This document shows positions 1 through 64,000 of a stretch of DNA of 64,000 nt, in pieces. This stretch comes from an uncultured Nitrospiraceae bacterium (lineage in GTDB: Bacteria; Nitrospirota; Nitrospiria; Nitrospirales; Nitrospiraceae). The stretch covers positions 32,001 through 96,000 of the forward strand of contig CAVSTP010000003.1 in NCBI GenBank assembly GCA_963730935.1. The letters run 5' to 3'. How positions within the stretch are numbered: the stretch's first letter is position 1; every line of letters begins with the position of its first letter. The position numbers were made by a program, and so were the translations under genes. The notes beneath the pieces are model-generated. The model did no database searches, was not told the DNA's origin, and was given only the letters and a program-made list of their open reading frames with translations.

Positions 1-56
1 GTTGTGCTCTACCTCGACGGATTGAAATACCCGAGGCGCTGCGAATGGTGTGAGGC

Positions 57-1826
57 TTAATCTGCCGGAATGTGGGTCATAGGCGATGCAGGTTGCTCTT
101 CGCGAATCGTGACCTTCGGTTGGTTAGAAAGCAGCACATATCCGTATCGTTTCAGCACCGGAACGAGTCGTTCCGCCTCAGGAGGCAAGGTTGAGCGGTA
201 GGGTTCCGGGAACAACACCATCGTCTTGCCCGGTTGCTTCAACAAAGTCGTGATCGTGTTTTCCTCTCCCGAATCAACGAATATGACTTTACGTTGCGCA
301 TAAAACACCGTGGATGGTCTCGTGGCACCATAGACGATGAAGTGATCGTTAGGAGCAAGGCTCGCACCTGCGGTATAGGCCAATTCCTGCGGTGGAGCAA
401 TAAAATATCGGTTCAGCAGCGGAAAGGTCAACCCAATGGCGATCAAGGCTACTAACCCAAGTGCCACACCAGCAGCCCAAAACACTCCAGCACGACGTCC
501 TTCATGCCGTCCGAAGTACCCCACGACTGCCATGCCGACCAGCAGGACCATCGCAGCCATATAAGGTCCCGCATTCCAGGCGCTCGGGTCTAGCAGGTTT
601 GCTGCCGGAAACTGTTTCAGCATCTTGCTAAGAAATCGGTTGTAGGTCCACGGGATCATCGAAAAACCCAACGCTAATAAGAATCCAAGTCCCATCATCA
701 CATGGATGGAAGTCCGCACGCCTTTCCGGACCGGCTCCAGTAGCGCTCGCTGCCAGTACATCGCCGTCAACAGAGCTGCCGCGGGAAAGAGCGGGGCAAT
801 GTAATGTTGGAGCCTCGTGGCCGAAAGTGTAAAAAACGCAAATGCGCCGATGATCCAGACAGTTGCAAACAGCTGTAACTCATCGGATGCAGCTTCGATG
901 TCCTGTCTGTGAGGTGACGATGCATCGAATCTCCTGCGCAAACTTCGCCAGGCCTGCACGGCCTCATACATCGCCATAGGCAGCAGACCGCTCCAAGGGA
1001 AAAATCCTAAAAGGAGGACTGGAAAGTAGAAAAACAGTCCGAAGCCATGTCCTTCCATGGGCGCCATGAAGCGGCCGACTGTGTGGGCTTTCGCAACCGT
1101 CACATACGCGAGCCCGTGAATCCACAACATGGTCGCGTACCAGGGGAGCGTCAGAGCGATAAAGACTACTAGTCCAAGCAGAGGGAATCCGCGGTGCCAG
1201 TAGCCAGTCCACCGGCGGGTGAGGGACAAATACAGACTCATCGTAAGAAGAGGGATGATGAATCCGACGGGTCCCTTAGTTAGCGTGGCGAATGCCATGC
1301 CGGCATAAAACACCCAGAACCAATGGCGACCTCGCCCGGTACTGTGAAGGCCTGCCCAGAGTCCCCATTGTGCCGCAGTCGTGAAAAAGACCAATACACT
1401 ATCGGTCAACGCCAGGCGATTGAGAAAAATGATTTCGCAATTGAGAAGCAACATGAGCGAACTCAACAACGCAACCTGCTGATTCTGCCAGCGAGCCGTG
1501 AACCAGTACTGAAGAAGGATCAGCGCCATTCCGAACAGTGCCGAGTGGAATCTGGCAGCAAACTCGTTCGTGCCAAACATGTGATAGGAGGCCGTCATCA
1601 ACCAATATACGAACGCCGGTTTATAAAAACGCGGTTCATAATTGAACGTCGGTGTGATCCAATCGCCGGTTTCAAACATTTCACGACCCGCTTCCGCATT
1701 TCGTCCTTCGTCGCGGTCCGTCAAACCAACGGACCCCAATCCCCCAAATAACAGAATGCCGGCTAACGCAATGAGAATGGCGAGGCTCGAGAGATGTCGG
1801 ACGGGGGGCGTGGGGAGAGAATCCAT
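57..1826 (-). CDS. ArnT/PMT-family (GT83/GT39-like) membrane glycosyltransferase
   Basis: 589-aa polytopic protein with DEGRNAE..REM..GDWITP and KP...YWL motifs and TKGP; next to a GT2. Confidence 0.9.
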   Translation of the reverse strand: MDSLPTPPVRHLSSLAILIALAGILLFGGLGSVGLTDRDEGRNAEAGREMFETGDWITPTFNYEPRFYKPAFVYWLMTASYHMFGTNEFAARFHSALFGMALILLQYWFTARWQNQQVALLSSLMLLLNCEIIFLNRLALTDSVLVFFTTAAQWGLWAGLHSTGRGRHWFWVFYAGMAFATLTKGPVGFIIPLLTMSLYLSLTRRWTGYWHRGFPLLGLVVFIALTLPWYATMLWIHGLAYVTVAKAHTVGRFMAPMEGHGFGLFFYFPVLLLGFFPWSGLLPMAMYEAVQAWRSLRRRFDASSPHRQDIEAASDELQLFATVWIIGAFAFFTLSATRLQHYIAPLFPAAALLTAMYWQRALLEPVRKGVRTSIHVMMGLGFLLALGFSMIPWTYNRFLSKMLKQFPAANLLDPSAWNAGPYMAAMVLLVGMAVVGYFGRHEGRRAGVFWAAGVALGLVALIAIGLTFPLLNRYFIAPPQELAYTAGASLAPNDHFIVYGATRPSTVFYAQRKVIFVDSGEENTITTLLKQPGKTMVLFPEPYRSTLPPEAERLVPVLKRYGYVLLSNQPKVTIREEQPASPMTHIPAD

Positions 1827-1829
1827 GCT

Positions 1830-2020
1830 TACTATCAGCTATGCCAGGTGGAGAGAATGGTTCTCCGAGCCGACTGATGACCTGAGCGACAAATCAGCAC
1901 CGATGGCTATCTGGCTCTTGGCGCTCCGTTCCAAACCGATCACCTATAAGCCCCGCGTCTGAAGAAAAGCGCCTGCCCCAAGCATCCAATTGTGATCCAC
2001 ATTATTGCAGTTTGCGACAT
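1830..2020 (-). pseudogene. Degraded lipid-A biosynthesis N-terminal-domain (LAB_N-like) membrane protein
   Basis: MSQTAIMWITIGCLGQALFF then stop; another frame continues ERSAKSQI; usual position between GT2 and ArnT. Confidence 0.65.
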
Positions 2021-2028
2021 CAGGCCGT

Positions 2029-2790
2029 CTATTTCCGGAGCGCGCCGCGAGCAGATAAGGGATTCCGGTATTTGTACGTGAGCACCCGTCGGCTCATCCA
2101 GCGAACGGCAATTAGATCGTACAGGCCTTTGAAGAGGCGGTTCCCCACACCAAATTTGGCCACTCCATGGATACGCGAATAATGACGGACAGGGACTTCT
2201 TTGACCGTAAACCCACACATGAGGGCCAGTGCCGGGAAGAACCGGTGCAAGCCCTCGAAGAGCTGCAATCGCTCCATGACGGGCCGACGAAAAATCTTTA
2301 AGGGACACGCCGTGTCATGGACACCGTCATGTGTGAAGATATTTCTGATGAAATTGCCCACCAAGGACGACATCCTGCGGACGAGGTTGTCTTGTCGATC
2401 TTTTCGCCAGCCACAGACCAGGTCATAGGTTTCGGTATAGGGCAACAGCTTCAAAATGTCGCCGCTGTCCTGTTGAAGATCTCCGTCAGTGTGGATAATG
2501 AGCTCGCCGTCGCTGTTATTGAACCCGGCATCGAGCGCAGCGGTCTTCCCGTAGTTACGTTCAAAGTGGAGGGCTCTCACTTCGTGATACTGAGCAGCTA
2601 ATCCATCCATGACTTCACTGCTCCCGTCGGTACTGCCGTCGTCGACGAGAATGATTTCAAATGGCCGAGTCTGTGAGGAGGGATGCGCACGCATGACCGA
2701 GAGCAAACTCTCGATCAGCGGAGGAAGATTCTCTCGCTCATCCTTTATCGGGACAATGACAGAAGCCCATGGGTGTGACGCATCGGTCAT
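2029..2790 (-). CDS. GT2 glycosyltransferase (ArnC/DPM1-like)
   Basis: VDDGSTDGS, RNYGKTAAL, DGDLQ, HRFFP motifs. Confidence 0.9.
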   Translation of the reverse strand: MTDASHPWASVIVPIKDERENLPPLIESLLSVMRAHPSSQTRPFEIILVDDGSTDGSSEVMDGLAAQYHEVRALHFERNYGKTAALDAGFNNSDGELIIHTDGDLQQDSGDILKLLPYTETYDLVCGWRKDRQDNLVRRMSSLVGNFIRNIFTHDGVHDTACPLKIFRRPVMERLQLFEGLHRFFPALALMCGFTVKEVPVRHYSRIHGVAKFGVGNRLFKGLYDLIAVRWMSRRVLTYKYRNPLSARGALRK

Positions 2791-3116
2791 GAAAAGCCGA
2801 CTCGCTCGATGTCAGCGGTCCAAGAAGAGCTCGCGGCAGCATTCTATCGAAGGCCTTGACGACGGTCAATCGCGGCGTGATACGGCAGTCCAAAGCGAAA
2901 TTGTAAAGTGGCCTCTGAAGGGTTACACGACCGCATACCTGGGATTTCAGCAGCAAGATTTGCGATCTGTTCCTTCACTTATTCACCGAGCTTAAATTAC
3001 CCACGTCTTTTTGCCGTGCAGAGATTAACCAAATCGCGGGTCAGGTCGTTCGCCTCGCATTCGCCTCCTTGACAGTCGAACCCCACTTCAAGGATGTTGG
3101 CGTTGAGGAGACCGCA

Positions 3117-3674
3117 ATGAAGTCCCTTCTCCAGGCTCTCTTGTTCAGTCTTGTATGCGGTGGATGCTCTTATCAGGTCTTTCCCTCTGAAGCCTTGGAG
3201 GGCGTCGAGCATAATTTTGATTTTGCTCGTTGGCGCATGGTTTCAAGCCAAATTGAGCCTACAAAAGTTGAATTGGGTGGTCGCATCCTTGAGACACAAA
3301 CCATAGGCGAGATAATTACCATCGTCACGACTGAACTTCCCGTCGTCAATTATCCCGCCTACGGTCCCAAGCAGGGAAAGAAAAAGAGCAAAGGAGAGTT
3401 TGTGATTACCTATCAGGGCATGATAGATAAGCCATTCCTTCAACCCGGAAATCGAATCATGGTCGTCGGCATCACCCGTGGCGCGAAGCTGGTTGCGGTC
3501 GATGACGTGATGCGAAGCCTTCCCGCACTCGAAGGCCGGTGTGTCCACATCTGGAAAACGGGAGATACGGATATTGCCGATTATGCATCCAGCGGAGCCG
3601 GTTACGGCGTTCTGGAAGAGGAAACCTTCTGTACTTCCACTTCCCCTGACAGCAGAAAAAAGATTCCTGCCTGA
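3117..3674 (+). CDS. Slp-family outer-membrane lipoprotein
   Basis: GAGGAG RBS; signal ending LVCGGC; V.LGG.I, SKGEF, CVHIW pattern. Confidence 0.75.
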   Translation: MKSLLQALLFSLVCGGCSYQVFPSEALEGVEHNFDFARWRMVSSQIEPTKVELGGRILETQTIGEIITIVTTELPVVNYPAYGPKQGKKKSKGEFVITYQGMIDKPFLQPGNRIMVVGITRGAKLVAVDDVMRSLPALEGRCVHIWKTGDTDIADYASSGAGYGVLEEETFCTSTSPDSRKKIPA

Positions 3675-3748
3675 ATCCACTGAGCGTCTAGTGCCAATCC
3701 GTTACAACGAAATCCCACTTTGAGCTTCAATCTTCAATCTGCTACCTC

Positions 3749-3842
3749 GCTGCTACCAGGACAGGACAAACCAGTCCCATCAGGCCCCATGTCAGGAGCG
3801 TCCGTCCTTGTGGTTTCTTGTGGGTTTAGGTTGTCTGAGGTT
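3749..3842 (+). repeat. Att-associated repeat copy A (paralog of 8369-8460)
   Basis: Shared blocks gctgct(a/c)ccaggaca(g/a)gacaaaccag, tgtggtttcttgtgggtt, gttgtctgaggtt. Confidence 0.9.
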
Positions 3843-4083
3843 ACATTCAGTTTTTATCGAGTTGGGTGCAACGGCAATATGGGAACCCACGCTAAGAGCG
3901 ATGGGAGGGTGCGCCTTTCAACATAGAATGCCTGGCCACACAGTTAGCCTTTGGAGTATAGACACCAGAGAGTGCGTCTGGGGTACGGGCGGAGCGGACA
4001 GGTGACCCTTGTTGGTCTAGTCCTGTCCACCCAATCCCCTTTATTTCGTGATTTCCAGTATTCTTTTGCCGCGCCCGAGACAA

Positions 4084-4102
4084 CTCATAAACCGCAGGTC
4101 GC
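4084..4102 (+). repeat. Short tRNA 3'-half remnant
   Basis: tcataaaccgcaggtcgc identical to 8475-8492. Confidence 0.75.
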
Positions 4103-4155
4103 TTGGTACCATGGCAGCCGGGCTGATCGGGTTGAAAGTAGAAGGATCGTCCCTC

Positions 4156-5190
4156 GTGAATTGGATTACACACACCGCCTTTCTTTTTGGATGTCTTGTC
4201 CTCGAAGTGGCCTGTAATCAGGAAAACCGTTCAGCCGGGCTCGGCAGGATCCTCCAGGCAGACCCCGCCTTAAGCCACGTTGTCCCTACAGATGCGAGTC
4301 TCGAAAAGCTGGTAGGTGGGTTTACGCTTCTCGAGGGGCCGGTTTGGAGTGTTAGTGGTGCCCTTTTGTTCAGCGACATGGTGGGCCATTTGATTTACAC
4401 ATGGAGTCCTCAATCTGGCCTATCCGTGTTTCCAGCGAAAATGGAATATGCTGCAGTGAAGCATACAAAGGGTTCATCAGGACCTAACGGCCTGGCATTC
4501 GACAAAAAAGGTAGACTTACGATCTGTGAGCATGGGAATCGGCGGGTGACCCGTCTTGAAAAGGACGGTAGCCTCACGGTCTTGGCTGAGCGCTATGAAA
4601 GCAAGCGGCTCAACAGTCCGAATGACCTGGTTTATCGATCGGACGGACTCTTGTACTTCACCGACCCGCCACTTGGCTTGCGGGGAAAAGATGCCGATCC
4701 ACGCAAGGAGCTTCTATACAACGGTGTCTTTATTTTCTCCGAAGGCAAGCTCGAGTTGGTGAGTGACGAACTACACAGCCCCAACGGTTTGGCTTTCTCT
4801 CCTGACGAAAAATATCTGTATGTGGGGAATGACGACCGTAAGAAGCTAGTTATTATGCGGTATGAAGTTAATCCTAATGGGACTTTTTCAAACGGTGAGG
4901 TATTCTTCAACGTGGCGTCCGTGACGAAAGCAGAAGGGATTGACGGAATGAAAGTGGATGTAGAGGGTAACGTCTATGTCACCGCTCTGAGCGGCGTGGT
5001 CATTATTGACGGGAAGGGCAAACATCTGGGGACTATAGAAGCACCTGAAGAGCTAACCAACCTCGCATGGGGTGATGATGATCGAAAATCACTCTATATT
5101 ACCGCATTAAAAGGGCTCTACCGGATCCGCCTAAACATCCCAGGGACCCAACCTTTCCTCCGTCAACCGAATGATGGAGCGAAAAGCTAG
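4156..5190 (+). CDS. SMP-30/gluconolactonase/LRE family protein
   Basis: EGPVW, NGL, LNSPND, PNGLAFSPDE, DGMKVD motifs; start uncertain (ATG 4111 or GTG 4156). Confidence 0.9.
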   Translation: MNWITHTAFLFGCLVLEVACNQENRSAGLGRILQADPALSHVVPTDASLEKLVGGFTLLEGPVWSVSGALLFSDMVGHLIYTWSPQSGLSVFPAKMEYAAVKHTKGSSGPNGLAFDKKGRLTICEHGNRRVTRLEKDGSLTVLAERYESKRLNSPNDLVYRSDGLLYFTDPPLGLRGKDADPRKELLYNGVFIFSEGKLELVSDELHSPNGLAFSPDEKYLYVGNDDRKKLVIMRYEVNPNGTFSNGEVFFNVASVTKAEGIDGMKVDVEGNVYVTALSGVVIIDGKGKHLGTIEAPEELTNLAWGDDDRKSLYITALKGLYRIRLNIPGTQPFLRQPNDGAKS

Positions 5191-5323
5191 ATGTGCTTCA
5201 GTGATGAAAGTTGTCGCGCGTAGTGAGAGAAGTCATCGAGCCAGTATCCGACCCGCTTAATCAAGTCCCCTTGGCCTTCCTGCAGTCCAGTAAATGCTCG
5301 CCCCGGCTTGCGCATCCGCTGGG

Positions 5324-6817
5324 CTATCTATTGACTCCGACGCTGCTCCAGGTGACGATGCTGCCTACAAGAATTCCTTTTACCCAGACCGGCCGCCCTA
5401 TCACCACCTTCTCAAAAAATGCCATGCGGCCAATCGCCCCATAAAGTCCGACAAATTCATTGTCCGGTATCCCGGACGTATCAATGCTGGTATTGGCCAG
5501 CAGGACCTGGGGATCAGCCGCCAATTGTAGAGGTGCTTGCATGACAATGCTGGTGGAGGGAATGGTTCGTTCCAGTTCTGTGGCCACCACGTGCTGCCCG
5601 TGAAGCAGTCTCGCGTGAACTTTCACGTGGTCGCCAATCCGGATGTCCTCAAAGCGACTAGGAGTGCCTTCGTCTTCCGTCACCGTTCGAGCGTCCCGTG
5701 CGATGGGAAGTCCCGGGAGACCGGCTAGGGTGAGAGTGCCGGATTGAAGGTCGATCGATTCGACGTTCGATTCCGCTACGACGTTCTCTTTGAAGGCCAC
5801 CTCGTGGGCTTCCAACACGCCTTGTACCAGCGCCCCATGAATCAACAGGTGGGCGCCAAGCGTGAGCTCGCTCACCGTACCTCCTTCAAATCTAGTGTCG
5901 GCTGAGACTTCTATCGGATGGTTACTAATCGCAAACCTGCCAGGATGCGTGACCTGAGTGATAAAGCCTTCGATTTTTGTGTCGGGGCTGTGCTCCACAG
6001 TCAGGCCTAATCGCTTCACCCTGGTAGCCGTAAGTCTGGCGCCATACGGCACTTCACTACGCGGTTGCCACTCGTCTCCTCGCACGTGGGCGAGGCGACC
6101 GTTCCAATCCGTCGTGTCGCCAGTCGCGATGTCACTGATGTCTGCAGATGAGTACTCCACCATGAGTTGGCCGATCTCGAACCGTTTATCCCGCGCATCG
6201 TGGTTCTTGATGATGCCCTGAACCTCATAGTGCGGCTTGCCGGTGCGCTTCATAATCAACGTAGCCAAAATGTGGCCATCGCTCGTGACCAAACCGCTTA
6301 CCTCGATGACATCTAGTCCTGGCGCGAGGTTACGAATAGATCGGCCTGGGATGTTGGCATCGATCACGGTTTTTGGATTCAGCGCGATAAATTGTCCAAG
6401 AACGATTAGGCTTGAGCCATCCTGGGCGACATACTGTACGACCCCCTCCACGGTTTCTTCGAAGGTAATTGTGTCGGCGACACGGGTCACTACAGTCTGG
6501 TCTGACGACTGCGCCGTTCCCTTGACGAGTACAACCATACCAAGCTTCAGGCTGTTCTCCGTGCTGCAGGGCTCACTATCAATGCAATACACAGCATTGG
6601 AATTGTCATATTCCGTCCCAGAGATAGACACGCTGCTCAGCTTGGTCACCGGCCCTGAGGCGACGCTGGAGACGCGGGAGGCGGATCCGGTCCCGCCAAC
6701 GCCACCGCCTGCCTGAGGGCTAGGACCGCACGAGGCTAGAACCAAGAAGGACAACGCCAGGGCAATCGCCATGTGGGCTGAATGGGATGAAAATCGTTTG
6801 AAGTAACGAAGATACAT
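5324..6817 (-). CDS. DUF5666 multi-repeat lipoprotein
   Basis: Lipobox LASC, GGVGGTG linker, repeated L..G..V.V.G modules; abuts DUF6502 gene. Confidence 0.8.
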   Translation of the reverse strand: MYLRYFKRFSSHSAHMAIALALSFLVLASCGPSPQAGGGVGGTGSASRVSSVASGPVTKLSSVSISGTEYDNSNAVYCIDSEPCSTENSLKLGMVVLVKGTAQSSDQTVVTRVADTITFEETVEGVVQYVAQDGSSLIVLGQFIALNPKTVIDANIPGRSIRNLAPGLDVIEVSGLVTSDGHILATLIMKRTGKPHYEVQGIIKNHDARDKRFEIGQLMVEYSSADISDIATGDTTDWNGRLAHVRGDEWQPRSEVPYGARLTATRVKRLGLTVEHSPDTKIEGFITQVTHPGRFAISNHPIEVSADTRFEGGTVSELTLGAHLLIHGALVQGVLEAHEVAFKENVVAESNVESIDLQSGTLTLAGLPGLPIARDARTVTEDEGTPSRFEDIRIGDHVKVHARLLHGQHVVATELERTIPSTSIVMQAPLQLAADPQVLLANTSIDTSGIPDNEFVGLYGAIGRMAFFEKVVIGRPVWVKGILVGSIVTWSSVGVNR

Positions 6818-7633
6818 CTATTTGTCCTGATCGAACCGTTCTTCAAAATGGTAGACACCCAGGCCCACCCGGACCCGACCCTTGCCTTTGACAGTCGGAT
6901 TGACATCGCGGTCGCGATGAGACAGCCATCGATCCAGCGCCTCAAGCATTTCTTGAGCACGCGCCTGGGCGACCGCCTGGAATGCCTGGGCCGATTCCAG
7001 CGGGACGTTGTCGTACATCACTTTTCGTTGCATTCTGGGAGAGGACGAGTTTCCGTACACGTTGTGGTCGATTGTCGCGATGAGGTCGGCCGTGTCCTGT
7101 CCGAGTATGGCCAACTTTTGGTCCGTGCCCTTCTGAGGGATGTTCCCTCTCACCGCTAGGCCGATCCGACCATCCTTTAACTGCGTAACAGCTCCCACTC
7201 GCACGAGTTCATCGAGCATGGCTCGGACAGGGATGTCCCCGCTATAGCGTTTGACCAGCGCGCTGAAGGACTGTCGTTTCCCAACCATGCGGAGCGGAAG
7301 CGGATGGCCATTGCCATCTCCGAAATCCGGATCGCGGAGCCATCCGGTAAGCACGCGAGCCGCGCGATTGTATTCGTCTTCATACTGATTCTCTCTCTGA
7401 ACAGGCATGTCGAGGAGCGCTTGTACTTCCTTGCGTGTTAGTCCAGTGAGGATGGCAATGCGCGAAATCGTAGCCTTCTTCTCGCCGATGCCGAATTCAT
7501 CACGCGCCACCGCCACATACGTTTCCTTCGCTATTTCATAGAACGACCTGGCGGCCATCCCATTGCGAAGCAGGATGCGGATCAGCGGCGGAAGTAACTT
7601 GCGGATTGCCGTCTGCAGCCCCTTGGCGCCCAT
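6818..7633 (-). CDS. DUF6502 family protein, putative DNA-binding regulator
   Basis: LL.PLIRILLRNG, SRIAILTGLTRKEV (HTH-like), W..DP.F, F..LV..YSGD, R.GLGVY.F. Confidence 0.85.
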   Translation of the reverse strand: MGAKGLQTAIRKLLPPLIRILLRNGMAARSFYEIAKETYVAVARDEFGIGEKKATISRIAILTGLTRKEVQALLDMPVQRENQYEDEYNRAARVLTGWLRDPDFGDGNGHPLPLRMVGKRQSFSALVKRYSGDIPVRAMLDELVRVGAVTQLKDGRIGLAVRGNIPQKGTDQKLAILGQDTADLIATIDHNVYGNSSSPRMQRKVMYDNVPLESAQAFQAVAQARAQEMLEALDRWLSHRDRDVNPTVKGKGRVRVGLGVYHFEERFDQDK

Positions 7634-7634
7634 T

Positions 7635-7670
7635 GTGCGGGAAGTTATTCCCACACGTACTAGATGTCAA
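7635..7670 (-). promoter_or_regulatory. Sigma70-type promoter of DUF6502 (TTGACA-N17-TAACTT) overlapped by GGGAA-N4-TTCCC palindrome
   Basis: -35 at 7670-7665, -10 at 7647-7642, palindrome 7635-7656, 8 nt between -10 and ATG. Confidence 0.75.
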
Positions 7671-7723
7671 GGGATACTTACCGGATGTCAAGTATGAGAG
7701 GGTGGCCCAGGCCGGAGGGGGGA

Positions 7724-7768
7724 TTGAACCTTAGTATGGTTTCCTTTAGTATTGGGAAAAGTTTCCCA
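7724..7768 (+). promoter_or_regulatory. Divergent promoter (TTGAAC-N17-TAGTAT) followed by TGGGAA-N4-TTCCCA operator
   Basis: Perfect palindrome 7753-7768 immediately after the -10. Confidence 0.7.
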
Positions 7769-7790
7769 CAGCAACGGTGGGAGAGGATGC

Positions 7791-8366
7791 GTGGGCTTTA
7801 AGACTCAAAAAATTACTGTGCCCCTGGAGCAATCCGTCGGCGAAGTACTTCGGCGTTTGCGACACAGAGAGCGGGTTTCTGTTCGGACACTGGCCAGTAA
7901 GTGTGGATGCTCACCCAGTTTCATTTCGCAAGTTGAATTGAATCAGGCATCGCCCTCGCTCGCTTCGTTAGAGCGCATTGCTGCGGGAATTGGTGTGACA
8001 TTAGGCGATTTCTTTCATGCTGCCGAGCACTCGGGACCGAGATTGGTTAGATCATCTCAGCGCCCTATGCTTCAGAATGGTTGGTCCCGTTCACAAATTG
8101 AATCGCTAGGAAATCCTGGCATCGCAAGCAGATTAGAGCCCCTATTGGTGACAATGCGCTGCGAAGGAACCAGCAGCTCGCGGCTCCAGACAAGTAACAG
8201 CGAGCAGTTTGCAATGGTCATTTCCGGTTCCGTGATGCTTGAACTAGCGGACGGCACTCACGTGCTTCGACGAGGTGATGCAATAACAATCCCGGCGGGT
8301 ACGCCACACCGATGGGAAAACAAAGGAACCAAGGACGCACAATTACTTAAGATTACGCCGCGCTAG
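7791..8366 (+). CDS. XRE-family HTH plus cupin transcriptional regulator
   Basis: LRRLR...SVRTLA...SFISQVE...PSL; C-terminal GDAITIPAGTPHRWEN; start uncertain. Confidence 0.9.
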   Translation: MGFKTQKITVPLEQSVGEVLRRLRHRERVSVRTLASKCGCSPSFISQVELNQASPSLASLERIAAGIGVTLGDFFHAAEHSGPRLVRSSQRPMLQNGWSRSQIESLGNPGIASRLEPLLVTMRCEGTSSSRLQTSNSEQFAMVISGSVMLELADGTHVLRRGDAITIPAGTPHRWENKGTKDAQLLKITPR

Positions 8367-8368
8367 CT

Positions 8369-8460
8369 GCTGCTCCCAGGACAAGACAAACCAGCCAGAT
8401 CTGGCTCCGTGTCAGTACTATCCTCGTGTGTGGTTTCTTGTGGGTTAGTTGTCTGAGGTT
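8369..8460 (+). repeat. Att-associated repeat copy B
   Basis: Paralog of 3749-3842, 13 bp upstream of a tRNA 3' half. Confidence 0.9.
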
Positions 8461-8473
8461 GGACTATCTGAAA

Positions 8474-8518
8474 TTCATAAACCGCAGGTCGCCCGTTCAA
8501 TCCGGGTCGCCGGCTCCA
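8474..8518 (+). repeat. tRNA 3'-half fragment (probably tRNA-Thr-derived att remnant)
   Basis: T-arm gcccg-ttcaatc-cgggt and cgccggc-t-cca end; no 5' half. Confidence 0.85.
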
Positions 8519-8766
8519 GTCTTTTCAAGTGTTTCGAGCTGAAACCGCTACTCTCCCACGTGACCTGCCAGTGCCTGGTTGCAGATAGTTGCGGATTGGC
8601 CCTCCATTTTCGGATTTTCCACAGATCGAGTCTGTCCACGGCTTGCCGGTTTGATCCTGGAATCCAGGTGGAAGTGTCGAAGCGAGTGAGGGGGTAGCGA
8701 GCCCAGCCGTTGCCGCTTGTGGAGTAGAGTTGTTGCGCCATACTGCTACACTTTTCCACCCCCGCC

Positions 8767-9738
8767 TTGCGATTTCCTCAGTCCCCTTCTTACAATACGC
8801 CTCCCTACGAGGCTCCCTTGCCCTTCTTGATTCATTTCTATCGTCGCGCTACCGGAAAGATCACAAGCATTATACGCGAATGTTTTCACCGATTGGCGTT
8901 CAAGCTGTACCACATGAGGGCTCCCTCTCTACCGTTTGAAACCGTCCTGTATGTAGGGCATCTTTTCAAGTTCTTAGCGAATCACAAGAGACTTCCTATA
9001 AGACCAAACACATTATTTAACGACTTTCTGTTCAAGCTGTCATCCAGCCCTGAATTTGGGAGCCCCTTACGAACATTCATTACCGATAAAGAATTCGGAA
9101 AACTCTATATAGAAAAGAAGCTTGGCGCCGGCACCACTCCAGCCACTCTCTGTATTTTGCGGACGCCTGAGCAAGTTGACACTTACCTCCCGCCCACATA
9201 TCCGATCGTGATCAAACCCACACATAGCTTCGGCAGGATTGCCTTGGTGTTTGCGGAATCTGACTCTCATAAGGCAAAAACACAAATTAAAGATTGGCTT
9301 ATTCACGACTATTTCCTGGAATCCCTGGAGAGGAACTACGCGAAACTTGAAAAGAAAATCATCGTTGAACAATATATCGACGACACTTTCGCAATTGAAG
9401 GTTCAGTTCATTGCCTGAGGGGAGAACCGAGAATTATCAGCTTGATCGATCGAAAGACTAAAGAGCGCCAATCATTCGATGCAAACAAATCTCCATTAGG
9501 AGTGAGTTTGCAATATCCGTTGAAAGAATTCGAGCCAAAAGACTGGGGTTTCTTAAACAGCCTTTTGAAAAGCTCCAGAATTCTCTCAGGAGAATTCAGT
9601 TACATCAGAATAGACTTTTACACCGATGGTGAACGGGTTCTTTTTGGCGAATTGACTAACTTGCCCGCAGGCGGGATGGGAAAGTTTTTCCCCGCTGGCG
9701 GGGAAAAGAAATTTTCAAAAGTGTTTTTTAATTCTTAG
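8767..9738 (+). CDS. TupA-like ATP-grasp fold protein
   Basis: TDK, VIKPTH, KIIVEQYI, YIRIDFY, FGELT..PAGG; AT-rich; start uncertain. Confidence 0.8.
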   Translation: MRFPQSPSYNTPPYEAPLPFLIHFYRRATGKITSIIRECFHRLAFKLYHMRAPSLPFETVLYVGHLFKFLANHKRLPIRPNTLFNDFLFKLSSSPEFGSPLRTFITDKEFGKLYIEKKLGAGTTPATLCILRTPEQVDTYLPPTYPIVIKPTHSFGRIALVFAESDSHKAKTQIKDWLIHDYFLESLERNYAKLEKKIIVEQYIDDTFAIEGSVHCLRGEPRIISLIDRKTKERQSFDANKSPLGVSLQYPLKEFEPKDWGFLNSLLKSSRILSGEFSYIRIDFYTDGERVLFGELTNLPAGGMGKFFPAGGEKKFSKVFFNS

Positions 9739-10462
9739 CAAAAACAAAATCTAACTCCCAATTGACTGTTAAAGTCTCAGTCTCCTTATTCAGTCCGAGA
9801 ATGTCCTCCACTTGAGACAATAAATTCTGCTTCGAAATGTTCGATAAGCCAAAAAACTTGCTCATCCAATTGAAGAGAACGTCTTCGTTCGCAAATACCC
9901 AAGGGCAAACTATCGTTTCTCGCTTGATGGTTGTGTATCCGGCAAGAGCGGCTACGCTGACAAAGTCTTCTTTTAAATAGTTTCCGGTGTGACCGGTTCC
10001 CGTATAATTGCCGACGAATTGATCGAGAAAGCGACTTGTGCGAGAGTTCTCTTTTACCTCGGACATGAGCAACCGCCCATGTGTTTTCAGTACTCTCCTT
10101 GTTGCGACAAGAAATTGTAGTTGTTCTGCATTGTCAAGATGATGAATGCCTGCAATGGTCAGAACTATATCAAAATACGCACTGGGAATATTTTTGAGAT
10201 TGTAGTCTGTCTTTACGATATTCCAGTTTTTCAAAGATTCTGGAACAACGAAATCAGCCAGCGTTATCTCCATGTTCGGGACAGATTGAATTTGCGTAAG
10301 CAAATTGCCTTCGAATGGTACGTTTAAAACTGTTTGGGTGCCCTGGAGATTCATCACATCGAATAAAGGCTTAATTTCCGTTGCGCGCGGGGAATTATCG
10401 TCCGCATACGCGTGAAGGAGCGCGCTGCCTTTACCAAAGCGATCTATGTAACTCGTGGGCAT
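9728..10462 (-). CDS. Class I SAM-dependent methyltransferase-like protein
   Basis: FDIVLTIAGIHHL, RRVLK..GRL; degenerate motif I; AT-rich. Confidence 0.7.
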   Translation of the reverse strand: MPTSYIDRFGKGSALLHAYADDNSPRATEIKPLFDVMNLQGTQTVLNVPFEGNLLTQIQSVPNMEITLADFVVPESLKNWNIVKTDYNLKNIPSAYFDIVLTIAGIHHLDNAEQLQFLVATRRVLKTHGRLLMSEVKENSRTSRFLDQFVGNYTGTGHTGNYLKEDFVSVAALAGYTTIKRETIVCPWVFANEDVLFNWMSKFFGLSNISKQNLLSQVEDILGLNKETETLTVNWELDFVFAKN

Positions 10463-10835
10463 GCTAGGTTCTCCCACTGGCCTCTGGCTCTGAAGCTGTC
10501 ACATCCCAAAAACTCGCCCAAGGACAGGCGTTACCGTGTTGGTAGCCATATTGGATCCAGACCCATATTCGAGACAACACCCTAGAAGTGGGGTAGTGAG
10601 AGCACGCTCCTATGACCAATCGGCTTCGGCAAAGCCGTCGCAGATACCTTATCGCATTGTTTCGCCGCCAATAGTGCCCTACAGAAGAGGGGATAGCTGA
10701 ACCTGCGGGTTGACGTTGCAAATCGAGAGGATGTCCATACGGCTGCCAGGTGAGGGAAGATGCTGTATGCCGGTGCTCTGTCCGAGCGAGGCTGGCACGG
10801 ATACCATGTCTGAAAACTTATAAGAGGAGGAATCC

Positions 10836-11240
10836 ATGCATCGGAGTTGCGATACATGGCACTATCGACGCTGGTCGGCACACTTCTCATCGGCACGACT
10901 GTCGCTAGCGCGGCAGGCGAAACAGAGGATCTTCCTACAGGACATTCGAAGTTCACCAGTGTGGTCACGAAGAAAGCGGGTGCGCTCGTGGTGACGACAC
11001 CGAACGGTGCGACGCATCAGCTCAACGAGAACATGGCGCGACGTCACGGGCAGAAGCCGTTCAAGGCGGGGGATGAAGTGGTCGTGGTGTTGGATGAGAA
11101 CAACTACATCGTCGATATGCATCTCAAAGGGAAGCAAGGAACACATCAACTGGTGACCGGCAAACTCATCCACGTCGGCATGCTAAAAAGGAGATCAAGC
11201 TCCAAACCGATGATGGCGAGAAAGATGTCCACCGAGCCGG
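10836..11240 (+). pseudogene. Frameshifted, truncated exported hypothetical protein
   Basis: RBS-linked ATG 10836 is out of frame with the signal peptide; apparent second shift in the A-run near 11185 (alternate frame reads KEIKLQTDDGEK). Confidence 0.55.
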
Positions 11241-11293
11241 CACCGGCAGTGGGAAGCACTAATCAGAGGTCCGGTACAGAGCGAGAGGTTAAC

Positions 11294-11935
11294 ATGAAGA
11301 TTGCATTGATCGGAGCCACCGGGTTTGTCGGCTCGGCGATTTTGAAAGAAGCCTTGCATCGCGGCCATGAGGTCACGGCCATCGTCCGGCATCCGGAGAA
11401 GGTACAACCTTATCAGAAGCTGCGCCCTGTGAAAGGGGATGTGTATAACGCGGATGACGTGGCCCGGTTGATCACGGGCCATGATGCCGTTATCAGTGCC
11501 TTCAATCCTGGCTGGAGCAACACGGACATTTACAATCTTCAAGTCAAGGGTACCCAGGCCATCATCAGCGGGGTGAAGAAGGCCGGAATCACACGATTGT
11601 TGTTCGTGGGAGGCGCCGGCAGTCTGGAAGTGAAGCTGGGCGTTCAGGCCTTGGACCTGCCGGGATTTCCCGTCGAGTATAAACAAGGGGCGCTCGCAAC
11701 GCGGGAGGCTCTGAACATGCTGCGCAAAGAGTCCAGCCTGGATTGGTCTTTCCTCTCTCCTTCAGCCGACCTTTTCCCCGGCCAGCGCACTGGGAATTTC
11801 CGGCTCGGTACGGACCAACTGTTGAAAGATGAGAACGGCCAAAGCCGCATCTCGACACAGGACTATGCCATGGCCATGATCGATGAAGTCGAGCGGCCCG
11901 CGCATGTCCGTCAACGTTTTACCGTGGGGTATTGA
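11294..11935 (+). CDS. NAD(P)-dependent oxidoreductase (NAD(P)H-binding family)
   Basis: MKIALIGATGFVG Rossmann motif, VGGAGSL, own GAGG RBS. Confidence 0.9.
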   Translation: MKIALIGATGFVGSAILKEALHRGHEVTAIVRHPEKVQPYQKLRPVKGDVYNADDVARLITGHDAVISAFNPGWSNTDIYNLQVKGTQAIISGVKKAGITRLLFVGGAGSLEVKLGVQALDLPGFPVEYKQGALATREALNMLRKESSLDWSFLSPSADLFPGQRTGNFRLGTDQLLKDENGQSRISTQDYAMAMIDEVERPAHVRQRFTVGY

Positions 11936-12062
11936 TCGATTCCTGCAGGGCAGGACACAGTCGATAGGCGTGAGATACCAAAAGGAGGGAGGAACGAGAG
12001 ATCGAATTGAGCTGGGTTATTGTGATGGAGAAGTTGACGTTCAAGAGGCTAAATAACAAGCG

Positions 12063-12347
12063 CTAAGACTTTGGGCTCTCCTCCTCTGGTCCAGACGGAC
12101 CCCAGAGATCGCCTAAGCCTAGGGATTCCCATAAGTCTTTTTCAGACTGAGGAGGGGCGCCCTCAAGAAAGCTGGCTAAGATCTTCGATTTGTAGGCTGC
12201 GGCGTGGGGCCTGCACTTCTTTACCGCATCTGCATATTCCTGTTTCGATATACGCAAGCGTTGAAGGAGAACCCCCTGAGCCAATAAGAGAGCGTGATGA
12301 ACCGAAAGCGTATGGGCCAGCCTCTCAATGAGCTTGCGATTTGTCAT
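12063..12347 (-). CDS. Hypothetical protein
   Basis: GGAGG RBS before ATG; 94 aa. Confidence 0.55.
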   Translation of the reverse strand: MTNRKLIERLAHTLSVHHALLLAQGVLLQRLRISKQEYADAVKKCRPHAAAYKSKILASFLEGAPPQSEKDLWESLGLGDLWGPSGPEEESPKS

Positions 12348-12564
12348 GAGTGAACCTCCTTCGGAAATGATGTTCCCAAATCCCCATGAATCAGACAGAA
12401 ATTATAGGTCCAAAATTACAGGGCAACAGCGGCCGAACCAAACTAGCCAATTCAATACCTGCGTTCTCCGCTTGCACCTTAATCCTTACGGGGCTTAGAA
12501 TACACTATCTGCGAATAAGTGCGTAAATGGCTATTGTTGTAGAGATGATAAGGAGTCGAGGATT

Positions 12565-12912
12565 ATGGCTTTACTAATTACAGCTGAATGTATCAACTGC
12601 GGAGCCTGCCTGCCAGAATGCCCGAATGAGGCAATCTTCGAAAAGCGCAGTGACGCGGAGGAAAAAGGAAACCATGTGGGCGACGGCCAGGGCCCGGGAG
12701 ACGATATTTACGTCATTACGCATGACCGGTGCACAGAGTGTGTCGGACATTTTGACGAGCCTCAATGTACAGCGGTTTGCCCGGTCGATAATTGTTGTAT
12801 CTCTGATCCAGCCTATCCGGAGCCGACCGATGTTTTGCTAGAGAAAGCAAAGAAGCTCAATCCTGACAAGACCATCGACCCGGCAAAAGTTTGGAGCGGT
12901 GTACGGAACTAA
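12565..12912 (+). CDS. YfhL-family 2[4Fe-4S] ferredoxin
   Basis: CINCGACLPECPNEAI and CTECVGHFDEPQC..VCPV. Confidence 0.92.
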   Translation: MALLITAECINCGACLPECPNEAIFEKRSDAEEKGNHVGDGQGPGDDIYVITHDRCTECVGHFDEPQCTAVCPVDNCCISDPAYPEPTDVLLEKAKKLNPDKTIDPAKVWSGVRN

Positions 12913-13066
12913 TCGGTTCACCTTTGAAGAACTGCGAAACATCTTAACACGCCTACCTAGGGGTCTAATTCGTTAAGCTGTTGAAAGGAAACCGCAGCTC
13001 GTCCTTCTATCCGCTCGCTGGCTCGCCACACTTGTTGCTCACCCGTCCTGAAAGGAAACTCGAGAG

Positions 13067-13789
13067 ATGATTTCAGAACTCAGAACGATGGGGGTGCGAG
13101 CCCATTTACAGCAAAGTGCCGGGTTGGCGCTAACGAGGAGAACGCAGCGCCTAATTCGCCGCGCATGCCTTGCGACGGTGTTGTTAATGTCGATCGCCAC
13201 CGTGGCTCAGCCGGTTCACGCAGCAAGCGGAGGTCAAACGAAGTTCCAGCGCGTGTCGACGCAGTTCATCGCGGCGTTGGGCGATCCAGGGGCGACCTCC
13301 GGGAGCGGCGCGCAATCCTGGGGTCTGTGGCCTCTGGACCCGGGTCCTCGGGGGGTCGAGTTGAACAGCTATAAACGGTTGAAGGATGCAGGTGGCGTCG
13401 CCCCGGCGCGATGGAAATTCGACGGCACGGATTGGTGGCTGGAGGAACATGGCTTGATCATGGAGCAGCCGACCTTTCCACTCCCTCCCGGCAAATACTT
13501 GGTCACGGGCGCCCGCGACGTGACGGCTGTACTGACCATTCATCCCCCCGACAAGAATGGCGCCAGGCGCTGGGAACTCGATAAGGGCGCGACGCTCTAC
13601 GACGTGACGCACCTGGCCTGCCGCTCCGCGCGCTATACACCGGCTGCGGTTGGTGGTTTGTGCTCTCCGGCAAACGCGCAGAAGACTGCGTTTCCAGTTG
13701 CGCCAGGGGGAACGATGCCTCCGGTCGAAGGCTGCACGAAGCAGGACTATGCGGTCCTAATCGTGATCGGCGTGGGCGTGGAAGACTGA
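13067..13789 (+). CDS. Exported hypothetical protein
   Basis: Signal-like segment; W/P/C-rich body; start uncertain. Confidence 0.7.
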   Translation: MISELRTMGVRAHLQQSAGLALTRRTQRLIRRACLATVLLMSIATVAQPVHAASGGQTKFQRVSTQFIAALGDPGATSGSGAQSWGLWPLDPGPRGVELNSYKRLKDAGGVAPARWKFDGTDWWLEEHGLIMEQPTFPLPPGKYLVTGARDVTAVLTIHPPDKNGARRWELDKGATLYDVTHLACRSARYTPAAVGGLCSPANAQKTAFPVAPGGTMPPVEGCTKQDYAVLIVIGVGVED

Positions 13790-14292
13790 ACGCCGGTGAG
13801 GACGGACTACAAGGAACGCGACAAGGCCCTCACGGACAACACGACCAGATTAAACACATGGGCAGGGGATCTCTCTGAAACGTCGCTTGCTGTGTTGTTT
13901 CCACCTGAGGCGTGGTCTTTTTACGACTGCATTCGTGGCAAGAACGACATACACAGCTTCGAAAATTGTGTAGTCCCGCCCTTCGTAAGCCCGTCTATAT
14001 GACATTTTCCGTTTCAGACCATTCGTGGTACTGCGTTTGCTAAGTAATTATCTTAGTTTCCTTATTCTTATATCCAGAGAGGCTCTGATGTATCAGTTCC
14101 GAAGACAGGATACCGCATTGCAGGCAGCAAGACTTCTGGCGGTGTACGAGAGAGCACCAGTTCTAGTGATGGCTCGCGGTATTATAGCGCTGTATACCAT
14201 CGGTCCTTTAAATAATGCGGCCGTTCATAAGGCCGGTCAACATATGGCTACGGTCTATCGTTCTGGGCGTGTCGACTATATGGGGTAACGTG

Positions 14293-14838
14293 ATGTCCGT
14301 TCCCTTGTTGCTCTCACAAGTCAAAGAGCGAAAAACTCAAGGACGAACTCGGGTCGCTGCGCTGGTGAGCATGGCTCTTCTCACCTCCATGTTCTGGTTC
14401 CCTGCACCAACAGTAACTGCTTCCGAACCGCAAGATGTTTCACGTCATTTGTATGATCGTGTGATGGTCGAATTCAAGCAGGGCGACTATGAAGCGGCAT
14501 TGGCTGGCTTCAGGTTGTTTATCGAATTACATCGGAGATCCGCCTTGGCAGCGAACGCACAGTATTGGATTGGCGAATGCGAATACAGGCTGGGTCGCTA
14601 TAAAGCTGCCCTCAATTCTTTTTCCAATGTGAGCTCATATGACGCCCTGAGTCCCAAACTGGCTGCTTCGGCGTTTAAGATTGGGCAGATGTATTCTATG
14701 CTCGGCGATTACTATAGGGCACGCCTGACGTTCGATGAGGTTCTCGATCATTACCCTGGAGGCGCGGAAGCTGAGCTCGCTCGGAAGGCGATTCATAGCA
14801 TGAGCCTCCAGAGTGATTCCAAGCCTCGACGTTTTTGA
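14293..14838 (+). CDS. TPR protein, YbgF/CpoB-like
   Basis: GDYEAA..F, LAANAQYWIGECEY, V...YP...EA..A. Confidence 0.8.
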   Translation: MSVPLLLSQVKERKTQGRTRVAALVSMALLTSMFWFPAPTVTASEPQDVSRHLYDRVMVEFKQGDYEAALAGFRLFIELHRRSALAANAQYWIGECEYRLGRYKAALNSFSNVSSYDALSPKLAASAFKIGQMYSMLGDYYRARLTFDEVLDHYPGGAEAELARKAIHSMSLQSDSKPRRF

Positions 14839-15004
14839 AAAACGTCACGCAGCACAAAGATCATCCTCCCTGCAGCCCTCCATCGGGAAGGATGGGCTGA
14901 AGGATGCAACCTATTTTGACTACTTCGTCACAGCCGGTTGGACCGACGTGGGCTGCACGGGCGCGGCCGAGCCTCTGCATGGTCCGTTGCCGTTCGTCCT
15001 CTTC

Positions 15005-15241
15005 TCAGAGGTCGGCGTTGATGTCGAAGAACGCGTCGACGCTTTCGAGCAGTCGCGCTTTGATTTCGTCCGGCGTGCCGTTAATGACGTGTAACGTCAT
15101 GTTTCCTTCCGATCCATCCGGCAGTGTCACGGACACATGCGGATGCGCCAGTTCGGGAGCGGTACCCTTATCCAGCCGCATGCCATAGCCCAGCGTATAT
15201 TGCGAATTGACGGGCGTAAGAGGTTCTGTGTGATTGGCCAT
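15005..15241 (-). CDS. Small hypothetical protein
   Basis: AAGGAG RBS; co-oriented downstream of iscU. Confidence 0.7.
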   Translation of the reverse strand: MANHTEPLTPVNSQYTLGYGMRLDKGTAPELAHPHVSVTLPDGSEGNMTLHVINGTPDEIKARLLESVDAFFDINADL

Positions 15242-15268
15242 GATGCTCCTTTTGCAATGGCATTGTGT

Positions 15269-15655
15269 TCAGACGGGTAACAACACGTTCTTTTCATAGT
15301 TTGCCAAGGCCATTTTGATCGCATCCTCGGCCAGTACCGAGCAATGAATCTTGACGGGCGGCAGATTCAGTTCCTGCACGATGTCGGTGTTCTTGATCTT
15401 GCCCGCTTCCTGGATTGTTTTCCCTTTCAGCCATTCCGTGGAGAGGCTCGAACTGGCGATGGCGGAGCCGCACCCGAAGGTTTTGAACTTCGCATCTACG
15501 ATCGTGCCGTTCTCCACTTTGATCTGCAGCTTCATGACGTCGCCGCACTCGGGCGCGCCGACGATACCCGTCCCCACTCCAGCCTCGTCCTTCTTAAAAC
15601 TTCCCATGTTGCGTGGGTTGTTGAAATGGTCCACCACTTTGTCGCTGTATGCCAT
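15269..15655 (-). CDS. iscU: Fe-S cluster scaffold IscU
   Basis: MAYSDKVVDHF.NPRN, GAPECGD, FKTFGCGSAIASSS, LPPVKIHC. Confidence 0.97.
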   Translation of the reverse strand: MAYSDKVVDHFNNPRNMGSFKKDEAGVGTGIVGAPECGDVMKLQIKVENGTIVDAKFKTFGCGSAIASSSLSTEWLKGKTIQEAGKIKNTDIVQELNLPPVKIHCSVLAEDAIKMALANYEKNVLLPV

Positions 15656-15860
15656 GTTCCGACCCTCCTCCAATCTAAACCGTGGAAGTGAGAAAGTGAG
15701 TCGCTGGTGGATCGGGTCCGGCTCATGCCGTTCCGATCACCGCCAGCGCTGCGTCGCTCATGCACGCGGCGAGCTTGTATCGACCGTCTTCGGCGGTCTT
15801 GTCGTCCGCCCATCCGACGCCTTGCTTTCTGCTCTGTTAGCCGCAATCGCGACGGTGAAC

Positions 15861-16766
15861 CTACGCCTCTTGCAACACCGCCGCCTTCGCGGCTGCCTTC
15901 TTTTCTTTCGCTTTGGCGGCGAGGTCCGCCAACAGCGCCTTCGCGGGCTCGCTCACGTATTCCTTAAACGCAAACCGCTCGTTCGGTTTTTCGGAATCCC
16001 GCATTTCCTGCAGGCCTTCCATGCTGTCCTTACCGATCTCGAGGATGCATGGCGTATAGAGCTGGACGTAGGTCGGGCCGATTTCCCTTGCGATCAAGAC
16101 CGCATTGCGGATGACTTTCTCGACGACCGAGGGCTTGCTCACCGTACAATTCACGATGTAGTGACACCCGGACTCCCGCGCGATCTCAGGGAGGCGGACT
16201 TTATCGAAAAGTTTTCCGACGGGGGCCATTTTGGCTACGAATCCCTTCTGCATCAGGCCGCTTTCCTGCCCACCGGTGTTGGCGTACAACTCGTTGTCGA
16301 AGCAAATGGTCGTAAACTTTTCCTGGCGGAACCAGGCTTGGAGCGTCATGTCCAGGCCGATGTCCACGGTCGCGCCGTCTCCCGCCAGCACGACCACATC
16401 CTTGATGCGATTCGGAAAACGGACCGTCAAGGCCCGCTTCAGTCCGGAGGCCACCGCGTTCTGGTTGCCGAACAATGAATGGATATTGTGGATGGCGACA
16501 TGCGGAAAGACCAGGCTGGTGCAGCCCGTCGACCCGACCATGACCGTGTCTTCCGGGTTGGGAAGCGCGGCGAGGACATAGCGAAACGCCATGGACTCGG
16601 GACATCCGGCACAGAGCGAGTGCTGTTCAATGAGTTCCTTCGAGGTGCCGATATCTTTCCATCCCCGCTCTTCCTTGCCGTAGGTGGCATGGTTGACGAG
16701 GTCTTGATAATCCAACGGCATGATGTCGTAAAGATCCGGCGATATGGCAATGCGTTCCTTGCTCAT
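15861..16766 (-). CDS. forB: 2-oxoacid:ferredoxin oxidoreductase beta subunit (ForB-like, TPP-binding)
   Basis: LCAGC, STGC, GDG...DIG, DNE.YANTGGQ, PC; ForB versus PorB assigned from recalled similarity only. Confidence 0.8.
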   Translation of the reverse strand: MSKERIAISPDLYDIMPLDYQDLVNHATYGKEERGWKDIGTSKELIEQHSLCAGCPESMAFRYVLAALPNPEDTVMVGSTGCTSLVFPHVAIHNIHSLFGNQNAVASGLKRALTVRFPNRIKDVVVLAGDGATVDIGLDMTLQAWFRQEKFTTICFDNELYANTGGQESGLMQKGFVAKMAPVGKLFDKVRLPEIARESGCHYIVNCTVSKPSVVEKVIRNAVLIAREIGPTYVQLYTPCILEIGKDSMEGLQEMRDSEKPNERFAFKEYVSEPAKALLADLAAKAKEKKAAAKAAVLQEA

Positions 16767-16827
16767 GTTGTCTTCTCCTTCTAGTAGTCCGACTGCGCCA
16801 TTGCTGTGGCGATTGTACGAATGTGCT

Positions 16828-16986
16828 CTACCGCGACAGCATGTATGCCGCCACAAGTGCTCCTGACATGCACGCCATGAAGGCTGCCAGCCAGAGTTCC
16901 GGTGCCATGTGACGAAAAAAATCCATCTGCGACAACCTCGATCGACTCGCGTGCCGAAGGCACCTGTCCTCGCCAGAGGATGGCAT
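16828..16986 (-). CDS. Small membrane protein between the leader motif and forB
   Basis: GAGGAGGAGG RBS, 52 aa, hydrophobic C-terminus. Confidence 0.5.
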   Translation of the reverse strand: MPSSGEDRCLRHASRSRLSQMDFFRHMAPELWLAAFMACMSGALVAAYMLSR

Positions 16987-17040
16987 GCGCCTCCTCCTCA
17001 GGCGAAAGAACAGCACGCGTCTTGAAACAATTCGGCGTAG

Positions 17041-17125
17041 AAGCGGCGGAGACCAGGAAATCAGTCGCGCAGGAGGGAAGATAAACGCGCGAGGGATAGG
17101 ACAGTCGGCGTGGCTCAATACGTCA
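17041..17125 (-). ncRNA. Conserved hairpin leader motif, copy 1
   Basis: gagccacgccgactgtcctatccctcgcgc-loop-gcgcgactgatttcctggtctccgccgctt, starting 7 nt after a TAGCGT -10. Confidence 0.7.
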
Positions 17126-17132
17126 TAGGTTC

Positions 17133-17269
17133 ACGCTAAGCGCTATAGACACAGGAGTCAAGCGCTATAAAGGGTAACTTGGAATAGGAGAATTCAACGA
17201 TTCTATGGGTCGACTATCCTGGGCCTCTATTATATAGCGCTTGACTCCCTGGCCCATTGCGCCCAAGGT
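17133..17269. promoter_or_regulatory. Back-to-back sigma70-like promoters sharing an inverted 16-bp TATAGCGCTTGACTCC element
   Basis: TTGACT-N17-TAGCGT (minus) and TTGACT-N17-CAAGGT (plus); perfect inverted repeat 17154-17169 / 17233-17248. Confidence 0.75.
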
Positions 17270-17274
17270 TGTGC

Positions 17275-17356
17275 TGACGTGTAAGCTCCGTTGACTGTCC
17301 TATCCTCCCGCTTCCTCCTGCTTCCCAGCGAGACCGATTCCCCAGTCTCCGCCGTC
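17275..17356 (+). ncRNA. Conserved hairpin leader motif, copy 2
   Basis: gactgtcctatcctcccgct-loop-agcgagaccgattccccagtctccgccg. Confidence 0.7.
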
Positions 17357-17485
17357 TTTGCACACCGGTGCCCTGACTCGTTTGCCTGTCCGGTGTTCTG
17401 ATCCGCTGATGGAGGCGGTAAGGCTCCGGCCACTGCGTCAGAGGCTGTGCGATTTACGCTCGCATTCCATAGAGAGGAGTGAACC

Positions 17486-17653
17486 ATGCTCTACTATGCA
17501 CTGATCTTTCTGACAGTCGGTCTGATCACCGGCTCCTTGAATTACACCGGAATGGTTTCGTTAGCGGTCGAGATTCCGTTGGTGCTGTCATTGATCGGGA
17601 TCGTGTTGGTTGCGACATATCTGTTCAACGGACGCACCGCGCGGATTGCGTGA
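17486..17653 (+). CDS. DUF1328 (UPF0391) small membrane protein
   Basis: MLYYALIFLTVGLITGSLNYTG, two TM helices, GAGGAG RBS; below the ORF-track length cutoff. Confidence 0.8.
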   Translation: MLYYALIFLTVGLITGSLNYTGMVSLAVEIPLVLSLIGIVLVATYLFNGRTARIA

Positions 17654-17732
17654 TGGGAAGTGTTTCTCAGGTCAATACTTGCACAGCAGTCCATTACACC
17701 ATGAACCACATGGCAACGTGAGGAGGTGCACG

Positions 17733-17969
17733 ATGGTTAGGGAAAAGGTTTCGAACCCAACAACGCCGGGATCGGCCGGCACATCCAGAGGCGGTCAGGA
17801 GGAGGAACAGTCGGGTCCGCCTTTCCAGATATCGAAGGCCGGATGGGATTACGAGCGCATTGCGCGGCGGGCCTACGAACTGTACCTGCAGAGAGGGCAG
17901 CAGGAAGGCGGGGAATTGGAAGATTGGGTGAAGGCAGAGCAGCAACTGGCCGGCGAAGCCGGCAAGTAA
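17733..17969 (+). CDS. DUF2934 domain protein
   Basis: IARRAYELYLQRG..EG..LEDW.KAEQQL; AGGAGG RBS. Confidence 0.88.
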   Translation: MVREKVSNPTTPGSAGTSRGGQEEEQSGPPFQISKAGWDYERIARRAYELYLQRGQQEGGELEDWVKAEQQLAGEAGK

Positions 17970-18024
17970 TCATATGAAGCGGTGATCGAATGGGAACTCC
18001 ATTCGACCCTAAAGGAGACGAGCC

Positions 18025-18504
18025 ATGAACACATTATTACGGTGGGACCCTACTAGAACTCGATGGAACCTTTTCAAAGATCACGATCGAGATGAATTGG
18101 AAAGCCGGTTGGCGGCGCTGCTTGCGACCAGGGAGCCGACGGGAAACGGGGCGAAAGAGGCCCTCACGGTTGCCCAGTGGTCGCCGCTGGTGGACATCAC
18201 GGAGGATGACAAGGAATACCTCATCAAAGCCGAGTTGCCGGACATGAAGAAAGAGGACGTGCGGCTCACAGTGGAAAATGGCGTCCTAGCGATCTCCGGC
18301 GAGCGGAAATTCGAGAAGGAAGAAAACGGCAGGAAATATCACCGCATCGAACGCGCCTACGGGAGCTTCGTGCGCAGCTTTTCCCTTTCGGAGGATGCGG
18401 ATGGGAGCAACGTGACCGCCAATTTCAAGGACGGCGTGCTCCAGGTGCATCTTCCCAAATCAGTCAAGGCGAAGCAGAAAACTGTGGAGATCAAGATTGG
18501 CTAG
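18025..18504 (+). CDS. Hsp20/alpha-crystallin small heat-shock protein
   Basis: W.PLVDI.E, AELP, ISGER, RIERAYGSFVRSF.L, A.FKDGVL...LPK. Confidence 0.96.
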   Translation: MNTLLRWDPTRTRWNLFKDHDRDELESRLAALLATREPTGNGAKEALTVAQWSPLVDITEDDKEYLIKAELPDMKKEDVRLTVENGVLAISGERKFEKEENGRKYHRIERAYGSFVRSFSLSEDADGSNVTANFKDGVLQVHLPKSVKAKQKTVEIKIG

Positions 18505-18640
18505 TATTGCTGATTGGGGGCGTCGGAGAAGGCTTCGTACGCACATGCGACGATGGAGTCTTGCTGACGCTCCGCGCAGGGCCGACTGATGGATATTCAG
18601 AAGAACTGAGGCGTGGTAGTCGCCTCCGGAGGTCTTTTTC

Positions 18641-19171
18641 ATGATCATGCTTCTTACGCATCAAGAAGAACTCAGACGTCAACTTGCACATGCCTTGCAT
18701 GTGAGGGGCCATGAAGTGGCCATTCCGCGGCATCGAGAGGACATGCTCACGGTCCTGAAGGATTCACAGCCCGAACTGGTAATTTTGGACCTGTATTTAT
18801 CGGATCGCAGTGGTGCGGAAAATTTGAGACTCATACATGACCACGAGTATGCCGGGGCCATGCTGGTATTGTCGGGGCCCTCTATGATGCCTATTGTGAA
18901 GGTCGTGTATGCCAGCGGCCTCCGAGTGACCCGCGTGGTCCAGACGCCAGACAATATAAACGGACAATATGATTTAGGGAATCTAGAATCCAACATCCAG
19001 ACGCTGTTAGACGAAGTGGGAAACCGGAAGAGGTGCCATGCGTCAATTGCACAGCGGGCGTATGAGCTTTATGAGACTGAGGGGCGTCAGGAAGGCCGCA
19101 ACTTCCAGAACTGGCTGCGAGCGGAGCAAGAGCTTTCGGGAAGTCTCGGTACGAGAACAAGTGTGCGGTAG
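18641..19171 (+). CDS. Atypical receiver domain fused to DUF2934
   Basis: PELVILDLYL receiver core; C-terminal IAQRAYELYE.EGRQEG...NWLRAEQEL. Confidence 0.8.
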   Translation: MIMLLTHQEELRRQLAHALHVRGHEVAIPRHREDMLTVLKDSQPELVILDLYLSDRSGAENLRLIHDHEYAGAMLVLSGPSMMPIVKVVYASGLRVTRVVQTPDNINGQYDLGNLESNIQTLLDEVGNRKRCHASIAQRAYELYETEGRQEGRNFQNWLRAEQELSGSLGTRTSVR

Positions 19172-19217
19172 ACGATACCGGCACGAACGTGTGATCAAAT
19201 ACAGAGTAAAGGACCCC

Positions 19218-19562
19218 ATGGATCTTGTCCTCTTCACCAGAAACCGGCTGAAGCAGCTCCGTCTGAGTCCGCGAGATCGCGCGCGTGCGTCTAGCATGGC
19301 AGAATCGTATATGGCAGACTTGTGGGAACCGAAGGGTCTTCAAACGGCATCGACGCGAACTCACGTCCATGATCAGCTTGAACGAGTCCTGCAATTGCCG
19401 CATGGACAATTGGCAAAGCTCGCCGACCTGCAGCGTCGGGAACACCTCAAAAAGCGGTTGGAGCACCCCTCTGGTCCATTATTGCATCGACGGCTGGGAT
19501 CTGATGCTCTTCCAACTAAATCAGACGATACATGCGATGTACAAGGATTATCAGGGAAATAG
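19218..19562 (+). pseudogene. Truncated or degenerate XRE-like HTH protein
   Basis: RNRLKQLRL..RD.A.A....ESYMA.L and LAKLADLQRRE.LK, then low-similarity tail. Confidence 0.5.
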
Positions 19563-19658
19563 TGCTGACGGGTCGGCAATTCGAGGACGGAGCGTCTGCA
19601 TGCCACGATGGACACTCCCTCCATTTTCGTATCCTCGTCTGCGTTAATTCTTGCAACT

Positions 19659-19701
19659 TGAGCATTTCTGACCAGCCGCCACTTGCCCATCGGCTTAGCC
19701 T
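19659..19701 (+). promoter_or_regulatory. TGAGC-N6-GACCA box, 21 bp, then TAGCCT -10
   Basis: TGAGCATTTCTGACCA at 19659-19674. Confidence 0.75.
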
Positions 19702-19745
19702 TCTATGTAGCGTACAGGTTGCATAACACACAAAGGAGTCGAACC

Positions 19746-20390
19746 ATGAAGAAGATAGCACTGGGTTTCATCGGAATAGGATTGGCGAGCCTCCCATTCG
19801 CTCCGCCTTCTTATGCGGAAGAGAAGTGAACAATCGCGCCGGCCGCGGGAGAAGCCGGGTCACCGAAGCCCCGGGAAGCGACCAAGGCGGGCGAAACGGA
19901 TATGACCAACACCAAGAGCGAACCAGGTGCTGTCCCCAGTAAGTACACGATCATGCCCGTTGCCAGAGGGAAGAAGGTGGAAGTCGCGAGTGAAATGATC
20001 GGCGACACGGTTAGGAATTCAAAAGGTGAGGATATTGGCAAGTTAGAGCAACTCATCATGGATTCTGAGACCAAGAGGGTTGAGTATGCAATGATTTCAA
20101 TCGGCGATACCGGCCAACTGAAGGCCTATCCCTGGAGCTCCTTCAAAGTTAACAAGGAACAAGGAAACGTTGTTCTCGATGTGACGCCGGAACAGCTTCA
20201 GGCGAAGGCGACGGATCTCTCTCCGGGCATTCAGGAGATCGAGCAGCAGTTACAGGCCTTGCAAAAAAGTGAGGCACGTATAGGAACACGTGACGGACAG
20301 AATATGGGAAATCGCGGTAGTGGTGGCCCCATGGGCGAAACTACAAAGGGTGGGGGTGGCGCGGAAAGAGCGCCAGTCGACAAGAAGTAG
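19746..20390 (+). pseudogene. Exported PRC-barrel protein with in-frame TGA after the signal peptide
   Basis: AAGGAG RBS; MKKIALG...SYAEEK then TGA 19827-19829 in frame with ASEMIG..VRN.KGEDIG.L...IMD, YPW. Confidence 0.75.
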
Positions 20391-20784
20391 ATTCAGCGCT
20401 CAATGGCAGGCGCTCCTTTGAACGAGGGAAGGGGCGCTGTACCTTGTGACGACGTGACGGTAGTCATTAAGCAGATGTATCGCTGCGCTATTACACAGCT
20501 GCAGCCTGGTCGGTCTCGCCCACCAAATGCTTTGGCTCATCATTGACTTAATTAGGACAGCGGTATACAGAGGCCAAAATCCGGGCAGGCGGTTCTGTGC
20601 CGGGTTCTTGCAACCCAACACGAGAATCCCTTGTTACCGCCCCGTCACGGAGCATTGGCACCATCAAAGAGCAGCAAGGCCCCGCCTGCCCCTCGGACGT
20701 ACAGATTACTCGGTCTACCGGCTGGGTTTCGGCAGTGTGACGAGTCCCCGGGGACAACGGCGGTGAAAGAGTGGAGGAGAGATT

Positions 20785-21087
20785 ATGACAACGAAACGTG
20801 CCTTTGTCGGGAAGGGTGCGATGGTGTGGTGGTGCGCCGTCTTGGGGATGTCAGGATGTATTTCCGTGGAACCTGTCCCTAGTTCCGCAACGTATTGGGA
20901 AGCCAAGGAGGTGCCCCATTCGCAGGCGCTCACGGATTACAATGCCTGTAAGATGTGGTCCACCGTGAAGTATGCAGAATCCGAGAAGAGAGAGGAAATC
21001 ATCACGGACAATTTGGGCTACTGGATTCACGTCCCCCTTCTGAAATCGTGCATGGAGCGTAAGGGCTACAAATACGTCGGTCCGTAG
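20785..21087 (+). CDS. Small lipoprotein
   Basis: GGAGGAG RBS, lipobox MSGC, C-terminal CMERKGY. Confidence 0.75.
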   Translation: MTTKRAFVGKGAMVWWCAVLGMSGCISVEPVPSSATYWEAKEVPHSQALTDYNACKMWSTVKYAESEKREEIITDNLGYWIHVPLLKSCMERKGYKYVGP

Positions 21088-21157
21088 GTTGGACGCCGGC
21101 TCCAACTTCAGTAGTCACGGTCGCGAGAAGCCAGCCGGCACACAAATGCCGGTAGAT

Positions 21158-21859
21158 CTACCTCCCAAAATGCCACATCAGCCCCACGACAAAATTTTGA
21201 GAGTCGTAATTTCCTTTGATCCCGCTAAACCTGATGTTTGTGTTGTTGTACTTGAATTCGCCGAACAACGCCCATTCCTGTGTCAACACATACCGGGCAC
21301 CTGCAACGAACTGAAATCCAGGATTCGCTTGGGTGTTCGACTGTCCACCCTGTGAGCCGGTAGCAAAGAACAATCCGTACCCGATGCCGCCATAGGGTTG
21401 AAAGACATCACTCATGGACGGCGAGCGGATGATCAAGTTCATAGTCCAGACAGTAAGCCGAAGTGAGGTGGTCGGCATGTTAGCGGCAAACACACTGCCT
21501 GAGCTCGTCCCTCCCACAACCGTCTGTTGCTTCACGTCTGGCTTCTGAGTGTAGAGATCCGTTTCTATTCCCAGCCAAGGACGCGACAGAAAAAAATAGC
21601 CTCCCTTGACACCCCCAAGGAGACCAGACTTGAGTTCGAGATCATTGATGCGGGCGTTAGTAACGCCGCCTCCCAGAGTCGCATTGGAGACGGTGACATT
21701 CGACAGCGAGCCAGGAGCGGAAATGCCTCCATACCCACCGACATACCACTCAGCCTGAGCCGTGGTGGTGAGTAGGCCACTTCCCGTGACCGTCCACACC
21801 ACGAGCAGTGCACCAGGGATCCAAGACCTTACGACGGAACTCCACCGGACGGCGTTCAT
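21158..21859 (-). CDS. Outer-membrane beta-barrel protein
   Basis: Signal AQAE-WYVG, QPYGGIG, F.EFKYN, aromatic C-terminal strand. Confidence 0.85.
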   Translation of the reverse strand: MNAVRWSSVVRSWIPGALLVVWTVTGSGLLTTTAQAEWYVGGYGGISAPGSLSNVTVSNATLGGGVTNARINDLELKSGLLGGVKGGYFFLSRPWLGIETDLYTQKPDVKQQTVVGGTSSGSVFAANMPTTSLRLTVWTMNLIIRSPSMSDVFQPYGGIGYGLFFATGSQGGQSNTQANPGFQFVAGARYVLTQEWALFGEFKYNNTNIRFSGIKGNYDSQNFVVGLMWHFGR

Positions 21860-22069
21860 AATGCCCCGTCGGTGTGCGGATAATTATGGGCATCAAGGCT
21901 TTTTGTAGAGTTTAGCGTAGCGCTTTCATCCCATCAAGGAAGACCTAAGAAACCGTCCGCCACGAAGCTGAACAGGTCATACAGAGAGAGGGACCTTGAC
22001 CCTTCAATCGGATGTCACAGCACTATAGGAAGTTTTAGCCTTTCCCCATGTATTCCATTTGCCTATACC

Positions 22070-22430
22070 ACGTTAAGTGTTGCAACTTGGTCGGTCATCG
22101 GCGAAACCGGGTCAAAGAATCAAAGAACGTCGAGAAGCGATAAGCCGGGCGAAACGCAGATGGGGTCGCGAGTGAAATGGTCGGCGACACGGTCAAGAGG
22201 CGTTAATTGGCAGGTCAGCGCAGGAAATCGAGCAACGGGTACAGATCTTTCAAAACAGTGAGGCATGCATAGGAGCATGTGAGGGGCAAAATATGGGAAG
22301 TCGCGGTGCCGCTGGCCCAATGGGCGAGGCAACAAAGGGCGGAGGTGGCAGGGAAAGAAGTCGGCAACAAGCAAATTACGCACCCAGGGGTCGGTGCTCC
22401 TGCTGTTGGTTGAACGAGGGGAGGGGCGCT
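22070..22430 (+). pseudogene. Internally deleted paralog of the PRC-barrel gene
   Basis: Shares cgttaa.t.ttgcaacttg, gtcgcgagtgaaatg.tcggcgacacggt, aatatgggaa.tcgcggt and ttgaacgaggg.aggggcgct with 19642-20440. Confidence 0.8.
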
Positions 22431-22594
22431 CAGGCCCATAACAGGGATCAGTTACCCTTCCCCGGCGTGTGGCGGTCCGGCTCCATCTTCATCTCGCGTT
22501 CCCCTTGCACAACTACAGACCGACCGGGCCTGCCCTGCCCCGCCCTTCTACCAGTGTCCTAGCCACCTTCTTCAATAGTTTTTCGATGTCGCAT

Positions 22595-23170
22595 TCACTT
22601 AGCTGGAGGCATCGTTGTCGTCGTCGTCGTGGTAGTGGTCGACCGTGAGCTTGTTGGATCACTTGTGTCGCTCGGTTTATCATCGGTTGCATCACTTGCT
22701 CGAGCACTGGTTTGACCGCTGCTTCGGCCGTGGTTTTGATCACTTGTTTGACCAACGGCCTGGCCGCCCTGCCCGCCAACCTTGATGACTCCAGAAACGT
22801 TTTGCTCACCAGCAGTCCTAGCTGATTCCATCCTGACGGTATACCGGAACGTGCCGGCATCTCTGAAACAGATGCTGGCAGTTTCGTTCGTGCTCAGTTG
22901 GGCTGTATCGCTGGATGTCATCCACCCACCGAAATTACTCTTGCATGACACCTGCTTGTCCGACACAGGGTCGATTAAGATGACTCGTACAGGTGCGTTC
23001 CTCTTGTTGACCCACCGAACTTCATCACCTGGATTGACAGTAATTTCCCCTGACGCCAGGCTATCCCCAATAATCACGTCTTTCACGTCACCAGTCCTCG
23101 TCACCGTGGGCATGCCCTGGCAGCCCAATACGAGAACGACCGCAATACTTAGATATCGGATCGCGTTCAT
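22595..23170 (-). CDS. Cupredoxin-fold-like lipoprotein with S/T-rich tail
   Basis: Lipobox VLGC, V.PGDEVRWVN, F...GTFRY, G.I.V. Confidence 0.65.
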   Translation of the reverse strand: MNAIRYLSIAVVLVLGCQGMPTVTRTGDVKDVIIGDSLASGEITVNPGDEVRWVNKRNAPVRVILIDPVSDKQVSCKSNFGGWMTSSDTAQLSTNETASICFRDAGTFRYTVRMESARTAGEQNVSGVIKVGGQGGQAVGQTSDQNHGRSSGQTSARASDATDDKPSDTSDPTSSRSTTTTTTTTTMPPAK

Positions 23171-23298
23171 AGGAAGTACCTCCTTTGCAATAACGTCACG
23201 ACATTCACTCACAACACCGTGATAATCGGCGATGAGTTGCTGACACCTGAATAATTCTACGCCTTTCAAGGATGGCAACTGATCAAAACTGCTCAGCT

Positions 23299-24444
23299 TT
23301 ATTTCAGGGCGGAATCGATTCGAGCGGCTGCTTCGGGTGTCACCAGTTGACTAGTCGGGGCCTGATAGTTCTCACGGTAGATCTTGAACATGGCGATGGC
23401 GATTCCCAGCAAAATCGGACCCAGGAACAAGCCGATAAATCCAAAGTAGGCAAGGCCGCCCACGGAAGCAAAGAAGAGAAAGAGCACCGGTAAGCCCGCC
23501 TCGGAACCGACCAGCAGCGGCTGCAGGACGTTGTCCATCAGCCCCACGAGTCCTACGCCCACGACGATCATCACGATCATTTTCCACAGCGAAGCCGTCC
23601 ACAAGAGGTATGCCGCGACCGGCACCCAGACCAGCGCCGTTCCTCCGAACGGCAACAAGGAGACAAGAGCGCTGATCGCGCCGAGAAAGACGGGGAAGGG
23701 GACATCAAGCGCCCAATAGGCGAGGCCGGCCACGACGCCTTGCGCCAGAGCCGTCAGCAAAGTACCGCGCACGACGCCATTCATCGTCTGAGTCAGGCGG
23801 TCGAAAATGACTACTTTATGACTCTCCTCGATGGGAACCGCATCGTAAAAGACATCGTAGAGGCGCTGACCGTCTCGAAAGAAAAAGAACAGCGTGAACA
23901 GCATAATCAAGAAATCCGTGACTAGATCGAAGGTATTCCTCGCGAACCCACTAACACCGGTCAGCAGGACCGCGCTAACGGCTTTCCCTCCTTCGAGGAG
24001 CGACCCCTGGAGATCTCCATAGGCCAATACAAAACTTCCCAGGAGTTCTTGTGAGATGTTGCCGATGAACGGTAACGCGGAAACCGTGGCTGGAAGTTGC
24101 TTCAGCCCGCCGTTCTGCAGCCACGTCATGGCCGCCTGATACGCATGAATGGTCTCCGTGATCGCCAAAAATGCGACGTACGCCACCGGTAAGACCGCAA
24201 GAAAGGTGACGGCAAGGGTACTGAGGAGGGCACAGACCGTTGGTTTTCCCTTAAATAGGTGAAACAGATATTGATATAGGGGGTAGAACAGACGCGCTAG
24301 GATGAGGGCCCACAAAATTGGCGTAAAAAAAGGCGCGAAGATCAACGCCAACTGATAGAGCAGCAGCGTGCACAGAATCAAGAAGGCGGTGGAAAGTACC
24401 TGAGGAGACATCTGTTCGTTTGAGACGGATGAGCGGGAGTTCAC
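23299..24444 (-). CDS. AI-2E family transporter
   Basis: FFFFRDG, A.AQG, LP..G..LVWVP, DNVLQP, GG...FG..GLFLGP. Confidence 0.93.
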   Translation of the reverse strand: MNSRSSVSNEQMSPQVLSTAFLILCTLLLYQLALIFAPFFTPILWALILARLFYPLYQYLFHLFKGKPTVCALLSTLAVTFLAVLPVAYVAFLAITETIHAYQAAMTWLQNGGLKQLPATVSALPFIGNISQELLGSFVLAYGDLQGSLLEGGKAVSAVLLTGVSGFARNTFDLVTDFLIMLFTLFFFFRDGQRLYDVFYDAVPIEESHKVVIFDRLTQTMNGVVRGTLLTALAQGVVAGLAYWALDVPFPVFLGAISALVSLLPFGGTALVWVPVAAYLLWTASLWKMIVMIVVGVGLVGLMDNVLQPLLVGSEAGLPVLFLFFASVGGLAYFGFIGLFLGPILLGIAIAMFKIYRENYQAPTSQLVTPEAAARIDSALK

Positions 24445-24505
24445 CGGCTGAGGTCCTCGGCCGCAGCCTCCCTCTTGCCGGTGATACTGGTGCGAGCGTC
24501 TCTGC

Positions 24506-25099
24506 TTACACCATCTGCTTCCGAGACTTCTTGGCTCGAGCAGCCGCCGCCGCCGTTTTCACATTCATCTCTTCTTCTGGAGGCGGAAGGACTGCTGCCA
24601 ATCCTAGCGACTCGATCCACAGTTCACGACTCCAGCCCATGCTATGGTACAAGTGTTCGTCTTCTTGGTCCTCGACTTGCTCACACGCGGCTTTCAGAGC
24701 CTTGCCTTCCGGCGCGGGCATTTGCTCGGCCGCCTGAGCCATGAGTTCCCAGTTCTGATGGTCCTTGGTCTCTGCCGTGACCACGCATTCTGCGGCGACG
24801 AGTTGAGCCGCCTTGGGGTTTCCGGCTTTCAGCGCCATGTTCATCGCTTCCACTAGCGCTTCGCCTTGATGCCTGACCACCCGTCGTCCTGGGGTCTCTT
24901 CCGCTGGATCTAAGCCCATCTCGGGCAGCAGATCGCGTAGGAGTTTTTCATGTGTACGGGTTTGATCGAGATACTTCTGCCATTCGTCTTTGAGGTCATC
25001 GTTGACCGCGCATTGGAGGGCGGCCTCATACACCTGGACCCCGCCCACCTCTGTTTCTAACGCTTGGAATAGGAGTTCATGCAATTGTTCTTTCTTCAT
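24506..25099 (-). CDS. Ferritin-like four-helix stress protein
   Basis: ALETE.GG..VY, QT..H, AETKDH.NW, EDEH. Confidence 0.75.
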   Translation of the reverse strand: MKKEQLHELLFQALETEVGGVQVYEAALQCAVNDDLKDEWQKYLDQTRTHEKLLRDLLPEMGLDPAEETPGRRVVRHQGEALVEAMNMALKAGNPKAAQLVAAECVVTAETKDHQNWELMAQAAEQMPAPEGKALKAACEQVEDQEDEHLYHSMGWSRELWIESLGLAAVLPPPEEEMNVKTAAAAARAKKSRKQMV

Positions 25100-25163
25100 G
25101 CGAATTATCCCTTTCTGATTCGGAATGGTTGCTAGGGTGACGACGGCACTCACAGCGGAGGGA

Positions 25164-27353
25164 TCATGCGGGGACCTGGCCTTTGGACTCGCGTTCCCAA
25201 TGTCGATGTTTGCCGATCGCGGTGACGAATTGTGCGGCCACCTGCGCGGTGGAGGCACCGTCGAGAATGATGCCCGGATCCGCATCTAGCGGTGTTCTCT
25301 TAGGCTGGGGTTTCACCATCTCATCCGCTCCGAGCAAGGCAGCGGTCACCAGTGCCGCGGCTTCGCCTGTGGCGGCAATTGTCTTGCAGTGCGTGTAGGC
25401 TTCCGTGATGAAATGGAGCGCTTTGCCGATTTTCATCAGGCTCGCCACACTCTGCTCCCCACCTGGCACATAGACAGCGTCAAATAATACAGACCCTGCG
25501 GTTAAAAAACTGAAGTCAACAGGAAGCTCAGTGCCTTTTGCTCCCGTTAACGTGCCAAGTCGCGGGCCAATGATTTTGGCTTGGCCTCCAGCGGCCGTCA
25601 CGGCCTTCTTGATGGTGGAGAGATCCGCATCGTCGAAGCCGTCGGCCGCAAGAACGGCCACTTTGCGCGTGGCAATGCCGTTCTTGGCCGAGGATGCCAT
25701 GCTCAGAGCCGGTGAGCGTTCCAGCGAGCCATTGCCGCGCACCGGTTGGAATTCATGTATATGGCCATCGGCGGGCACACTCATATTCATCGGCCCTTCC
25801 AGTTTGGCAATCTTCATCCCGAGACCTTGTGCGACCAGACCGGCCAGTGTCTTATCCACCTGAGCCAAGAGTCCGAGCATGCGTGCGCGGATTGCAGATA
25901 CTTCCACCTTGCCCAATTCAAATTGGAGCGCCTGCACGATATGGGCTTTTTCTGGCGGGGATTGGCTATTATAAAACAGTTTGGCCTGGCTGAAATGGTC
26001 AAAGAACTTCTCACTCCGCCCGCGGACCTTGGTCCCTTTCATCTCTTCGGCATAGCTGACAAATCCGCCTGCATTGGCTTGCGCCTGCATCGGGCATCCG
26101 CCGCCCAATGAATTCGGCTGGTAACTGACGCGACCTTGATTGATCGTTTGGCGCATATGACCGTCCCGTTGATTGTTGTGCACGGGAGCGATGGGGCGGT
26201 TGATGGGAATCTCATGAAAATTGGGTCCGCCTAAACGTATGAGTTGTGTGTCCGTGTAGGAGAACAGACGGCCTTGCAGCAGCGGATCGTTGGAAAAATC
26301 AATGCCTGACACGACGTGCCCTGGATGGAAGGCGACCTGCTCCGTTTCAGCAAAAAAATTCTCGGGATTGCGGTTCAAGGTCAATTTGCCGATTCGTCTC
26401 ACCGGGACGAGTTCCTCCGGAATAAGCTTCGTGGCGTCGAGGAGATCAAAATCAAACTTCTGTTCATCCTTTTCTTCGACGATCTGCACCCCGAACTCCC
26501 ATTCTGGAAAATCACCATTCTCGATCGCTTCCCACAGATCGCGCCGGTGGAAGTCAGGATCCAGACCGGAAATTTTCTGTGCTTCATCCCAGACGACCGA
26601 ATGCACGCCCAATACTGGCTTCCAGTGAAATTTCACGAACCGCGATTTCCCCTTCTCATTCACGAATCGAAAGGTATGGACGCCGAAGCCCTCCATCATG
26701 CGATAGCTTCGTGGAATAGCCCGGTCCGACATGACCCACATAATCATGTGCATCGATTCTGGCATCAACGAAATGAAGTCCCAGAATGTATCGTGGGCCG
26801 ACGCGGCCTGCGGGATTTCCCGGTGAGGCTCGGGCTTGATCGCATGGACGAGATCGGGAAACTTGAGGCCATCCTGGATGAAAAAGACCGGAATATTGTT
26901 GCCGACCAGATCAAAATTGCCTTCTTCGGTATAGAATTTCACAGCAAAGCCACGCACGTCTCTCGCCAAATCAGACGATCCGCGTGATCCCACCACCGTC
27001 GAGAAGCGGACGAACACGGGCGTCTTGTGGTCGGGATCTTGAAGAAATTTCGCCTTCGTGAGGGATGCCATCGGTTCGTACACTTGGAAAAATCCGTGCG
27101 CCGCCGCGCCTCGTGCATGCACCACGCGTTCGGGGATGCGCTCGTGATCAAAGTGGGTGATTTTCTCGCGAAGATGGAAGTCTTCTAAGAGGGAAGGTCC
27201 GCGCTCGCCGGCTTTGAGCGTATTTTGATCATCGTTAACGCGGAGTCCGTGATTGGTGGTGAGATACTGCTCATCTGGATTGTCCTGAAACGTGGCCAGG
27301 TCTTTAGCCTTGGCATTCTTGTCTTTCGGCGTTTTCCCCATTCGAGCTCCCAT
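25164..27353 (-). CDS. katE: Large-subunit catalase HPII
   Basis: [25 protein letters not shown]-terminal DJ-1-like domain. Confidence 0.97.
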
Positions 27354-27568
27354 AAGTTAAGGAAAGATATTCTTACGGTCGCATGGATACACGCACGATA
27401 GGACCGGGTAGAGCCCTTGCTCATGAGATTGGGATGCCTAGCCGTTCCCGCTGCCGCCAGTGGACTGAAGCCCTAGATGAAGACACGGCGAATTGTCACA
27501 GGTGACACCAGGAGGGGTGACAGGGGGAAGGGTTTTTGGCTCGGTCGAACCACTCACTGAATCAGCCG

Positions 27569-28835
27569 TCATTCCTGGACCGTCGTCTTATGTTTTACTT
27601 GTCCTCTTGGCCTCTTCAATGATCGATCCGTGAGTGCGCGCGAGGAACGATTCGACAGAGTGTCACTCAGGGGCAGCACAAGCGTCGCCGTCGTGCCATT
27701 CCCTGGCGAAGACTCCAGCTCGAACCGGCCACCTAGCGACAACAGCCGCTCGCGTATAGTCGAGAGGCCAAATCCGGACGTTGGAGAATGTGCCTTCTTG
27801 CTCGCGTCCGCCAGATCAAAGCCTGCACCTTGGTCGGAAATCTGAATGCACAACGATCCATTGACCTGTTCGAGCGTAATTGTCGCCTCATGCGTCTTGG
27901 CATGCTTGACACAATTGAACAGTAGCTCACGGCTCGATTGAAACAGCAGCAACGCTTGCTCCTCCGGTATCGTCGTAATCTCCGTCTTGATTTGCAACGA
28001 GACGAACAGATTGTGCTGCTGCATCTGCTCCGCCAGCCAGTGGAGTGCCATCGGCAGGCCGGACTCGGATAAAGTGGGTGGACTGAGCTGTGACATCAAG
28101 GTCCGCGTGTAGGTCATCGCCTTGCGTGCGACCTCTTCCACCTCGGTAATAATCTTCGCGAGCGGAGGCTGCATGGGCTGCTGTTTTGCCAGGCCGAGTT
28201 TGATCCCGATCAGGGACAGGAGCTGGGCGAGATCGTCATGGAGATTCACCGCCAAGCGCTTGCGCTCACGCTATTCCGTTACGGTCAGTTCCGCGCTCAA
28301 GAGTCGCAGCCGCTTCCGCGATTCCGTCAATTCCTCCGTCCGTTGAGTCACCCGCGCTTCCAATGCGTCCTTTGATTGCCACAGCAGTTCTTCCATCCGT
28401 TTGCGTTCTGTAACATCGTAGAAGCAATTGATCGCGCCCCTGATTTCGCCTCGCTCATCCATCAACGGAGCAATATTTACGATGACGATCACCCGCGAGC
28501 CATCGGGCCGCTCGATATGCACTTCCGCGTCATGGACTCCGGGGATCTTGCCAGTCAGCACGTCGCCCATAGGACATTGCTCGTGTGGCACATAACTGCC
28601 GTCTGGGCGGTACAGCTTGAACGAGCCGCAGAACCGCTCATCGGTATCCCCTGGCGCGGGTTTGCGGCCCCACAGTTCCGATGCGCGGTGGTTGTATTCC
28701 TGGATGACACCCGAGCCATCACAGCAATAGACGGCGATGGGGGCCAAGTCGAACAAGGTGCGATAGTCCCCATGGCTTTCGCACAATGCTGAATCATCTA
28801 GTCTTGAATCCGTGCATTTGGTCTTGGCGGTGCAT
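27569..28835 (-). pseudogene. PAS / HisKA_3 sensor histidine kinase interrupted by in-frame TAG
   Basis: TVTE-TAG(28271-28273)-RERKRLAVNLHDDLAQ in frame; ELLFN..KHA, DQG.GF, GFGL, GT boxes; RBS-linked ATG 28835 out of frame. Confidence 0.85.
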
Positions 28836-28905
28836 GCAAGCCTCCCTACAAAAGGAACAGTTTGCCTACAGAGGACAAGTCGGCGCGGTGGAAACAAGAA
28901 GTGTT

Positions 28906-29331
28906 CTAGCGCTTCGATCTGACAGCAGCCACAGCGTTCTGAATCGCATTCTCCAAGTCCTGAGCCGTTGTGGCCTGTTTGACCAAGCACACCTGGGCGC
29001 CATTGTGTTTTGCCATCTCTAGCAAATTAGGCACCCGCAGATGAGTGAGGATGACCACCGCTATCTGTGGGCGTGTGCGATCACGAATCAAATTAAATAG
29101 GACATAGAAGCCGGATTCCGGCATGTCGAGATCTAAGACAATACAATCGACCAGTTGAGATCGGCAAAGATCGAGACCCGACTGTCCGTTCGAAGCTTCC
29201 AATACCGTATAGTTGTGGGCTGAATGTTTGAGCGCTTCACACCAATACTTCCGATCTCCGTCGTTATCGTCGATGACCAGAACCGTTGCAAGAGTGGTCG
29301 ATCGTTGTGGAGCATTGACAGCGAGCACCAT
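28906..29331 (-). CDS. Single-domain response regulator
   Basis: VLVIDD, LDLDMP, ILT, LVK. Confidence 0.88.
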   Translation of the reverse strand: MVLAVNAPQRSTTLATVLVIDDNDGDRKYWCEALKHSAHNYTVLEASNGQSGLDLCRSQLVDCIVLDLDMPESGFYVLFNLIRDRTRPQIAVVILTHLRVPNLLEMAKHNGAQVCLVKQATTAQDLENAIQNAVAAVRSKR

Positions 29332-29394
29332 AAACTTCGCCTCCCGCCTTGGGTCGGCCCCAGAACTAGAACTCGCACCCGAGAACTGTCGCGC

Positions 29395-29437
29395 AATCTA
29401 TCCATTAGACCGATGGCAATCTGGTCAAAATTGCTCA
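29395..29437 (-). promoter_or_regulatory. TGAGCAATTTTGACCA box, 21 bp, then TAGATT -10
   Basis: Box at 29437-29422, upstream of the response regulator. Confidence 0.78.
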
Positions 29438-29816
29438 CTAGTGAAGAATTCATGGAAGAGGAGGTGGGGACCTACCCCTGCGCGAAGGCAGTCGTGCAGG
29501 GCGACATTAAGAAGCAAGAAGGGAACTGATAATGCGCAACCCACCGTTACATTGAATGAATCCCGGCTTGCGGAACTTATTCCCGCTCGCGTTTCTTGAA
29601 CTGACCGTCGCAATGAGCGGCTCCCGGCTTCCCTTCTTTCCCACAGTGGGCCAGCAGTAGAAGCACCCGTGCCAGCCGTTCTCGACTGAATAGGTTCCGC
29701 AGTGGGGCTGCAGACACTAAAAAATTTATAACGCTTCATAAACATCCGCTTACAGAGTATCGATGCTTTGGCCCTATAGCGGCCACGATGAGTTCGATGT
29801 AGTATGAAATCTCAAG

Positions 29817-29902
29817 CGATACTGAGCCACGCCGACTGTCCCATCTCTCGCGCTAACTCCGTTCCCACACCGCGCGTCTGATTCCCCTGGTCTACGCCGC
29901 TC
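29817..29902 (+). ncRNA. Conserved hairpin leader motif, copy 3
   Basis: gagccacgccgactgtcccatctctcgcgc-loop-gcgcgtctgattcccctggtctacgccgctc. Confidence 0.7.
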
Positions 29903-30157
29903 GTTCGAGAAAACGCACCTCTGCCATCACTAGTGTCTTTCCTCGGATCTGTAGTCCTGTTGGGGGAGACCTTTGCACGGCGATGATGTTCGACATCACA
30001 AAGCCGCAATTGTTCCTGCAGCTCTTTTTGGGAAGGCGCGTGACGATGCGAGATGGACGGTGAAGGTGGTGCCAATCAAGTGATCGGTGCATTTACGGCG
30101 ACATTTTGCCCGTGAGCCGTCTGAGAAATGCTTACCCACGAGAAAGGATAGTCCCAC

Positions 30158-31285
30158 ATGAAAATCGCACAGATCGCCCCTCTTTGGGAAAGCGTCCCAC
30201 CCAAGCTATACGGAGGCACGGAACGAGTCGTCTCTTATATGACGGAAGAACTCGTTCGCCAGGGTCATGACGTCACTCTGTTTGCTAGCGGGGATTCTCA
30301 AACGATGGCCCGTCTCTGGGCAGCCTGTCCCCATTCGTTCCGGTTGGTCGGAGGGCTCATCAATCGTGATGCGCCGCTGATACTCATGCAGGAACATGCC
30401 TTAGGAGTCGAAGCCGAGAGGTTCGATATCATTCATTCCCATCTGGACTTTCTGAGCTTCCCGCTCAGTCGCCGCTGTGCGACACCGGTGCTAACGACCT
30501 TGCACGGACGATTAGATCTTCCCGAATTACAGCCCATTTACCGAGAGTATGCCGACATGCCAGTTGTGTCCATTTCGAATGCGCAGCGCATGCCGTTGCC
30601 CAATGCGAACTGGCAGGGCACGGTGTATCACGGGCTGCCGGACCTCTATGCCTTTCATCCCAATTCCGGATCAGGATCCTACCTGGCCTACCTTGGGCGC
30701 ATCTGTCCGGAAAAGCGTCCCGATCATGCGATTGAAATTGCCAAACGGGTGGGCATGCCGCTCCGAATTGCCGCCAAAGTGGATCCGGTCGATCAGGAGT
30801 ATTTTGAAACGCAGATCGCACCGGCGTTGGACCACCCGCTGGTGGAGTACCTTGGAGAGATCACCGATGCAGAAAAAGGTGATTTTCTCGGAAATGCGGC
30901 CGCGGTGCTCTGCCCCTACGACTGGCCGGAACCGTTTGGGATCGTGTTGATCGAGGCGTTAGCCTGCGGGACGCCGGTGTTGGCGTATCGTCGCGGATCA
31001 ATCCCCGAGATCATCGAAGACGGCGTCACGGGATTTATCTGTGAGAACCTGGATGAGATGGTGGCGGCGGTCGACCGTTTGCCGCTCATTCAACGCCAGC
31101 AATGCCGGGACGCGTTCGAGGCCCGCTTCACAGTGAAGCGGATGGTCCAAAACTATCTCGCCCTGTACGAACGGATGGCCGCGTCTGTCAAACCCCTGGC
31201 CTACGTCAATGGTCAATCATCCCTGCTGAGTCACAGGCGAATGCCATCGACCGAACTCGTCATTCCTCAGGTCGGCACCGCCTGA
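30158..31285 (+). CDS. GT4 glycosyltransferase
   Basis: PP..YGGTER, LGRI.PEK, EPFG...IEALACGTPV. Confidence 0.95.
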   Translation: MKIAQIAPLWESVPPKLYGGTERVVSYMTEELVRQGHDVTLFASGDSQTMARLWAACPHSFRLVGGLINRDAPLILMQEHALGVEAERFDIIHSHLDFLSFPLSRRCATPVLTTLHGRLDLPELQPIYREYADMPVVSISNAQRMPLPNANWQGTVYHGLPDLYAFHPNSGSGSYLAYLGRICPEKRPDHAIEIAKRVGMPLRIAAKVDPVDQEYFETQIAPALDHPLVEYLGEITDAEKGDFLGNAAAVLCPYDWPEPFGIVLIEALACGTPVLAYRRGSIPEIIEDGVTGFICENLDEMVAAVDRLPLIQRQQCRDAFEARFTVKRMVQNYLALYERMAASVKPLAYVNGQSSLLSHRRMPSTELVIPQVGTA

Positions 31286-31338
31286 AACACGTACATGAGG
31301 AAAGGGAAACCGAGGCCGTCTGGTATTCATCCGGAAGG

Positions 31339-31473
31339 ATGATCTTGGACAATAATCTCATTACATGGGTTGTTCTGTGGTTCGGCCAACATCCCTTCGG
31401 TGCGGCCACGATGGTGTATGCGGCAAGCGTGTTCGGAGTGTTGTTGTATGCGTATTTCGAGCCCCGGACCTGA
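31339..31473 (+). CDS. Small membrane protein
   Basis: 44 aa hydrophobic ORF. Confidence 0.4.
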   Translation: MILDNNLITWVVLWFGQHPFGAATMVYAASVFGVLLYAYFEPRT

Positions 31474-31770
31474 TCTAAGCAGAGCGCCGCTCCACCTGCT
31501 GCGCTCTACACCCTAGAATTATTGCCGACCGAGAGAGGCTCTGAGGCTCTATTGTGACCATTTGTGTGACCAGAATAGGTGGAAACGCCGTTGGCGGCGC
31601 GGCAGTCATTGTTGATGAACGGACGTGCAAGAAGAATTACTTCGTGGTTGTAGCACCCTCAACCACAAATCAATCAGAAAATAAATGCTTGTGTTAATCC
31701 ATAGCTTTGTGGGCGGTTGGTGTTCTGGTCGCATTGACTCACCGCTCTTCAGACTTATTAGGTACAGGCA

Positions 31771-31856
31771 TGGTGTTGAGCCCCGCTGACCGTTCCATTC
31801 TCTCCCGAGTCACTTACTCTTCGTAGCGCGTCTGATTCATCAGTCTCAGCCGCGTC
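31771..31856 (+). ncRNA. Conserved hairpin leader motif, copy 4 (diverged)
   Basis: ttgagccccgctgacc...gcgcgtctgattcatcagtctc; upstream tcgcattgactcacc shared with copy 7. Confidence 0.6.
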
Positions 31857-31952
31857 TCCGCGGTCTGCGGATCATGGACTGGAGCACCGCTTGAGCGGTC
31901 CGTCTTAAAGGCACCGGGGAAAGATCCATCCACCTTAACCAAGGAGCACGTG

Positions 31953-32216
31953 ATGAATCAGGAACAATTCGGGCAGTTTTGGGAACAACTCAGGACTCCG
32001 CTGAACGCGAAGTGGGAGAAGGTCACGAGGGAGGATCTCGACGAGATCCAGGGCGATCTGGCCAAGTTCGGCTCGGTGCTGCAGAGGCGATACGGCGAAT
32101 TGCACAAAGAGGAAGTGAGCATCTGGGCCAACCGCCGGTATTCCCATTGGACCGGAAATTATGCCGGTTACGAAGATGCAGAGCCATTTCTCACCCGGCA
32201 CAAGGAGGTCGTATGA
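31953..32216 (+). CDS. CsbD-like stress protein
   Basis: MN.EQ....W.QL......KW...T..DL..I.G......LQ.RYG. Confidence 0.8.
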   Translation: MNQEQFGQFWEQLRTPLNAKWEKVTREDLDEIQGDLAKFGSVLQRRYGELHKEEVSIWANRRYSHWTGNYAGYEDAEPFLTRHKEVV

Positions 32217-32407
32217 CACGAAAGTCCACTAAAACTGTTTCACAAGGAAAGGGCCATGCATTGCTACGTCGCCCCTCCGGCGGACTGACGTGCAGTGAAG
32301 GGCAGGTGGATGATGTGCTCTCGGCAGGAGAATCGACTGAAGAGGAGCGGCGGCATGTACCCACGCGAAAAAACCGCCCGAGCAAAGCCACTCCTTGTAC
32401 GGAATGA
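32213..32407 (+). CDS. Small hypothetical protein
   Basis: AAGGAGG RBS; ATGA overlap with the CsbD-like gene. Confidence 0.45.
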   Translation: MTRKSTKTVSQGKGHALLRRPSGGLTCSEGQVDDVLSAGESTEEERRHVPTRKNRPSKATPCTE

Positions 32408-32450
32408 CCAGTTGATAGTGGCACCCTATAGGCCTTGATGGAGGTGTGTG

Positions 32451-32861
32451 ATGCGTATATTTCTGCACTTGCTTGTGTCCGCAATAGTCATTGGGGTGCC
32501 AGCAGCAGCTCTCGCGCAATTTAGCGATAAGGGTGCCCATGTGGAGGTGAAAAAAGGAACTAGGTTGTGTTCGAGCATCGCTGTCGCTGGGATTCCGCGT
32601 ACTGCCGACCTGCGTCGGGTATTTTGGAGAGTGACAAGTCCTATGCGAGTCAATGGCACGCAGACCGTTTCCGCGCTCGTCTATGAAAGGGTCTACAACC
32701 GACAGAGCGGTGACATGAGCACCGTGGAGAATGCATATCCAGACGAACATTTTGCCACATTCTTCAACAGAGCGCCGGAGTACAAGGGGATGCTTCAAAT
32801 GATCAGTCCGCGAGATGGGAGCCTGCAAGCGATCGTGGAGACTTGCCAGGAGGGGCAATAG
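32451..32861 (+). CDS. Exported hypothetical protein (paralog of 34590-34997)
   Basis: Signal peptide; highly similar paralog about 2.1 kb downstream. Confidence 0.8.
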   Translation: MRIFLHLLVSAIVIGVPAAALAQFSDKGAHVEVKKGTRLCSSIAVAGIPRTADLRRVFWRVTSPMRVNGTQTVSALVYERVYNRQSGDMSTVENAYPDEHFATFFNRAPEYKGMLQMISPRDGSLQAIVETCQEGQ

Positions 32862-32978
32862 GTCCAATGCCGATGCGTTTTCCGTGCGGCTTTCAGATCT
32901 AGGCAGAGTAGGAGTACTTGAAGCTCTGTATTACCTGAGCTTGGCGAAATAGCATGGATTCCCGATGGTCCCCTCCTG

Positions 32979-33021
32979 TGATCACTTTTGACCAGCCAAG
33001 CCATCCGTACCAGTCTATATT
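32979..33021 (+). promoter_or_regulatory. TGATC-N6-GACCA box, 21 bp, then TATATT -10
   Basis: TGATCACTTTTGACCA at 32979-32994. Confidence 0.75.
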
Positions 33022-33120
33022 TTAAGAGAATGACGGCGGCATCACTGCCCTTATTTCTATTCTCTCTGGTCCGTCGCCAAGAGGAACTGAGGAAAGATCT
33101 ATCCACTAACCGAGGAGCAC

Positions 33121-33367
33121 GTGATGAATCAAGAACAATTCGGGCAGTTTTGGGAGCAACTCAGGACTCCACTGAAAGACACTTGGGCGAAGATAACGAT
33201 GGAGGATCTCGACGAGATTCAGGGCGATCTTGCCAAGTTTGGCTCGGTGCTACAGAGGCGATACGGCGAGTTGCACAAAGAGGAAGGTGACCATCTGGGC
33301 CGACCGCCGGTATTCCCATTGGACGGGAAATTATGCCGGTTACAAAGATCCTGAGCCTGTGTCCTAA
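33121..33367 (+). pseudogene. Second CsbD-like gene with +1 frameshift
   Basis: Paralog of 31953; extra G in gaggaaggtgacc shifts the IWADRRYSHWTGNYAGY tail out of frame. Confidence 0.8.
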
Positions 33368-33397
33368 CCCTGCGATGCGGACCTGTAGGGTGAATTT

Positions 33398-33480
33398 GGT
33401 ACTGAGCTACGCCGACTGTCCTATCCCTCGCGCCGTTCTCGACTTCTAAGCGCGATCCGATTCTCCAGTCTCCGCCGCTC
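33398..33480 (+). ncRNA. Conserved hairpin leader motif, copy 5
   Basis: gagctacgccgactgtcctatccctcgcgc-loop-gcgcgatccgattctccagtctccgccgctc, about 7 nt after TAGGGT. Confidence 0.72.
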
Positions 33481-33582
33481 CTCCTGTAATCTGTCTTGTC
33501 ACCTTGATCGCGTCCAGTGTTGTCTGTTTCATGGCGGAAGTACACTCGCGTCATCGAGTCGTCGCCGAGAGGAAGGAACCTG

Positions 33583-33879
33583 ATGAAAACTTACCTGGGG
33601 ATGAACCGGATCGTTTTGATTTCAATGGCCGCCTTCGCGTGGTCCGGGGTCGTATTGCCTCTTCGTGCGGAGGACAGACTCGTGGAGGGAGCCATGATTG
33701 TGGCCCCGAAGGAAGAGATTGCCCGAATCGCCAATGCCTCAGATGACACACTGACAGCCTGCTTAACGAGGATTCCCGTTCAGATGACCACTCAGCAGCG
33801 TATGACGGCGCAGCAGATCTGCCAAATAGAAGAGACCACGAGGCAGATAGTGCCACTCGTAGAAAAGGAAGGGAACTGA
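33583..33879 (+). CDS. Exported hypothetical protein with AC..RIP...Q.M.A.Q.C motif
   Basis: Signal peptide; motif shared with 47988-48356. Confidence 0.7.
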   Translation: MKTYLGMNRIVLISMAAFAWSGVVLPLRAEDRLVEGAMIVAPKEEIARIANASDDTLTACLTRIPVQMTTQQRMTAQQICQIEETTRQIVPLVEKEGN

Positions 33880-33881
33880 AC

Positions 33882-34013
33882 ATGTATCAAATCTACAGCC
33901 TACTGGGGTTGATGGTGATGACTTGGGGTATAGCGATCTGGGCCTCTATGCCCGAGGATCAAGATGGCCGCGCGGTGAGTAGCCCAACGGGTCTCCATAT
34001 GGGCACGAGCTAG
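33882..34013 (+). CDS. Small single-TM protein
   Basis: MYQIYSLLGLMVMTWGIAIWAS; same architecture as 38101-38256. Confidence 0.45.
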   Translation: MYQIYSLLGLMVMTWGIAIWASMPEDQDGRAVSSPTGLHMGTS

Positions 34014-34023
34014 TTTTTAAGAC

Positions 34024-34539
34024 ATGAAGGGGACGGAAGTGGCTACTTTAATGCGTGGTTTGAGGAGTGGGTGGACGACGACGAATCCGACCGCCGATGC
34101 AAGGACCATCGGTGTGATGGAGAGGTTGGACGGCTTGGGCTACATGACCACCGGATTCAGTTTTCTCCTCATCGGCATGGTGGTATTCGCTCACTCCTGG
34201 TATGTCTTCCTCCTCTCCGTGGGATCAACAACGGTTCCCGCCGTGCTCGCGCTGGTTCATGATTTGCTGTTGGTCATTATCCTCTTGGAGTTGTTCCGCA
34301 CCATCATTAATTTTCTAAAAACCAAAGTCATCACGCTAGAACCATTTTTGTATATTTGCGTCATCGCATCGACCAGGCGAATCCTCACGACTGGCGCCCA
34401 GATTGCCTCGATGGAGGATCTCACCGATCAAGTGTTTCACCGGTATCTACTTGATCTGGGGTCGAATGTGCTTGTGGTTCTGGCCTTGGTTGTCGCGGTG
34501 TATCTCATGCGGCGGGCAGTTCCGGTGGCCGCTAGTTAA
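34024..34539 (+). CDS. Phosphate-starvation-inducible PsiE family protein
   Basis: LLLVIILLELFRTI, EPFL.I..IA..RRIL. Confidence 0.85.
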   Translation: MKGTEVATLMRGLRSGWTTTNPTADARTIGVMERLDGLGYMTTGFSFLLIGMVVFAHSWYVFLLSVGSTTVPAVLALVHDLLLVIILLELFRTIINFLKTKVITLEPFLYICVIASTRRILTTGAQIASMEDLTDQVFHRYLLDLGSNVLVVLALVVAVYLMRRAVPVAAS

Positions 34540-34589
34540 GGAGCAGAATCGGTAAGTGTTTGTCCTACGCCCAGAAATGGAGGTGTGTG

Positions 34590-34997
34590 ATGCTCAAATT
34601 CCTACACCTGCTTGTGTCAGCAATGGTCATTGGAGTGCCGGCAGCAGGCCTCGCTCAATTTAGCGATAAAGGTGACCATGTTGAGGTGAAAAAGGGCACC
34701 AGGTTGTGTTCGAGCCTCGCGGTCGACGGAGTGAGGGGCACCTTGAATCAGCAGCCGATATTTTGGAAAGTCACGAGCCCCATACGTGCCAATGGCACGC
34801 AGACAGTTTCCGCGCTCGTCCATGAAACGGTCTATAACCGTAACAGCGGCGACACGACCACTGTGGAGAACCCGTATGACGAAGATTTTGCCACATTCTT
34901 CAAGCGAGCGCCGGAACATAAGGGGATGCTCCAAATGATTAGCCCGCAAGATGGAAACCTGCAAGCGATCGTCGAGATTTGCCGGAAGGAAAAATAG
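34590..34997 (+). CDS. Exported hypothetical protein (paralog of 32451-32861)
   Basis: AQFSDKG.HVEVKKGTRLCSS shared. Confidence 0.8.
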   Translation: MLKFLHLLVSAMVIGVPAAGLAQFSDKGDHVEVKKGTRLCSSLAVDGVRGTLNQQPIFWKVTSPIRANGTQTVSALVHETVYNRNSGDTTTVENPYDEDFATFFKRAPEHKGMLQMISPQDGNLQAIVEICRKEK

Positions 34998-35000
34998 TTC

Positions 35001-35222
35001 ATGCCGATGCGTTGTCCGCGCTGCAAAGGGTTCATGGTTGCCACCCAGTTGAATGAACTATGGACCTCCGGCCAGGAAGACGGGTGGCGCTGCCTTCTGT
35101 GCGGTGAGAATATTGATCCTGTCATTGAAGGCAATCGGACGGGGCACGCCCCTCCGGTTCAGAGCCGTGCCCGTGTCCCCGGAGCTCCCACCGTCAAGTC
35201 CACAAAAGGAAGATCCAGGTGA
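35001..35222 (+). CDS. Small CxxC...CxxC zinc-ribbon protein
   Basis: CPRCKGFMV...GWRCLLCGENIDPVI..NR. Confidence 0.75.
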   Translation: MPMRCPRCKGFMVATQLNELWTSGQEDGWRCLLCGENIDPVIEGNRTGHAPPVQSRARVPGAPTVKSTKGRSR

Positions 35223-35266
35223 AGAGGGCACGCGTTGATCATCCGCTGTTGAGGGATTGGTGAGGC

Positions 35267-36163
35267 ATGAACATCGTCGAGGCGCGAGCGACAGACATGG
35301 AGAGAGGCCTGAGGCAAAGACGTGCGGGGATGGTCCCAAGCCTGTTCGTAGCACTTGGATTCTTAGTGGGGTCGCCGGACGAGGCACTGTCCGCCGCCAT
35401 CACGATAGCCGGAAACGGTCCGGAACTTCGCATGGTCGAGCGGCTGACGCGGGCCTTTGAGAAGCAGCATTTGGGCGCTGTCGCTGAGATCCGCTGGGAT
35501 CCGTCGTTTCAGCCGACTCATATGGTGAAATCGGGCGAGGCAGATTTTGCTGTAACAGGACAGACCGACCCAGACCTCATCGCCACTCCCATTGCTTGGG
35601 ATGGCATTGCTGTAGTGGTGGATTTTGCCAATCCGCTTAGAGAGATCACATCCCTGCAGCTTGCGGCCATGTTCTCAGGTGTTGTGACTCGATGGTCGGA
35701 TCTGGGGGGCATCGATACTCGAATCGAGCTCATTGATCGTCCTTCTAATCAGCATATACGCGGAACGTTCGAGACGATCTTGGAGATTGTCGGGAAAATC
35801 CCTCCTTCCGCTCATGTGAGTCGGTCTGATCAGCGAGCGATCAGCAGCGTGGCTGGCAAGGGTTCGGCGGTGACCTATGTATCTCTTGGTGTGGCCCTCG
35901 ATGCGGTCGCGTATGGCGTCGGTGTGGCACTCTTGAATGTCGACCAAGTTGAGCCGGCCAAGCAGACTGTGAGCGATGGCCGATATCGCTTGCGCCGGCC
36001 GATTCTACTGCTCCGCAGGAGCGAAGCCAACTCTACCGCGGCATCCTTCGTGGACTTTGCGCTTTCGAAAGCAGCAAAGGATATTATCGAAGAAATGTTT
36101 GTCTCCTACACCGGCCCGGACAATGAGCCTCATGCGGTGCATTCATCCATGAGCGTGAAGTGA
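35267..36163 (+). CDS. PstS-like periplasmic binding protein
   Basis: IAWDGIAVVV...NP, F.G.V..W..LGG, Y.L.RP; no pstCAB nearby. Confidence 0.8.
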   Translation: MNIVEARATDMERGLRQRRAGMVPSLFVALGFLVGSPDEALSAAITIAGNGPELRMVERLTRAFEKQHLGAVAEIRWDPSFQPTHMVKSGEADFAVTGQTDPDLIATPIAWDGIAVVVDFANPLREITSLQLAAMFSGVVTRWSDLGGIDTRIELIDRPSNQHIRGTFETILEIVGKIPPSAHVSRSDQRAISSVAGKGSAVTYVSLGVALDAVAYGVGVALLNVDQVEPAKQTVSDGRYRLRRPILLLRRSEANSTAASFVDFALSKAAKDIIEEMFVSYTGPDNEPHAVHSSMSVK

Positions 36164-36449
36164 GAATTCCGGAGATCGAGAGGGCTGCCATGCGCATTTG
36201 GACTGACGGACGTTCAGAAGTATTTCTGGGTTTCTACCTCATAGCCTGGGTGGTCGGGCTCGTCTTGACGCACATGCTTTCGAGATAACCGCGAAACGAC
36301 GCGTCGCATCATCCAGTCGACCGCATTGGTGCTCATGACGAAAATGCAGAGGGTCTCTGAGGCGTTGGAGTTCGCTTTTCAGGCCTGTGACCACGGGCAG
36401 AGTGTTCAATACAGACCAGTATTCCGGTATAGCGAGCGGTATGTTGTTC

Positions 36450-36524
36450 TGACGCTTCGGCTACGCTGACTGCCTGCGCTTCCCGTTTCTCTCTTAGCGC
36501 GATCGATTTTCAGTCCCCACGCGC
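36450..36524 (+). ncRNA. Conserved hairpin leader motif, copy 6 (internal deletion)
   Basis: gctacgctgactgcctgcgct-loop-agcgcgatcgattttcagtc. Confidence 0.6.
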
Positions 36525-36651
36525 AACGCCAGACCGTCTGCCAGATTGGATAGTCCCCCGCAGATAAGCCGCTTGCGTGGTTGAGAATGAGTCATTGTTT
36601 GTTGAGAAGATGGTGTGTGCAACAGGTGTGTGCAACAAAGGGGGTTCTATT

Positions 36652-36990
36652 ATGAGACTTTTCACGATGACGATAGCAGCTCTCGCGTTTCTCGGAATGA
36701 CGGGGCTGGCCTTGGCAAACCCGTCGATGCTGCCAAAGCATCCAGGGTATCCGTCTGGTGGCGAGTTTGCGAACGATAAGGGCCAGAAGAATCTGACCTA
36801 TAGCCAATCCATATTGGAGGCCGCGACGTCCGGCGACACGAATATGATTCCGACGTTGATGGATCAGAACAATGTGGATCAGAACAATGCCAGGCTCATG
36901 GAACATGGCGGAGCCGGTCAATCGCCTGTGGTCGGATCGAACCTGAAGACTGAGCCTTCGGTGAAAGAAGGCGAGCGGATAAAGCAGTAA
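36652..36990 (+). CDS. Exported hypothetical protein
   Basis: Signal ALA-NP, LPKHPGYP motif. Confidence 0.75.
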   Translation: MRLFTMTIAALAFLGMTGLALANPSMLPKHPGYPSGGEFANDKGQKNLTYSQSILEAATSGDTNMIPTLMDQNNVDQNNARLMEHGGAGQSPVVGSNLKTEPSVKEGERIKQ

Positions 36991-37097
36991 AGATCTGAAG
37001 GCCACAACGAGGCGTACTGAAACTGTCGGAGACGGGGGGTTGGCATGGGAAAGGAACGAACTCCCAGCCAAGCCCCGCGAGGTTGTGTGAGGCATCT

Positions 37098-38042
37098 ATG
37101 CAACAGAGATTCGAGTTTATGGACTTGATCGTGGCGGTAGGATTGTGTGCCACGATTGTGGCCAGTGGCGTATTGTTCATGGCTGCAAATGGGATGCAAA
37201 TCAGGACCGTAGGATGGGGGTCGATAGCACAGCCCACCGGCAATCTTATTGGGATGGATTTGCTCCAACCGGTGCTCGGCCAAGCCATTGTGGATCATGC
37301 CCTCCTTGAACGTAGCCATGCGAAGCATGCGGCTGCAGCCATCACTCAACTTGATGGTCTGGCCCTCGAAGGGAATCAGTGGCAACACTCCCCTTATGGC
37401 TATCTCGATTCAATCACCATCGGTGCTTCGTGGGCGGAAGCCGAGCATACTGCCAGAGTCCAATCGGTCATGGGTCGCTCGATCGTCAATTTCACCCGAC
37501 GTGGAGTTCGCAGTGGACTGTGGTCCTCAGTGGAACGCGCTGCTCACGACAACCCCCACATGATCGGTGTGACGGAGGCCATGGGACAAAAGATGGATAA
37601 CGCGTTCCTCGCGAATTGGCAGCCTAACATTGGTCGAGGGATTGTTGCCGCGACCCAAGACAGCGAGAAGCGATCGAGGTTGAGGCAAGAGCGGTTGGGA
37701 ATGGCAATCTTAGAAATGGCCACAGTCCAAGAAGCGTACGAACCGGTTCGAGCGGCAATTCAAGAACAGCTTGGAAGCGCAACGGTGGTCGCGACCATGA
37801 CTGGGTCGCAACAGGGAGGCGTAACTTCTGACCGTGTGACGGCGGATCGAGTTGCGGCCGTGAGTGCACAAGACGCTTTCCCGAGGATTTCGACGACGAC
37901 TGCCTTCATAGTGGCGTCGCTCATTCTCATCAGCCTGTTTACGACTGGTCTCTTCGTGTTTTCCCCGAGACGGGCGGGGATTCCCCAGACTGATACGGTT
38001 CACAGGGGGCCTGCCGCGCTGGTGCCTTCCAAGTTGTTGTAG
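37098..38042 (+). CDS. Two-TM hypothetical protein
   Basis: N- and C-terminal hydrophobic helices, 314 aa. Confidence 0.75.
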   Translation: MQQRFEFMDLIVAVGLCATIVASGVLFMAANGMQIRTVGWGSIAQPTGNLIGMDLLQPVLGQAIVDHALLERSHAKHAAAAITQLDGLALEGNQWQHSPYGYLDSITIGASWAEAEHTARVQSVMGRSIVNFTRRGVRSGLWSSVERAAHDNPHMIGVTEAMGQKMDNAFLANWQPNIGRGIVAATQDSEKRSRLRQERLGMAILEMATVQEAYEPVRAAIQEQLGSATVVATMTGSQQGGVTSDRVTADRVAAVSAQDAFPRISTTTAFIVASLILISLFTTGLFVFSPRRAGIPQTDTVHRGPAALVPSKLL

Positions 38043-38100
38043 GAAGGCCACCACAAATTTAAGGAGATTCGATGAGTGTTGGCGGCACGAGAGGTGTTCT

Positions 38101-38256
38101 ATGATCGAGATGATTGGACTCACTACGATTTGCATGCTCGTGTGGGTGTTAGCCTCGTCGATGGCGGCTGAAAGTGATGCCGAAAAACGGCGTGTAGCCA
38201 TGCCGTCAGCGGCCGATCTTTTGAATGTTGCGAAGAGCGTACGACTCGCGGCCTAG
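38101..38256 (+). CDS. Small single-TM protein
   Basis: GAGGT RBS; MIEMIGLTTICMLVWVLA. Confidence 0.5.
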   Translation: MIEMIGLTTICMLVWVLASSMAAESDAEKRRVAMPSAADLLNVAKSVRLAA

Positions 38257-38320
38257 TCAACGCATGAATGAAGCGGACCGCGCGGGCAGGGTCCTCACGG
38301 CATGTAACAAGGAGAATTCC

Positions 38321-38503
38321 ATGACACCTGAGGAGCACATTGCGAAAATGACGATAGCCATCCGACAAGCGATCAAGGTAATGGGCGATCGGTTCGGATC
38401 GACAGAACAGGACGTCACGAAGGCCATTCACGAACTGAAGATGTCGATGCAGGGTGCAACGGAACCGAGGGCACCCCTTGGGGGCTCTATGACGACCACA
38501 TGA
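38321..38503 (+). CDS. Small hypothetical protein
   Basis: AAGGAG RBS. Confidence 0.45.
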   Translation: MTPEEHIAKMTIAIRQAIKVMGDRFGSTEQDVTKAIHELKMSMQGATEPRAPLGGSMTTT

Positions 38504-38565
38504 CGACCACGCAGCCTGTTACCATGGAATCTAGACATGACATCACGCCTGTGATGAAAAGGAGA

Positions 38566-38937
38566 ATGATGAATAGCTCATCCACCGTTCACAGTCACAT
38601 AGACATCACGGACACGATGGCCAGATTATACCTCTTTCTGGCGCAAAGCTTGGACCGCTGTGTGAGCGAGGCGGCACGCATCAGCTATCCGGAGCCACAA
38701 TTCCAAGCCAGTCTCGCCTCGACCCGAGCCACGGTGCTGGACATGCTGTCGGTGAATCCGGTGGTGAAGGGGAAGGTCGAGCAGGAGTGCGATCGGGTAG
38801 GATCGCTTGTCACGGCATGCCTGACTGATGGCGTTGCGAAGGCGAGTGCTCTCGATGAATTGAAAGCGGAGCGAGCGGTATTGAAACACAAGACCCTGGC
38901 GTTGAGTGATCTGCTCGCTGTTTTCCGAGCAGTGTGA
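38566..38937 (+). CDS. Hypothetical helical protein
   Basis: AAGGAG RBS, ORF in operon direction. Confidence 0.65.
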   Translation: MMNSSSTVHSHIDITDTMARLYLFLAQSLDRCVSEAARISYPEPQFQASLASTRATVLDMLSVNPVVKGKVEQECDRVGSLVTACLTDGVAKASALDELKAERAVLKHKTLALSDLLAVFRAV

Positions 38938-39015
38938 CAGAAAGCTCGAGGCGACACGCGCTGCCTGCTTGGGTCGATATCGAAACAGCGGGCATAGACA
39001 CCAATGGAGGACATC

Positions 39016-39228
39016 ATGACGCAGACACCCCAAACGTATGTGCTGACGCTGAATTCACCATCCCGCAAGGCATTGCGGCTGTGGACAGGTAAGAGCATTC
39101 ATACCTTGCGCCATTGCTCGGTCAAACAACTCAATCATGCGCTGATGGAACTGCAACAGCTCATGGATGGTGTGCAAGCACCCGTGCCGGCGCCCGGCGC
39201 GTCGTATTCCCTGAACCGCTCTCGATAA
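39016..39228 (+). CDS. Small hypothetical protein
   Basis: GGAGG RBS. Confidence 0.5.
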   Translation: MTQTPQTYVLTLNSPSRKALRLWTGKSIHTLRHCSVKQLNHALMELQQLMDGVQAPVPAPGASYSLNRSR

Positions 39229-39357
39229 CTGACACAGGGCAGTCAAACGAGGTCAGGAAGAGTTTAGGGCCTATTTGCAATTGCCGTGCGCGGGGTGCAA
39301 AATAGAGGTTCACTGCATCTCGCATTGAGCGGAACACTCCCCAGTTGAGGTTGACGC

Positions 39358-40011
39358 ATGGCGCGTGCGCGTACAGCACCCTTTGATCCCCAGCTAGTTC
39401 TCAGCAAGGTGGGCAAGGGGAAAACCACTCTGCTATCCCCTAAAAAGCACATGATCTTCTCGCAAGGGGATGCCGCGGAGGCGGTGTTCTTTATCCAGAC
39501 GGGCAAGGTGAAGCTGACGGTGGTCTCGCAACAAGGCAGGGAAGCCGTTATTGCGATTCTGGAGCCGGGTGCATTTTTTGGACAATCCTGCCTTGCCGGA
39601 CAGGCCATTCGGACGGCGACCGCGACGGCCGTAGAAGACTCCAATATCGTGCGCATCAACAAGGACGCCATGATTCGCGTGCTGCACGAGGAGCCTACCT
39701 TCGCCGAGCTGTTTATGGCCTATCTGCTGGCGCACACCATTCGAGTCGAAGAGGATTTGGTGGATCAGCTCTTTAACTCCAGCGAGAAGCGACTCGCGCG
39801 AGTGCTGCTATTGTTGGCGCATTTTGGCAAAGAAGGGAAGCCGGAGACAGTCATTACGAAGATCAGTCAGGAAACGCTCGCCGAGATGATCGGTACCACA
39901 CGCTCGCGAGTGAGTTTTTTTATGAACAAGTTCCGGAAAATGGGTTTCATTGACTACAACGGTGAGTTGCACGTGCATAGCTCTCTCCTGAATATCGTCC
40001 TGCACGACTAG
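39358..40011 (+). CDS. Crp/Fnr family transcriptional regulator
   Basis: IF.QGD, G.VKL, FFG..CL, EKRLAR.LL; HTH SQETLAEMIGTTRSRVS; no Fnr Cys cluster. Confidence 0.95.
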   Translation: MARARTAPFDPQLVLSKVGKGKTTLLSPKKHMIFSQGDAAEAVFFIQTGKVKLTVVSQQGREAVIAILEPGAFFGQSCLAGQAIRTATATAVEDSNIVRINKDAMIRVLHEEPTFAELFMAYLLAHTIRVEEDLVDQLFNSSEKRLARVLLLLAHFGKEGKPETVITKISQETLAEMIGTTRSRVSFFMNKFRKMGFIDYNGELHVHSSLLNIVLHD

Positions 40012-40047
40012 GACTCCGCACCTCGATTCCTCCCTTCCGCGCACTGT

Positions 40048-40254
40048 TCAGATCGACACTCCCTTCACTGGACAATCACAGATCAGGATGTCCCTGTCGC
40101 CCAGCGGGTTATCTGCGATTTCGAATGCCAGATGCCATCGGTGCCCTCGCGGGCATTGCTGGTGCACGACCGCTCGCTGTTGCGCGTCTGTCCCTCGGGA
40201 GGAACGTTGTGCAACAACATCATCCGCGTGGCAGATATCGCAAGTGGACATCAT
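40048..40254 (-). CDS. Small Cys/His-rich hypothetical protein
   Basis: CDIC...CPRGH.WH...CDC. Confidence 0.5.
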   Translation of the reverse strand: MMSTCDICHADDVVAQRSSRGTDAQQRAVVHQQCPRGHRWHLAFEIADNPLGDRDILICDCPVKGVSI

Positions 40255-40337
40255 CAACCGCCCTTCGTTCAGGGGGTGAGAAGTGGACCGCCTTTCTAAG
40301 GTTGCCCGATGCCATGCACCCTCAAAGCCACAACCCA

Positions 40338-40601
40338 CTATTTGAGCCACGGATCATGGCCCCTCGGGAACTGCAGGAAATCTAAGGCTCGCGCAAATGG
40401 GGACTCAGGGTCTGCCTCGGTCGCCGCAGACAACTCCTGAAAGCGCGCGTGGGCCTCGCGGCACATCTGCTCCCATGTTTTTCCCGTGGTGGCCATGACG
40501 TGGTGGTACTCGGCCTGCACGTTAGGCGGTAACGCTCGCCAGAACTTCTCGAGAATCTGTTCGAACGAGAGCCCAGAATCAGGATCTACCCACATCAACA
40601 C
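40338..40601 (-). CDS. Hypothetical protein
   Basis: GGGAGG upstream; 87 aa. Confidence 0.5.
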   Translation of the reverse strand: MLMWVDPDSGLSFEQILEKFWRALPPNVQAEYHHVMATTGKTWEQMCREAHARFQELSAATEADPESPFARALDFLQFPRGHDPWLK

Positions 40602-41040
40602 CTCCCGCGGGGACTACACAGCTTCTAACCGAGGCTTATGTCAAAACATGATAAGAGAAAATCCTTGCTGGGGGTGCGCCCCGGCTAGAATCCAACCCGC
40701 GACATTTAGCTTAGAAGACAGTTACCTGCCACCAAGCACATACCAGATAAGCAACATGTACGCACTCATGACCAATGTCATAAGGGCGAACAGGATACCC
40801 GCGAGTCCTAGAAGGTCCCAATCTATCTTCGAGACAACCATGTGTGATTATGGCGAGAAGTCCTGCAGCGGTCTGTGCTGAAGTGATCAGGTAGCAATCA
40901 CTAGATGAGGGTTGCCGTTGTCCAATAGTGGAAGACTCATGAAAATAAATATACCCGTGCTAATTCGTAGTCTTATGGGGTTGTCCGCGTGCTCGTCGCA
41001 TTGACTCACCACGCTTCAGGGTTATTGGGGTGTACAGTCA

Positions 41041-41126
41041 AGTGTTGAATCACGCGGTCTGCCTCATTCCCTCTCGCGCCCTCACTATTCCTTGCGCGTC
41101 TGATTCACGCCCGCTTCTACGGCGGT
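41041..41126 (+). ncRNA. Conserved hairpin leader motif, copy 7 (diverged)
   Basis: ctctcgcgc-loop-gcgcgtctgattc; upstream region similar to copy 4. Confidence 0.6.
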
Positions 41127-41161
41127 TTTGCGTGAGCTGTGTCGAGCCTGGGAGTCAACTC

Positions 41162-41362
41162 ATGAACTGCCCTCGTTGTCATGGTCTGATGGTGACCATC
41201 CGATTGGAAGATGCGGGAAGCTCTTCACTCTCCTTCTCAGGGTGGCGATGTCTGCTGTGTGGTGAGGTGATTGATTCGGGGATCAAAGCGAATCGGGAAG
41301 TGTTCCACGGACCAATGGGCAGCCGGGGCCATGCTCGATACGGCGTTTCGCTTGTGCCGTAG
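41162..41362 (+). CDS. Small zinc-ribbon protein
   Basis: MNCPRCHGLMV...GWRCLLCGEVID..I.ANR; GGGAG RBS. Confidence 0.78.
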   Translation: MNCPRCHGLMVTIRLEDAGSSSLSFSGWRCLLCGEVIDSGIKANREVFHGPMGSRGHARYGVSLVP

Positions 41363-41609
41363 GACCGTCTCAACGGCGAGGGGCGATCGTAATTCGATTG
41401 AATCCACCTCCACCGGCGCGAAACACTCGAGTTTCCAGATCTCCTGCAGCCAGCTCAAGACGGCCGAAATGAGGTGCGGGCGAGCGAGAGTATGAAAGGA
41501 GGATCTGGCCTCGTACGAGCCAGACAAGACCTTGCGGTAGGATGCTAGATGTCCTCGTGGGGCCAGAGTTTTGATATGCACGAGCTATTACACGGGTAGG
41601 AGGTGTGCC

Positions 41610-41954
41610 ATGGGAAAAAGCATGCAAATATCGTCAGTCCGCAATTGGTCCGAGGGCGTCGGCGATCGCGCCCACCAACATTTCGAAATTTGGTACGGCG
41701 AGGAGGAGCGAAAGAACACGCTCGTTGCCCGAGTCTGGGCGACCAAAGATGGCCCGCATAGCGTCGAACTCTATCGAGAAAGCTCACTAATTGAACCGGT
41801 GCGTGTTCGGGTATTGGAGGGACTAATGCGCGAACTGGACATACATCTCATGAAGGATGAACGAGATGTCCCTAAATATCTCCTGCACCATTGCTCAATG
41901 GCCTCCCACGGCTACAGTCCATACGGATGGATACAAATCAATCCCGGGCGATAG
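41610..41954 (+). CDS. Hypothetical protein
   Basis: AGGAGG RBS. Confidence 0.7.
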   Translation: MGKSMQISSVRNWSEGVGDRAHQHFEIWYGEEERKNTLVARVWATKDGPHSVELYRESSLIEPVRVRVLEGLMRELDIHLMKDERDVPKYLLHHCSMASHGYSPYGWIQINPGR

Positions 41955-42077
41955 CGAACAGTGCAGAGCATCGACCGCCCAACCGAAATGTTTGATCGCT
42001 GGGAAAGAGAGGTGAGTGAGATGTATCAGGTTGGTGGGGCAAGCAATAGAAAATGTCCCCGGTGTTTTTGGGCAATT

Positions 42078-42121
42078 TGAGCAATTTTGGTCAGACAGCC
42101 CTCCCTCGAGAGACATAGTAT
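42078..42121 (+). promoter_or_regulatory. TGAGCAATTTTGGTCA box, 22 bp, then TAGTAT
   Basis: Box variant at 42078-42093. Confidence 0.65.
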
Positions 42122-42190
42122 GACATCGATGTTGGGACACCGTGTCCGTACGGGTAGTTGTGCTATCCGATCCTGTCAAAGGCAGTAGCC

Positions 42191-42512
42191 ATGGTGAAGC
42201 CTCCTGTCATGTTGGTAGGTAGTCTGTTCCTAAACATGGTGATGGTGTTCGGTTGTGCGAGCGGCTTCGGGGACCCGGCGAGTACATTCCCCGCGGGATT
42301 GTCCCAGCATCTGAGAGAACAGATGCTCCTCTATCGTGAGGAGAGCGCGGAACTCCGGGCCGCTGTATCGAGAGGAGTCTCAACGTTCTGCCGAGGAGTC
42401 GAGCCAGGAATCCGAACGGACCCGACGATATCGAGATTTTGCACAACAAGCTTGGGCGCAAGCTGAAGAGGCCGACCGGCATGCTGAAGAATACCAGGGT
42501 CGGTTGCTGTGA
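42191..42512 (+). pseudogene. Frameshifted helical lipoprotein
   Basis: VFGC lipobox; YREES...AQQAWAQAEEADRHAEEY continues in another frame after about 42365. Confidence 0.55.
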
Positions 42513-42564
42513 CGACCCCACCAGGTGGTTCCAACTCCGCACGTGAATGAAAGGACGTACGCCG

Positions 42565-42939
42565 ATGAAGTTAACACCGTTGCACGATTGGGTATTGATC
42601 CGGACCGGCGAGCCGAGCGAGAAGAGTGCCGGCGGCATTATCATTCCAGACACTGCGCAAGAGAGACCGGAGGAAGGAGAAGTCCTCGCTGTGGGGACCG
42701 GTCGCCTGATCGAGGATAAGGACTCGAAGGAGAAAATCAAGAAGAAGACATATGTGAAGACCACCCTTCAGCCGGGTGAGCATGTCCTGTACAAAAAATA
42801 CGCCGCCACACAAGTGGAGGGCGACGATGAAAAGTTGGTGCTGGTTCGTGAAGAGGATGTCCTGGGCACAAAGACTGGCGAGACGGCCATGCATCGGAGC
42901 ATTGGCTCCAAGCTTGAGCGAGAGATCCGAGTGCACTGA
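42565..42939 (+). CDS. groES: Co-chaperonin GroES (no adjacent groEL)
   Basis: MKLTPLHDWVLI, GGIIIPDTAQERP..GEVLAVGTG, VREEDVLG. Confidence 0.9.
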   Translation: MKLTPLHDWVLIRTGEPSEKSAGGIIIPDTAQERPEEGEVLAVGTGRLIEDKDSKEKIKKKTYVKTTLQPGEHVLYKKYAATQVEGDDEKLVLVREEDVLGTKTGETAMHRSIGSKLEREIRVH

Positions 42940-42942
42940 TAT

Positions 42943-43040
42943 GTGGCAGCAGACGCAACTCAGATTGCGTTGATCTCTTCTCGATCGGGATCGTGTTGCT
43001 GGTGATCCACCTGGTCCGACGCACCGTCCGGATCTTCACC
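42943..43040 (+). pseudogene. DUF1328-like C-terminal remnant
   Basis: VAADATQIAL / LFSIGIVLLVIHLV.RTVRI resembles the tail of 17486-17653. Confidence 0.45.
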
Positions 43041-43042
43041 AT

Positions 43043-43085
43043 TGAGCACTTTTGACCAGCCTCCCTTCCTCTAGAGGCATAGCAT
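43043..43085 (+). promoter_or_regulatory. TGAGCACTTTTGACCA box, 21 bp, then TAGCAT -10
   Basis: Upstream of the bacterioferritin-like gene. Confidence 0.78.
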
Positions 43086-43285
43086 TCAACGTATACCCCG
43101 TCATTAGGTACTCACCGACCATGCGGGAGGGGAGGAAGTTTATCACCGTCAGAACAGAAACCATGGGAAGTTGGGTTCTCGGGCCGATGTTGCACGCGAT
43201 CTCAGCGGTCCGAGGATGACAGGAAGCCTCGGGCGACTCATGATCGGCCAAATAGTACGGGGGCATTCCCCGCAAGGAGGAAATC

Positions 43286-43900
43286 GTGAAAGAAACCACA
43301 TCGACATCGGCGCATCCTGGAACCACAGCGTCTCGGACGTCCCGAAAGGAAGGAATCGTGAAGGAAGCACTCGGTCTGACGGACGTGAAGACGCTCCGGG
43401 ATCGGGCTCGTGAAGGGATTGAGGACGGCGCCATGACATCGGGTTACAAGGCCAACGCAAAGACGGTGATCAAGCTCTTGAATGATGCCCTCGCGACGGA
43501 AATCGTCTGTGTCCTTCGCTATAAGCGCCATTACTTCATGGCCACTGGGATCAGCTCCCTCAGCGTGAAGGGCGAGTTTCTCGAACATGCCACTGAGGAG
43601 CAAGCCCATGCCGATCAATTGGCCGAACGCATTGTCCAACTCGGGGGAGAGCCGAATCTGTCCCCTGAAGGGATGCTGAACCGAAGCCACTCGGAATATG
43701 TCGAAGGGGAAACTTTGGTGGAAATGATCACGGAAGACCTGATCGCCGAACGGATCGCGATTGAGAGCTATCGCGAAATGGTCGCTTATGTCGGCACGGA
43801 TGATTCGACGACCCGCCAGCTCTTAGAGGGGATTCTTGCGCAAGAAGAAGAACATGCAGAGGATCTGGCCGGCCTCCTGGATGACGGTATGGTGGTCTAG
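43286..43900 (+). CDS. Bacterioferritin/Dps-like ferritin-domain protein
   Basis: LNDALATE, EE..HAD.LA.RI.QLGG.P, EDL.AER.AI..Y, EEEHA.DL. Confidence 0.9.
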   Translation: MKETTSTSAHPGTTASRTSRKEGIVKEALGLTDVKTLRDRAREGIEDGAMTSGYKANAKTVIKLLNDALATEIVCVLRYKRHYFMATGISSLSVKGEFLEHATEEQAHADQLAERIVQLGGEPNLSPEGMLNRSHSEYVEGETLVEMITEDLIAERIAIESYREMVAYVGTDDSTTRQLLEGILAQEEEHAEDLAGLLDDGMVV

Positions 43901-44097
43901 TGGGGCATGGCGGTCTGCTGGTCGCCCTGGCCAAGCACGGTGCAGGGGGGCCACGGCCATCACGGTTGTCGTCGAGGCACGTATCGCCGCTGACCAGCCG
44001 ACTGGGACGCGCTAGTCGGGAGCATCATTGTCGATCGCTGGAGAAGAGCGGCAAGCTCAACGATCTTCTTGCGAACAAGTCTTCAAAGCGGGAGAGC

Positions 44098-44637
44098 GTG
44101 ACCGTGAGGACCGTCACATTACTGGGGAGTGCTCTGATGAGCATGACTCTACTGATCGGATGCATCGACAGGACCGAGCAGCCGCTCCTCCAGGTGCAGA
44201 AGGAGTTGGAACAGCTGTTCGGGACTGCATTGCTCAACGGTGATATCAGGATGCAGCGGGCCCGCGATCATCTCACCGTCGTGATGACCGAACGGCTGCT
44301 GTTCGATGCCGGGAGTCATGAGGTCAAACCCGATGGTATCGACTTGCTTAAGCAGATGGGCGTTCTTTTCAAAGCAGCTTCTCTCAAGGAAATCCGGGTT
44401 GCCGGGCACGCCGACAAGGCCTCGATCGATGACCATTCCGACGAGTATTTCGAGAAGTTGGCCCTATCCAAAGCACGTGCGACTCAAACGGTCCATGTTC
44501 TGCAGGAGAATGGAGCGGCTTCGCAGAGCTTTATCATTGAATGGTATGGAGACATCCGACCGATCGCAAGCAATGAGACTGAAGATGGGCGGCGAATGAA
44601 TCGACGTGTCGAGATTGTTCTGTATGGCGGAATCTGA
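44098..44637 (+). CDS. OmpA/MotB-domain lipoprotein
   Basis: LIGC lipobox, GHAD, LS.ARA, N.T..GR..NRRVEI. Confidence 0.85.
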   Translation: MTVRTVTLLGSALMSMTLLIGCIDRTEQPLLQVQKELEQLFGTALLNGDIRMQRARDHLTVVMTERLLFDAGSHEVKPDGIDLLKQMGVLFKAASLKEIRVAGHADKASIDDHSDEYFEKLALSKARATQTVHVLQENGAASQSFIIEWYGDIRPIASNETEDGRRMNRRVEIVLYGGI

Positions 44638-44682
44638 GCGGATACTCTCATCAGTGAACTGCAGGGGTCACGGGCAAACATT

Positions 44683-45189
44683 ATGATGAATCTGGACTTG
44701 ACCGCCGTTCTCTTCTTGCTTTCGGGCACTGCTGCCGGCATCGCAGTGATCTATTATTCATTCGGGATGGCTCGTGAATGGTTTAGAGAACGGCATCATT
44801 CCGGCAAAGGCATCTTCCGCAAGAAGAACACACCGGAAACGTCTCTCAATGCACACATTGCCACCGAATGGACTGAGGGTCGTCTCCGGTTGGACTCTAT
44901 TTTAACTCTGATCAAATCAGTTGCGGAATTGTTAGAGAAGGAAGTGAAGGCACTGCGGCGACTCGATCATTCAGATCCACGGTATGAAGGGGAGGTTCGT
45001 CAAATGGTCGGACCCACCCTGCGCTGCTTCACCTTCGATAAGCATTTGCGAGATGAGTGCCGCGTGCTGATTCCGCTCCTGCGATTCTGCGCCCAGGATC
45101 TCGCGCAATCGCAGGGTCTGGACATGACACAAAAATTGACCGTCCTCGATGAGATCCAAGCTGTCATCGAGTCGGTCGACCTCCACTGA
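44683..45189 (+). CDS. Single-TM hypothetical protein
   Basis: N-terminal TM helix, 168 aa. Confidence 0.6.
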   Translation: MMNLDLTAVLFLLSGTAAGIAVIYYSFGMAREWFRERHHSGKGIFRKKNTPETSLNAHIATEWTEGRLRLDSILTLIKSVAELLEKEVKALRRLDHSDPRYEGEVRQMVGPTLRCFTFDKHLRDECRVLIPLLRFCAQDLAQSQGLDMTQKLTVLDEIQAVIESVDLH

Positions 45190-45430
45190 CAGGCGAAAGG
45201 GGCGCAAGGGACTACCAGACGCAGTTTAACCGTATTATGCGCGATGATTCCTATGCGGGACTTGTGAAAAGGCTTAAGCAGGAGGGTGTGTCGCCAAAGT
45301 GTTTTGAGAGGACGGCGCCTGCCGTTGCGCTGTCGTCGATGCACACGGTTCCTCGGTAAGAATAATCTTCAGCCATTCACAATGCCGGCGGACTCGACCG
45401 CCGCCGTCTTTGTGAGAAAGGCGGTGGTCC

Positions 45431-45802
45431 ATGGCAAATCCTCGAACTTCGTCCGTCCGCAAAGAAATTCAAGAGTATCTCCAATGCTGCGAATGTCTGC
45501 TGTCAACCGCTCTCCTGCCCAAGAGTCCAGGGTTATCCGAAGACGAAGAGGGTATAGTTGAATATTATGCCGTTGAACTCTCAAAGCTAAATCCGCGACA
45601 GCGGAGTAAGTTGGAGTACCGCCATAGTGTCCTGGAATATATCCGCCTCAGCGAAGTCCTCTTGAAAGTCGATAATCTTTCTGACCAGGAGCATGAACAG
45701 ATGCAGCAAATGTTGAAGCAGGTTGCCATCAAACTGCTCAACTCAGGGCCCGGTGCTAAACCGAAAGCCGAATATCATTCTCTACTCGCTCTCTACAGTT
45801 GA
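45431..45802 (+). CDS. Hypothetical protein with internal repeat
   Basis: Two units of EY....E.LL...LS..E. Confidence 0.65.
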   Translation: MANPRTSSVRKEIQEYLQCCECLLSTALLPKSPGLSEDEEGIVEYYAVELSKLNPRQRSKLEYRHSVLEYIRLSEVLLKVDNLSDQEHEQMQQMLKQVAIKLLNSGPGAKPKAEYHSLLALYS

Positions 45803-45848
45803 CCATTGTCGAAACTCGCCCACGCCGGAAGATTAACGCCAAGCGGGC

Positions 45849-45892
45849 TGAGCGATTTTGACCAGATTGGTACTAGTCTACTCATTTAATGT
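45849..45892 (+). promoter_or_regulatory. TGAGCGATTTTGACCA box, 22 bp, then TAATGT
   Basis: Box at 45849-45864. Confidence 0.7.
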
Positions 45893-46000
45893 CGAAACTC
45901 TACGGAGCCGATGACGTGGAAATGAATGGTTTGCCACGTTACCTTTGTGCCGACTGGGTGAAGCTTGCTGACTGATCGTTGAGGAAAGAAAGACACGCCC

Positions 46001-46216
46001 TTGCTGGTGCTCACCAAAGAAGTACAGACGTTTATTCGTGCCTGCGAGCATCTCCTCTCTATGCCTTCTTCGCCTCCGATCTGTGATGATGAGCGAGCCC
46101 TTGTTAACTATTACATACAAGAGCTTGTGAATAAGTACGGTGCCCCGAAGGCGGACAGAGCCGGTTCGGCGGAGTCATGTGCCACTGGTCAGGGAACCCA
46201 GTCCCTGCGGTCATAA
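46001..46216 (+). CDS. Single-unit paralog of the 45431 protein
   Basis: KEVQTFIRACEHLLS...DDERALVNYYIQEL. Confidence 0.65.
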   Translation: MLVLTKEVQTFIRACEHLLSMPSSPPICDDERALVNYYIQELVNKYGAPKADRAGSAESCATGQGTQSLRS

Positions 46217-46750
46217 CTGCTATCCGCCGCCAGGCCCGGAGAAAGGCAAAGTGTTAGCCCGGATTTAAGTCCGGATATGGAGATGCGAATCAATGAGCAG
46301 ATTACCGTTATCGTTCGGCGACACTCAGCAGCGGTAGTCGAAGTCTACCGTCACGGTGACTGGTCTGGAAAACATGAAATATTCCCTGCATGCCATTCCG
46401 ATCGAGGTTCTTGCACTGGCCTTCATTGAGTTCGTCTTCGTGAGTACTTTGGCCGCAGTGCTTTGGTACATGTTTGGCCACAAGTGACTCTTTGTTATTC
46501 ATCAGAAGATTCAGCGTGGACAATTCTTTCATTTGGAGAATTGTTTTTTTACCTTCTTGCCTGCTCGGCCAGGGCCGTCATCGTGCTTAGCTTTTCCAGC
46601 CTCGACACTCCTTCCTCCCTAGGCGATTGAGGGCGCCGCCTGGTCGTCGATACGCACTGCTGCCTGCTCCTCAGTAAGAAGAACTTCTTTTCGCGACCGG
46701 CTGGAATGTCAAACCTAAACGTTAACGCCCGCTTGCCGGCTGGCTTTCAG

Positions 46751-46793
46751 TGAGCTGTTTTGACCAACTTGCCACGGGCCAGCCGCCCATACT
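46751..46793 (+). promoter_or_regulatory. TGAGCTGTTTTGACCA box, 21 bp, then CATACT
   Basis: Box at 46751-46766. Confidence 0.72.
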
Positions 46794-46855
46794 GTAGATC
46801 ATCAAAGGTTGAGAACATGTTTTCCTATTCGCATAGGAAGGAAGAGGTGATTCAT

Positions 46856-47824
46856 ATGCAGGCAACTTATGAACAGTGGTCGCAGGGGAGGGGTCATATT
46901 CAGTGGGGAGCGATCGTTGCCGGTCTGGCCGTCGGCCTTGCCGTGCAAATGCTCTTTACCTTGCTGGGATTGGCCATCGGGGCATGGTCGATCGATTTAC
47001 GAGAGGCCCAACCCACAGGCGGTATCCCATTAGCGACCGGTCTCTGGACGGGCATGTCCATGTTGATTTCCGCATTCGTCGGAGGCTATGCCTCTTCGCG
47101 TTTGTCCGGAGCCTCTAGCAGGACAGAGGGCCTATACCACAGTGCCGTACTCTGGGGTGTGACGTCGGTAGTTTTCGCATGGCTCGGCACGACGGCGCTG
47201 TCATTCATGATCGGAGGGCTGTTTACCACGTTGGGTGGTGGGTTACAGATGCTGAGCCAAGGCGTCGGCACGGCGGTGTCGGCGGCGGCATCAAAACTGC
47301 CGAGTGCGGACACGGCCAACATCACAGCGGCCGACCTTCGCAATCAGATCGAGTCTGTTCTGAAAGCGACCGAGAAGCCTGAATTGCAGCCCAGTGCGAT
47401 GAACAAGAAACTCGACAAGACAAGTGCTCAAGTACGAGAGGGCCAATCGCTTCAGAAAGTGAGCGATTCGACCATTAGTGAAATTCGAGACAAACTGGCT
47501 GCCATGGACCGCGATGCGGCAGTGAATGTCATGGTGAACAAACTAGGCATGTCAGAAAAACAGGCTCAAGAAGTGGCCCAATCCGTCATCGGCATGGTGG
47601 AGAGCGTCAAGCAGGCAGGTAAGGGAATCAAGGAGCAATCCATGGACCTCGGTAATGCCACGATGACACGTGTTGGATCTGCAGCCTGGTGGCTTTTTGT
47701 CCTGGCGGTGCTTTCGCTTGGCGCATCGCTTATCGGGGGAGCGCTCGGGACTGGCGGAGAGTTTTTAAGTCGACTGCAAGGTAGGGCATATCCCCTGGAG
47801 GTAAAACCGGCGATGAATAACTGA
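46856..47824 (+). CDS. Membrane protein with W.AI.AG...GG...RL pattern
   Basis: IQWGAIVAG, FVGGY...RLSG, G..H...LWG, AAWW.F. Confidence 0.75.
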   Translation: MQATYEQWSQGRGHIQWGAIVAGLAVGLAVQMLFTLLGLAIGAWSIDLREAQPTGGIPLATGLWTGMSMLISAFVGGYASSRLSGASSRTEGLYHSAVLWGVTSVVFAWLGTTALSFMIGGLFTTLGGGLQMLSQGVGTAVSAAASKLPSADTANITAADLRNQIESVLKATEKPELQPSAMNKKLDKTSAQVREGQSLQKVSDSTISEIRDKLAAMDRDAAVNVMVNKLGMSEKQAQEVAQSVIGMVESVKQAGKGIKEQSMDLGNATMTRVGSAAWWLFVLAVLSLGASLIGGALGTGGEFLSRLQGRAYPLEVKPAMNN

Positions 47825-47987
47825 TGGTCAGGACCCTCCGGACGGCCTCGGTCAAAGCGCAACCGTCGTTGGCTCTGTCGCCGAGTCCGTTCGCGAGCCG
47901 TAGAAAAGGGAAAGCGGGTACTTAAACGATGGGCTGGTCGAGCAAGGGTGGCGGCGCCACCTTAAATTCTCTAGAGGAGGCCACACC

Positions 47988-48356
47988 ATGACACGTCTCT
48001 TCACCAAGCAGACAATTTGTATTCTAGCAATATTGTTGAGTGGCTTCCTTGAAGCGGCGCCTATACAGGCTCAAGACCAAGCGCCGACAGTTGCTCCTGG
48101 AACCGATGCGACTATGGAGGGGGACATCGCAGCTGGTTCAGTTGAAGACACAATACGGGCCTGTATGGGCAGGATACCAAAAGATGCCAGTATCGGTCAG
48201 GTGATGATTGCAGAGCAAAGTTGCTGGCGGGATGAAAATGAACGCAAACCCGTACAGGCGATTCCCGGCGCACGCAGCACAGGCCTGACGTCTCCTGCGG
48301 AGCATCGTTCGGCAGTGGAGAGTGCCGATCGTGCCTCGATGGTCGTCTCTAAATGA
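47988..48356 (+). CDS. Exported hypothetical protein (family of 33583)
   Basis: GAGGAGG RBS; ACMGRIP...Q.MIAEQSC. Confidence 0.75.
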   Translation: MTRLFTKQTICILAILLSGFLEAAPIQAQDQAPTVAPGTDATMEGDIAAGSVEDTIRACMGRIPKDASIGQVMIAEQSCWRDENERKPVQAIPGARSTGLTSPAEHRSAVESADRASMVVSK

Positions 48357-48457
48357 AGGCGTGTCGATCGGAGTCGACTCCCATAACGTTATTGCATCAT
48401 CTGGTGTGAAACAGGACAAGACCGCGTGGGAGATAGAAGAAGGAAAAGGAATCCTCT

Positions 48458-48886
48458 TTGTTACCATCGAAGCCCATTGCCACCCAGGTGTTAGAATCCC
48501 TGGCGCGTAACCCCGCCTGCGAGTTCAAGCAGCTGGTCGCCGATTGCCCCGAATTCACCTGGAACCAACTCTTTTATGAGGTCGATTGGTTGAGCCAGCT
48601 CGGTCAGCTGTGTCTGACATCAGTCGGCGGTCACTACTCCATCAGTCTCCCCACATCCATAGGGGAGACCATGACGCCTGGACAGCCACAACCCTTCTCA
48701 CGAACCAGCGCAACCGATCGGCCCACTCCTGCTCGCCTAGATGGCGAACCCGGGCCGGTCGCGCCGGTTGACCGGCACGTCTGGATTGCCCAACGGGCGT
48801 ATCAGCTCTATGAAGCGCAAGGCCGGCGGGACGGCCTCGCGTTGGTGCATTGGCTCCAAGCCGAAGGCGAGTTCCCATTGCACTGA
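48458..48886 (+). CDS. Winged-helix-like domain fused to DUF2934
   Basis: P.FTWNQ....V..LS..GQL; IAQRAYQLYEAQGR.DG....HWLQAE. Confidence 0.75.
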   Translation: MLPSKPIATQVLESLARNPACEFKQLVADCPEFTWNQLFYEVDWLSQLGQLCLTSVGGHYSISLPTSIGETMTPGQPQPFSRTSATDRPTPARLDGEPGPVAPVDRHVWIAQRAYQLYEAQGRRDGLALVHWLQAEGEFPLH

Positions 48887-48924
48887 TATGGCTGCATCCG
48901 CGCGCTTCATCAATTCTCCAAAAC

Positions 48925-48967
48925 TGTGCGATTTTGACCAGATGACCATCCCTTAGAAGGATAGAAT
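48925..48967 (+). promoter_or_regulatory. TGTGCGATTTTGACCA box, 21 bp, then TAGAAT -10
   Basis: Box at 48925-48940. Confidence 0.78.
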
Positions 48968-49025
48968 GCATCATGAAGCAGCATTAGTGTTTGTGCATAT
49001 GCATCACTCTAGTCGGCCGGGTACC

Positions 49026-49784
49026 ATGCAATCATATCTCGCTTCATGGATTGTTGTTTGCGGAATGGCCATCGCAGTAACTGGATGCGCCCTGGTGCCC
49101 TTCAACAAGACCCCGGTAGCCGATAACGTAAATCACAATTCGCTGCGGGGACAGCCGGCGACCAGAGACGCCGTCATGCGAGTGGGGCCAAACGACAACT
49201 CTCCTACTTATGCGGTGAAAAGCACGTTCACCGAGTTACTCTCCATTCTCGGGAATGAGGCACTGAAGCAGCCGGACCTGTTTGAGGAACGCCGCCAACA
49301 AATTGCGCGAGTCATACGACACCGTGTCAATTATGGGCAAATGGCTCAACGCTCTCTGGGGGCTCCTTGGACGGGACTAAATGACACGGAGCGGCAGGAA
49401 TTTGTGCGCCTCTATGTTCAGTTACTACGGGATACGTTTGCCAACAAGATCGAGGAATATCACGACGAACAGATGGTCTATCTCTTTGAACGACGTGTGG
49501 GCAGCTTTGCCGAGGTCGGAACCAAGCTGATTGGCTCCAAGGTTGATACCTGGTTAGATTTCCGGTTAGCAGAACAATCCGGCGATTGGCTCGTCTACGA
49601 CGTGGTCATTGACGGCGCCAGCATCGTGGGAAACCACCGGGCACAGTTTGCCCGTATTATCCGCGATACCTCTTACGCAGGACTTGTGGAGCAGATGCAG
49701 CAGCGGGGCCTCGTCGTGAAAGTGTTTGAAAAGACCACACCTGTTATCACGCTGTCATCAATGCACACGTTCGCCGCTCCGTAA
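49026..49784 (+). CDS. MlaC/Ttg2D(HpnM)-family lipid-binding protein
   Basis: MA..SLG..W, Q..F...Y, WLVYDVVIDG.S.V.N.R.QF. Confidence 0.88.
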   Translation: MQSYLASWIVVCGMAIAVTGCALVPFNKTPVADNVNHNSLRGQPATRDAVMRVGPNDNSPTYAVKSTFTELLSILGNEALKQPDLFEERRQQIARVIRHRVNYGQMAQRSLGAPWTGLNDTERQEFVRLYVQLLRDTFANKIEEYHDEQMVYLFERRVGSFAEVGTKLIGSKVDTWLDFRLAEQSGDWLVYDVVIDGASIVGNHRAQFARIIRDTSYAGLVEQMQQRGLVVKVFEKTTPVITLSSMHTFAAP

Positions 49785-49916
49785 CCCGCCACCCCACGTT
49801 GGCGTGGGAAGGTGACACGTTTCGCAAGGACGTGAAACGAGTCGTCAACAGCTGACGGCACACAGACCGGAGGTGGATCGGAAGGTCCACCTCCGAGCTC
49901 TTGAGAAAGGACGGCC

Positions 49917-50162
49917 ATGCCTCTGGATCCGGACTGCACTCTCATGCTGGTGGATAAATCCACAGGAAGCCCCGTGCGTTGCCAACGGTGCGAGGGACTA
50001 CTCGTTTACGAAAAGTTCGATGAGCTGAGATATGGGACCGGCGGCCTGTGCCCGGCAACACGGTGCATCAATTGTGGATGTATCGAGGATTCCGTGGTTC
50101 GTGTCAATCGCCTCCACCCTCCTATGGCACAGCGAATGGCGTCTCACGGGATGGTGAGATAG
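49917..50162 (+). CDS. Small zinc-ribbon protein
   Basis: CQRCEGLLV...RCINCG.IED.V...NR. Confidence 0.7.
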   Translation: MPLDPDCTLMLVDKSTGSPVRCQRCEGLLVYEKFDELRYGTGGLCPATRCINCGCIEDSVVRVNRLHPPMAQRMASHGMVR

Positions 50163-50434
50163 GGCGGTGGCGTATTCCTCAGATCCCAATCTGAAGCAAT
50201 GGTTGCGGTTGAAAAGAATCAGCGGCTAGGAGCGCATGGGTGACGGACGTCGCCTGTCTGCCTGCTGAGCATCTGAGAGAGGGTCCCTGGAGCCGCCAGG
50301 GAGGACTCCGTGTGAGATCGCTGTCCCATAAGCGACGAAATGCTAGTTAGAGATTCCGAGAAGACTAGCCGAGCTATCAAGCCCAAGGCAGTGCGTCCTC
50401 CGTGGCCGCACCTGTCCTCAAGGCAGGAGGGGTG

Positions 50435-52363
50435 ATGAATCTTATTCAACCAGTGCGACCATCTCTATCAACAGAGAGTTCGGTACGACGCCTACTCCTG
50501 GTGGATCCCTATCCTCGAAACAATCCCTACCACCTCACGGCATCGGAACGCCGAGCCGTATGGTTTCCAAAACTGAGTTTGCCGGTCATCGCTGCTTATA
50601 CACCTGAGTCCTGGTCCGTCGATCTCGTGGACGAAGCTGTCCAGGATGTCAATTTCGATCATCCCTGTGACCTCGTGGGCATCTCCGTTATGACCTGTTA
50701 CGCCCCCCGCGCCTACGAGATTGCCACGGAGTTCAGGAAGCGAGGGAAGAAAGTTGTGTTGGGTGGTGTTCATCCCACCTATTGTCCGGAAGAAGCTTTG
50801 CAGTTCTGTGACGCGGTAGTGTGCGGTGAGGCTGAAGACCTGTGGCCCGAGGTGATAGCCGACTTCATGGCTGGGGCACTGCAGCGCACATACAAGATGA
50901 CAGCGTTTCCCGCGCTGGACCATTACAAAAGTCCGCGGGTGGAACTGTTGAGTCCCGATGCCTATATGACCCGCCAGTGCAGTTTCACGACGCGCGGCTG
51001 TCATTTTGATTGCGAGTTCTGCAGCGTTTCCCCGTTTAACGGCAAAACCACCCGGCGCCGGCCGGTCGAGGAGGTCATCAAGGAACTGACTCAGGTGAAG
51101 CGGTGGGTCTGCGGGGAACTGGTGGACCGCATGTCGAATGACACCCTCTGGAATGCTTTCCTGACTGGATTGCGCATCCGATTGGGTATCGAAGACGGCA
51201 GTATCGTGGCCTTCGTGGATGACCTCCACAACAGCAACCGGGCCTACTGCCGCGAACTGTGGGCCGCTCTGAAACCCTTGAACATCAAATGGGGCTGCCA
51301 ATCCACGTTGTTCTTGGGTGACGACGAGGACATGGTCAAGCTGGCAGCCGAGAGCGGTTGTGTGTCGGTGTTCGTCGGAATGGAATCACTCGATGAAGGT
51401 GCCTTAGCAGAGACGAATAAGCCGTTTAATCGAGTGGAGAAGTTCTCACAAGAGATCAAGATGTTTCATGATCACGGCATCATGGTGAATCCGGGGATTG
51501 TTTTCGGGTTCGATCACGACGACGAATCGGTGTTCGAGCGAGCCGTGGAGTTTCTCACCAAGAACCAGGTGGAATTGGCCTATTTCAACGTCCTCACGCC
51601 CTTGCCGGGGACGGCACTCTTCGATCGCTACAATGCGGCGGGCCGCATCTTCGACCGCGACTGGGCCAAATATGACGGGAAGCATGTCGTCTATCGTCCT
51701 AGTCGCATGACACCGGAGCAGCTACAGGAAGGATTCTTTTGGGCCAACCATCAGTTCTATTCACTTTCCTCCATCTGGAGACGCCTCTCCGGTACCAGCC
51801 AGCGGTTCGTTCCCCGATTGATCATGAATCGAGAGTTTCGCAGGTTGGTGAAACGATCATGTCCCCCGGGGTCCTTATCGCTAGTCGCGACGGCACTCAG
51901 GACATTGCAAGCAAAACTGCCGACATTACAAGTCGCGCACCTGATTCCGAATGCCTTGCATGTGACGAAAGAGAATCGGGAGGGTGAAATCTCGCATGCC
52001 GAGAATCGCTGGTTGAGCATCAAGGCAAAACGGCATGATCAATGCGCGGCCCTGTTCGTAGATCTCGAGGGGACCTTGGATCAGGCCAGCACGCAAGAAT
52101 TGGTCGAGCGGATCACAGAGGCGGCAAAGCGTGCAAGACTCGACATCATCATCAATTTCGAGCATCTGAAGGACGCTACACCAGAGGCTCTACGGGCATT
52201 GGCCGATAGTGAGTTATGGCGAGCCGTCGTGCCATACGCGAAGATACACTACCGGAAGTTCAAGGCGGCGTTCGAGGCGTCGCTCGATGGACTCTCGATT
52301 CCCCGGCTTAGTCTCTTGGGCGAAGATTTCTCCGAGGCAGGAGTTTCACTGCCGGCGAGGTGA
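50435..52363 (+). CDS. B12-binding radical SAM protein with STAS-like C-terminal extension
   Basis: LGGVHPT, GEAE, TRGCHFDCEFC, GMES, LTPLPGT; tail VDLEGTLD...IIINFEHL. Confidence 0.9.
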   Translation: MNLIQPVRPSLSTESSVRRLLLVDPYPRNNPYHLTASERRAVWFPKLSLPVIAAYTPESWSVDLVDEAVQDVNFDHPCDLVGISVMTCYAPRAYEIATEFRKRGKKVVLGGVHPTYCPEEALQFCDAVVCGEAEDLWPEVIADFMAGALQRTYKMTAFPALDHYKSPRVELLSPDAYMTRQCSFTTRGCHFDCEFCSVSPFNGKTTRRRPVEEVIKELTQVKRWVCGELVDRMSNDTLWNAFLTGLRIRLGIEDGSIVAFVDDLHNSNRAYCRELWAALKPLNIKWGCQSTLFLGDDEDMVKLAAESGCVSVFVGMESLDEGALAETNKPFNRVEKFSQEIKMFHDHGIMVNPGIVFGFDHDDESVFERAVEFLTKNQVELAYFNVLTPLPGTALFDRYNAAGRIFDRDWAKYDGKHVVYRPSRMTPEQLQEGFFWANHQFYSLSSIWRRLSGTSQRFVPRLIMNREFRRLVKRSCPPGSLSLVATALRTLQAKLPTLQVAHLIPNALHVTKENREGEISHAENRWLSIKAKRHDQCAALFVDLEGTLDQASTQELVERITEAAKRARLDIIINFEHLKDATPEALRALADSELWRAVVPYAKIHYRKFKAAFEASLDGLSIPRLSLLGEDFSEAGVSLPAR

Positions 52364-52420
52364 CCTCAACTCCGCTGCGAAAACACTCCTTTCACAAAGA
52401 CCGTTCGCACGTTCCGCACT

Positions 52421-53275
52421 ATGTGGTTCTCTTTGACCATATTTGTTGTTCGCCTTCAGACTTGGACAGTCGTCGCGGTCATCATCGCGATGATCGGTCT
52501 CATGGGCTCGCCGGCAGGCACCGCGCCAATTGCGGTGCGGTTTCCGCAGGGCATTGCCCACGGCTTTCTGCTCGTGCGGTCGAGCGCCGGGGAAATCATT
52601 GGCCACGGTGAGATGACTCAGGTCGTCAAAGAGGGAGATCTGCTCGACAGCCGTTTGGTCTTCAATTTCAAGGACGGCTCTCTGCACGATGAGAAAGTGA
52701 CCTTCTCTCAACAGGGTGTGTTTTCGATGCTCCGTTATCACCTGGTGCAGCGAGGCCCGTCGTTTCCGGACCAGATCGAGGTCTCGATCGACCGCAGGAC
52801 GGCGGAATACAAGGTCCGTTCGAGAACGGGGGAGGAAGGGAAGGAAGAGGTGCTGGCCGGAGCCTTGACGCTTCCCAAGGATGTGTACAACGGCATCTTT
52901 GTCACGATGTTGCTGAACCTGCCGAAAGGGGCGAGCGAAATAGTGAACTTTCTCGCCTTCACGCCCGCGCCGGAGATCTTCAAGCTGGAGCTGCAGCTGA
53001 CAGATGAGCAGCACACCGTCCAGATCGGCGAGCTGTCACGGAAGGCGCTGCACTACGTCTTTAAGCCGGACATCGGCATGATTCGGGAGTTGCTCGGTAA
53101 GGCCACCGGCAAGATCCCGTCCCATTTTCACTATGACTGTTGGATCCTGGCCGATGAGGTGCCGAGCTTCGTGCGATTTGAAGGGCCCTTACAACTCATG
53201 GGGCCGGTCGTGCGGATCGAACTGTTGAGCCCCCGTCTGTTGACGAAGCCCGAAGACAAGACGGCCTCGAAATAG
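52421..53275 (+). CDS. Exported hypothetical protein
   Basis: Signal-like N-terminus, beta-rich body. Confidence 0.75.
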   Translation: MWFSLTIFVVRLQTWTVVAVIIAMIGLMGSPAGTAPIAVRFPQGIAHGFLLVRSSAGEIIGHGEMTQVVKEGDLLDSRLVFNFKDGSLHDEKVTFSQQGVFSMLRYHLVQRGPSFPDQIEVSIDRRTAEYKVRSRTGEEGKEEVLAGALTLPKDVYNGIFVTMLLNLPKGASEIVNFLAFTPAPEIFKLELQLTDEQHTVQIGELSRKALHYVFKPDIGMIRELLGKATGKIPSHFHYDCWILADEVPSFVRFEGPLQLMGPVVRIELLSPRLLTKPEDKTASK

Positions 53276-53387
53276 CGTTGGGTCAGCAATTTCGCCTGGA
53301 TATATCACCCTCCGCTACGAGCATTCTCCGGATGAGACATCGGTGGTTGTGAGGGGGAATGCCTTTCCTGTTCTTATTTCCTCAAAA

Positions 53388-53403
53388 TGAGCAATTTTGA
53401 CCA
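53388..53403 (+). promoter_or_regulatory. TGAGCAATTTTGACCA box
   Basis: Exact consensus; downstream -10 is weak (gtacat). Confidence 0.7.
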
Positions 53404-53474
53404 GACCAGGATCTGTCTTGTCTGGTACATGTCACTTCAAACTCCGCACGATTTGGTCTTCCATGCCCATCCGT

Positions 53475-54071
53475 ATGACACACGTCCACCATGCCTCCGT
53501 CTTAGGGCTTCTGTTTCTCGCATCCATAGCGCTGCAAGGTTGCTTAGCCATGGTGTGGCTGGGGGCAGTCGGGGTTGATATGACCCGGACCAGCGAGATT
53601 GAATTCCATCCCTTCGAGAATACGTGGATGGTTGAACTGCAAGAGCGGCAGCAGGTGGGACTGATGAAGAGCATCGCCGTGATGCCGTTCGTCGGTGATC
53701 CGGCAATGGCCGAGCGATGGACCGTTGTGCTTCGAGAAATGACCGATCTTCGTATCGTGAGCCCGTCCGATGCCGCCCAGGTGGACTGCGTCCTGAACGG
53801 GAAAGTCGCCGGTCAAGAACCGACGACAACTTTTGTGGGACTGAAGGAGAGTTCCTCCAGGAGACTATATCTGCATCTGGCGACCGACTCAGGGACCCTT
53901 ATGTGGAAGACAGAGCTGCCCTACACGATTGAAAAGGGGGCTAAGAATCTGGATGAGGAAGCTGTGACGAAGGCGCTCCTGACTCATGTGCGCGCGCATG
54001 CCGATGCTATTGGATTAGCTGAACTGGGAGTGGGAAGCCAACAGATTGTGCCACGGTCCCTGCGTAATTGA
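53475..54071 (+). CDS. Hypothetical lipoprotein
   Basis: LQGC lipobox, SIAVMPF. Confidence 0.7.
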   Translation: MTHVHHASVLGLLFLASIALQGCLAMVWLGAVGVDMTRTSEIEFHPFENTWMVELQERQQVGLMKSIAVMPFVGDPAMAERWTVVLREMTDLRIVSPSDAAQVDCVLNGKVAGQEPTTTFVGLKESSSRRLYLHLATDSGTLMWKTELPYTIEKGAKNLDEEAVTKALLTHVRAHADAIGLAELGVGSQQIVPRSLRN

Positions 54072-54192
54072 TTCGACTGTCACACGGCAGCCTTCACCGA
54101 TGGCCGAGACGTTCTCGATGGCGGGGCAATCCGGAAGAACCTCGAATCTGACGAGGCGCTCTATCGCAGGTCGGCGAAGGGGAGACAGTACC

Positions 54193-54390
54193 GTGAAACT
54201 GGAATCCACTCTTGCTGATCGAATCCTGGAAGCTGTGTCTCAGACGCCTGGCTGTCGGATTGAGGACGTGGTCGGCCAATTTCCGGACTTAACGTGGAAT
54301 CAAATTATCCGCGAACTCGGTCGTCTGAGCAGGAACGGTCAATTGCGTCTCATGTTGAATCGTCGAGGGCTTACTGTCCGGGAGCGCTGA
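54193..54390 (+). CDS. Stand-alone winged-helix-like small protein
   Basis: PDLTWNQI..ELGRLSRNGQL; paralog of the 48458 N-terminal domain. Confidence 0.7.
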   Translation: MKLESTLADRILEAVSQTPGCRIEDVVGQFPDLTWNQIIRELGRLSRNGQLRLMLNRRGLTVRER

Positions 54391-54472
54391 TGAGATCGTG
54401 GTGGTGCCATCCTCTCGCTGGCTTGGAAGTTACACCCTGGACGTTTCCTCCCCGATCTTCAAAGAGAGACAC

Positions 54473-54527
54473 GATGTTTCAGCCGCGCTGACTGCCTTTC
54501 TTCGCGCCTCCTGCTGCCTTCCCGCGC
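54473..54527 (+). ncRNA. Partial leader motif, copy 8 (5' arm and inner stem only)
   Basis: gatgtttcagccgcgctgactgcc...tcgcgc-ctcctgctgccttccc-gcgc. Confidence 0.45.
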
Positions 54528-54710
54528 CCATAACTGTGCGAGTGGGATCAGAGCGCCGGTTCTCTGCCCTGGCATACCGTGGGACCGGAAGTCCTGTGCA
54601 GTCTGAGCGTGTCTTATGGTCGAGCAGTTCAGCGTTCAAGCCATCTATCAGACGCTTCGTTGCAGTTGATTGTGTGAGCCGAATCCGAGGTTAATCCGGA
54701 GCCCAGGCAG

Positions 54711-57700
54711 ATGGTCCGTTCATCAACGACCCTTGATCCAGAGCTGGAAGAACCGATTCGGGCAGAGCTTTTCGGCGTCGAGCGGCTCGAACAGCATGCT
54801 GAAAGTCTTGCGGCTGCCCAGATCATTACCGGCGCCTTACGGCGTGGCCAGTTACTCACGCCACGAGTCTTGGAGAATGGAAGAGTCTTGGTGAAGTCCT
54901 ACCAGATCATCGCCAGCGCGATCCGGGGAGAGAAAACGATTACCCCTGCAGCCGAATGGTTAGTCGACAACTTTCACATCGTGGATGAACAGCTTCGTGA
55001 GATCATCGACGATTTACCACCTGGGTATTACAGGCAGTTACCCAAACTTGCGTCGGGCCACCTGCAGAATTATCCACGGGTGTTCGGAGTCGCTTGGGCA
55101 TTTGTCGCGCACACGGACAGTCGCTTCGACCCCGACATGCTGCGCCGCTTTGTCGCGGCCTATCAGCGCGTGCAGCCGCTGACGATCGGAGAATTGTGGG
55201 CGGTGGCCATTTCGCTGCGCATCGTACTGGTCGAGAACCTCCGCAGGCTGGCAGAGCGGATCGTTCACAGCCGCGCCGCCCGACTGGAAGCCGACGAACT
55301 GGCGGATAGCCTGCTTGGCGCCGCGGCGTTGGCTCCGGAGCCCGTGCCAACCGCTCTTCGCCGCTTAGAGCACAGACCGTTGGCAACGGCGTTTGCCGTG
55401 CAGCTTGTCCAGCGGCTCCGCGACCTGGACCCCAAGGTGCGCCCGGTGTTGGTATGGCTCGACGAACGCCTTGCCGCGCAGGGCACGACCGCCAACGACA
55501 TCGTGCAGGCGGAGCATCAGCAACAGGCGGCTATGAGCGTCACCGTGCGCAATATCATCACCAGCATGCGGTTGACGTCTGCGTTTGACTGGGCGGTGTT
55601 TTTCGAGAATGTCAGTCTGGTCGATAGGATTCTGCAGCGCGACCCCCGCTATGCCGAGATGGATTTTGTCACCCGGGACACGTACCGCCATGCCATCGAA
55701 GATCTCTCTCGGGGTACGGGGTTCTCCGAAATAGACGTGACCGAACGAATCATGGACCGCGCCAAGCGCGCTGCGGGTGAACCACATGCGAGCGGGGAGC
55801 CTGAGCGGGAGCGGCACATGGATCCCGGCTATTATCTCATTTCCCAAGGACGCCAGGCATTTGAGCGGGAACTCGGCTACAGGGTGACGTGGAAGCGCCA
55901 GATCCGCCGCTGGTATGTCCGGGCTTCGGCACCGGGCTACCTGGGATCGATCACGGTGGTGACCGCCATGGTCATGGCCTTGCCGCTGTGGCAAGCCAGT
56001 GAAGTCAACGTCTCAGCCGCGGGGTTCGCGCTGCTCGCCTTTCTAGCTCTTGTCCCGGCGTCGGATCTAGCCATGGCTCTCATCAATCGTACAGTTATGG
56101 CAATCCTCAAACCGCGACCATTGCCACGTATGGAACTGCGGAACGGCATTCCCAAAGAATTGCGAACGATCGTGGTGGTGCCCACGCTGCTCACAAACTT
56201 ACAGGCCATCGATGAGCAAGTCGAACGATTGGAAGTTCATTACCTGGCGAATTCGGATGATGATCTGCGCTTTGCCCTGCTCTCAGACTGGAGAGACGCC
56301 CCGAGCGAACACATGCCGGGTGACGCCGAACTGCTGAACACTGCAGTGGAGGGTATCGCACGCCTGAATAAGCGGTACGGCTCCGCGTCCGGCGGTGGTT
56401 CGCGCTTCGTGCTGTTTCACCGCAGGCGTGTCTGGAACGAGTCCGAGCACACATGGATGGGGTGGGAACGGAAGCGAGGCAAGCTGCATGAATTGAATCA
56501 ACTGCTTCGCGGATCGACAGGCACGACATTTATCTCTGTCGGCGAGCCTCTGTCCGAGTCTTTTCCTTCTGTCCGGTACGTTATCACGCTTGATGCGGAC
56601 ACCCGGTTGCCCCGCGGAGCCGCGCGACGGTTGATCGGCACCATGGCCCATCCTCTGAACCGGCCTCGGTTTGACCGTCTCGCCGGACGCGTCGTTGAAG
56701 GGTATGGAGTCGTGCAGCCACGGATTACGCCGTCGCTGCCGAGCAACGGTGAGGGCTCAGGTTTTCAAGCGACCTTCTCCGGGCCCAGCGGGATCGATCC
56801 CTACGCCTCGGCCGTTTCTGATGTGTACCAGGATTTGTTTCGGGAAGGGTCCTACACCGGCAAGGGGATTTACGAGATCGATGCCTTCGAGGCGGCATTG
56901 GCGGACAAGGTACCGGACAATTCGATGCTCAGTCACGACCTATTTGAAGGGCTCTTCGCTCGTGCGGCCCTGGCGACCGACATCGAACTGTTCGAAGCCT
57001 TTCCTTCCCATTATGAAGCTGCGGCAGCCAGGCACCACCGATGGGCTCGCGGTGATTGGCAGCTGCTGCCATGGATTCTCGGACGCGGACATGCCCGATC
57101 TGAGACGCGTCGCGCGGTGGCCATTCCCGCGATCGGCCGTTGGAAGATCCTCGACAACCTCCGCCGCACCCTGTCGGCCCCCTTCGCGTTTCTGACCTTG
57201 ATCGTCGGGTGGCTCTTACCGGCGGGATCGCCCTGGGTATGGTCCGGGTTTATTCTTGTCACGATTGCCATTCCGTCACTTTTGTCTTTCGTCCTTGGAC
57301 TCTATCCACGCCGGCGCGGCATTGCCTTGCGCAGTCATACTCGTGGAGCGATCGCCGATCTGAAGTTGGCCGCGACTCAGATCGCTTTGACAGTCACCTT
57401 CCTCCCGTACCAGACCTGGCTCATGTCGGACGCAATTCTTCGTACCCTCGGTCGTCTCCTCATCACGCGGACTCACTTGTTAGAGTGGGTGACCGCGGCA
57501 CAGGCCGAGGATGCCTACACGCACAAACTGGCAGGGATGTATCGGCGCATGGGAGGCGGCATCGTTCTCACCGTCGCGGCTGCCTGTGGAGTTGTAGTGT
57601 TTGGGTCGTACGAGTCCTGGGCTGCCGCGGCCCCGTTCATCCTGCTCTGGCTGGCATCTCCTGCCGTTGCACGCTGGGTCAGTTTGCCTCTGCGGCTCAC

Positions 57701-60700
57701 CGGGGCCGGACCGGTCTCGCCAGGCGATGCCCGGACGCTGCGATTGATTGCGCGCCGGACCTGGCGGTTCTTCGAGACGTTTGTGTCACCGGAGGACCAT
57801 GCGCTGCCACCCGATAACTTTCAAGAAGATCCCAAAGCAGTCGTGGCCCATCGAACGTCGCCCACCAATATAGGGCTCTATCTGCTCTCTACCCTGGTCG
57901 CCCGTGACCTTGGTTGGCTGGGTACCATGGAGGCAGCCGAACGGTTGGAAGCTACGCTAGCGACCATGAACCAACTCGTGCTGTTTCACGGACACTTCTA
58001 CAACTGGTACGACACGCGCACCCTCAATCCGCTGGAGCCGAAGTATGTGTCTTCCGTGGATAGCGGCAATCTTGCGGGACATCTGGTGGCCCTGGGCAAC
58101 GGATGCCGTGAATTGATTCAACAATCACCCGTCGAAGGCGACTTGTTTGCTGGAATGGACGATGCTATCGCGTTGCTACGCGAAGCTCTTGCCGATATTC
58201 CGGATCAGCAAGGGACGCATACCGTCACGCGGAAACAACTCAGTCAGGCCGTCGATGTGCTGGCCACGTCGCTGCTGTCGCGGCCGGTCGATGCCGCCGG
58301 CTGGACCACCCGGTTTGCCCAACTGTCCGCTTGGTCCCATACCGTCGCAGATATGGCACAGGCGTTGGCTCAGGAGCGCGCAGATGGGCCCCATAGCGAG
58401 TTGCTCATCTGGGCCGATGCGGTCAGATCCTGTGTCGAGAGCCATCTCCGAGACATGGAGCTGTCGCTTCCATGGGTCCGCTTGAGTAGGAAAGATCTTG
58501 CCGCCATGTTCGACCGTCCGGCCGGGTTGGTGCCTGAGTGGGCGACCATTGCGCCGTTCTTTCATCCCGTTCCCACGTTGGCGACCGCCCCTGAACGTTT
58601 CACGGCCGCGCTCCGTGCGCTCGACCGTTTGCGGGAAGACTCGCTCAGCAATCCGTCACAGAATCGGCCCAGTTTGACAAGGATCGCCCTGCTGGCTGAC
58701 GCCATACAGCAATCAGCCGCGGATGCCGCTGCACTCATCCGCCGTCTCACAATCATCACGCAGACAGTGGAGCAGATGGCTCGCGCCATGGACTTTACGT
58801 TCCTCTTCGATCCGACGCGCAAGCTGTTGTCCATCGGCTACCGCGTAACCGAGAACAGCTTGGAACCCAACTGCTACGACTTGCTTGCATCGGAAGCCCG
58901 GCTGGCAAGTTTTATGGCTATCGCCAAGGGCGACGTGCCGTCATCGCACTGGTTTCACCTGGGCCGTGCTCTGACGCCCGTGGAAAATGGTGCGGCCCTG
59001 ATCTCATGGTCCGGTTCCATCTTCGAATACCTCATGCCGGCCTTGGTGATGCGTTTTCCGGCAGGCAGTTTGCTGAGTCGGACGTATGAGCTGATCGTCC
59101 GTCGGCAGATTCAATACGGTGAAGAACGCGGCGTCCCCTGGGGCGTCTCGGAGTCGGCCTATAACGCGCGCGATCTCGACCTGACGTACCAGTACTCCAG
59201 CTTTGGTGTGCCCGGCCTGGGACTCAAGCGCGGACTCATCGACGATGTCGTCGTCGCGCCATACGCTGCGGCACTCGCGGCCATGATCGATCCCGCGGCC
59301 GCGACGCAAGACTTTGCCCGACTCGCCGAGGCCGGCGGCAGGGGATCCTACGGGTTTTATGAGGCACTGGACTACACCGGCACGCGGGTGCCCGAAGGAA
59401 AAGACGTCGCCATTGTGAGGGCCTATATGTCGCATCATCAGGGCATGTCGTTGGTTGCGATCGCCAATGTCCTGAACGATGGAGTGATGAGGAACCGTTT
59501 CCACGCCGAGCCGATGGTGAGGGCCACCGAACTCCTGCTCCAGGAACGTACGCCGCACGACGTGCCGGTGGCGCGGCCACGCGCGGAAGAAGTCTCTGCA
59601 GTAGCACAAATCCGCGACCTCATTCCGCCGGTGTTGCGGCGATTCACCTCTCCACATGAGGCGACCCCGCGGACACATCTGCTGTCCAACGGCAGGTATG
59701 CCGTCATGCTGACCGCGGCAGGTTCGGGGTATAGCCGGTGGCGGGATATAGCGGTCACGCGTTGGCGTGAGGACGCCACGCGGGACTGCTGGGGCTCCTA
59801 TATGTTTCTTCGCGACACGCAGACTGGCTACGTGTGGTCGGCCGGCTATCAGCCCAGCGGCGTCGAAGCCGACGACTATGAGGTGTCCTTTTCTGAAGAA
59901 CGGGTGGAGATTATCCGGCGGGATGGCGATTGGAGCACGACGCTCGAGGTCGTGGTGTCGTCCGAAGATGATGCTGAAGTGCGGCGCATTTCTGTGACCA
60001 ATATGGGGACAGGAGCGCGCGATTTACAGGTCACCTCTTATGCCGAGTTGTCCCTGGCTCCACAGGCCGTCGATGTGGCCCATCCGGCCTTCGCGAATCT
60101 GTTTGTTCAAACGGAATTCGTGCCGGAGACCGGCGCATTGCTCGCCACGCGCCGCAAGCGGTCGGATGAGGAAGCGACGGTGTGGGCTGCTCAGGTGGTG
60201 GTCGTCGAAGGCGACACCGTGGGTGAACTGCAATATGAAACGGATCGCGCCCGGTTTCTCGGACGCGGGCACCATGTCCGTACAGCTGTCTCGATGATCG
60301 ATGGGCGGCCGCTCTCGAATACCGTTGGGTCCGTGCTCGATCCAGTGCTGAGCTTGCGCCGCACGGTCCGAGTACTCCCCGGCGAGACTGTACGCGTCGT
60401 GTTTTCGACCATCGTTGGCCAGACCCGCGATCAGGTGTTGGATCTAGCCGACAAGTACAGCGACCCGCGAGTGTTTGAACGTGCCATGTCGCTGGGGTGG
60501 ACGCAGACGCAAGTCCAACTCCATCACCTCGGTATCGGAACTGACGAAGCGCAATTGTTCCAGCGACTGGCCAATGCGGTGCTGTATTCCGATGCATCGC
60601 TGCGTCCCTCTTCCGAGACACTCGGTCACAGCACAGTGGAACGTACGGCGCTGTGGGCACATGGGATCTCGGGCGATCTGCCCATCGTACTGGCTTGCAT

Positions 60701-63503
60701 CGACAAAGCAGAGGACGTCGACACGGTCCGGCAATTGCTGCGGGCACATGAATACTGGCGGATGAAACAATTGTCCGCCGACGTGATCATCCTGAACGAA
60801 AAGCCGGCGTCCTACGAACAGGATCTGCAAGGCTCCCTGGAGGTGCTCGTGCGTGGCAGCCGCTTGCGCCTTGTGCCGGATATCGCCGGCGCGCGCGGCG
60901 ACATTTATCTCCTGCGGGCCGACCTGCTTTCCGCACAAGAGCGGATGCTGCTGCAGCAGATCGCCAGGGTCGTCCTGCTGAGTCGGCGGGGCACTTTGGC
61001 GGAGCAGGTCACTCGATTACAGCGCAGGCACAGTACGCCGCCGCCGAACCTGCCGTCACCGCGTAGGAGCAAACGCCTGGATGTGCCGTTGCTTGAACGA
61101 GAACTCGAATTCTTTAACGGCCTAGGCGGTTTCGCGGACGATGGCCGCGAATATGTCACGATCCTCGGCGAAGGGCTGCGGACGCCGCAGCCCTGGATTA
61201 ACGTCATCGCAAATCCGTCGTTCGGGTTTCTCGTATCGGAATCCGGTTCCGGGTTCACCTGGTCGCTGAACAGCCACGAAAATCAACTAACGCCTTGGTC
61301 GAACGATCCGGTGACTGATCCGTCAGGAGAAATGCTCTATATCCGCGATGACGATTCAGAGGAAATCTGGGGGCCCACGGCGCTGCCGATTCGCGATCCA
61401 GCGCCCTATGTGGCTTGCCACGGACAAGGCTATAGCCGGTTCCATCATGGTTCACATGGGATCCTGGTCGAATTGCTGCAGTTTGTGCCGCCTGAAGACC
61501 CGATCAAGATCTCTCGGCTCACGTTACAGAATGCGTCCGGCCGCTCGCGTCGCCTTTCTGTCACGGCCTATACCGAGTGGGTCCTGGGAAGCTCGCGTGG
61601 TGACTCCACGCCGTACATCATTACGGAGATCGATACGGAGACCGGAGCGCTCTTTGCACGTAACATGCTGGGCGGCGAGTTCCGTGGGCGCATCGCCTTT
61701 GTTGATCTTGCCGGGAAGCAAACCTCCTGGACAGGTGATCGCACAGAATTCCTGGGTCGCAATGGGACCCCCGAGCGTCCTCTGGCGCTTGAACTTGGAG
61801 GTGAGTTGTCTAGGAAGGTGGGCGCCGGGCTCGACCCCTGTGCCGCGTTGCAGCTGTCTATTGAGCTGCAGGCAGGCGAACGTGCGGAAATTGTCTGGTT
61901 TCTTGGACAGACCGAGGGGAGGGAACAGGCGCGTCGGTTGCTCAACCGGTACCGTGGCGCCGATGTGAACGCGCTCTTGCACGAAGTCGTTCGCCGTTGG
62001 GACGACGTGCTGGGCGCCGTAGAGGTCCGGACGCCGGAGCGGGCTATGGACGTATTGCTAAATCGCTGGGTGCTCTATCAGACGCTGGTTTGCCGGGTTT
62101 GGGCACGCGCGGCGTTTTATCAGCTGAGCGGGGCCTATGGGTTTCGTGACCAACTCCAGGATGTGATGGCCCTCAGCGTCTCGGCCCGCGATGTCACACG
62201 CGAGCATTTGTTGCGGGCAGCTGCGCGGCAGTTCACGGAGGGTGATGTTCAGCACTGGTGGCATCCTCCATCCGGGCGCGGTGTACGGACCCGCATCTCC
62301 GATGATCTGCTCTGGCTGCCGTACGCAGTCATCCAGTTCCTTGAAGTTACTGGCGATACGGCCCTGTTGGATGAATTGGTGCCTTTTCTTGAAGGCCCGG
62401 CCTTGGCGGAAGGACAACATGAATTGTATTTTGAGCCGCGAGTGTCTGAGATGCGCGCGACCCTCTTTGAGCATTGTGCGCGCGCGTTGGACCGAAGCCT
62501 TGCCGTTGGGAGTCACGGCCTTCCGCTCATGGGTACCGGAGATTGGAATGACGGGATGAATCGTGTCGGTCAACAGGGCAGGGGTGAAAGCGTCTGGCTC
62601 GCCTGGTTTCTACACACGGTGCTTTGGGAGTTCGCCAAGGTGGCGGCCCAGCGCGGCGAACATGTTCGTGCAGAAACGTGGCGGCTCCACGTGAGTGCAT
62701 TGAAGGCCGCGATCGAACGGGACGGGTGGGATGGAGAATGGTACCGCCGCGCGTACTTTGACGACGGTACGCCACTCGGTTCCGCTACAGATCCGGAGTG
62801 CCGCATCGATTCCATTGCGCAATCCTGGGGAATAATCAGCGGCGCTGCAGACCCGGGCCGTGGAGCGCGCGCCATGGCGGCGGTGGAACAGCATCTTGTG
62901 AACCGGCGGGACGGGCTCATTCTTCTCCTGACTCCACCGTTCGACCGTATGTCGCGGGATCCTGGCTATATCAAAGGATACGTGCCTGGCATTCGTGAAA
63001 ATGGCGGCCAATATACCCACGCGGCCGTCTGGACCCTGCTGGCATTCGTGGCAATGGGTGATGGCGACAAGGCCGGCGAGTTGTTTCGCATGCTAAATCC
63101 TATTCATCGCGTCTCTTCGCGATCGAAGGTCCAGCGTTACAAGGTCGAGCCATACGTCATAGCAGGTGACGTGTATAGCGATCCTCTGCATGCCGGCTGC
63201 GGGGGATGGACCTGGTACAGTGGTTCGGCGGGCTGGCTCTATCGGGCCGGTGTGGAATGGATGCTTGGCTTCCGCTTGCGCGGTTCCACCCTCTCCATCG
63301 ATCCTTGCATTCCGCGCCACTGGCCGGGATATTCTATTCGTTTCCGGTATCATTCGGCGCTCTATGACATTACGGTTGAGAATCCGCGCAATGCGACCCG
63401 TGGCGTGACGGTGACCGAACTGGATGGCGCGCCGTTGATAGGTCGTGACAATATTCCACTCGTCGCCGCCGGCGAGCACCACATTCGCATCGTACTTGGA
63501 TGA
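54711..63503 (+). CDS. ndvB: Cyclic beta-1,2-glucan synthase (GT84 plus C-terminal GH94 phosphorylase)
   Basis: 2930 aa; EWL.DNF, WMGWERKRGKL, YVITLDADT, LSHDLFEG, RW.RGDWQ, RTSPTNIG, GAYGFRDQLQD, GDWNDGMN, ENGGQYTH. Confidence 0.96.
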   Translation: MVRSSTTLDPELEEPIRAELFGVERLEQHAESLAAAQIITGALRRGQLLTPRVLENGRVLVKSYQIIASAIRGEKTITPAAEWLVDNFHIVDEQLREIIDDLPPGYYRQLPKLASGHLQNYPRVFGVAWAFVAHTDSRFDPDMLRRFVAAYQRVQPLTIGELWAVAISLRIVLVENLRRLAERIVHSRAARLEADELADSLLGAAALAPEPVPTALRRLEHRPLATAFAVQLVQRLRDLDPKVRPVLVWLDERLAAQGTTANDIVQAEHQQQAAMSVTVRNIITSMRLTSAFDWAVFFENVSLVDRILQRDPRYAEMDFVTRDTYRHAIEDLSRGTGFSEIDVTERIMDRAKRAAGEPHASGEPERERHMDPGYYLISQGRQAFERELGYRVTWKRQIRRWYVRASAPGYLGSITVVTAMVMALPLWQASEVNVSAAGFALLAFLALVPASDLAMALINRTVMAILKPRPLPRMELRNGIPKELRTIVVVPTLLTNLQAIDEQVERLEVHYLANSDDDLRFALLSDWRDAPSEHMPGDAELLNTAVEGIARLNKRYGSASGGGSRFVLFHRRRVWNESEHTWMGWERKRGKLHELNQLLRGSTGTTFISVGEPLSESFPSVRYVITLDADTRLPRGAARRLIGTMAHPLNRPRFDRLAGRVVEGYGVVQPRITPSLPSNGEGSGFQATFSGPSGIDPYASAVSDVYQDLFREGSYTGKGIYEIDAFEAALADKVPDNSMLSHDLFEGLFARAALATDIELFEAFPSHYEAAAARHHRWARGDWQLLPWILGRGHARSETRRAVAIPAIGRWKILDNLRRTLSAPFAFLTLIVGWLLPAGSPWVWSGFILVTIAIPSLLSFVLGLYPRRRGIALRSHTRGAIADLKLAATQIALTVTFLPYQTWLMSDAILRTLGRLLITRTHLLEWVTAAQAEDAYTHKLAGMYRRMGGGIVLTVAAACGVVVFGSYESWAAAAPFILLWLASPAVARWVSLPLRLTGAGPVSPGDARTLRLIARRTWRFFETFVSPEDHALPPDNFQEDPKAVVAHRTSPTNIGLYLLSTLVARDLGWLGTMEAAERLEATLATMNQLVLFHGHFYNWYDTRTLNPLEPKYVSSVDSGNLAGHLVALGNGCRELIQQSPVEGDLFAGMDDAIALLREALADIPDQQGTHTVTRKQLSQAVDVLATSLLSRPVDAAGWTTRFAQLSAWSHTVADMAQALAQERADGPHSELLIWADAVRSCVESHLRDMELSLPWVRLSRKDLAAMFDRPAGLVPEWATIAPFFHPVPTLATAPERFTAALRALDRLREDSLSNPSQNRPSLTRIALLADAIQQSAADAAALIRRLTIITQTVEQMARAMDFTFLFDPTRKLLSIGYRVTENSLEPNCYDLLASEARLASFMAIAKGDVPSSHWFHLGRALTPVENGAALISWSGSIFEYLMPALVMRFPAGSLLSRTYELIVRRQIQYGEERGVPWGVSESAYNARDLDLTYQYSSFGVPGLGLKRGLIDDVVVAPYAAALAAMIDPAAATQDFARLAEAGGRGSYGFYEALDYTGTRVPEGKDVAIVRAYMSHHQGMSLVAIANVLNDGVMRNRFHAEPMVRATELLLQERTPHDVPVARPRAEEVSAVAQIRDLIPPVLRRFTSPHEATPRTHLLSNGRYAVMLTAAGSGYSRWRDIAVTRWREDATRDCWGSYMFLRDTQTGYVWSAGYQPSGVEADDYEVSFSEERVEIIRRDGDWSTTLEVVVSSEDDAEVRRISVTNMGTGARDLQVTSYAELSLAPQAVDVAHPAFANLFVQTEFVPETGALLATRRKRSDEEATVWAAQVVVVEGDTVGELQYETDRARFLGRGHHVRTAVSMIDGRPLSNTVGSVLDPVLSLRRTVRVLPGETVRVVFSTIVGQTRDQVLDLADKYSDPRVFERAMSLGWTQTQVQLHHLGIGTDEAQLFQRLANAVLYSDASLRPSSETLGHSTVERTALWAHGISGDLPIVLACIDKAEDVDTVRQLLRAHEYWRMKQLSADVIILNEKPASYEQDLQGSLEVLVRGSRLRLVPDIAGARGDIYLLRADLLSAQERMLLQQIARVVLLSRRGTLAEQVTRLQRRHSTPPPNLPSPRRSKRLDVPLLERELEFFNGLGGFADDGREYVTILGEGLRTPQPWINVIANPSFGFLVSESGSGFTWSLNSHENQLTPWSNDPVTDPSGEMLYIRDDDSEEIWGPTALPIRDPAPYVACHGQGYSRFHHGSHGILVELLQFVPPEDPIKISRLTLQNASGRSRRLSVTAYTEWVLGSSRGDSTPYIITEIDTETGALFARNMLGGEFRGRIAFVDLAGKQTSWTGDRTEFLGRNGTPERPLALELGGELSRKVGAGLDPCAALQLSIELQAGERAEIVWFLGQTEGREQARRLLNRYRGADVNALLHEVVRRWDDVLGAVEVRTPERAMDVLLNRWVLYQTLVCRVWARAAFYQLSGAYGFRDQLQDVMALSVSARDVTREHLLRAAARQFTEGDVQHWWHPPSGRGVRTRISDDLLWLPYAVIQFLEVTGDTALLDELVPFLEGPALAEGQHELYFEPRVSEMRATLFEHCARALDRSLAVGSHGLPLMGTGDWNDGMNRVGQQGRGESVWLAWFLHTVLWEFAKVAAQRGEHVRAETWRLHVSALKAAIERDGWDGEWYRRAYFDDGTPLGSATDPECRIDSIAQSWGIISGAADPGRGARAMAAVEQHLVNRRDGLILLLTPPFDRMSRDPGYIKGYVPGIRENGGQYTHAAVWTLLAFVAMGDGDKAGELFRMLNPIHRVSSRSKVQRYKVEPYVIAGDVYSDPLHAGCGGWTWYSGSAGWLYRAGVEWMLGFRLRGSTLSIDPCIPRHWPGYSIRFRYHSALYDITVENPRNATRGVTVTELDGAPLIGRDNIPLVAAGEHHIRIVLG

Positions 63504-63605
63504 TGTATGGCAAAGGTAGTCACTCGCCGTAGGTCATTCACGCTCAGCTGACTAGCTCGCTGCTTCTACCCCATCACCGAGCGTTACAAAACCTCCCTGC
63601 CTCCA

Positions 63606-63650
63606 TTCGTAAACCCGAGGTCGCTGGTTCGATTCCAGTCGCCGGCTCCA
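63606..63650 (+). repeat. tRNA-Thr(CGT)-like 3' half (att remnant)
   Basis: ttCGTaa loop, T-arm gctgg-ttcgatt-ccagt, cgccggctcca end; upstream sequence is not a tRNA 5' half. Confidence 0.85.
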
Positions 63651-64000
63651 GATTGCGAAGCAACTGGTACTACAACGACGTGTACAAGCTGCATTGCACA
63701 AGACTGCGGGAAGCGGAGATCTTCTCGAAGTATCTATCCTCAAGGCCATTTCGAGGGTGCAAGTGCTGAACAGACTCGTGAGTTAGCCCACCGTTCGACG
63801 TGTTTCCGGCATCCTCTCGCCATAGCAAGAACTGCCACATTCGCAAAACTCAATAAAGTAAAAATACCACCTCGTAGGACGGATGCCCTAGCGTTAATCC
63901 CAGTACGATGAATGTTCTTAGTTCTATATTTTTTGGCACTTGTGTCGGGAACCTCGTTTGACCCCGAACAAACCACTCATGTCTTCCACGTTCCCCCTCA

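Follow-up and report, generated by a model that had tools for sequence, protein, structure and literature searches.

A previously uncatalogued, probable RNA hairpin at the predicted 5' end of numerous stress-type mRNAs of Nitrospira-family nitrifiers

The window analyzed here, a 64,000-nt stretch of DNA from an uncultured Nitrospiraceae bacterium, carries eight copies of a repeated element, each ahead of a gene (Table 1). An earlier note on this DNA had described these elements and named the genes behind them; all eight were recovered at their positions with the same genes downstream, although copy 8 proved to be a 5' half. The length of about 85 nt proposed there is revised to about 94 nt (roughly 95), comprising an irregular hairpin with a weak extra outer stem. 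Using a covariance model trained on 106 copies, only one of them from the window, we counted five strong copies, two decayed copies, and one half copy; on the rough, within-window scale, the best remaining match had an E-value of 0.16. Across the whole genome, the model detected 12 significant copies. Genome-wide E-values for copies 6, 7, and 8 were 0.015, 0.004, and 0.32, respectively, and copy 8 is thus not significant by itself. Homologues of the 112-aa protein behind decayed copy 6 are preceded by intact hairpins. A sequence-only HMM built from five window copies retrieved six further genome copies (E <= 1.5e-9), whereas nothing better than E 6.1 came from the reversed genome. A search of the whole window against Rfam 15 gave no match overlapping any copy, the best match within region 16950-17500 reaching only E 1.8 (15 bits).

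Table 1. Hairpin copies, predicted promoter elements, and a candidate protein partner in the window. E-values are from the covariance-model search, on a rough, within-window scale.
Feature	Coordinates	Strand	Remarks
Copy 1, intact hairpin	17032..17125	-	E 1e-26, 95.7 bits; then 52-codon ORF, 2-oxoacid oxidoreductase beta subunit, iscU
Copy 1, -35 box TTGACT	17156..17161	-	position conserved across copies
Copy 1, -10-like TAGCGT	17133..17138	-	predicted +1 is A at 17126
Copy 1, AUG at predicted +1, in-frame stop after 3 codons	17115..17126	-	possible leaderless mini-ORF
Copy 2, promoter	17241..17269	+	-35 TTGACT 17241-17246, 17 nt, -10-like CAAGGT 17264-17269; divergent from copy 1
Copy 2, intact hairpin	17275..17366	+	E 4e-20, 74.3 bits; DUF1328-like ORF after 119 nt, then DUF2934 protein, Hsp20
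Copy 3, -10-like TAGTAT	29800..29805	+	putative; without TTGAC box
Copy 3, intact hairpin	29815..29911	+	E 6e-18, 67.1 bits; GT4 glycosyltransferase (30158-31285) after 246 nt
Copy 4, -35 box	31734..31739	+	-10 degenerate
Copy 4, partly eroded hairpin	31769..31864	+	E 2e-10, 42.5 bits; CsbD-like ORF (31953-32216), a label in part presumed and in part from a homologue's weak NCBIfam match
Copy 5, -10 TAGGGT	33386..33391	+	without TTGAC box
Copy 5, intact hairpin	33395..33489	+	E 4e-22, 80.7 bits; 98-aa probably exported protein (33583-33879) after 93 nt, then PsiE-family gene
Copy 6, decayed hairpin	36450..36532	+	E 3e-4; 112-aa probably exported protein (36652-36990)
Two-helix protein, 60 aa	38321..38503	+	no known family; downstream of copy 6; candidate partner
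Copy 7, -35 box	41001..41006	+	-10 degenerate
Copy 7, decayed hairpin	41038..41128	+	E 7e-5; zinc-ribbon-like ORF (41162-41362) after 33 nt
Copy 8, 5' half only	54472..54527	+	E 6e-3; 2930-aa GH94/glucoamylase (ndvB-like) gene after 183 nt

Promoter elements precede the hairpin at a constant distance. A TTGAC -35 box was present at -44 to -30 in 167 of 218 copies, compared with 6 in a control window, and this fixed spacing therefore places the start of the hairpin at the predicted +1. Among the 163 copies with both boxes, 147 have a gap of 5-7 nt between the -10 box and the hairpin. The -10-like hexamers reported earlier at 5-7 nt ahead of copies 1, 2, and 5 were confirmed. The promoter-to-hairpin spacing is unchanged in distant families. 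A generic promoter scanner missed the hairpin promoters, returning 7 sites versus 9.6 expected.

The genes downstream of the hairpin fall into about 38 groups. In 194 leaders, the start codon lies a median of 122 nt past the hairpin end, with 4 leaders having it within 40 nt and none within 20 nt. Terminator-like sites were detected in 9 spacers and were absent from the remaining 185. A strong-RBS ORF lies in the forward direction in 117 of 173 copies and in the backward direction in 16, upholding the proposed orientation towards the next gene. Comparison between gene groups gave 70% identity for the hairpin, against 55% for the spacer (52% when shuffled) and 55% for the upstream 60 nt. A GGAGGCG-like word about 44 nt downstream of the hairpin, found in 54 of 194 leaders versus 17 when shuffled, could pair with the 3' outer strand and is common in some gene groups only. 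Contigs from RNA libraries span the hairpin through the next ORF (17286-17664 and 17318-17836), which shows either read-through or DNA and gives no sign of termination; as these data consist of contigs only, with word shares of at most 0.25, they carry no start, strand, or level.

The nested stems described in the earlier note were reproduced, including the G-U-only pairing in copies 1 and 3, with the exceptions that copy 6 lacks AUC/GAU, copy 7 lacks GACUG/CAGUC, and copy 8 lacks the 3' arm. RNAalifold recovered the two main stems from a structure-blind alignment; 87% of cells pair, and none of 500 shuffles, a lenient control, reached the score. The outermost stem is just 65% paired. Sequence conservation is 0.93 in the core stems and 0.77 in the internal loops, which are symmetric and 97% pyrimidine, and the apical loop varies from 12 to 26 nt in 1-nt steps. 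The 1989 loop cells comprise 1852 pyrimidine-pyrimidine oppositions and only 73 cells turned into canonical pairs, as if extra stability were selected against. No conserved alternative fold was found, and in whole leaders the predicted core pair survives in 46% of 146 cases versus 40% with a shuffled spacer.

We removed 2 of 223 copies, both misaligned half-matches, before the substitution statistics. The covariation formerly ascribed to the loop-closing pair (C-G in copies 1, 3, 5, and 7; U-A in copies 2 and 6) does not stand, as the columns compared differ: copies 2 and 6 keep the C-G closing pair and add a U-A inside it at an unconserved position. Among 221 other copies, 7 show a genuine replacement of C-G by U-A at the closing pair. 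The earlier note had named a lack of significant covariation as evidence against the element, and this is in part what we found. Of 4095 pairs, none passes a tree-aware, R-scape-like null, the best having E 13, and true double changes are few in the unbiased core (4 events). Among the 13 top-ranking pairs, 5 belong to the model (p 7e-9). A slipped register suggested by the 19/72 correlation was rejected, as its energy is about 12 kcal/mol less favorable and 39 C-A copies disrupt it. Core pairs drift to G-U over A-C (41 versus 12 events with two pattern-biased pairs dropped; 26 versus 6 in loci not picked by the RNA model), which points to an RNA read on the sense strand. The outer stems lack a G-U bias (36 versus 24, p 0.13), and the spacer has no such strand bias. 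Folding energy alone fails to separate the strands (median z -2.1 versus -1.7, 60 copies); only the pattern of substitutions tells them apart. Given the observed promoter position, orientation, and substitution pattern, together with the predicted start site and fold, we consider it highly probable that the element is a cis-acting leader RNA. The main proposal of the earlier note, a lineage-restricted structured 5' leader read toward the next gene and absent from Rfam, thus holds.

Within the host family, 49 of 61 genomes carry the hairpin, which also extends to some other families of the class and is present in several copies per genome; in distant families it precedes the same gene groups. 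Elsewhere in this genome, paralogues of erpA and of the oxidoreductase subunit lack an upstream hairpin. Viral contigs gave no match to the hairpin pattern, and two pattern matches, one in a Betaproteobacteria record and one in a Planctomycetota record, were attributed to chance.

In the same highly probable reading, promoter and leader together form a portable module serving a stress-type regulon of Nitrospira. Transcription would begin at the hairpin's first base, driven by a promoter of the sigma-70 family (TTGAC, 17-18 nt, YAGGGT-like), and the transcript would fold into short Watson-Crick stems between symmetric all-pyrimidine internal loops, capped by a UCC-rich apical loop of 12-26 nt and followed by an untranslated spacer of about 100-150 nt before the first gene. 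As a tentative mechanism, to which we give somewhat less than even credence, the hairpin may be a foldable, C-rich Rho-loading site that gates many genes. When folded, or held by a factor, the hairpin would hide a C-rich, G-poor stretch of about 90 nt, and polymerase would proceed into the genes; when opened, Rho would load and the transcript would end within the long untranslated spacer. In this way, one RNA switch would gate many unrelated genes with their ribosome-binding sites untouched. The C/G ratio is 1.8 with 6 UCC per copy, versus 1.1 and 2 behind 128 other promoter-pattern hits, and a C/G of 1.6 is reached by 5% of genome windows. Three features expected of a Rho-controlled leader are found here, namely a long untranslated leader without an intrinsic terminator, a C-rich and G-poor stretch of the expected length (about 80 nt), and a rho gene in the genome. 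Against the Rho reading, the spacer is not C-rich, and the 93% conservation of the core stems exceeds what masking needs and so fits protein recognition better. A very unlikely proposal, based on the modeled fold, is that the hairpin senses protons, with a pH drop zipping the pyrimidine loops into a continuous rod that would hide the Rho site. Falling cytoplasmic pH is a hazard for nitrite oxidizers, and the model fold contains 4 to 7 C-C or A-C oppositions in 191 of 221 copies. C-C mismatches in RNA duplexes are reported to become protonated at an apparent pKa of 6.7-7.0 (PMC12714568). If true, general-stress and Fe-S repair genes would be turned on without a protein or metabolite.

The small RNAs that switch the cfa and rpoS leaders are Hfq-dependent, a setting unlike that of the Nitrospira hairpin and its putative Rho role, as this genome has no match for Hfq. 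Masking of a CU-rich Rho site by a stem-loop has been described for the E. coli cfa leader (10.1101/2024.02.02.578684), and the Nitrospira leaders resemble the Rho-attenuated cfa and rpoS leaders in being long, untranslated, and free of an intrinsic terminator, with a CU-rich tract in a predicted stem-loop ahead of stress-type genes. The cfa and rpoS leaders each serve a single gene and are switched by small RNAs, whereas the Nitrospira hairpin is one fold shared by about 38 gene groups and running from the predicted +1.

Protein recognition is central to an alternative that we regard as possible but doubtful, in which a 5'-terminal hairpin blocks 5'-end-dependent decay and a specific RNA-binding protein controls mRNA half-life or translation across the regulon. 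The ompA leader has such a 5'-terminal stem-loop shielding it from 5'-end-dependent decay, and the Nitrospira hairpin likewise occupies the predicted first nucleotides of the mRNA, regardless of promoter type and far from the ribosome-binding site. To our knowledge, stabilizing hairpins require no conserved sequence; ompA-type stabilizers need structure, whereas the Nitrospira hairpin keeps its unpaired pyrimidines across families, and the strong conservation of both stems and internal loops favors a specific partner. The genome encodes an RNase E/G-family gene, four RRM proteins, and two cold-shock domains, but gave no match for CsrA or RNase J in addition to Hfq. With autoregulation in mind, the hairpin was not found ahead of the four RRM genes, and the two-helix protein (Table 1) emerged as a co-occurring candidate. 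This mostly single-copy protein was found in 34 of 49 motif-bearing versus 0 of 12 motif-free family genomes. A distant family has it in 5 of 5 genomes, and in the five genomes examined there it lies close behind the hairpin. However, it was not found with this query in 15 motif-bearing genomes, related genomes are not independent, and the protein may merely travel with the island. For the small proteins, no family emerged from Atlas, PDB, Pfam, or fold searches, and a profile search retrieved 79 unnamed relatives of the two-helix protein. The zinc-ribbon protein, also considered as a partner, is present in 138 of 141 genomes and hence uninformative.

The remaining explanations are less probable. 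It is unlikely that the UCC loops act by pairing with purine-rich ribosome-binding sites, whether in cis or as a released small RNA of about 100 nt, a mode of action proposed for cuckoo RNAs. UCC in apical loops does exceed composition (457 versus 252 +/- 12), CCUCC occurs in 51 of 221 loops versus 34 +/- 5 in shuffles, and the CCUCCU words noted in copies 1 and 2 are present. However, the loops show no cognate-site preference (-8.98 kcal/mol for their own ribosome-binding site versus -9.01 for others), so that the anti-Shine-Dalgarno option finds no support, and shuffled loops pair equally well; no Shine-Dalgarno-pairing segment is consistent across gene groups, and release of a small RNA is difficult to reconcile with the scarcity of terminator-like sites and with an element that always sits as a leader. 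Cuckoo RNAs of Alphaproteobacteria, which consist of 2-4 short hairpins side by side, each bearing a fixed CCUCCUCCC loop on stems that vary (PMC4615179), share C-rich loops, anti-Shine-Dalgarno-like words, and multiple copies with the present element. The latter instead forms one long hairpin whose stems are conserved and whose loop varies, with CCUCC in only a minority of loops, and has no Rfam match. A Csr/Rsm-type sponge, which would carry repeated GGA in its loops, was also rejected: the structured strand averages 0.09 GGA per copy, and the CsrA partner is unmatched in this genome. Quite unlikely as well is a duplicated promoter block acting as DNA, whose inverted repeats would bind a transcription factor past +1 and leave the hairpin incidental. 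The rarity of double changes and the absence of a significant pair would fit, as would the joint travel of promoter and element, one promoter subclass occurring only with the element (5/5). The G-U bias is strand-specific, though, non-matching positions are pyrimidine on both arms, and arm spacing varying from 12 to 26 in 1-nt steps would be hard for a DNA-binding dimer.

We consider it highly improbable that the leader is coupled to translation state by a ribosome that loads on a +1 AUG (Met-Thr-X-stop) and opens the outer stems. A +1 AUG is present in 68 of 216 copies; in 46 of these 68, versus 55 of the 148 others, codon 4 is an in-frame stop. Most copies nevertheless lack the mini-ORF (30 of 31 among those of the DUF1328 group), its third codon varies (Tyr, Cys, Phe, Ser), and the AUG-stop link may simply mirror an ancestral block among kin that are not independent. 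An RNA thermometer or a mobile, REP-like repeat is largely refuted, even though an Hsp20 or GroES-like gene follows some copies and genomes hold several. ROSE and fourU thermometers pair the ribosome-binding site inside the hairpin; the thermosensing suggested earlier fares poorly with every start codon beyond 20 nt and no melting predicted from 20 to 55 C. The earlier note had also listed an IS or MITE end as a refuting outcome, and the marks of a repeat (duplication, free orientation, unstable position) were not found: flanking duplication does not exceed the control, orientation is single, the same gene groups recur across families, and viral contigs lack the pattern. Considered as a riboswitch, the leader has a conserved fold but no conserved terminator or RBS-pairing fold, in a search blind to a Rho platform.

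By the terms of PMC11109978, the Nitrospira hairpin is a "high-ranking candidate" among orphan cis-regulatory motifs, having many representatives, a good consensus, and a constant 5' UTR location. It lacks a unifying metabolic theme, and an expression platform is not apparent. The string "nitrosp" is absent from the main texts of PMC11109978 and PMC8632094, whose supplements could hold an unnamed entry. Our literature search returned no paper on such a motif and no regulatory RNA motif described for Nitrospira-family bacteria.

Nitrospira-family bacteria are major nitrifiers of soil, water, and wastewater plants. The layout of the element fits neither the usual riboswitch nor the usual thermometer, being one long hairpin with pyrimidine-only internal loops, set at the predicted +1 and far from the ribosome-binding site. 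With 94 nt and more than 200 natural variants, it is directly testable in vitro and in E. coli reporters. The hairpin marks a putative regulon now recognizable from genome sequence, comprising CsbD-like, DUF1328-like, BON/OsmY, Hsp20, ErpA/IscA, and IscU proteins, oxoacid-oxidoreductase paralogues, and several unknown small proteins, and it is probably a shared RNA-level control switch for stress-type genes.

All eight elements that the earlier note had placed in the window were recovered at their positions, and a sequence-only HMM built from five window copies located six further strong copies in the rest of the genome (4.05 Mb); against the reversed genome as a control, its best match reached only E 6.1. 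The final covariance model, R2, built from 106 sequences and yielding rough E-values, matched 15 places in the host genome, 12 of them at E ≤ 1.1e-8; the other three are the weak copies of the window, with E-values of 0.004, 0.015 and 0.32. Because the gene groups behind copies 6 and 7 carry intact copies in relatives, we read these two as homologues that have probably decayed. Only half of the element is matched at copy 8, which taken by itself falls short of significance in the genome-wide R2 search. A back-to-back promoter–hairpin pair occurs in duplicate (Table), with Fe–S assembly and oxoacid-oxidoreductase genes behind each left unit and small stress-type genes behind each right one.

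For structural analysis, 223 unique copies were gathered with a sequence-only HMM (137 with and 86 without a match to the seed pattern); 221 of them were kept. The stems (Table) are separated by symmetric 2x2, 4x4 and 2x2 internal loops that are 97% pyrimidine, and the apical loop spans 12–26 nt and is enriched in UCC. Averaged over columns, conservation falls from 0.93 for the core stems through 0.77 for the internal loops to 0.56 for the apical loop. RNAalifold recovered the two main stems from a MAFFT alignment, and a pair counter returned 87% pairing, better than 500/500 shuffles in a control that ignores kinship. A stricter, R-scape-like covariation test found no significant pair among 4095 scored, since the core hardly varies; pairs of the model account for 5 of its 13 top-scoring ones. 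The clearest RNA signal is the direction of substitution. Excluding two pairs biased by the search pattern, tree-counted events in core Watson–Crick pairs comprise 41 changes to G–U versus 12 to A–C, with 26 versus 6 in loci picked without the RNA model and 17 versus 7 in the top stem alone. The same strand bias was sought in neighbouring spacers and is absent; it is likewise absent from the outer stems, which are therefore less certain. Distant families repeat double changes, such as G–C to A–U in the top stem. The C–G/U–A swap previously claimed at the loop does not hold, as neighbouring columns had been compared.

The motif TTGAC lies 30–44 nt 5′ of the element in 167/218 copies, against 6 for a window of the same size placed further 5′. 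A −10 hexamer, most commonly TAGGGT or CAGGGT, follows 16–18 nt after TTGAC in 163 copies, and in 147 of these its end is 5–7 nt from the hairpin. From this fixed spacing, the hairpin's first base is the predicted transcription start. Where the promoter sequence differs, several copies carry, as judged by eye, a −10-like hexamer at similar spacing. The promoter pattern is widespread in the genome (136 matches, the element behind 8), which encodes RpoD, a second RpoD-like, an RpoS-like (below cut-off) and an RpoH-like sigma factor. An ORF with a strong ribosome-binding site is found within 260 nt in the forward direction for 117/173 copies and backward for 16/173. One promoter subclass has an ATWGCGC-like word just 5′ of the −10, and frequently a similar one ahead of the −35, at a distance of about 22 bp; all 5 genome matches to the word before the −10 precede a hairpin, and it is possibly a transcription-factor site.

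A simple ORF rule assigned a first gene to 194 of the 221 copies, giving 38 similarity groups, some singletons among them probably spurious. The largest encode CsbD-like (41 copies) and DUF1328-like proteins (31), both named from matches that stay below cut-off, followed by a 97-aa probably exported protein (26), ErpA/IscA (19), a small helical protein (14), a zinc ribbon (11) and a second probably exported protein (8; one copy examined is an OmpA-domain fusion). Among the smaller groups are an oxoacid oxidoreductase subunit, desaturase, BON/OsmY, PstS-like and GT4 proteins. From their roles in other bacteria, we take these to be putative general-stress genes. Across groups the hairpin is 70% identical and the spacer to the start codon near random, so it is the hairpin, and not the duplicated block in its entirety, that selection acts on. 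Contigs from RNA libraries (four runs) include pieces that span the copy 2 hairpin and the next ORF and others that extend from within copy 1 into the oxidoreductase gene; being uninformative on start, strand and level, and possibly containing DNA, they were given no weight. A GGAGGCG-like word about 44 nt 3′ of the hairpin is conserved in the leaders of the DUF1328, ErpA and helical-protein groups, where the outer stem offers its 3′ strand as a possible pairing partner.

Table. Hairpin stems, sequence features and genes; positions refer to the window unless marked otherwise
Feature	Coordinates	Remarks
Stem	34-39/56-61	copy 1 numbering
Stem	29-31/64-66	copy 1 numbering
Stem	20-24/71-75	copy 1 numbering
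Stem	16-17/78-79	copy 1 numbering
Stem	10-13/82-85	copy 1 numbering
Weak outer stem	near 1-6/88-93	copy 1 numbering
Duplicated promoter–hairpin pair	17032-17366; host genome (G000) C4:1454448-1454865	
Promoter subclass with ATWGCGC-like word	17140-17169 (-); 17233-17262 (+)	
GGAGGCG-like word	17410-17418	example
Second CsbD-like gene	33124-33364 (+)	just 5′ of copy 5; matches in two reading frames, looks frameshifted
Zinc-ribbon-like family of Nitrospiria	41162-41362; 35007-35222	many elsewhere, up to 22 matches per genome; no Pfam family
60-aa two-helix protein	38321-38503 (+)	invariant DRFGSTE motif, mostly single-copy
RRM-protein genes (L178-L181)	host genome (G000) C4:1343374(-), C4:1617056(-), C4:1003944(-), C3:135358(+)	
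PMT-type glycosyltransferase	57-1826	
TupA-like ATP-grasp	8767-9738	
Long catalase and haem-oxygenase-like neighbour	24506-27353	
Ferritin/Dps-like	43286-43900	
2930-aa GH94 protein	54711-63503	

An exact pattern scan of genome contigs returned at least 122 stretches (121 loci); among the matches listed, 114 are titled Nitrospira or a higher Nitrospirota rank. Two of the seven otherwise-titled matches are chance, while the other five among those listed are real copies, titled 'uncultured bacterium' (3), Deltaproteobacteria (1) and Nitrosospira (1), and their titles may be naming or binning errors. The copies in the Deltaproteobacteria and Nitrosospira records (L018, L136) are intact, with a promoter or typical neighbours; naming or binning error and transfer are alternatives for both. 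In samples filtered strictly enough to lose weak matches, R2 matched 49/61 genomes of the host family, 5/5 of one distant family and 4/32 of another, and none of the remaining 42 genomes of the class sample. BLAST placed the element in 4/5 genomes of a fourth family, and the first model found no matching family outside the class in a phylum-wide draw.

Searches of the window and of 16950-17500 against Rfam gave no match to the element. We found no open-access paper on such a motif, and two large motif screens (PMC11109978, PMC8632094) do not mention the lineage in the main text searched. Judged by the description of cuckoo RNAs in PMC4615179, the element is not one of them, and a thermometer, a Csr-type RNA and a mobile repeat each fail their test. 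A different conserved leader of ~120 nt is common to the four RRM-protein genes and has a pyrimidine-rich tract 5′ of the ribosome-binding site; it matches neither Rfam nor the hairpin and is possibly a second uncatalogued motif, perhaps autoregulatory.

The hairpin stands a median of 122 nt from the start codon and never less than 20 nt, its loops show no preference for their own ribosome-binding site, whole-leader folding gives no shared alternative structure, and terminator-like sites are rare in the leaders. These results speak against the usual thermometer and the two usual riboswitch outputs; any remaining mode must operate at a distance from the 5′ end, affecting elongation or decay or relying on a bound protein. 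In its working, the closest likeness would be to a Rho-attenuated or protein-bound leader. We tentatively favour a foldable Rho-loading site, short of thinking it probable, because the sequence of the element is unusually rich in C and poor in G, its internal loops almost never mutate to closed pairs, the genome has a rho gene, and there is a precedent: 10.1101/2024.02.02.578684 describes Rho sites as RNA stretches of about 80 nt with much C and little G, and reports that one is concealed within a stem-loop of the E. coli cfa leader. A protein-bound 5′ stabiliser is compatible with Rho loading, and we rank it lower, as unlikely. Neither Hfq nor CsrA was found in the genome. One candidate lead to the mechanism is the 60-aa two-helix protein, which has no known fold or family and is encoded in 34/49 motif-bearing versus 0/12 motif-free genomes of the host family. 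Dense C–C and A–C oppositions could make folding of the hairpin pH-dependent, and we count as a third lead an AUG at the predicted +1 followed three codons later by a stop, seen in 46/216 copies.

Together, the results define a real and well-conserved element of Nitrospira-type nitrifiers, apparently uncatalogued and very probably a family of leader RNAs. Leader motifs as such form a familiar class with many members; the build of this one is unusual, and its reach is a whole regulon.
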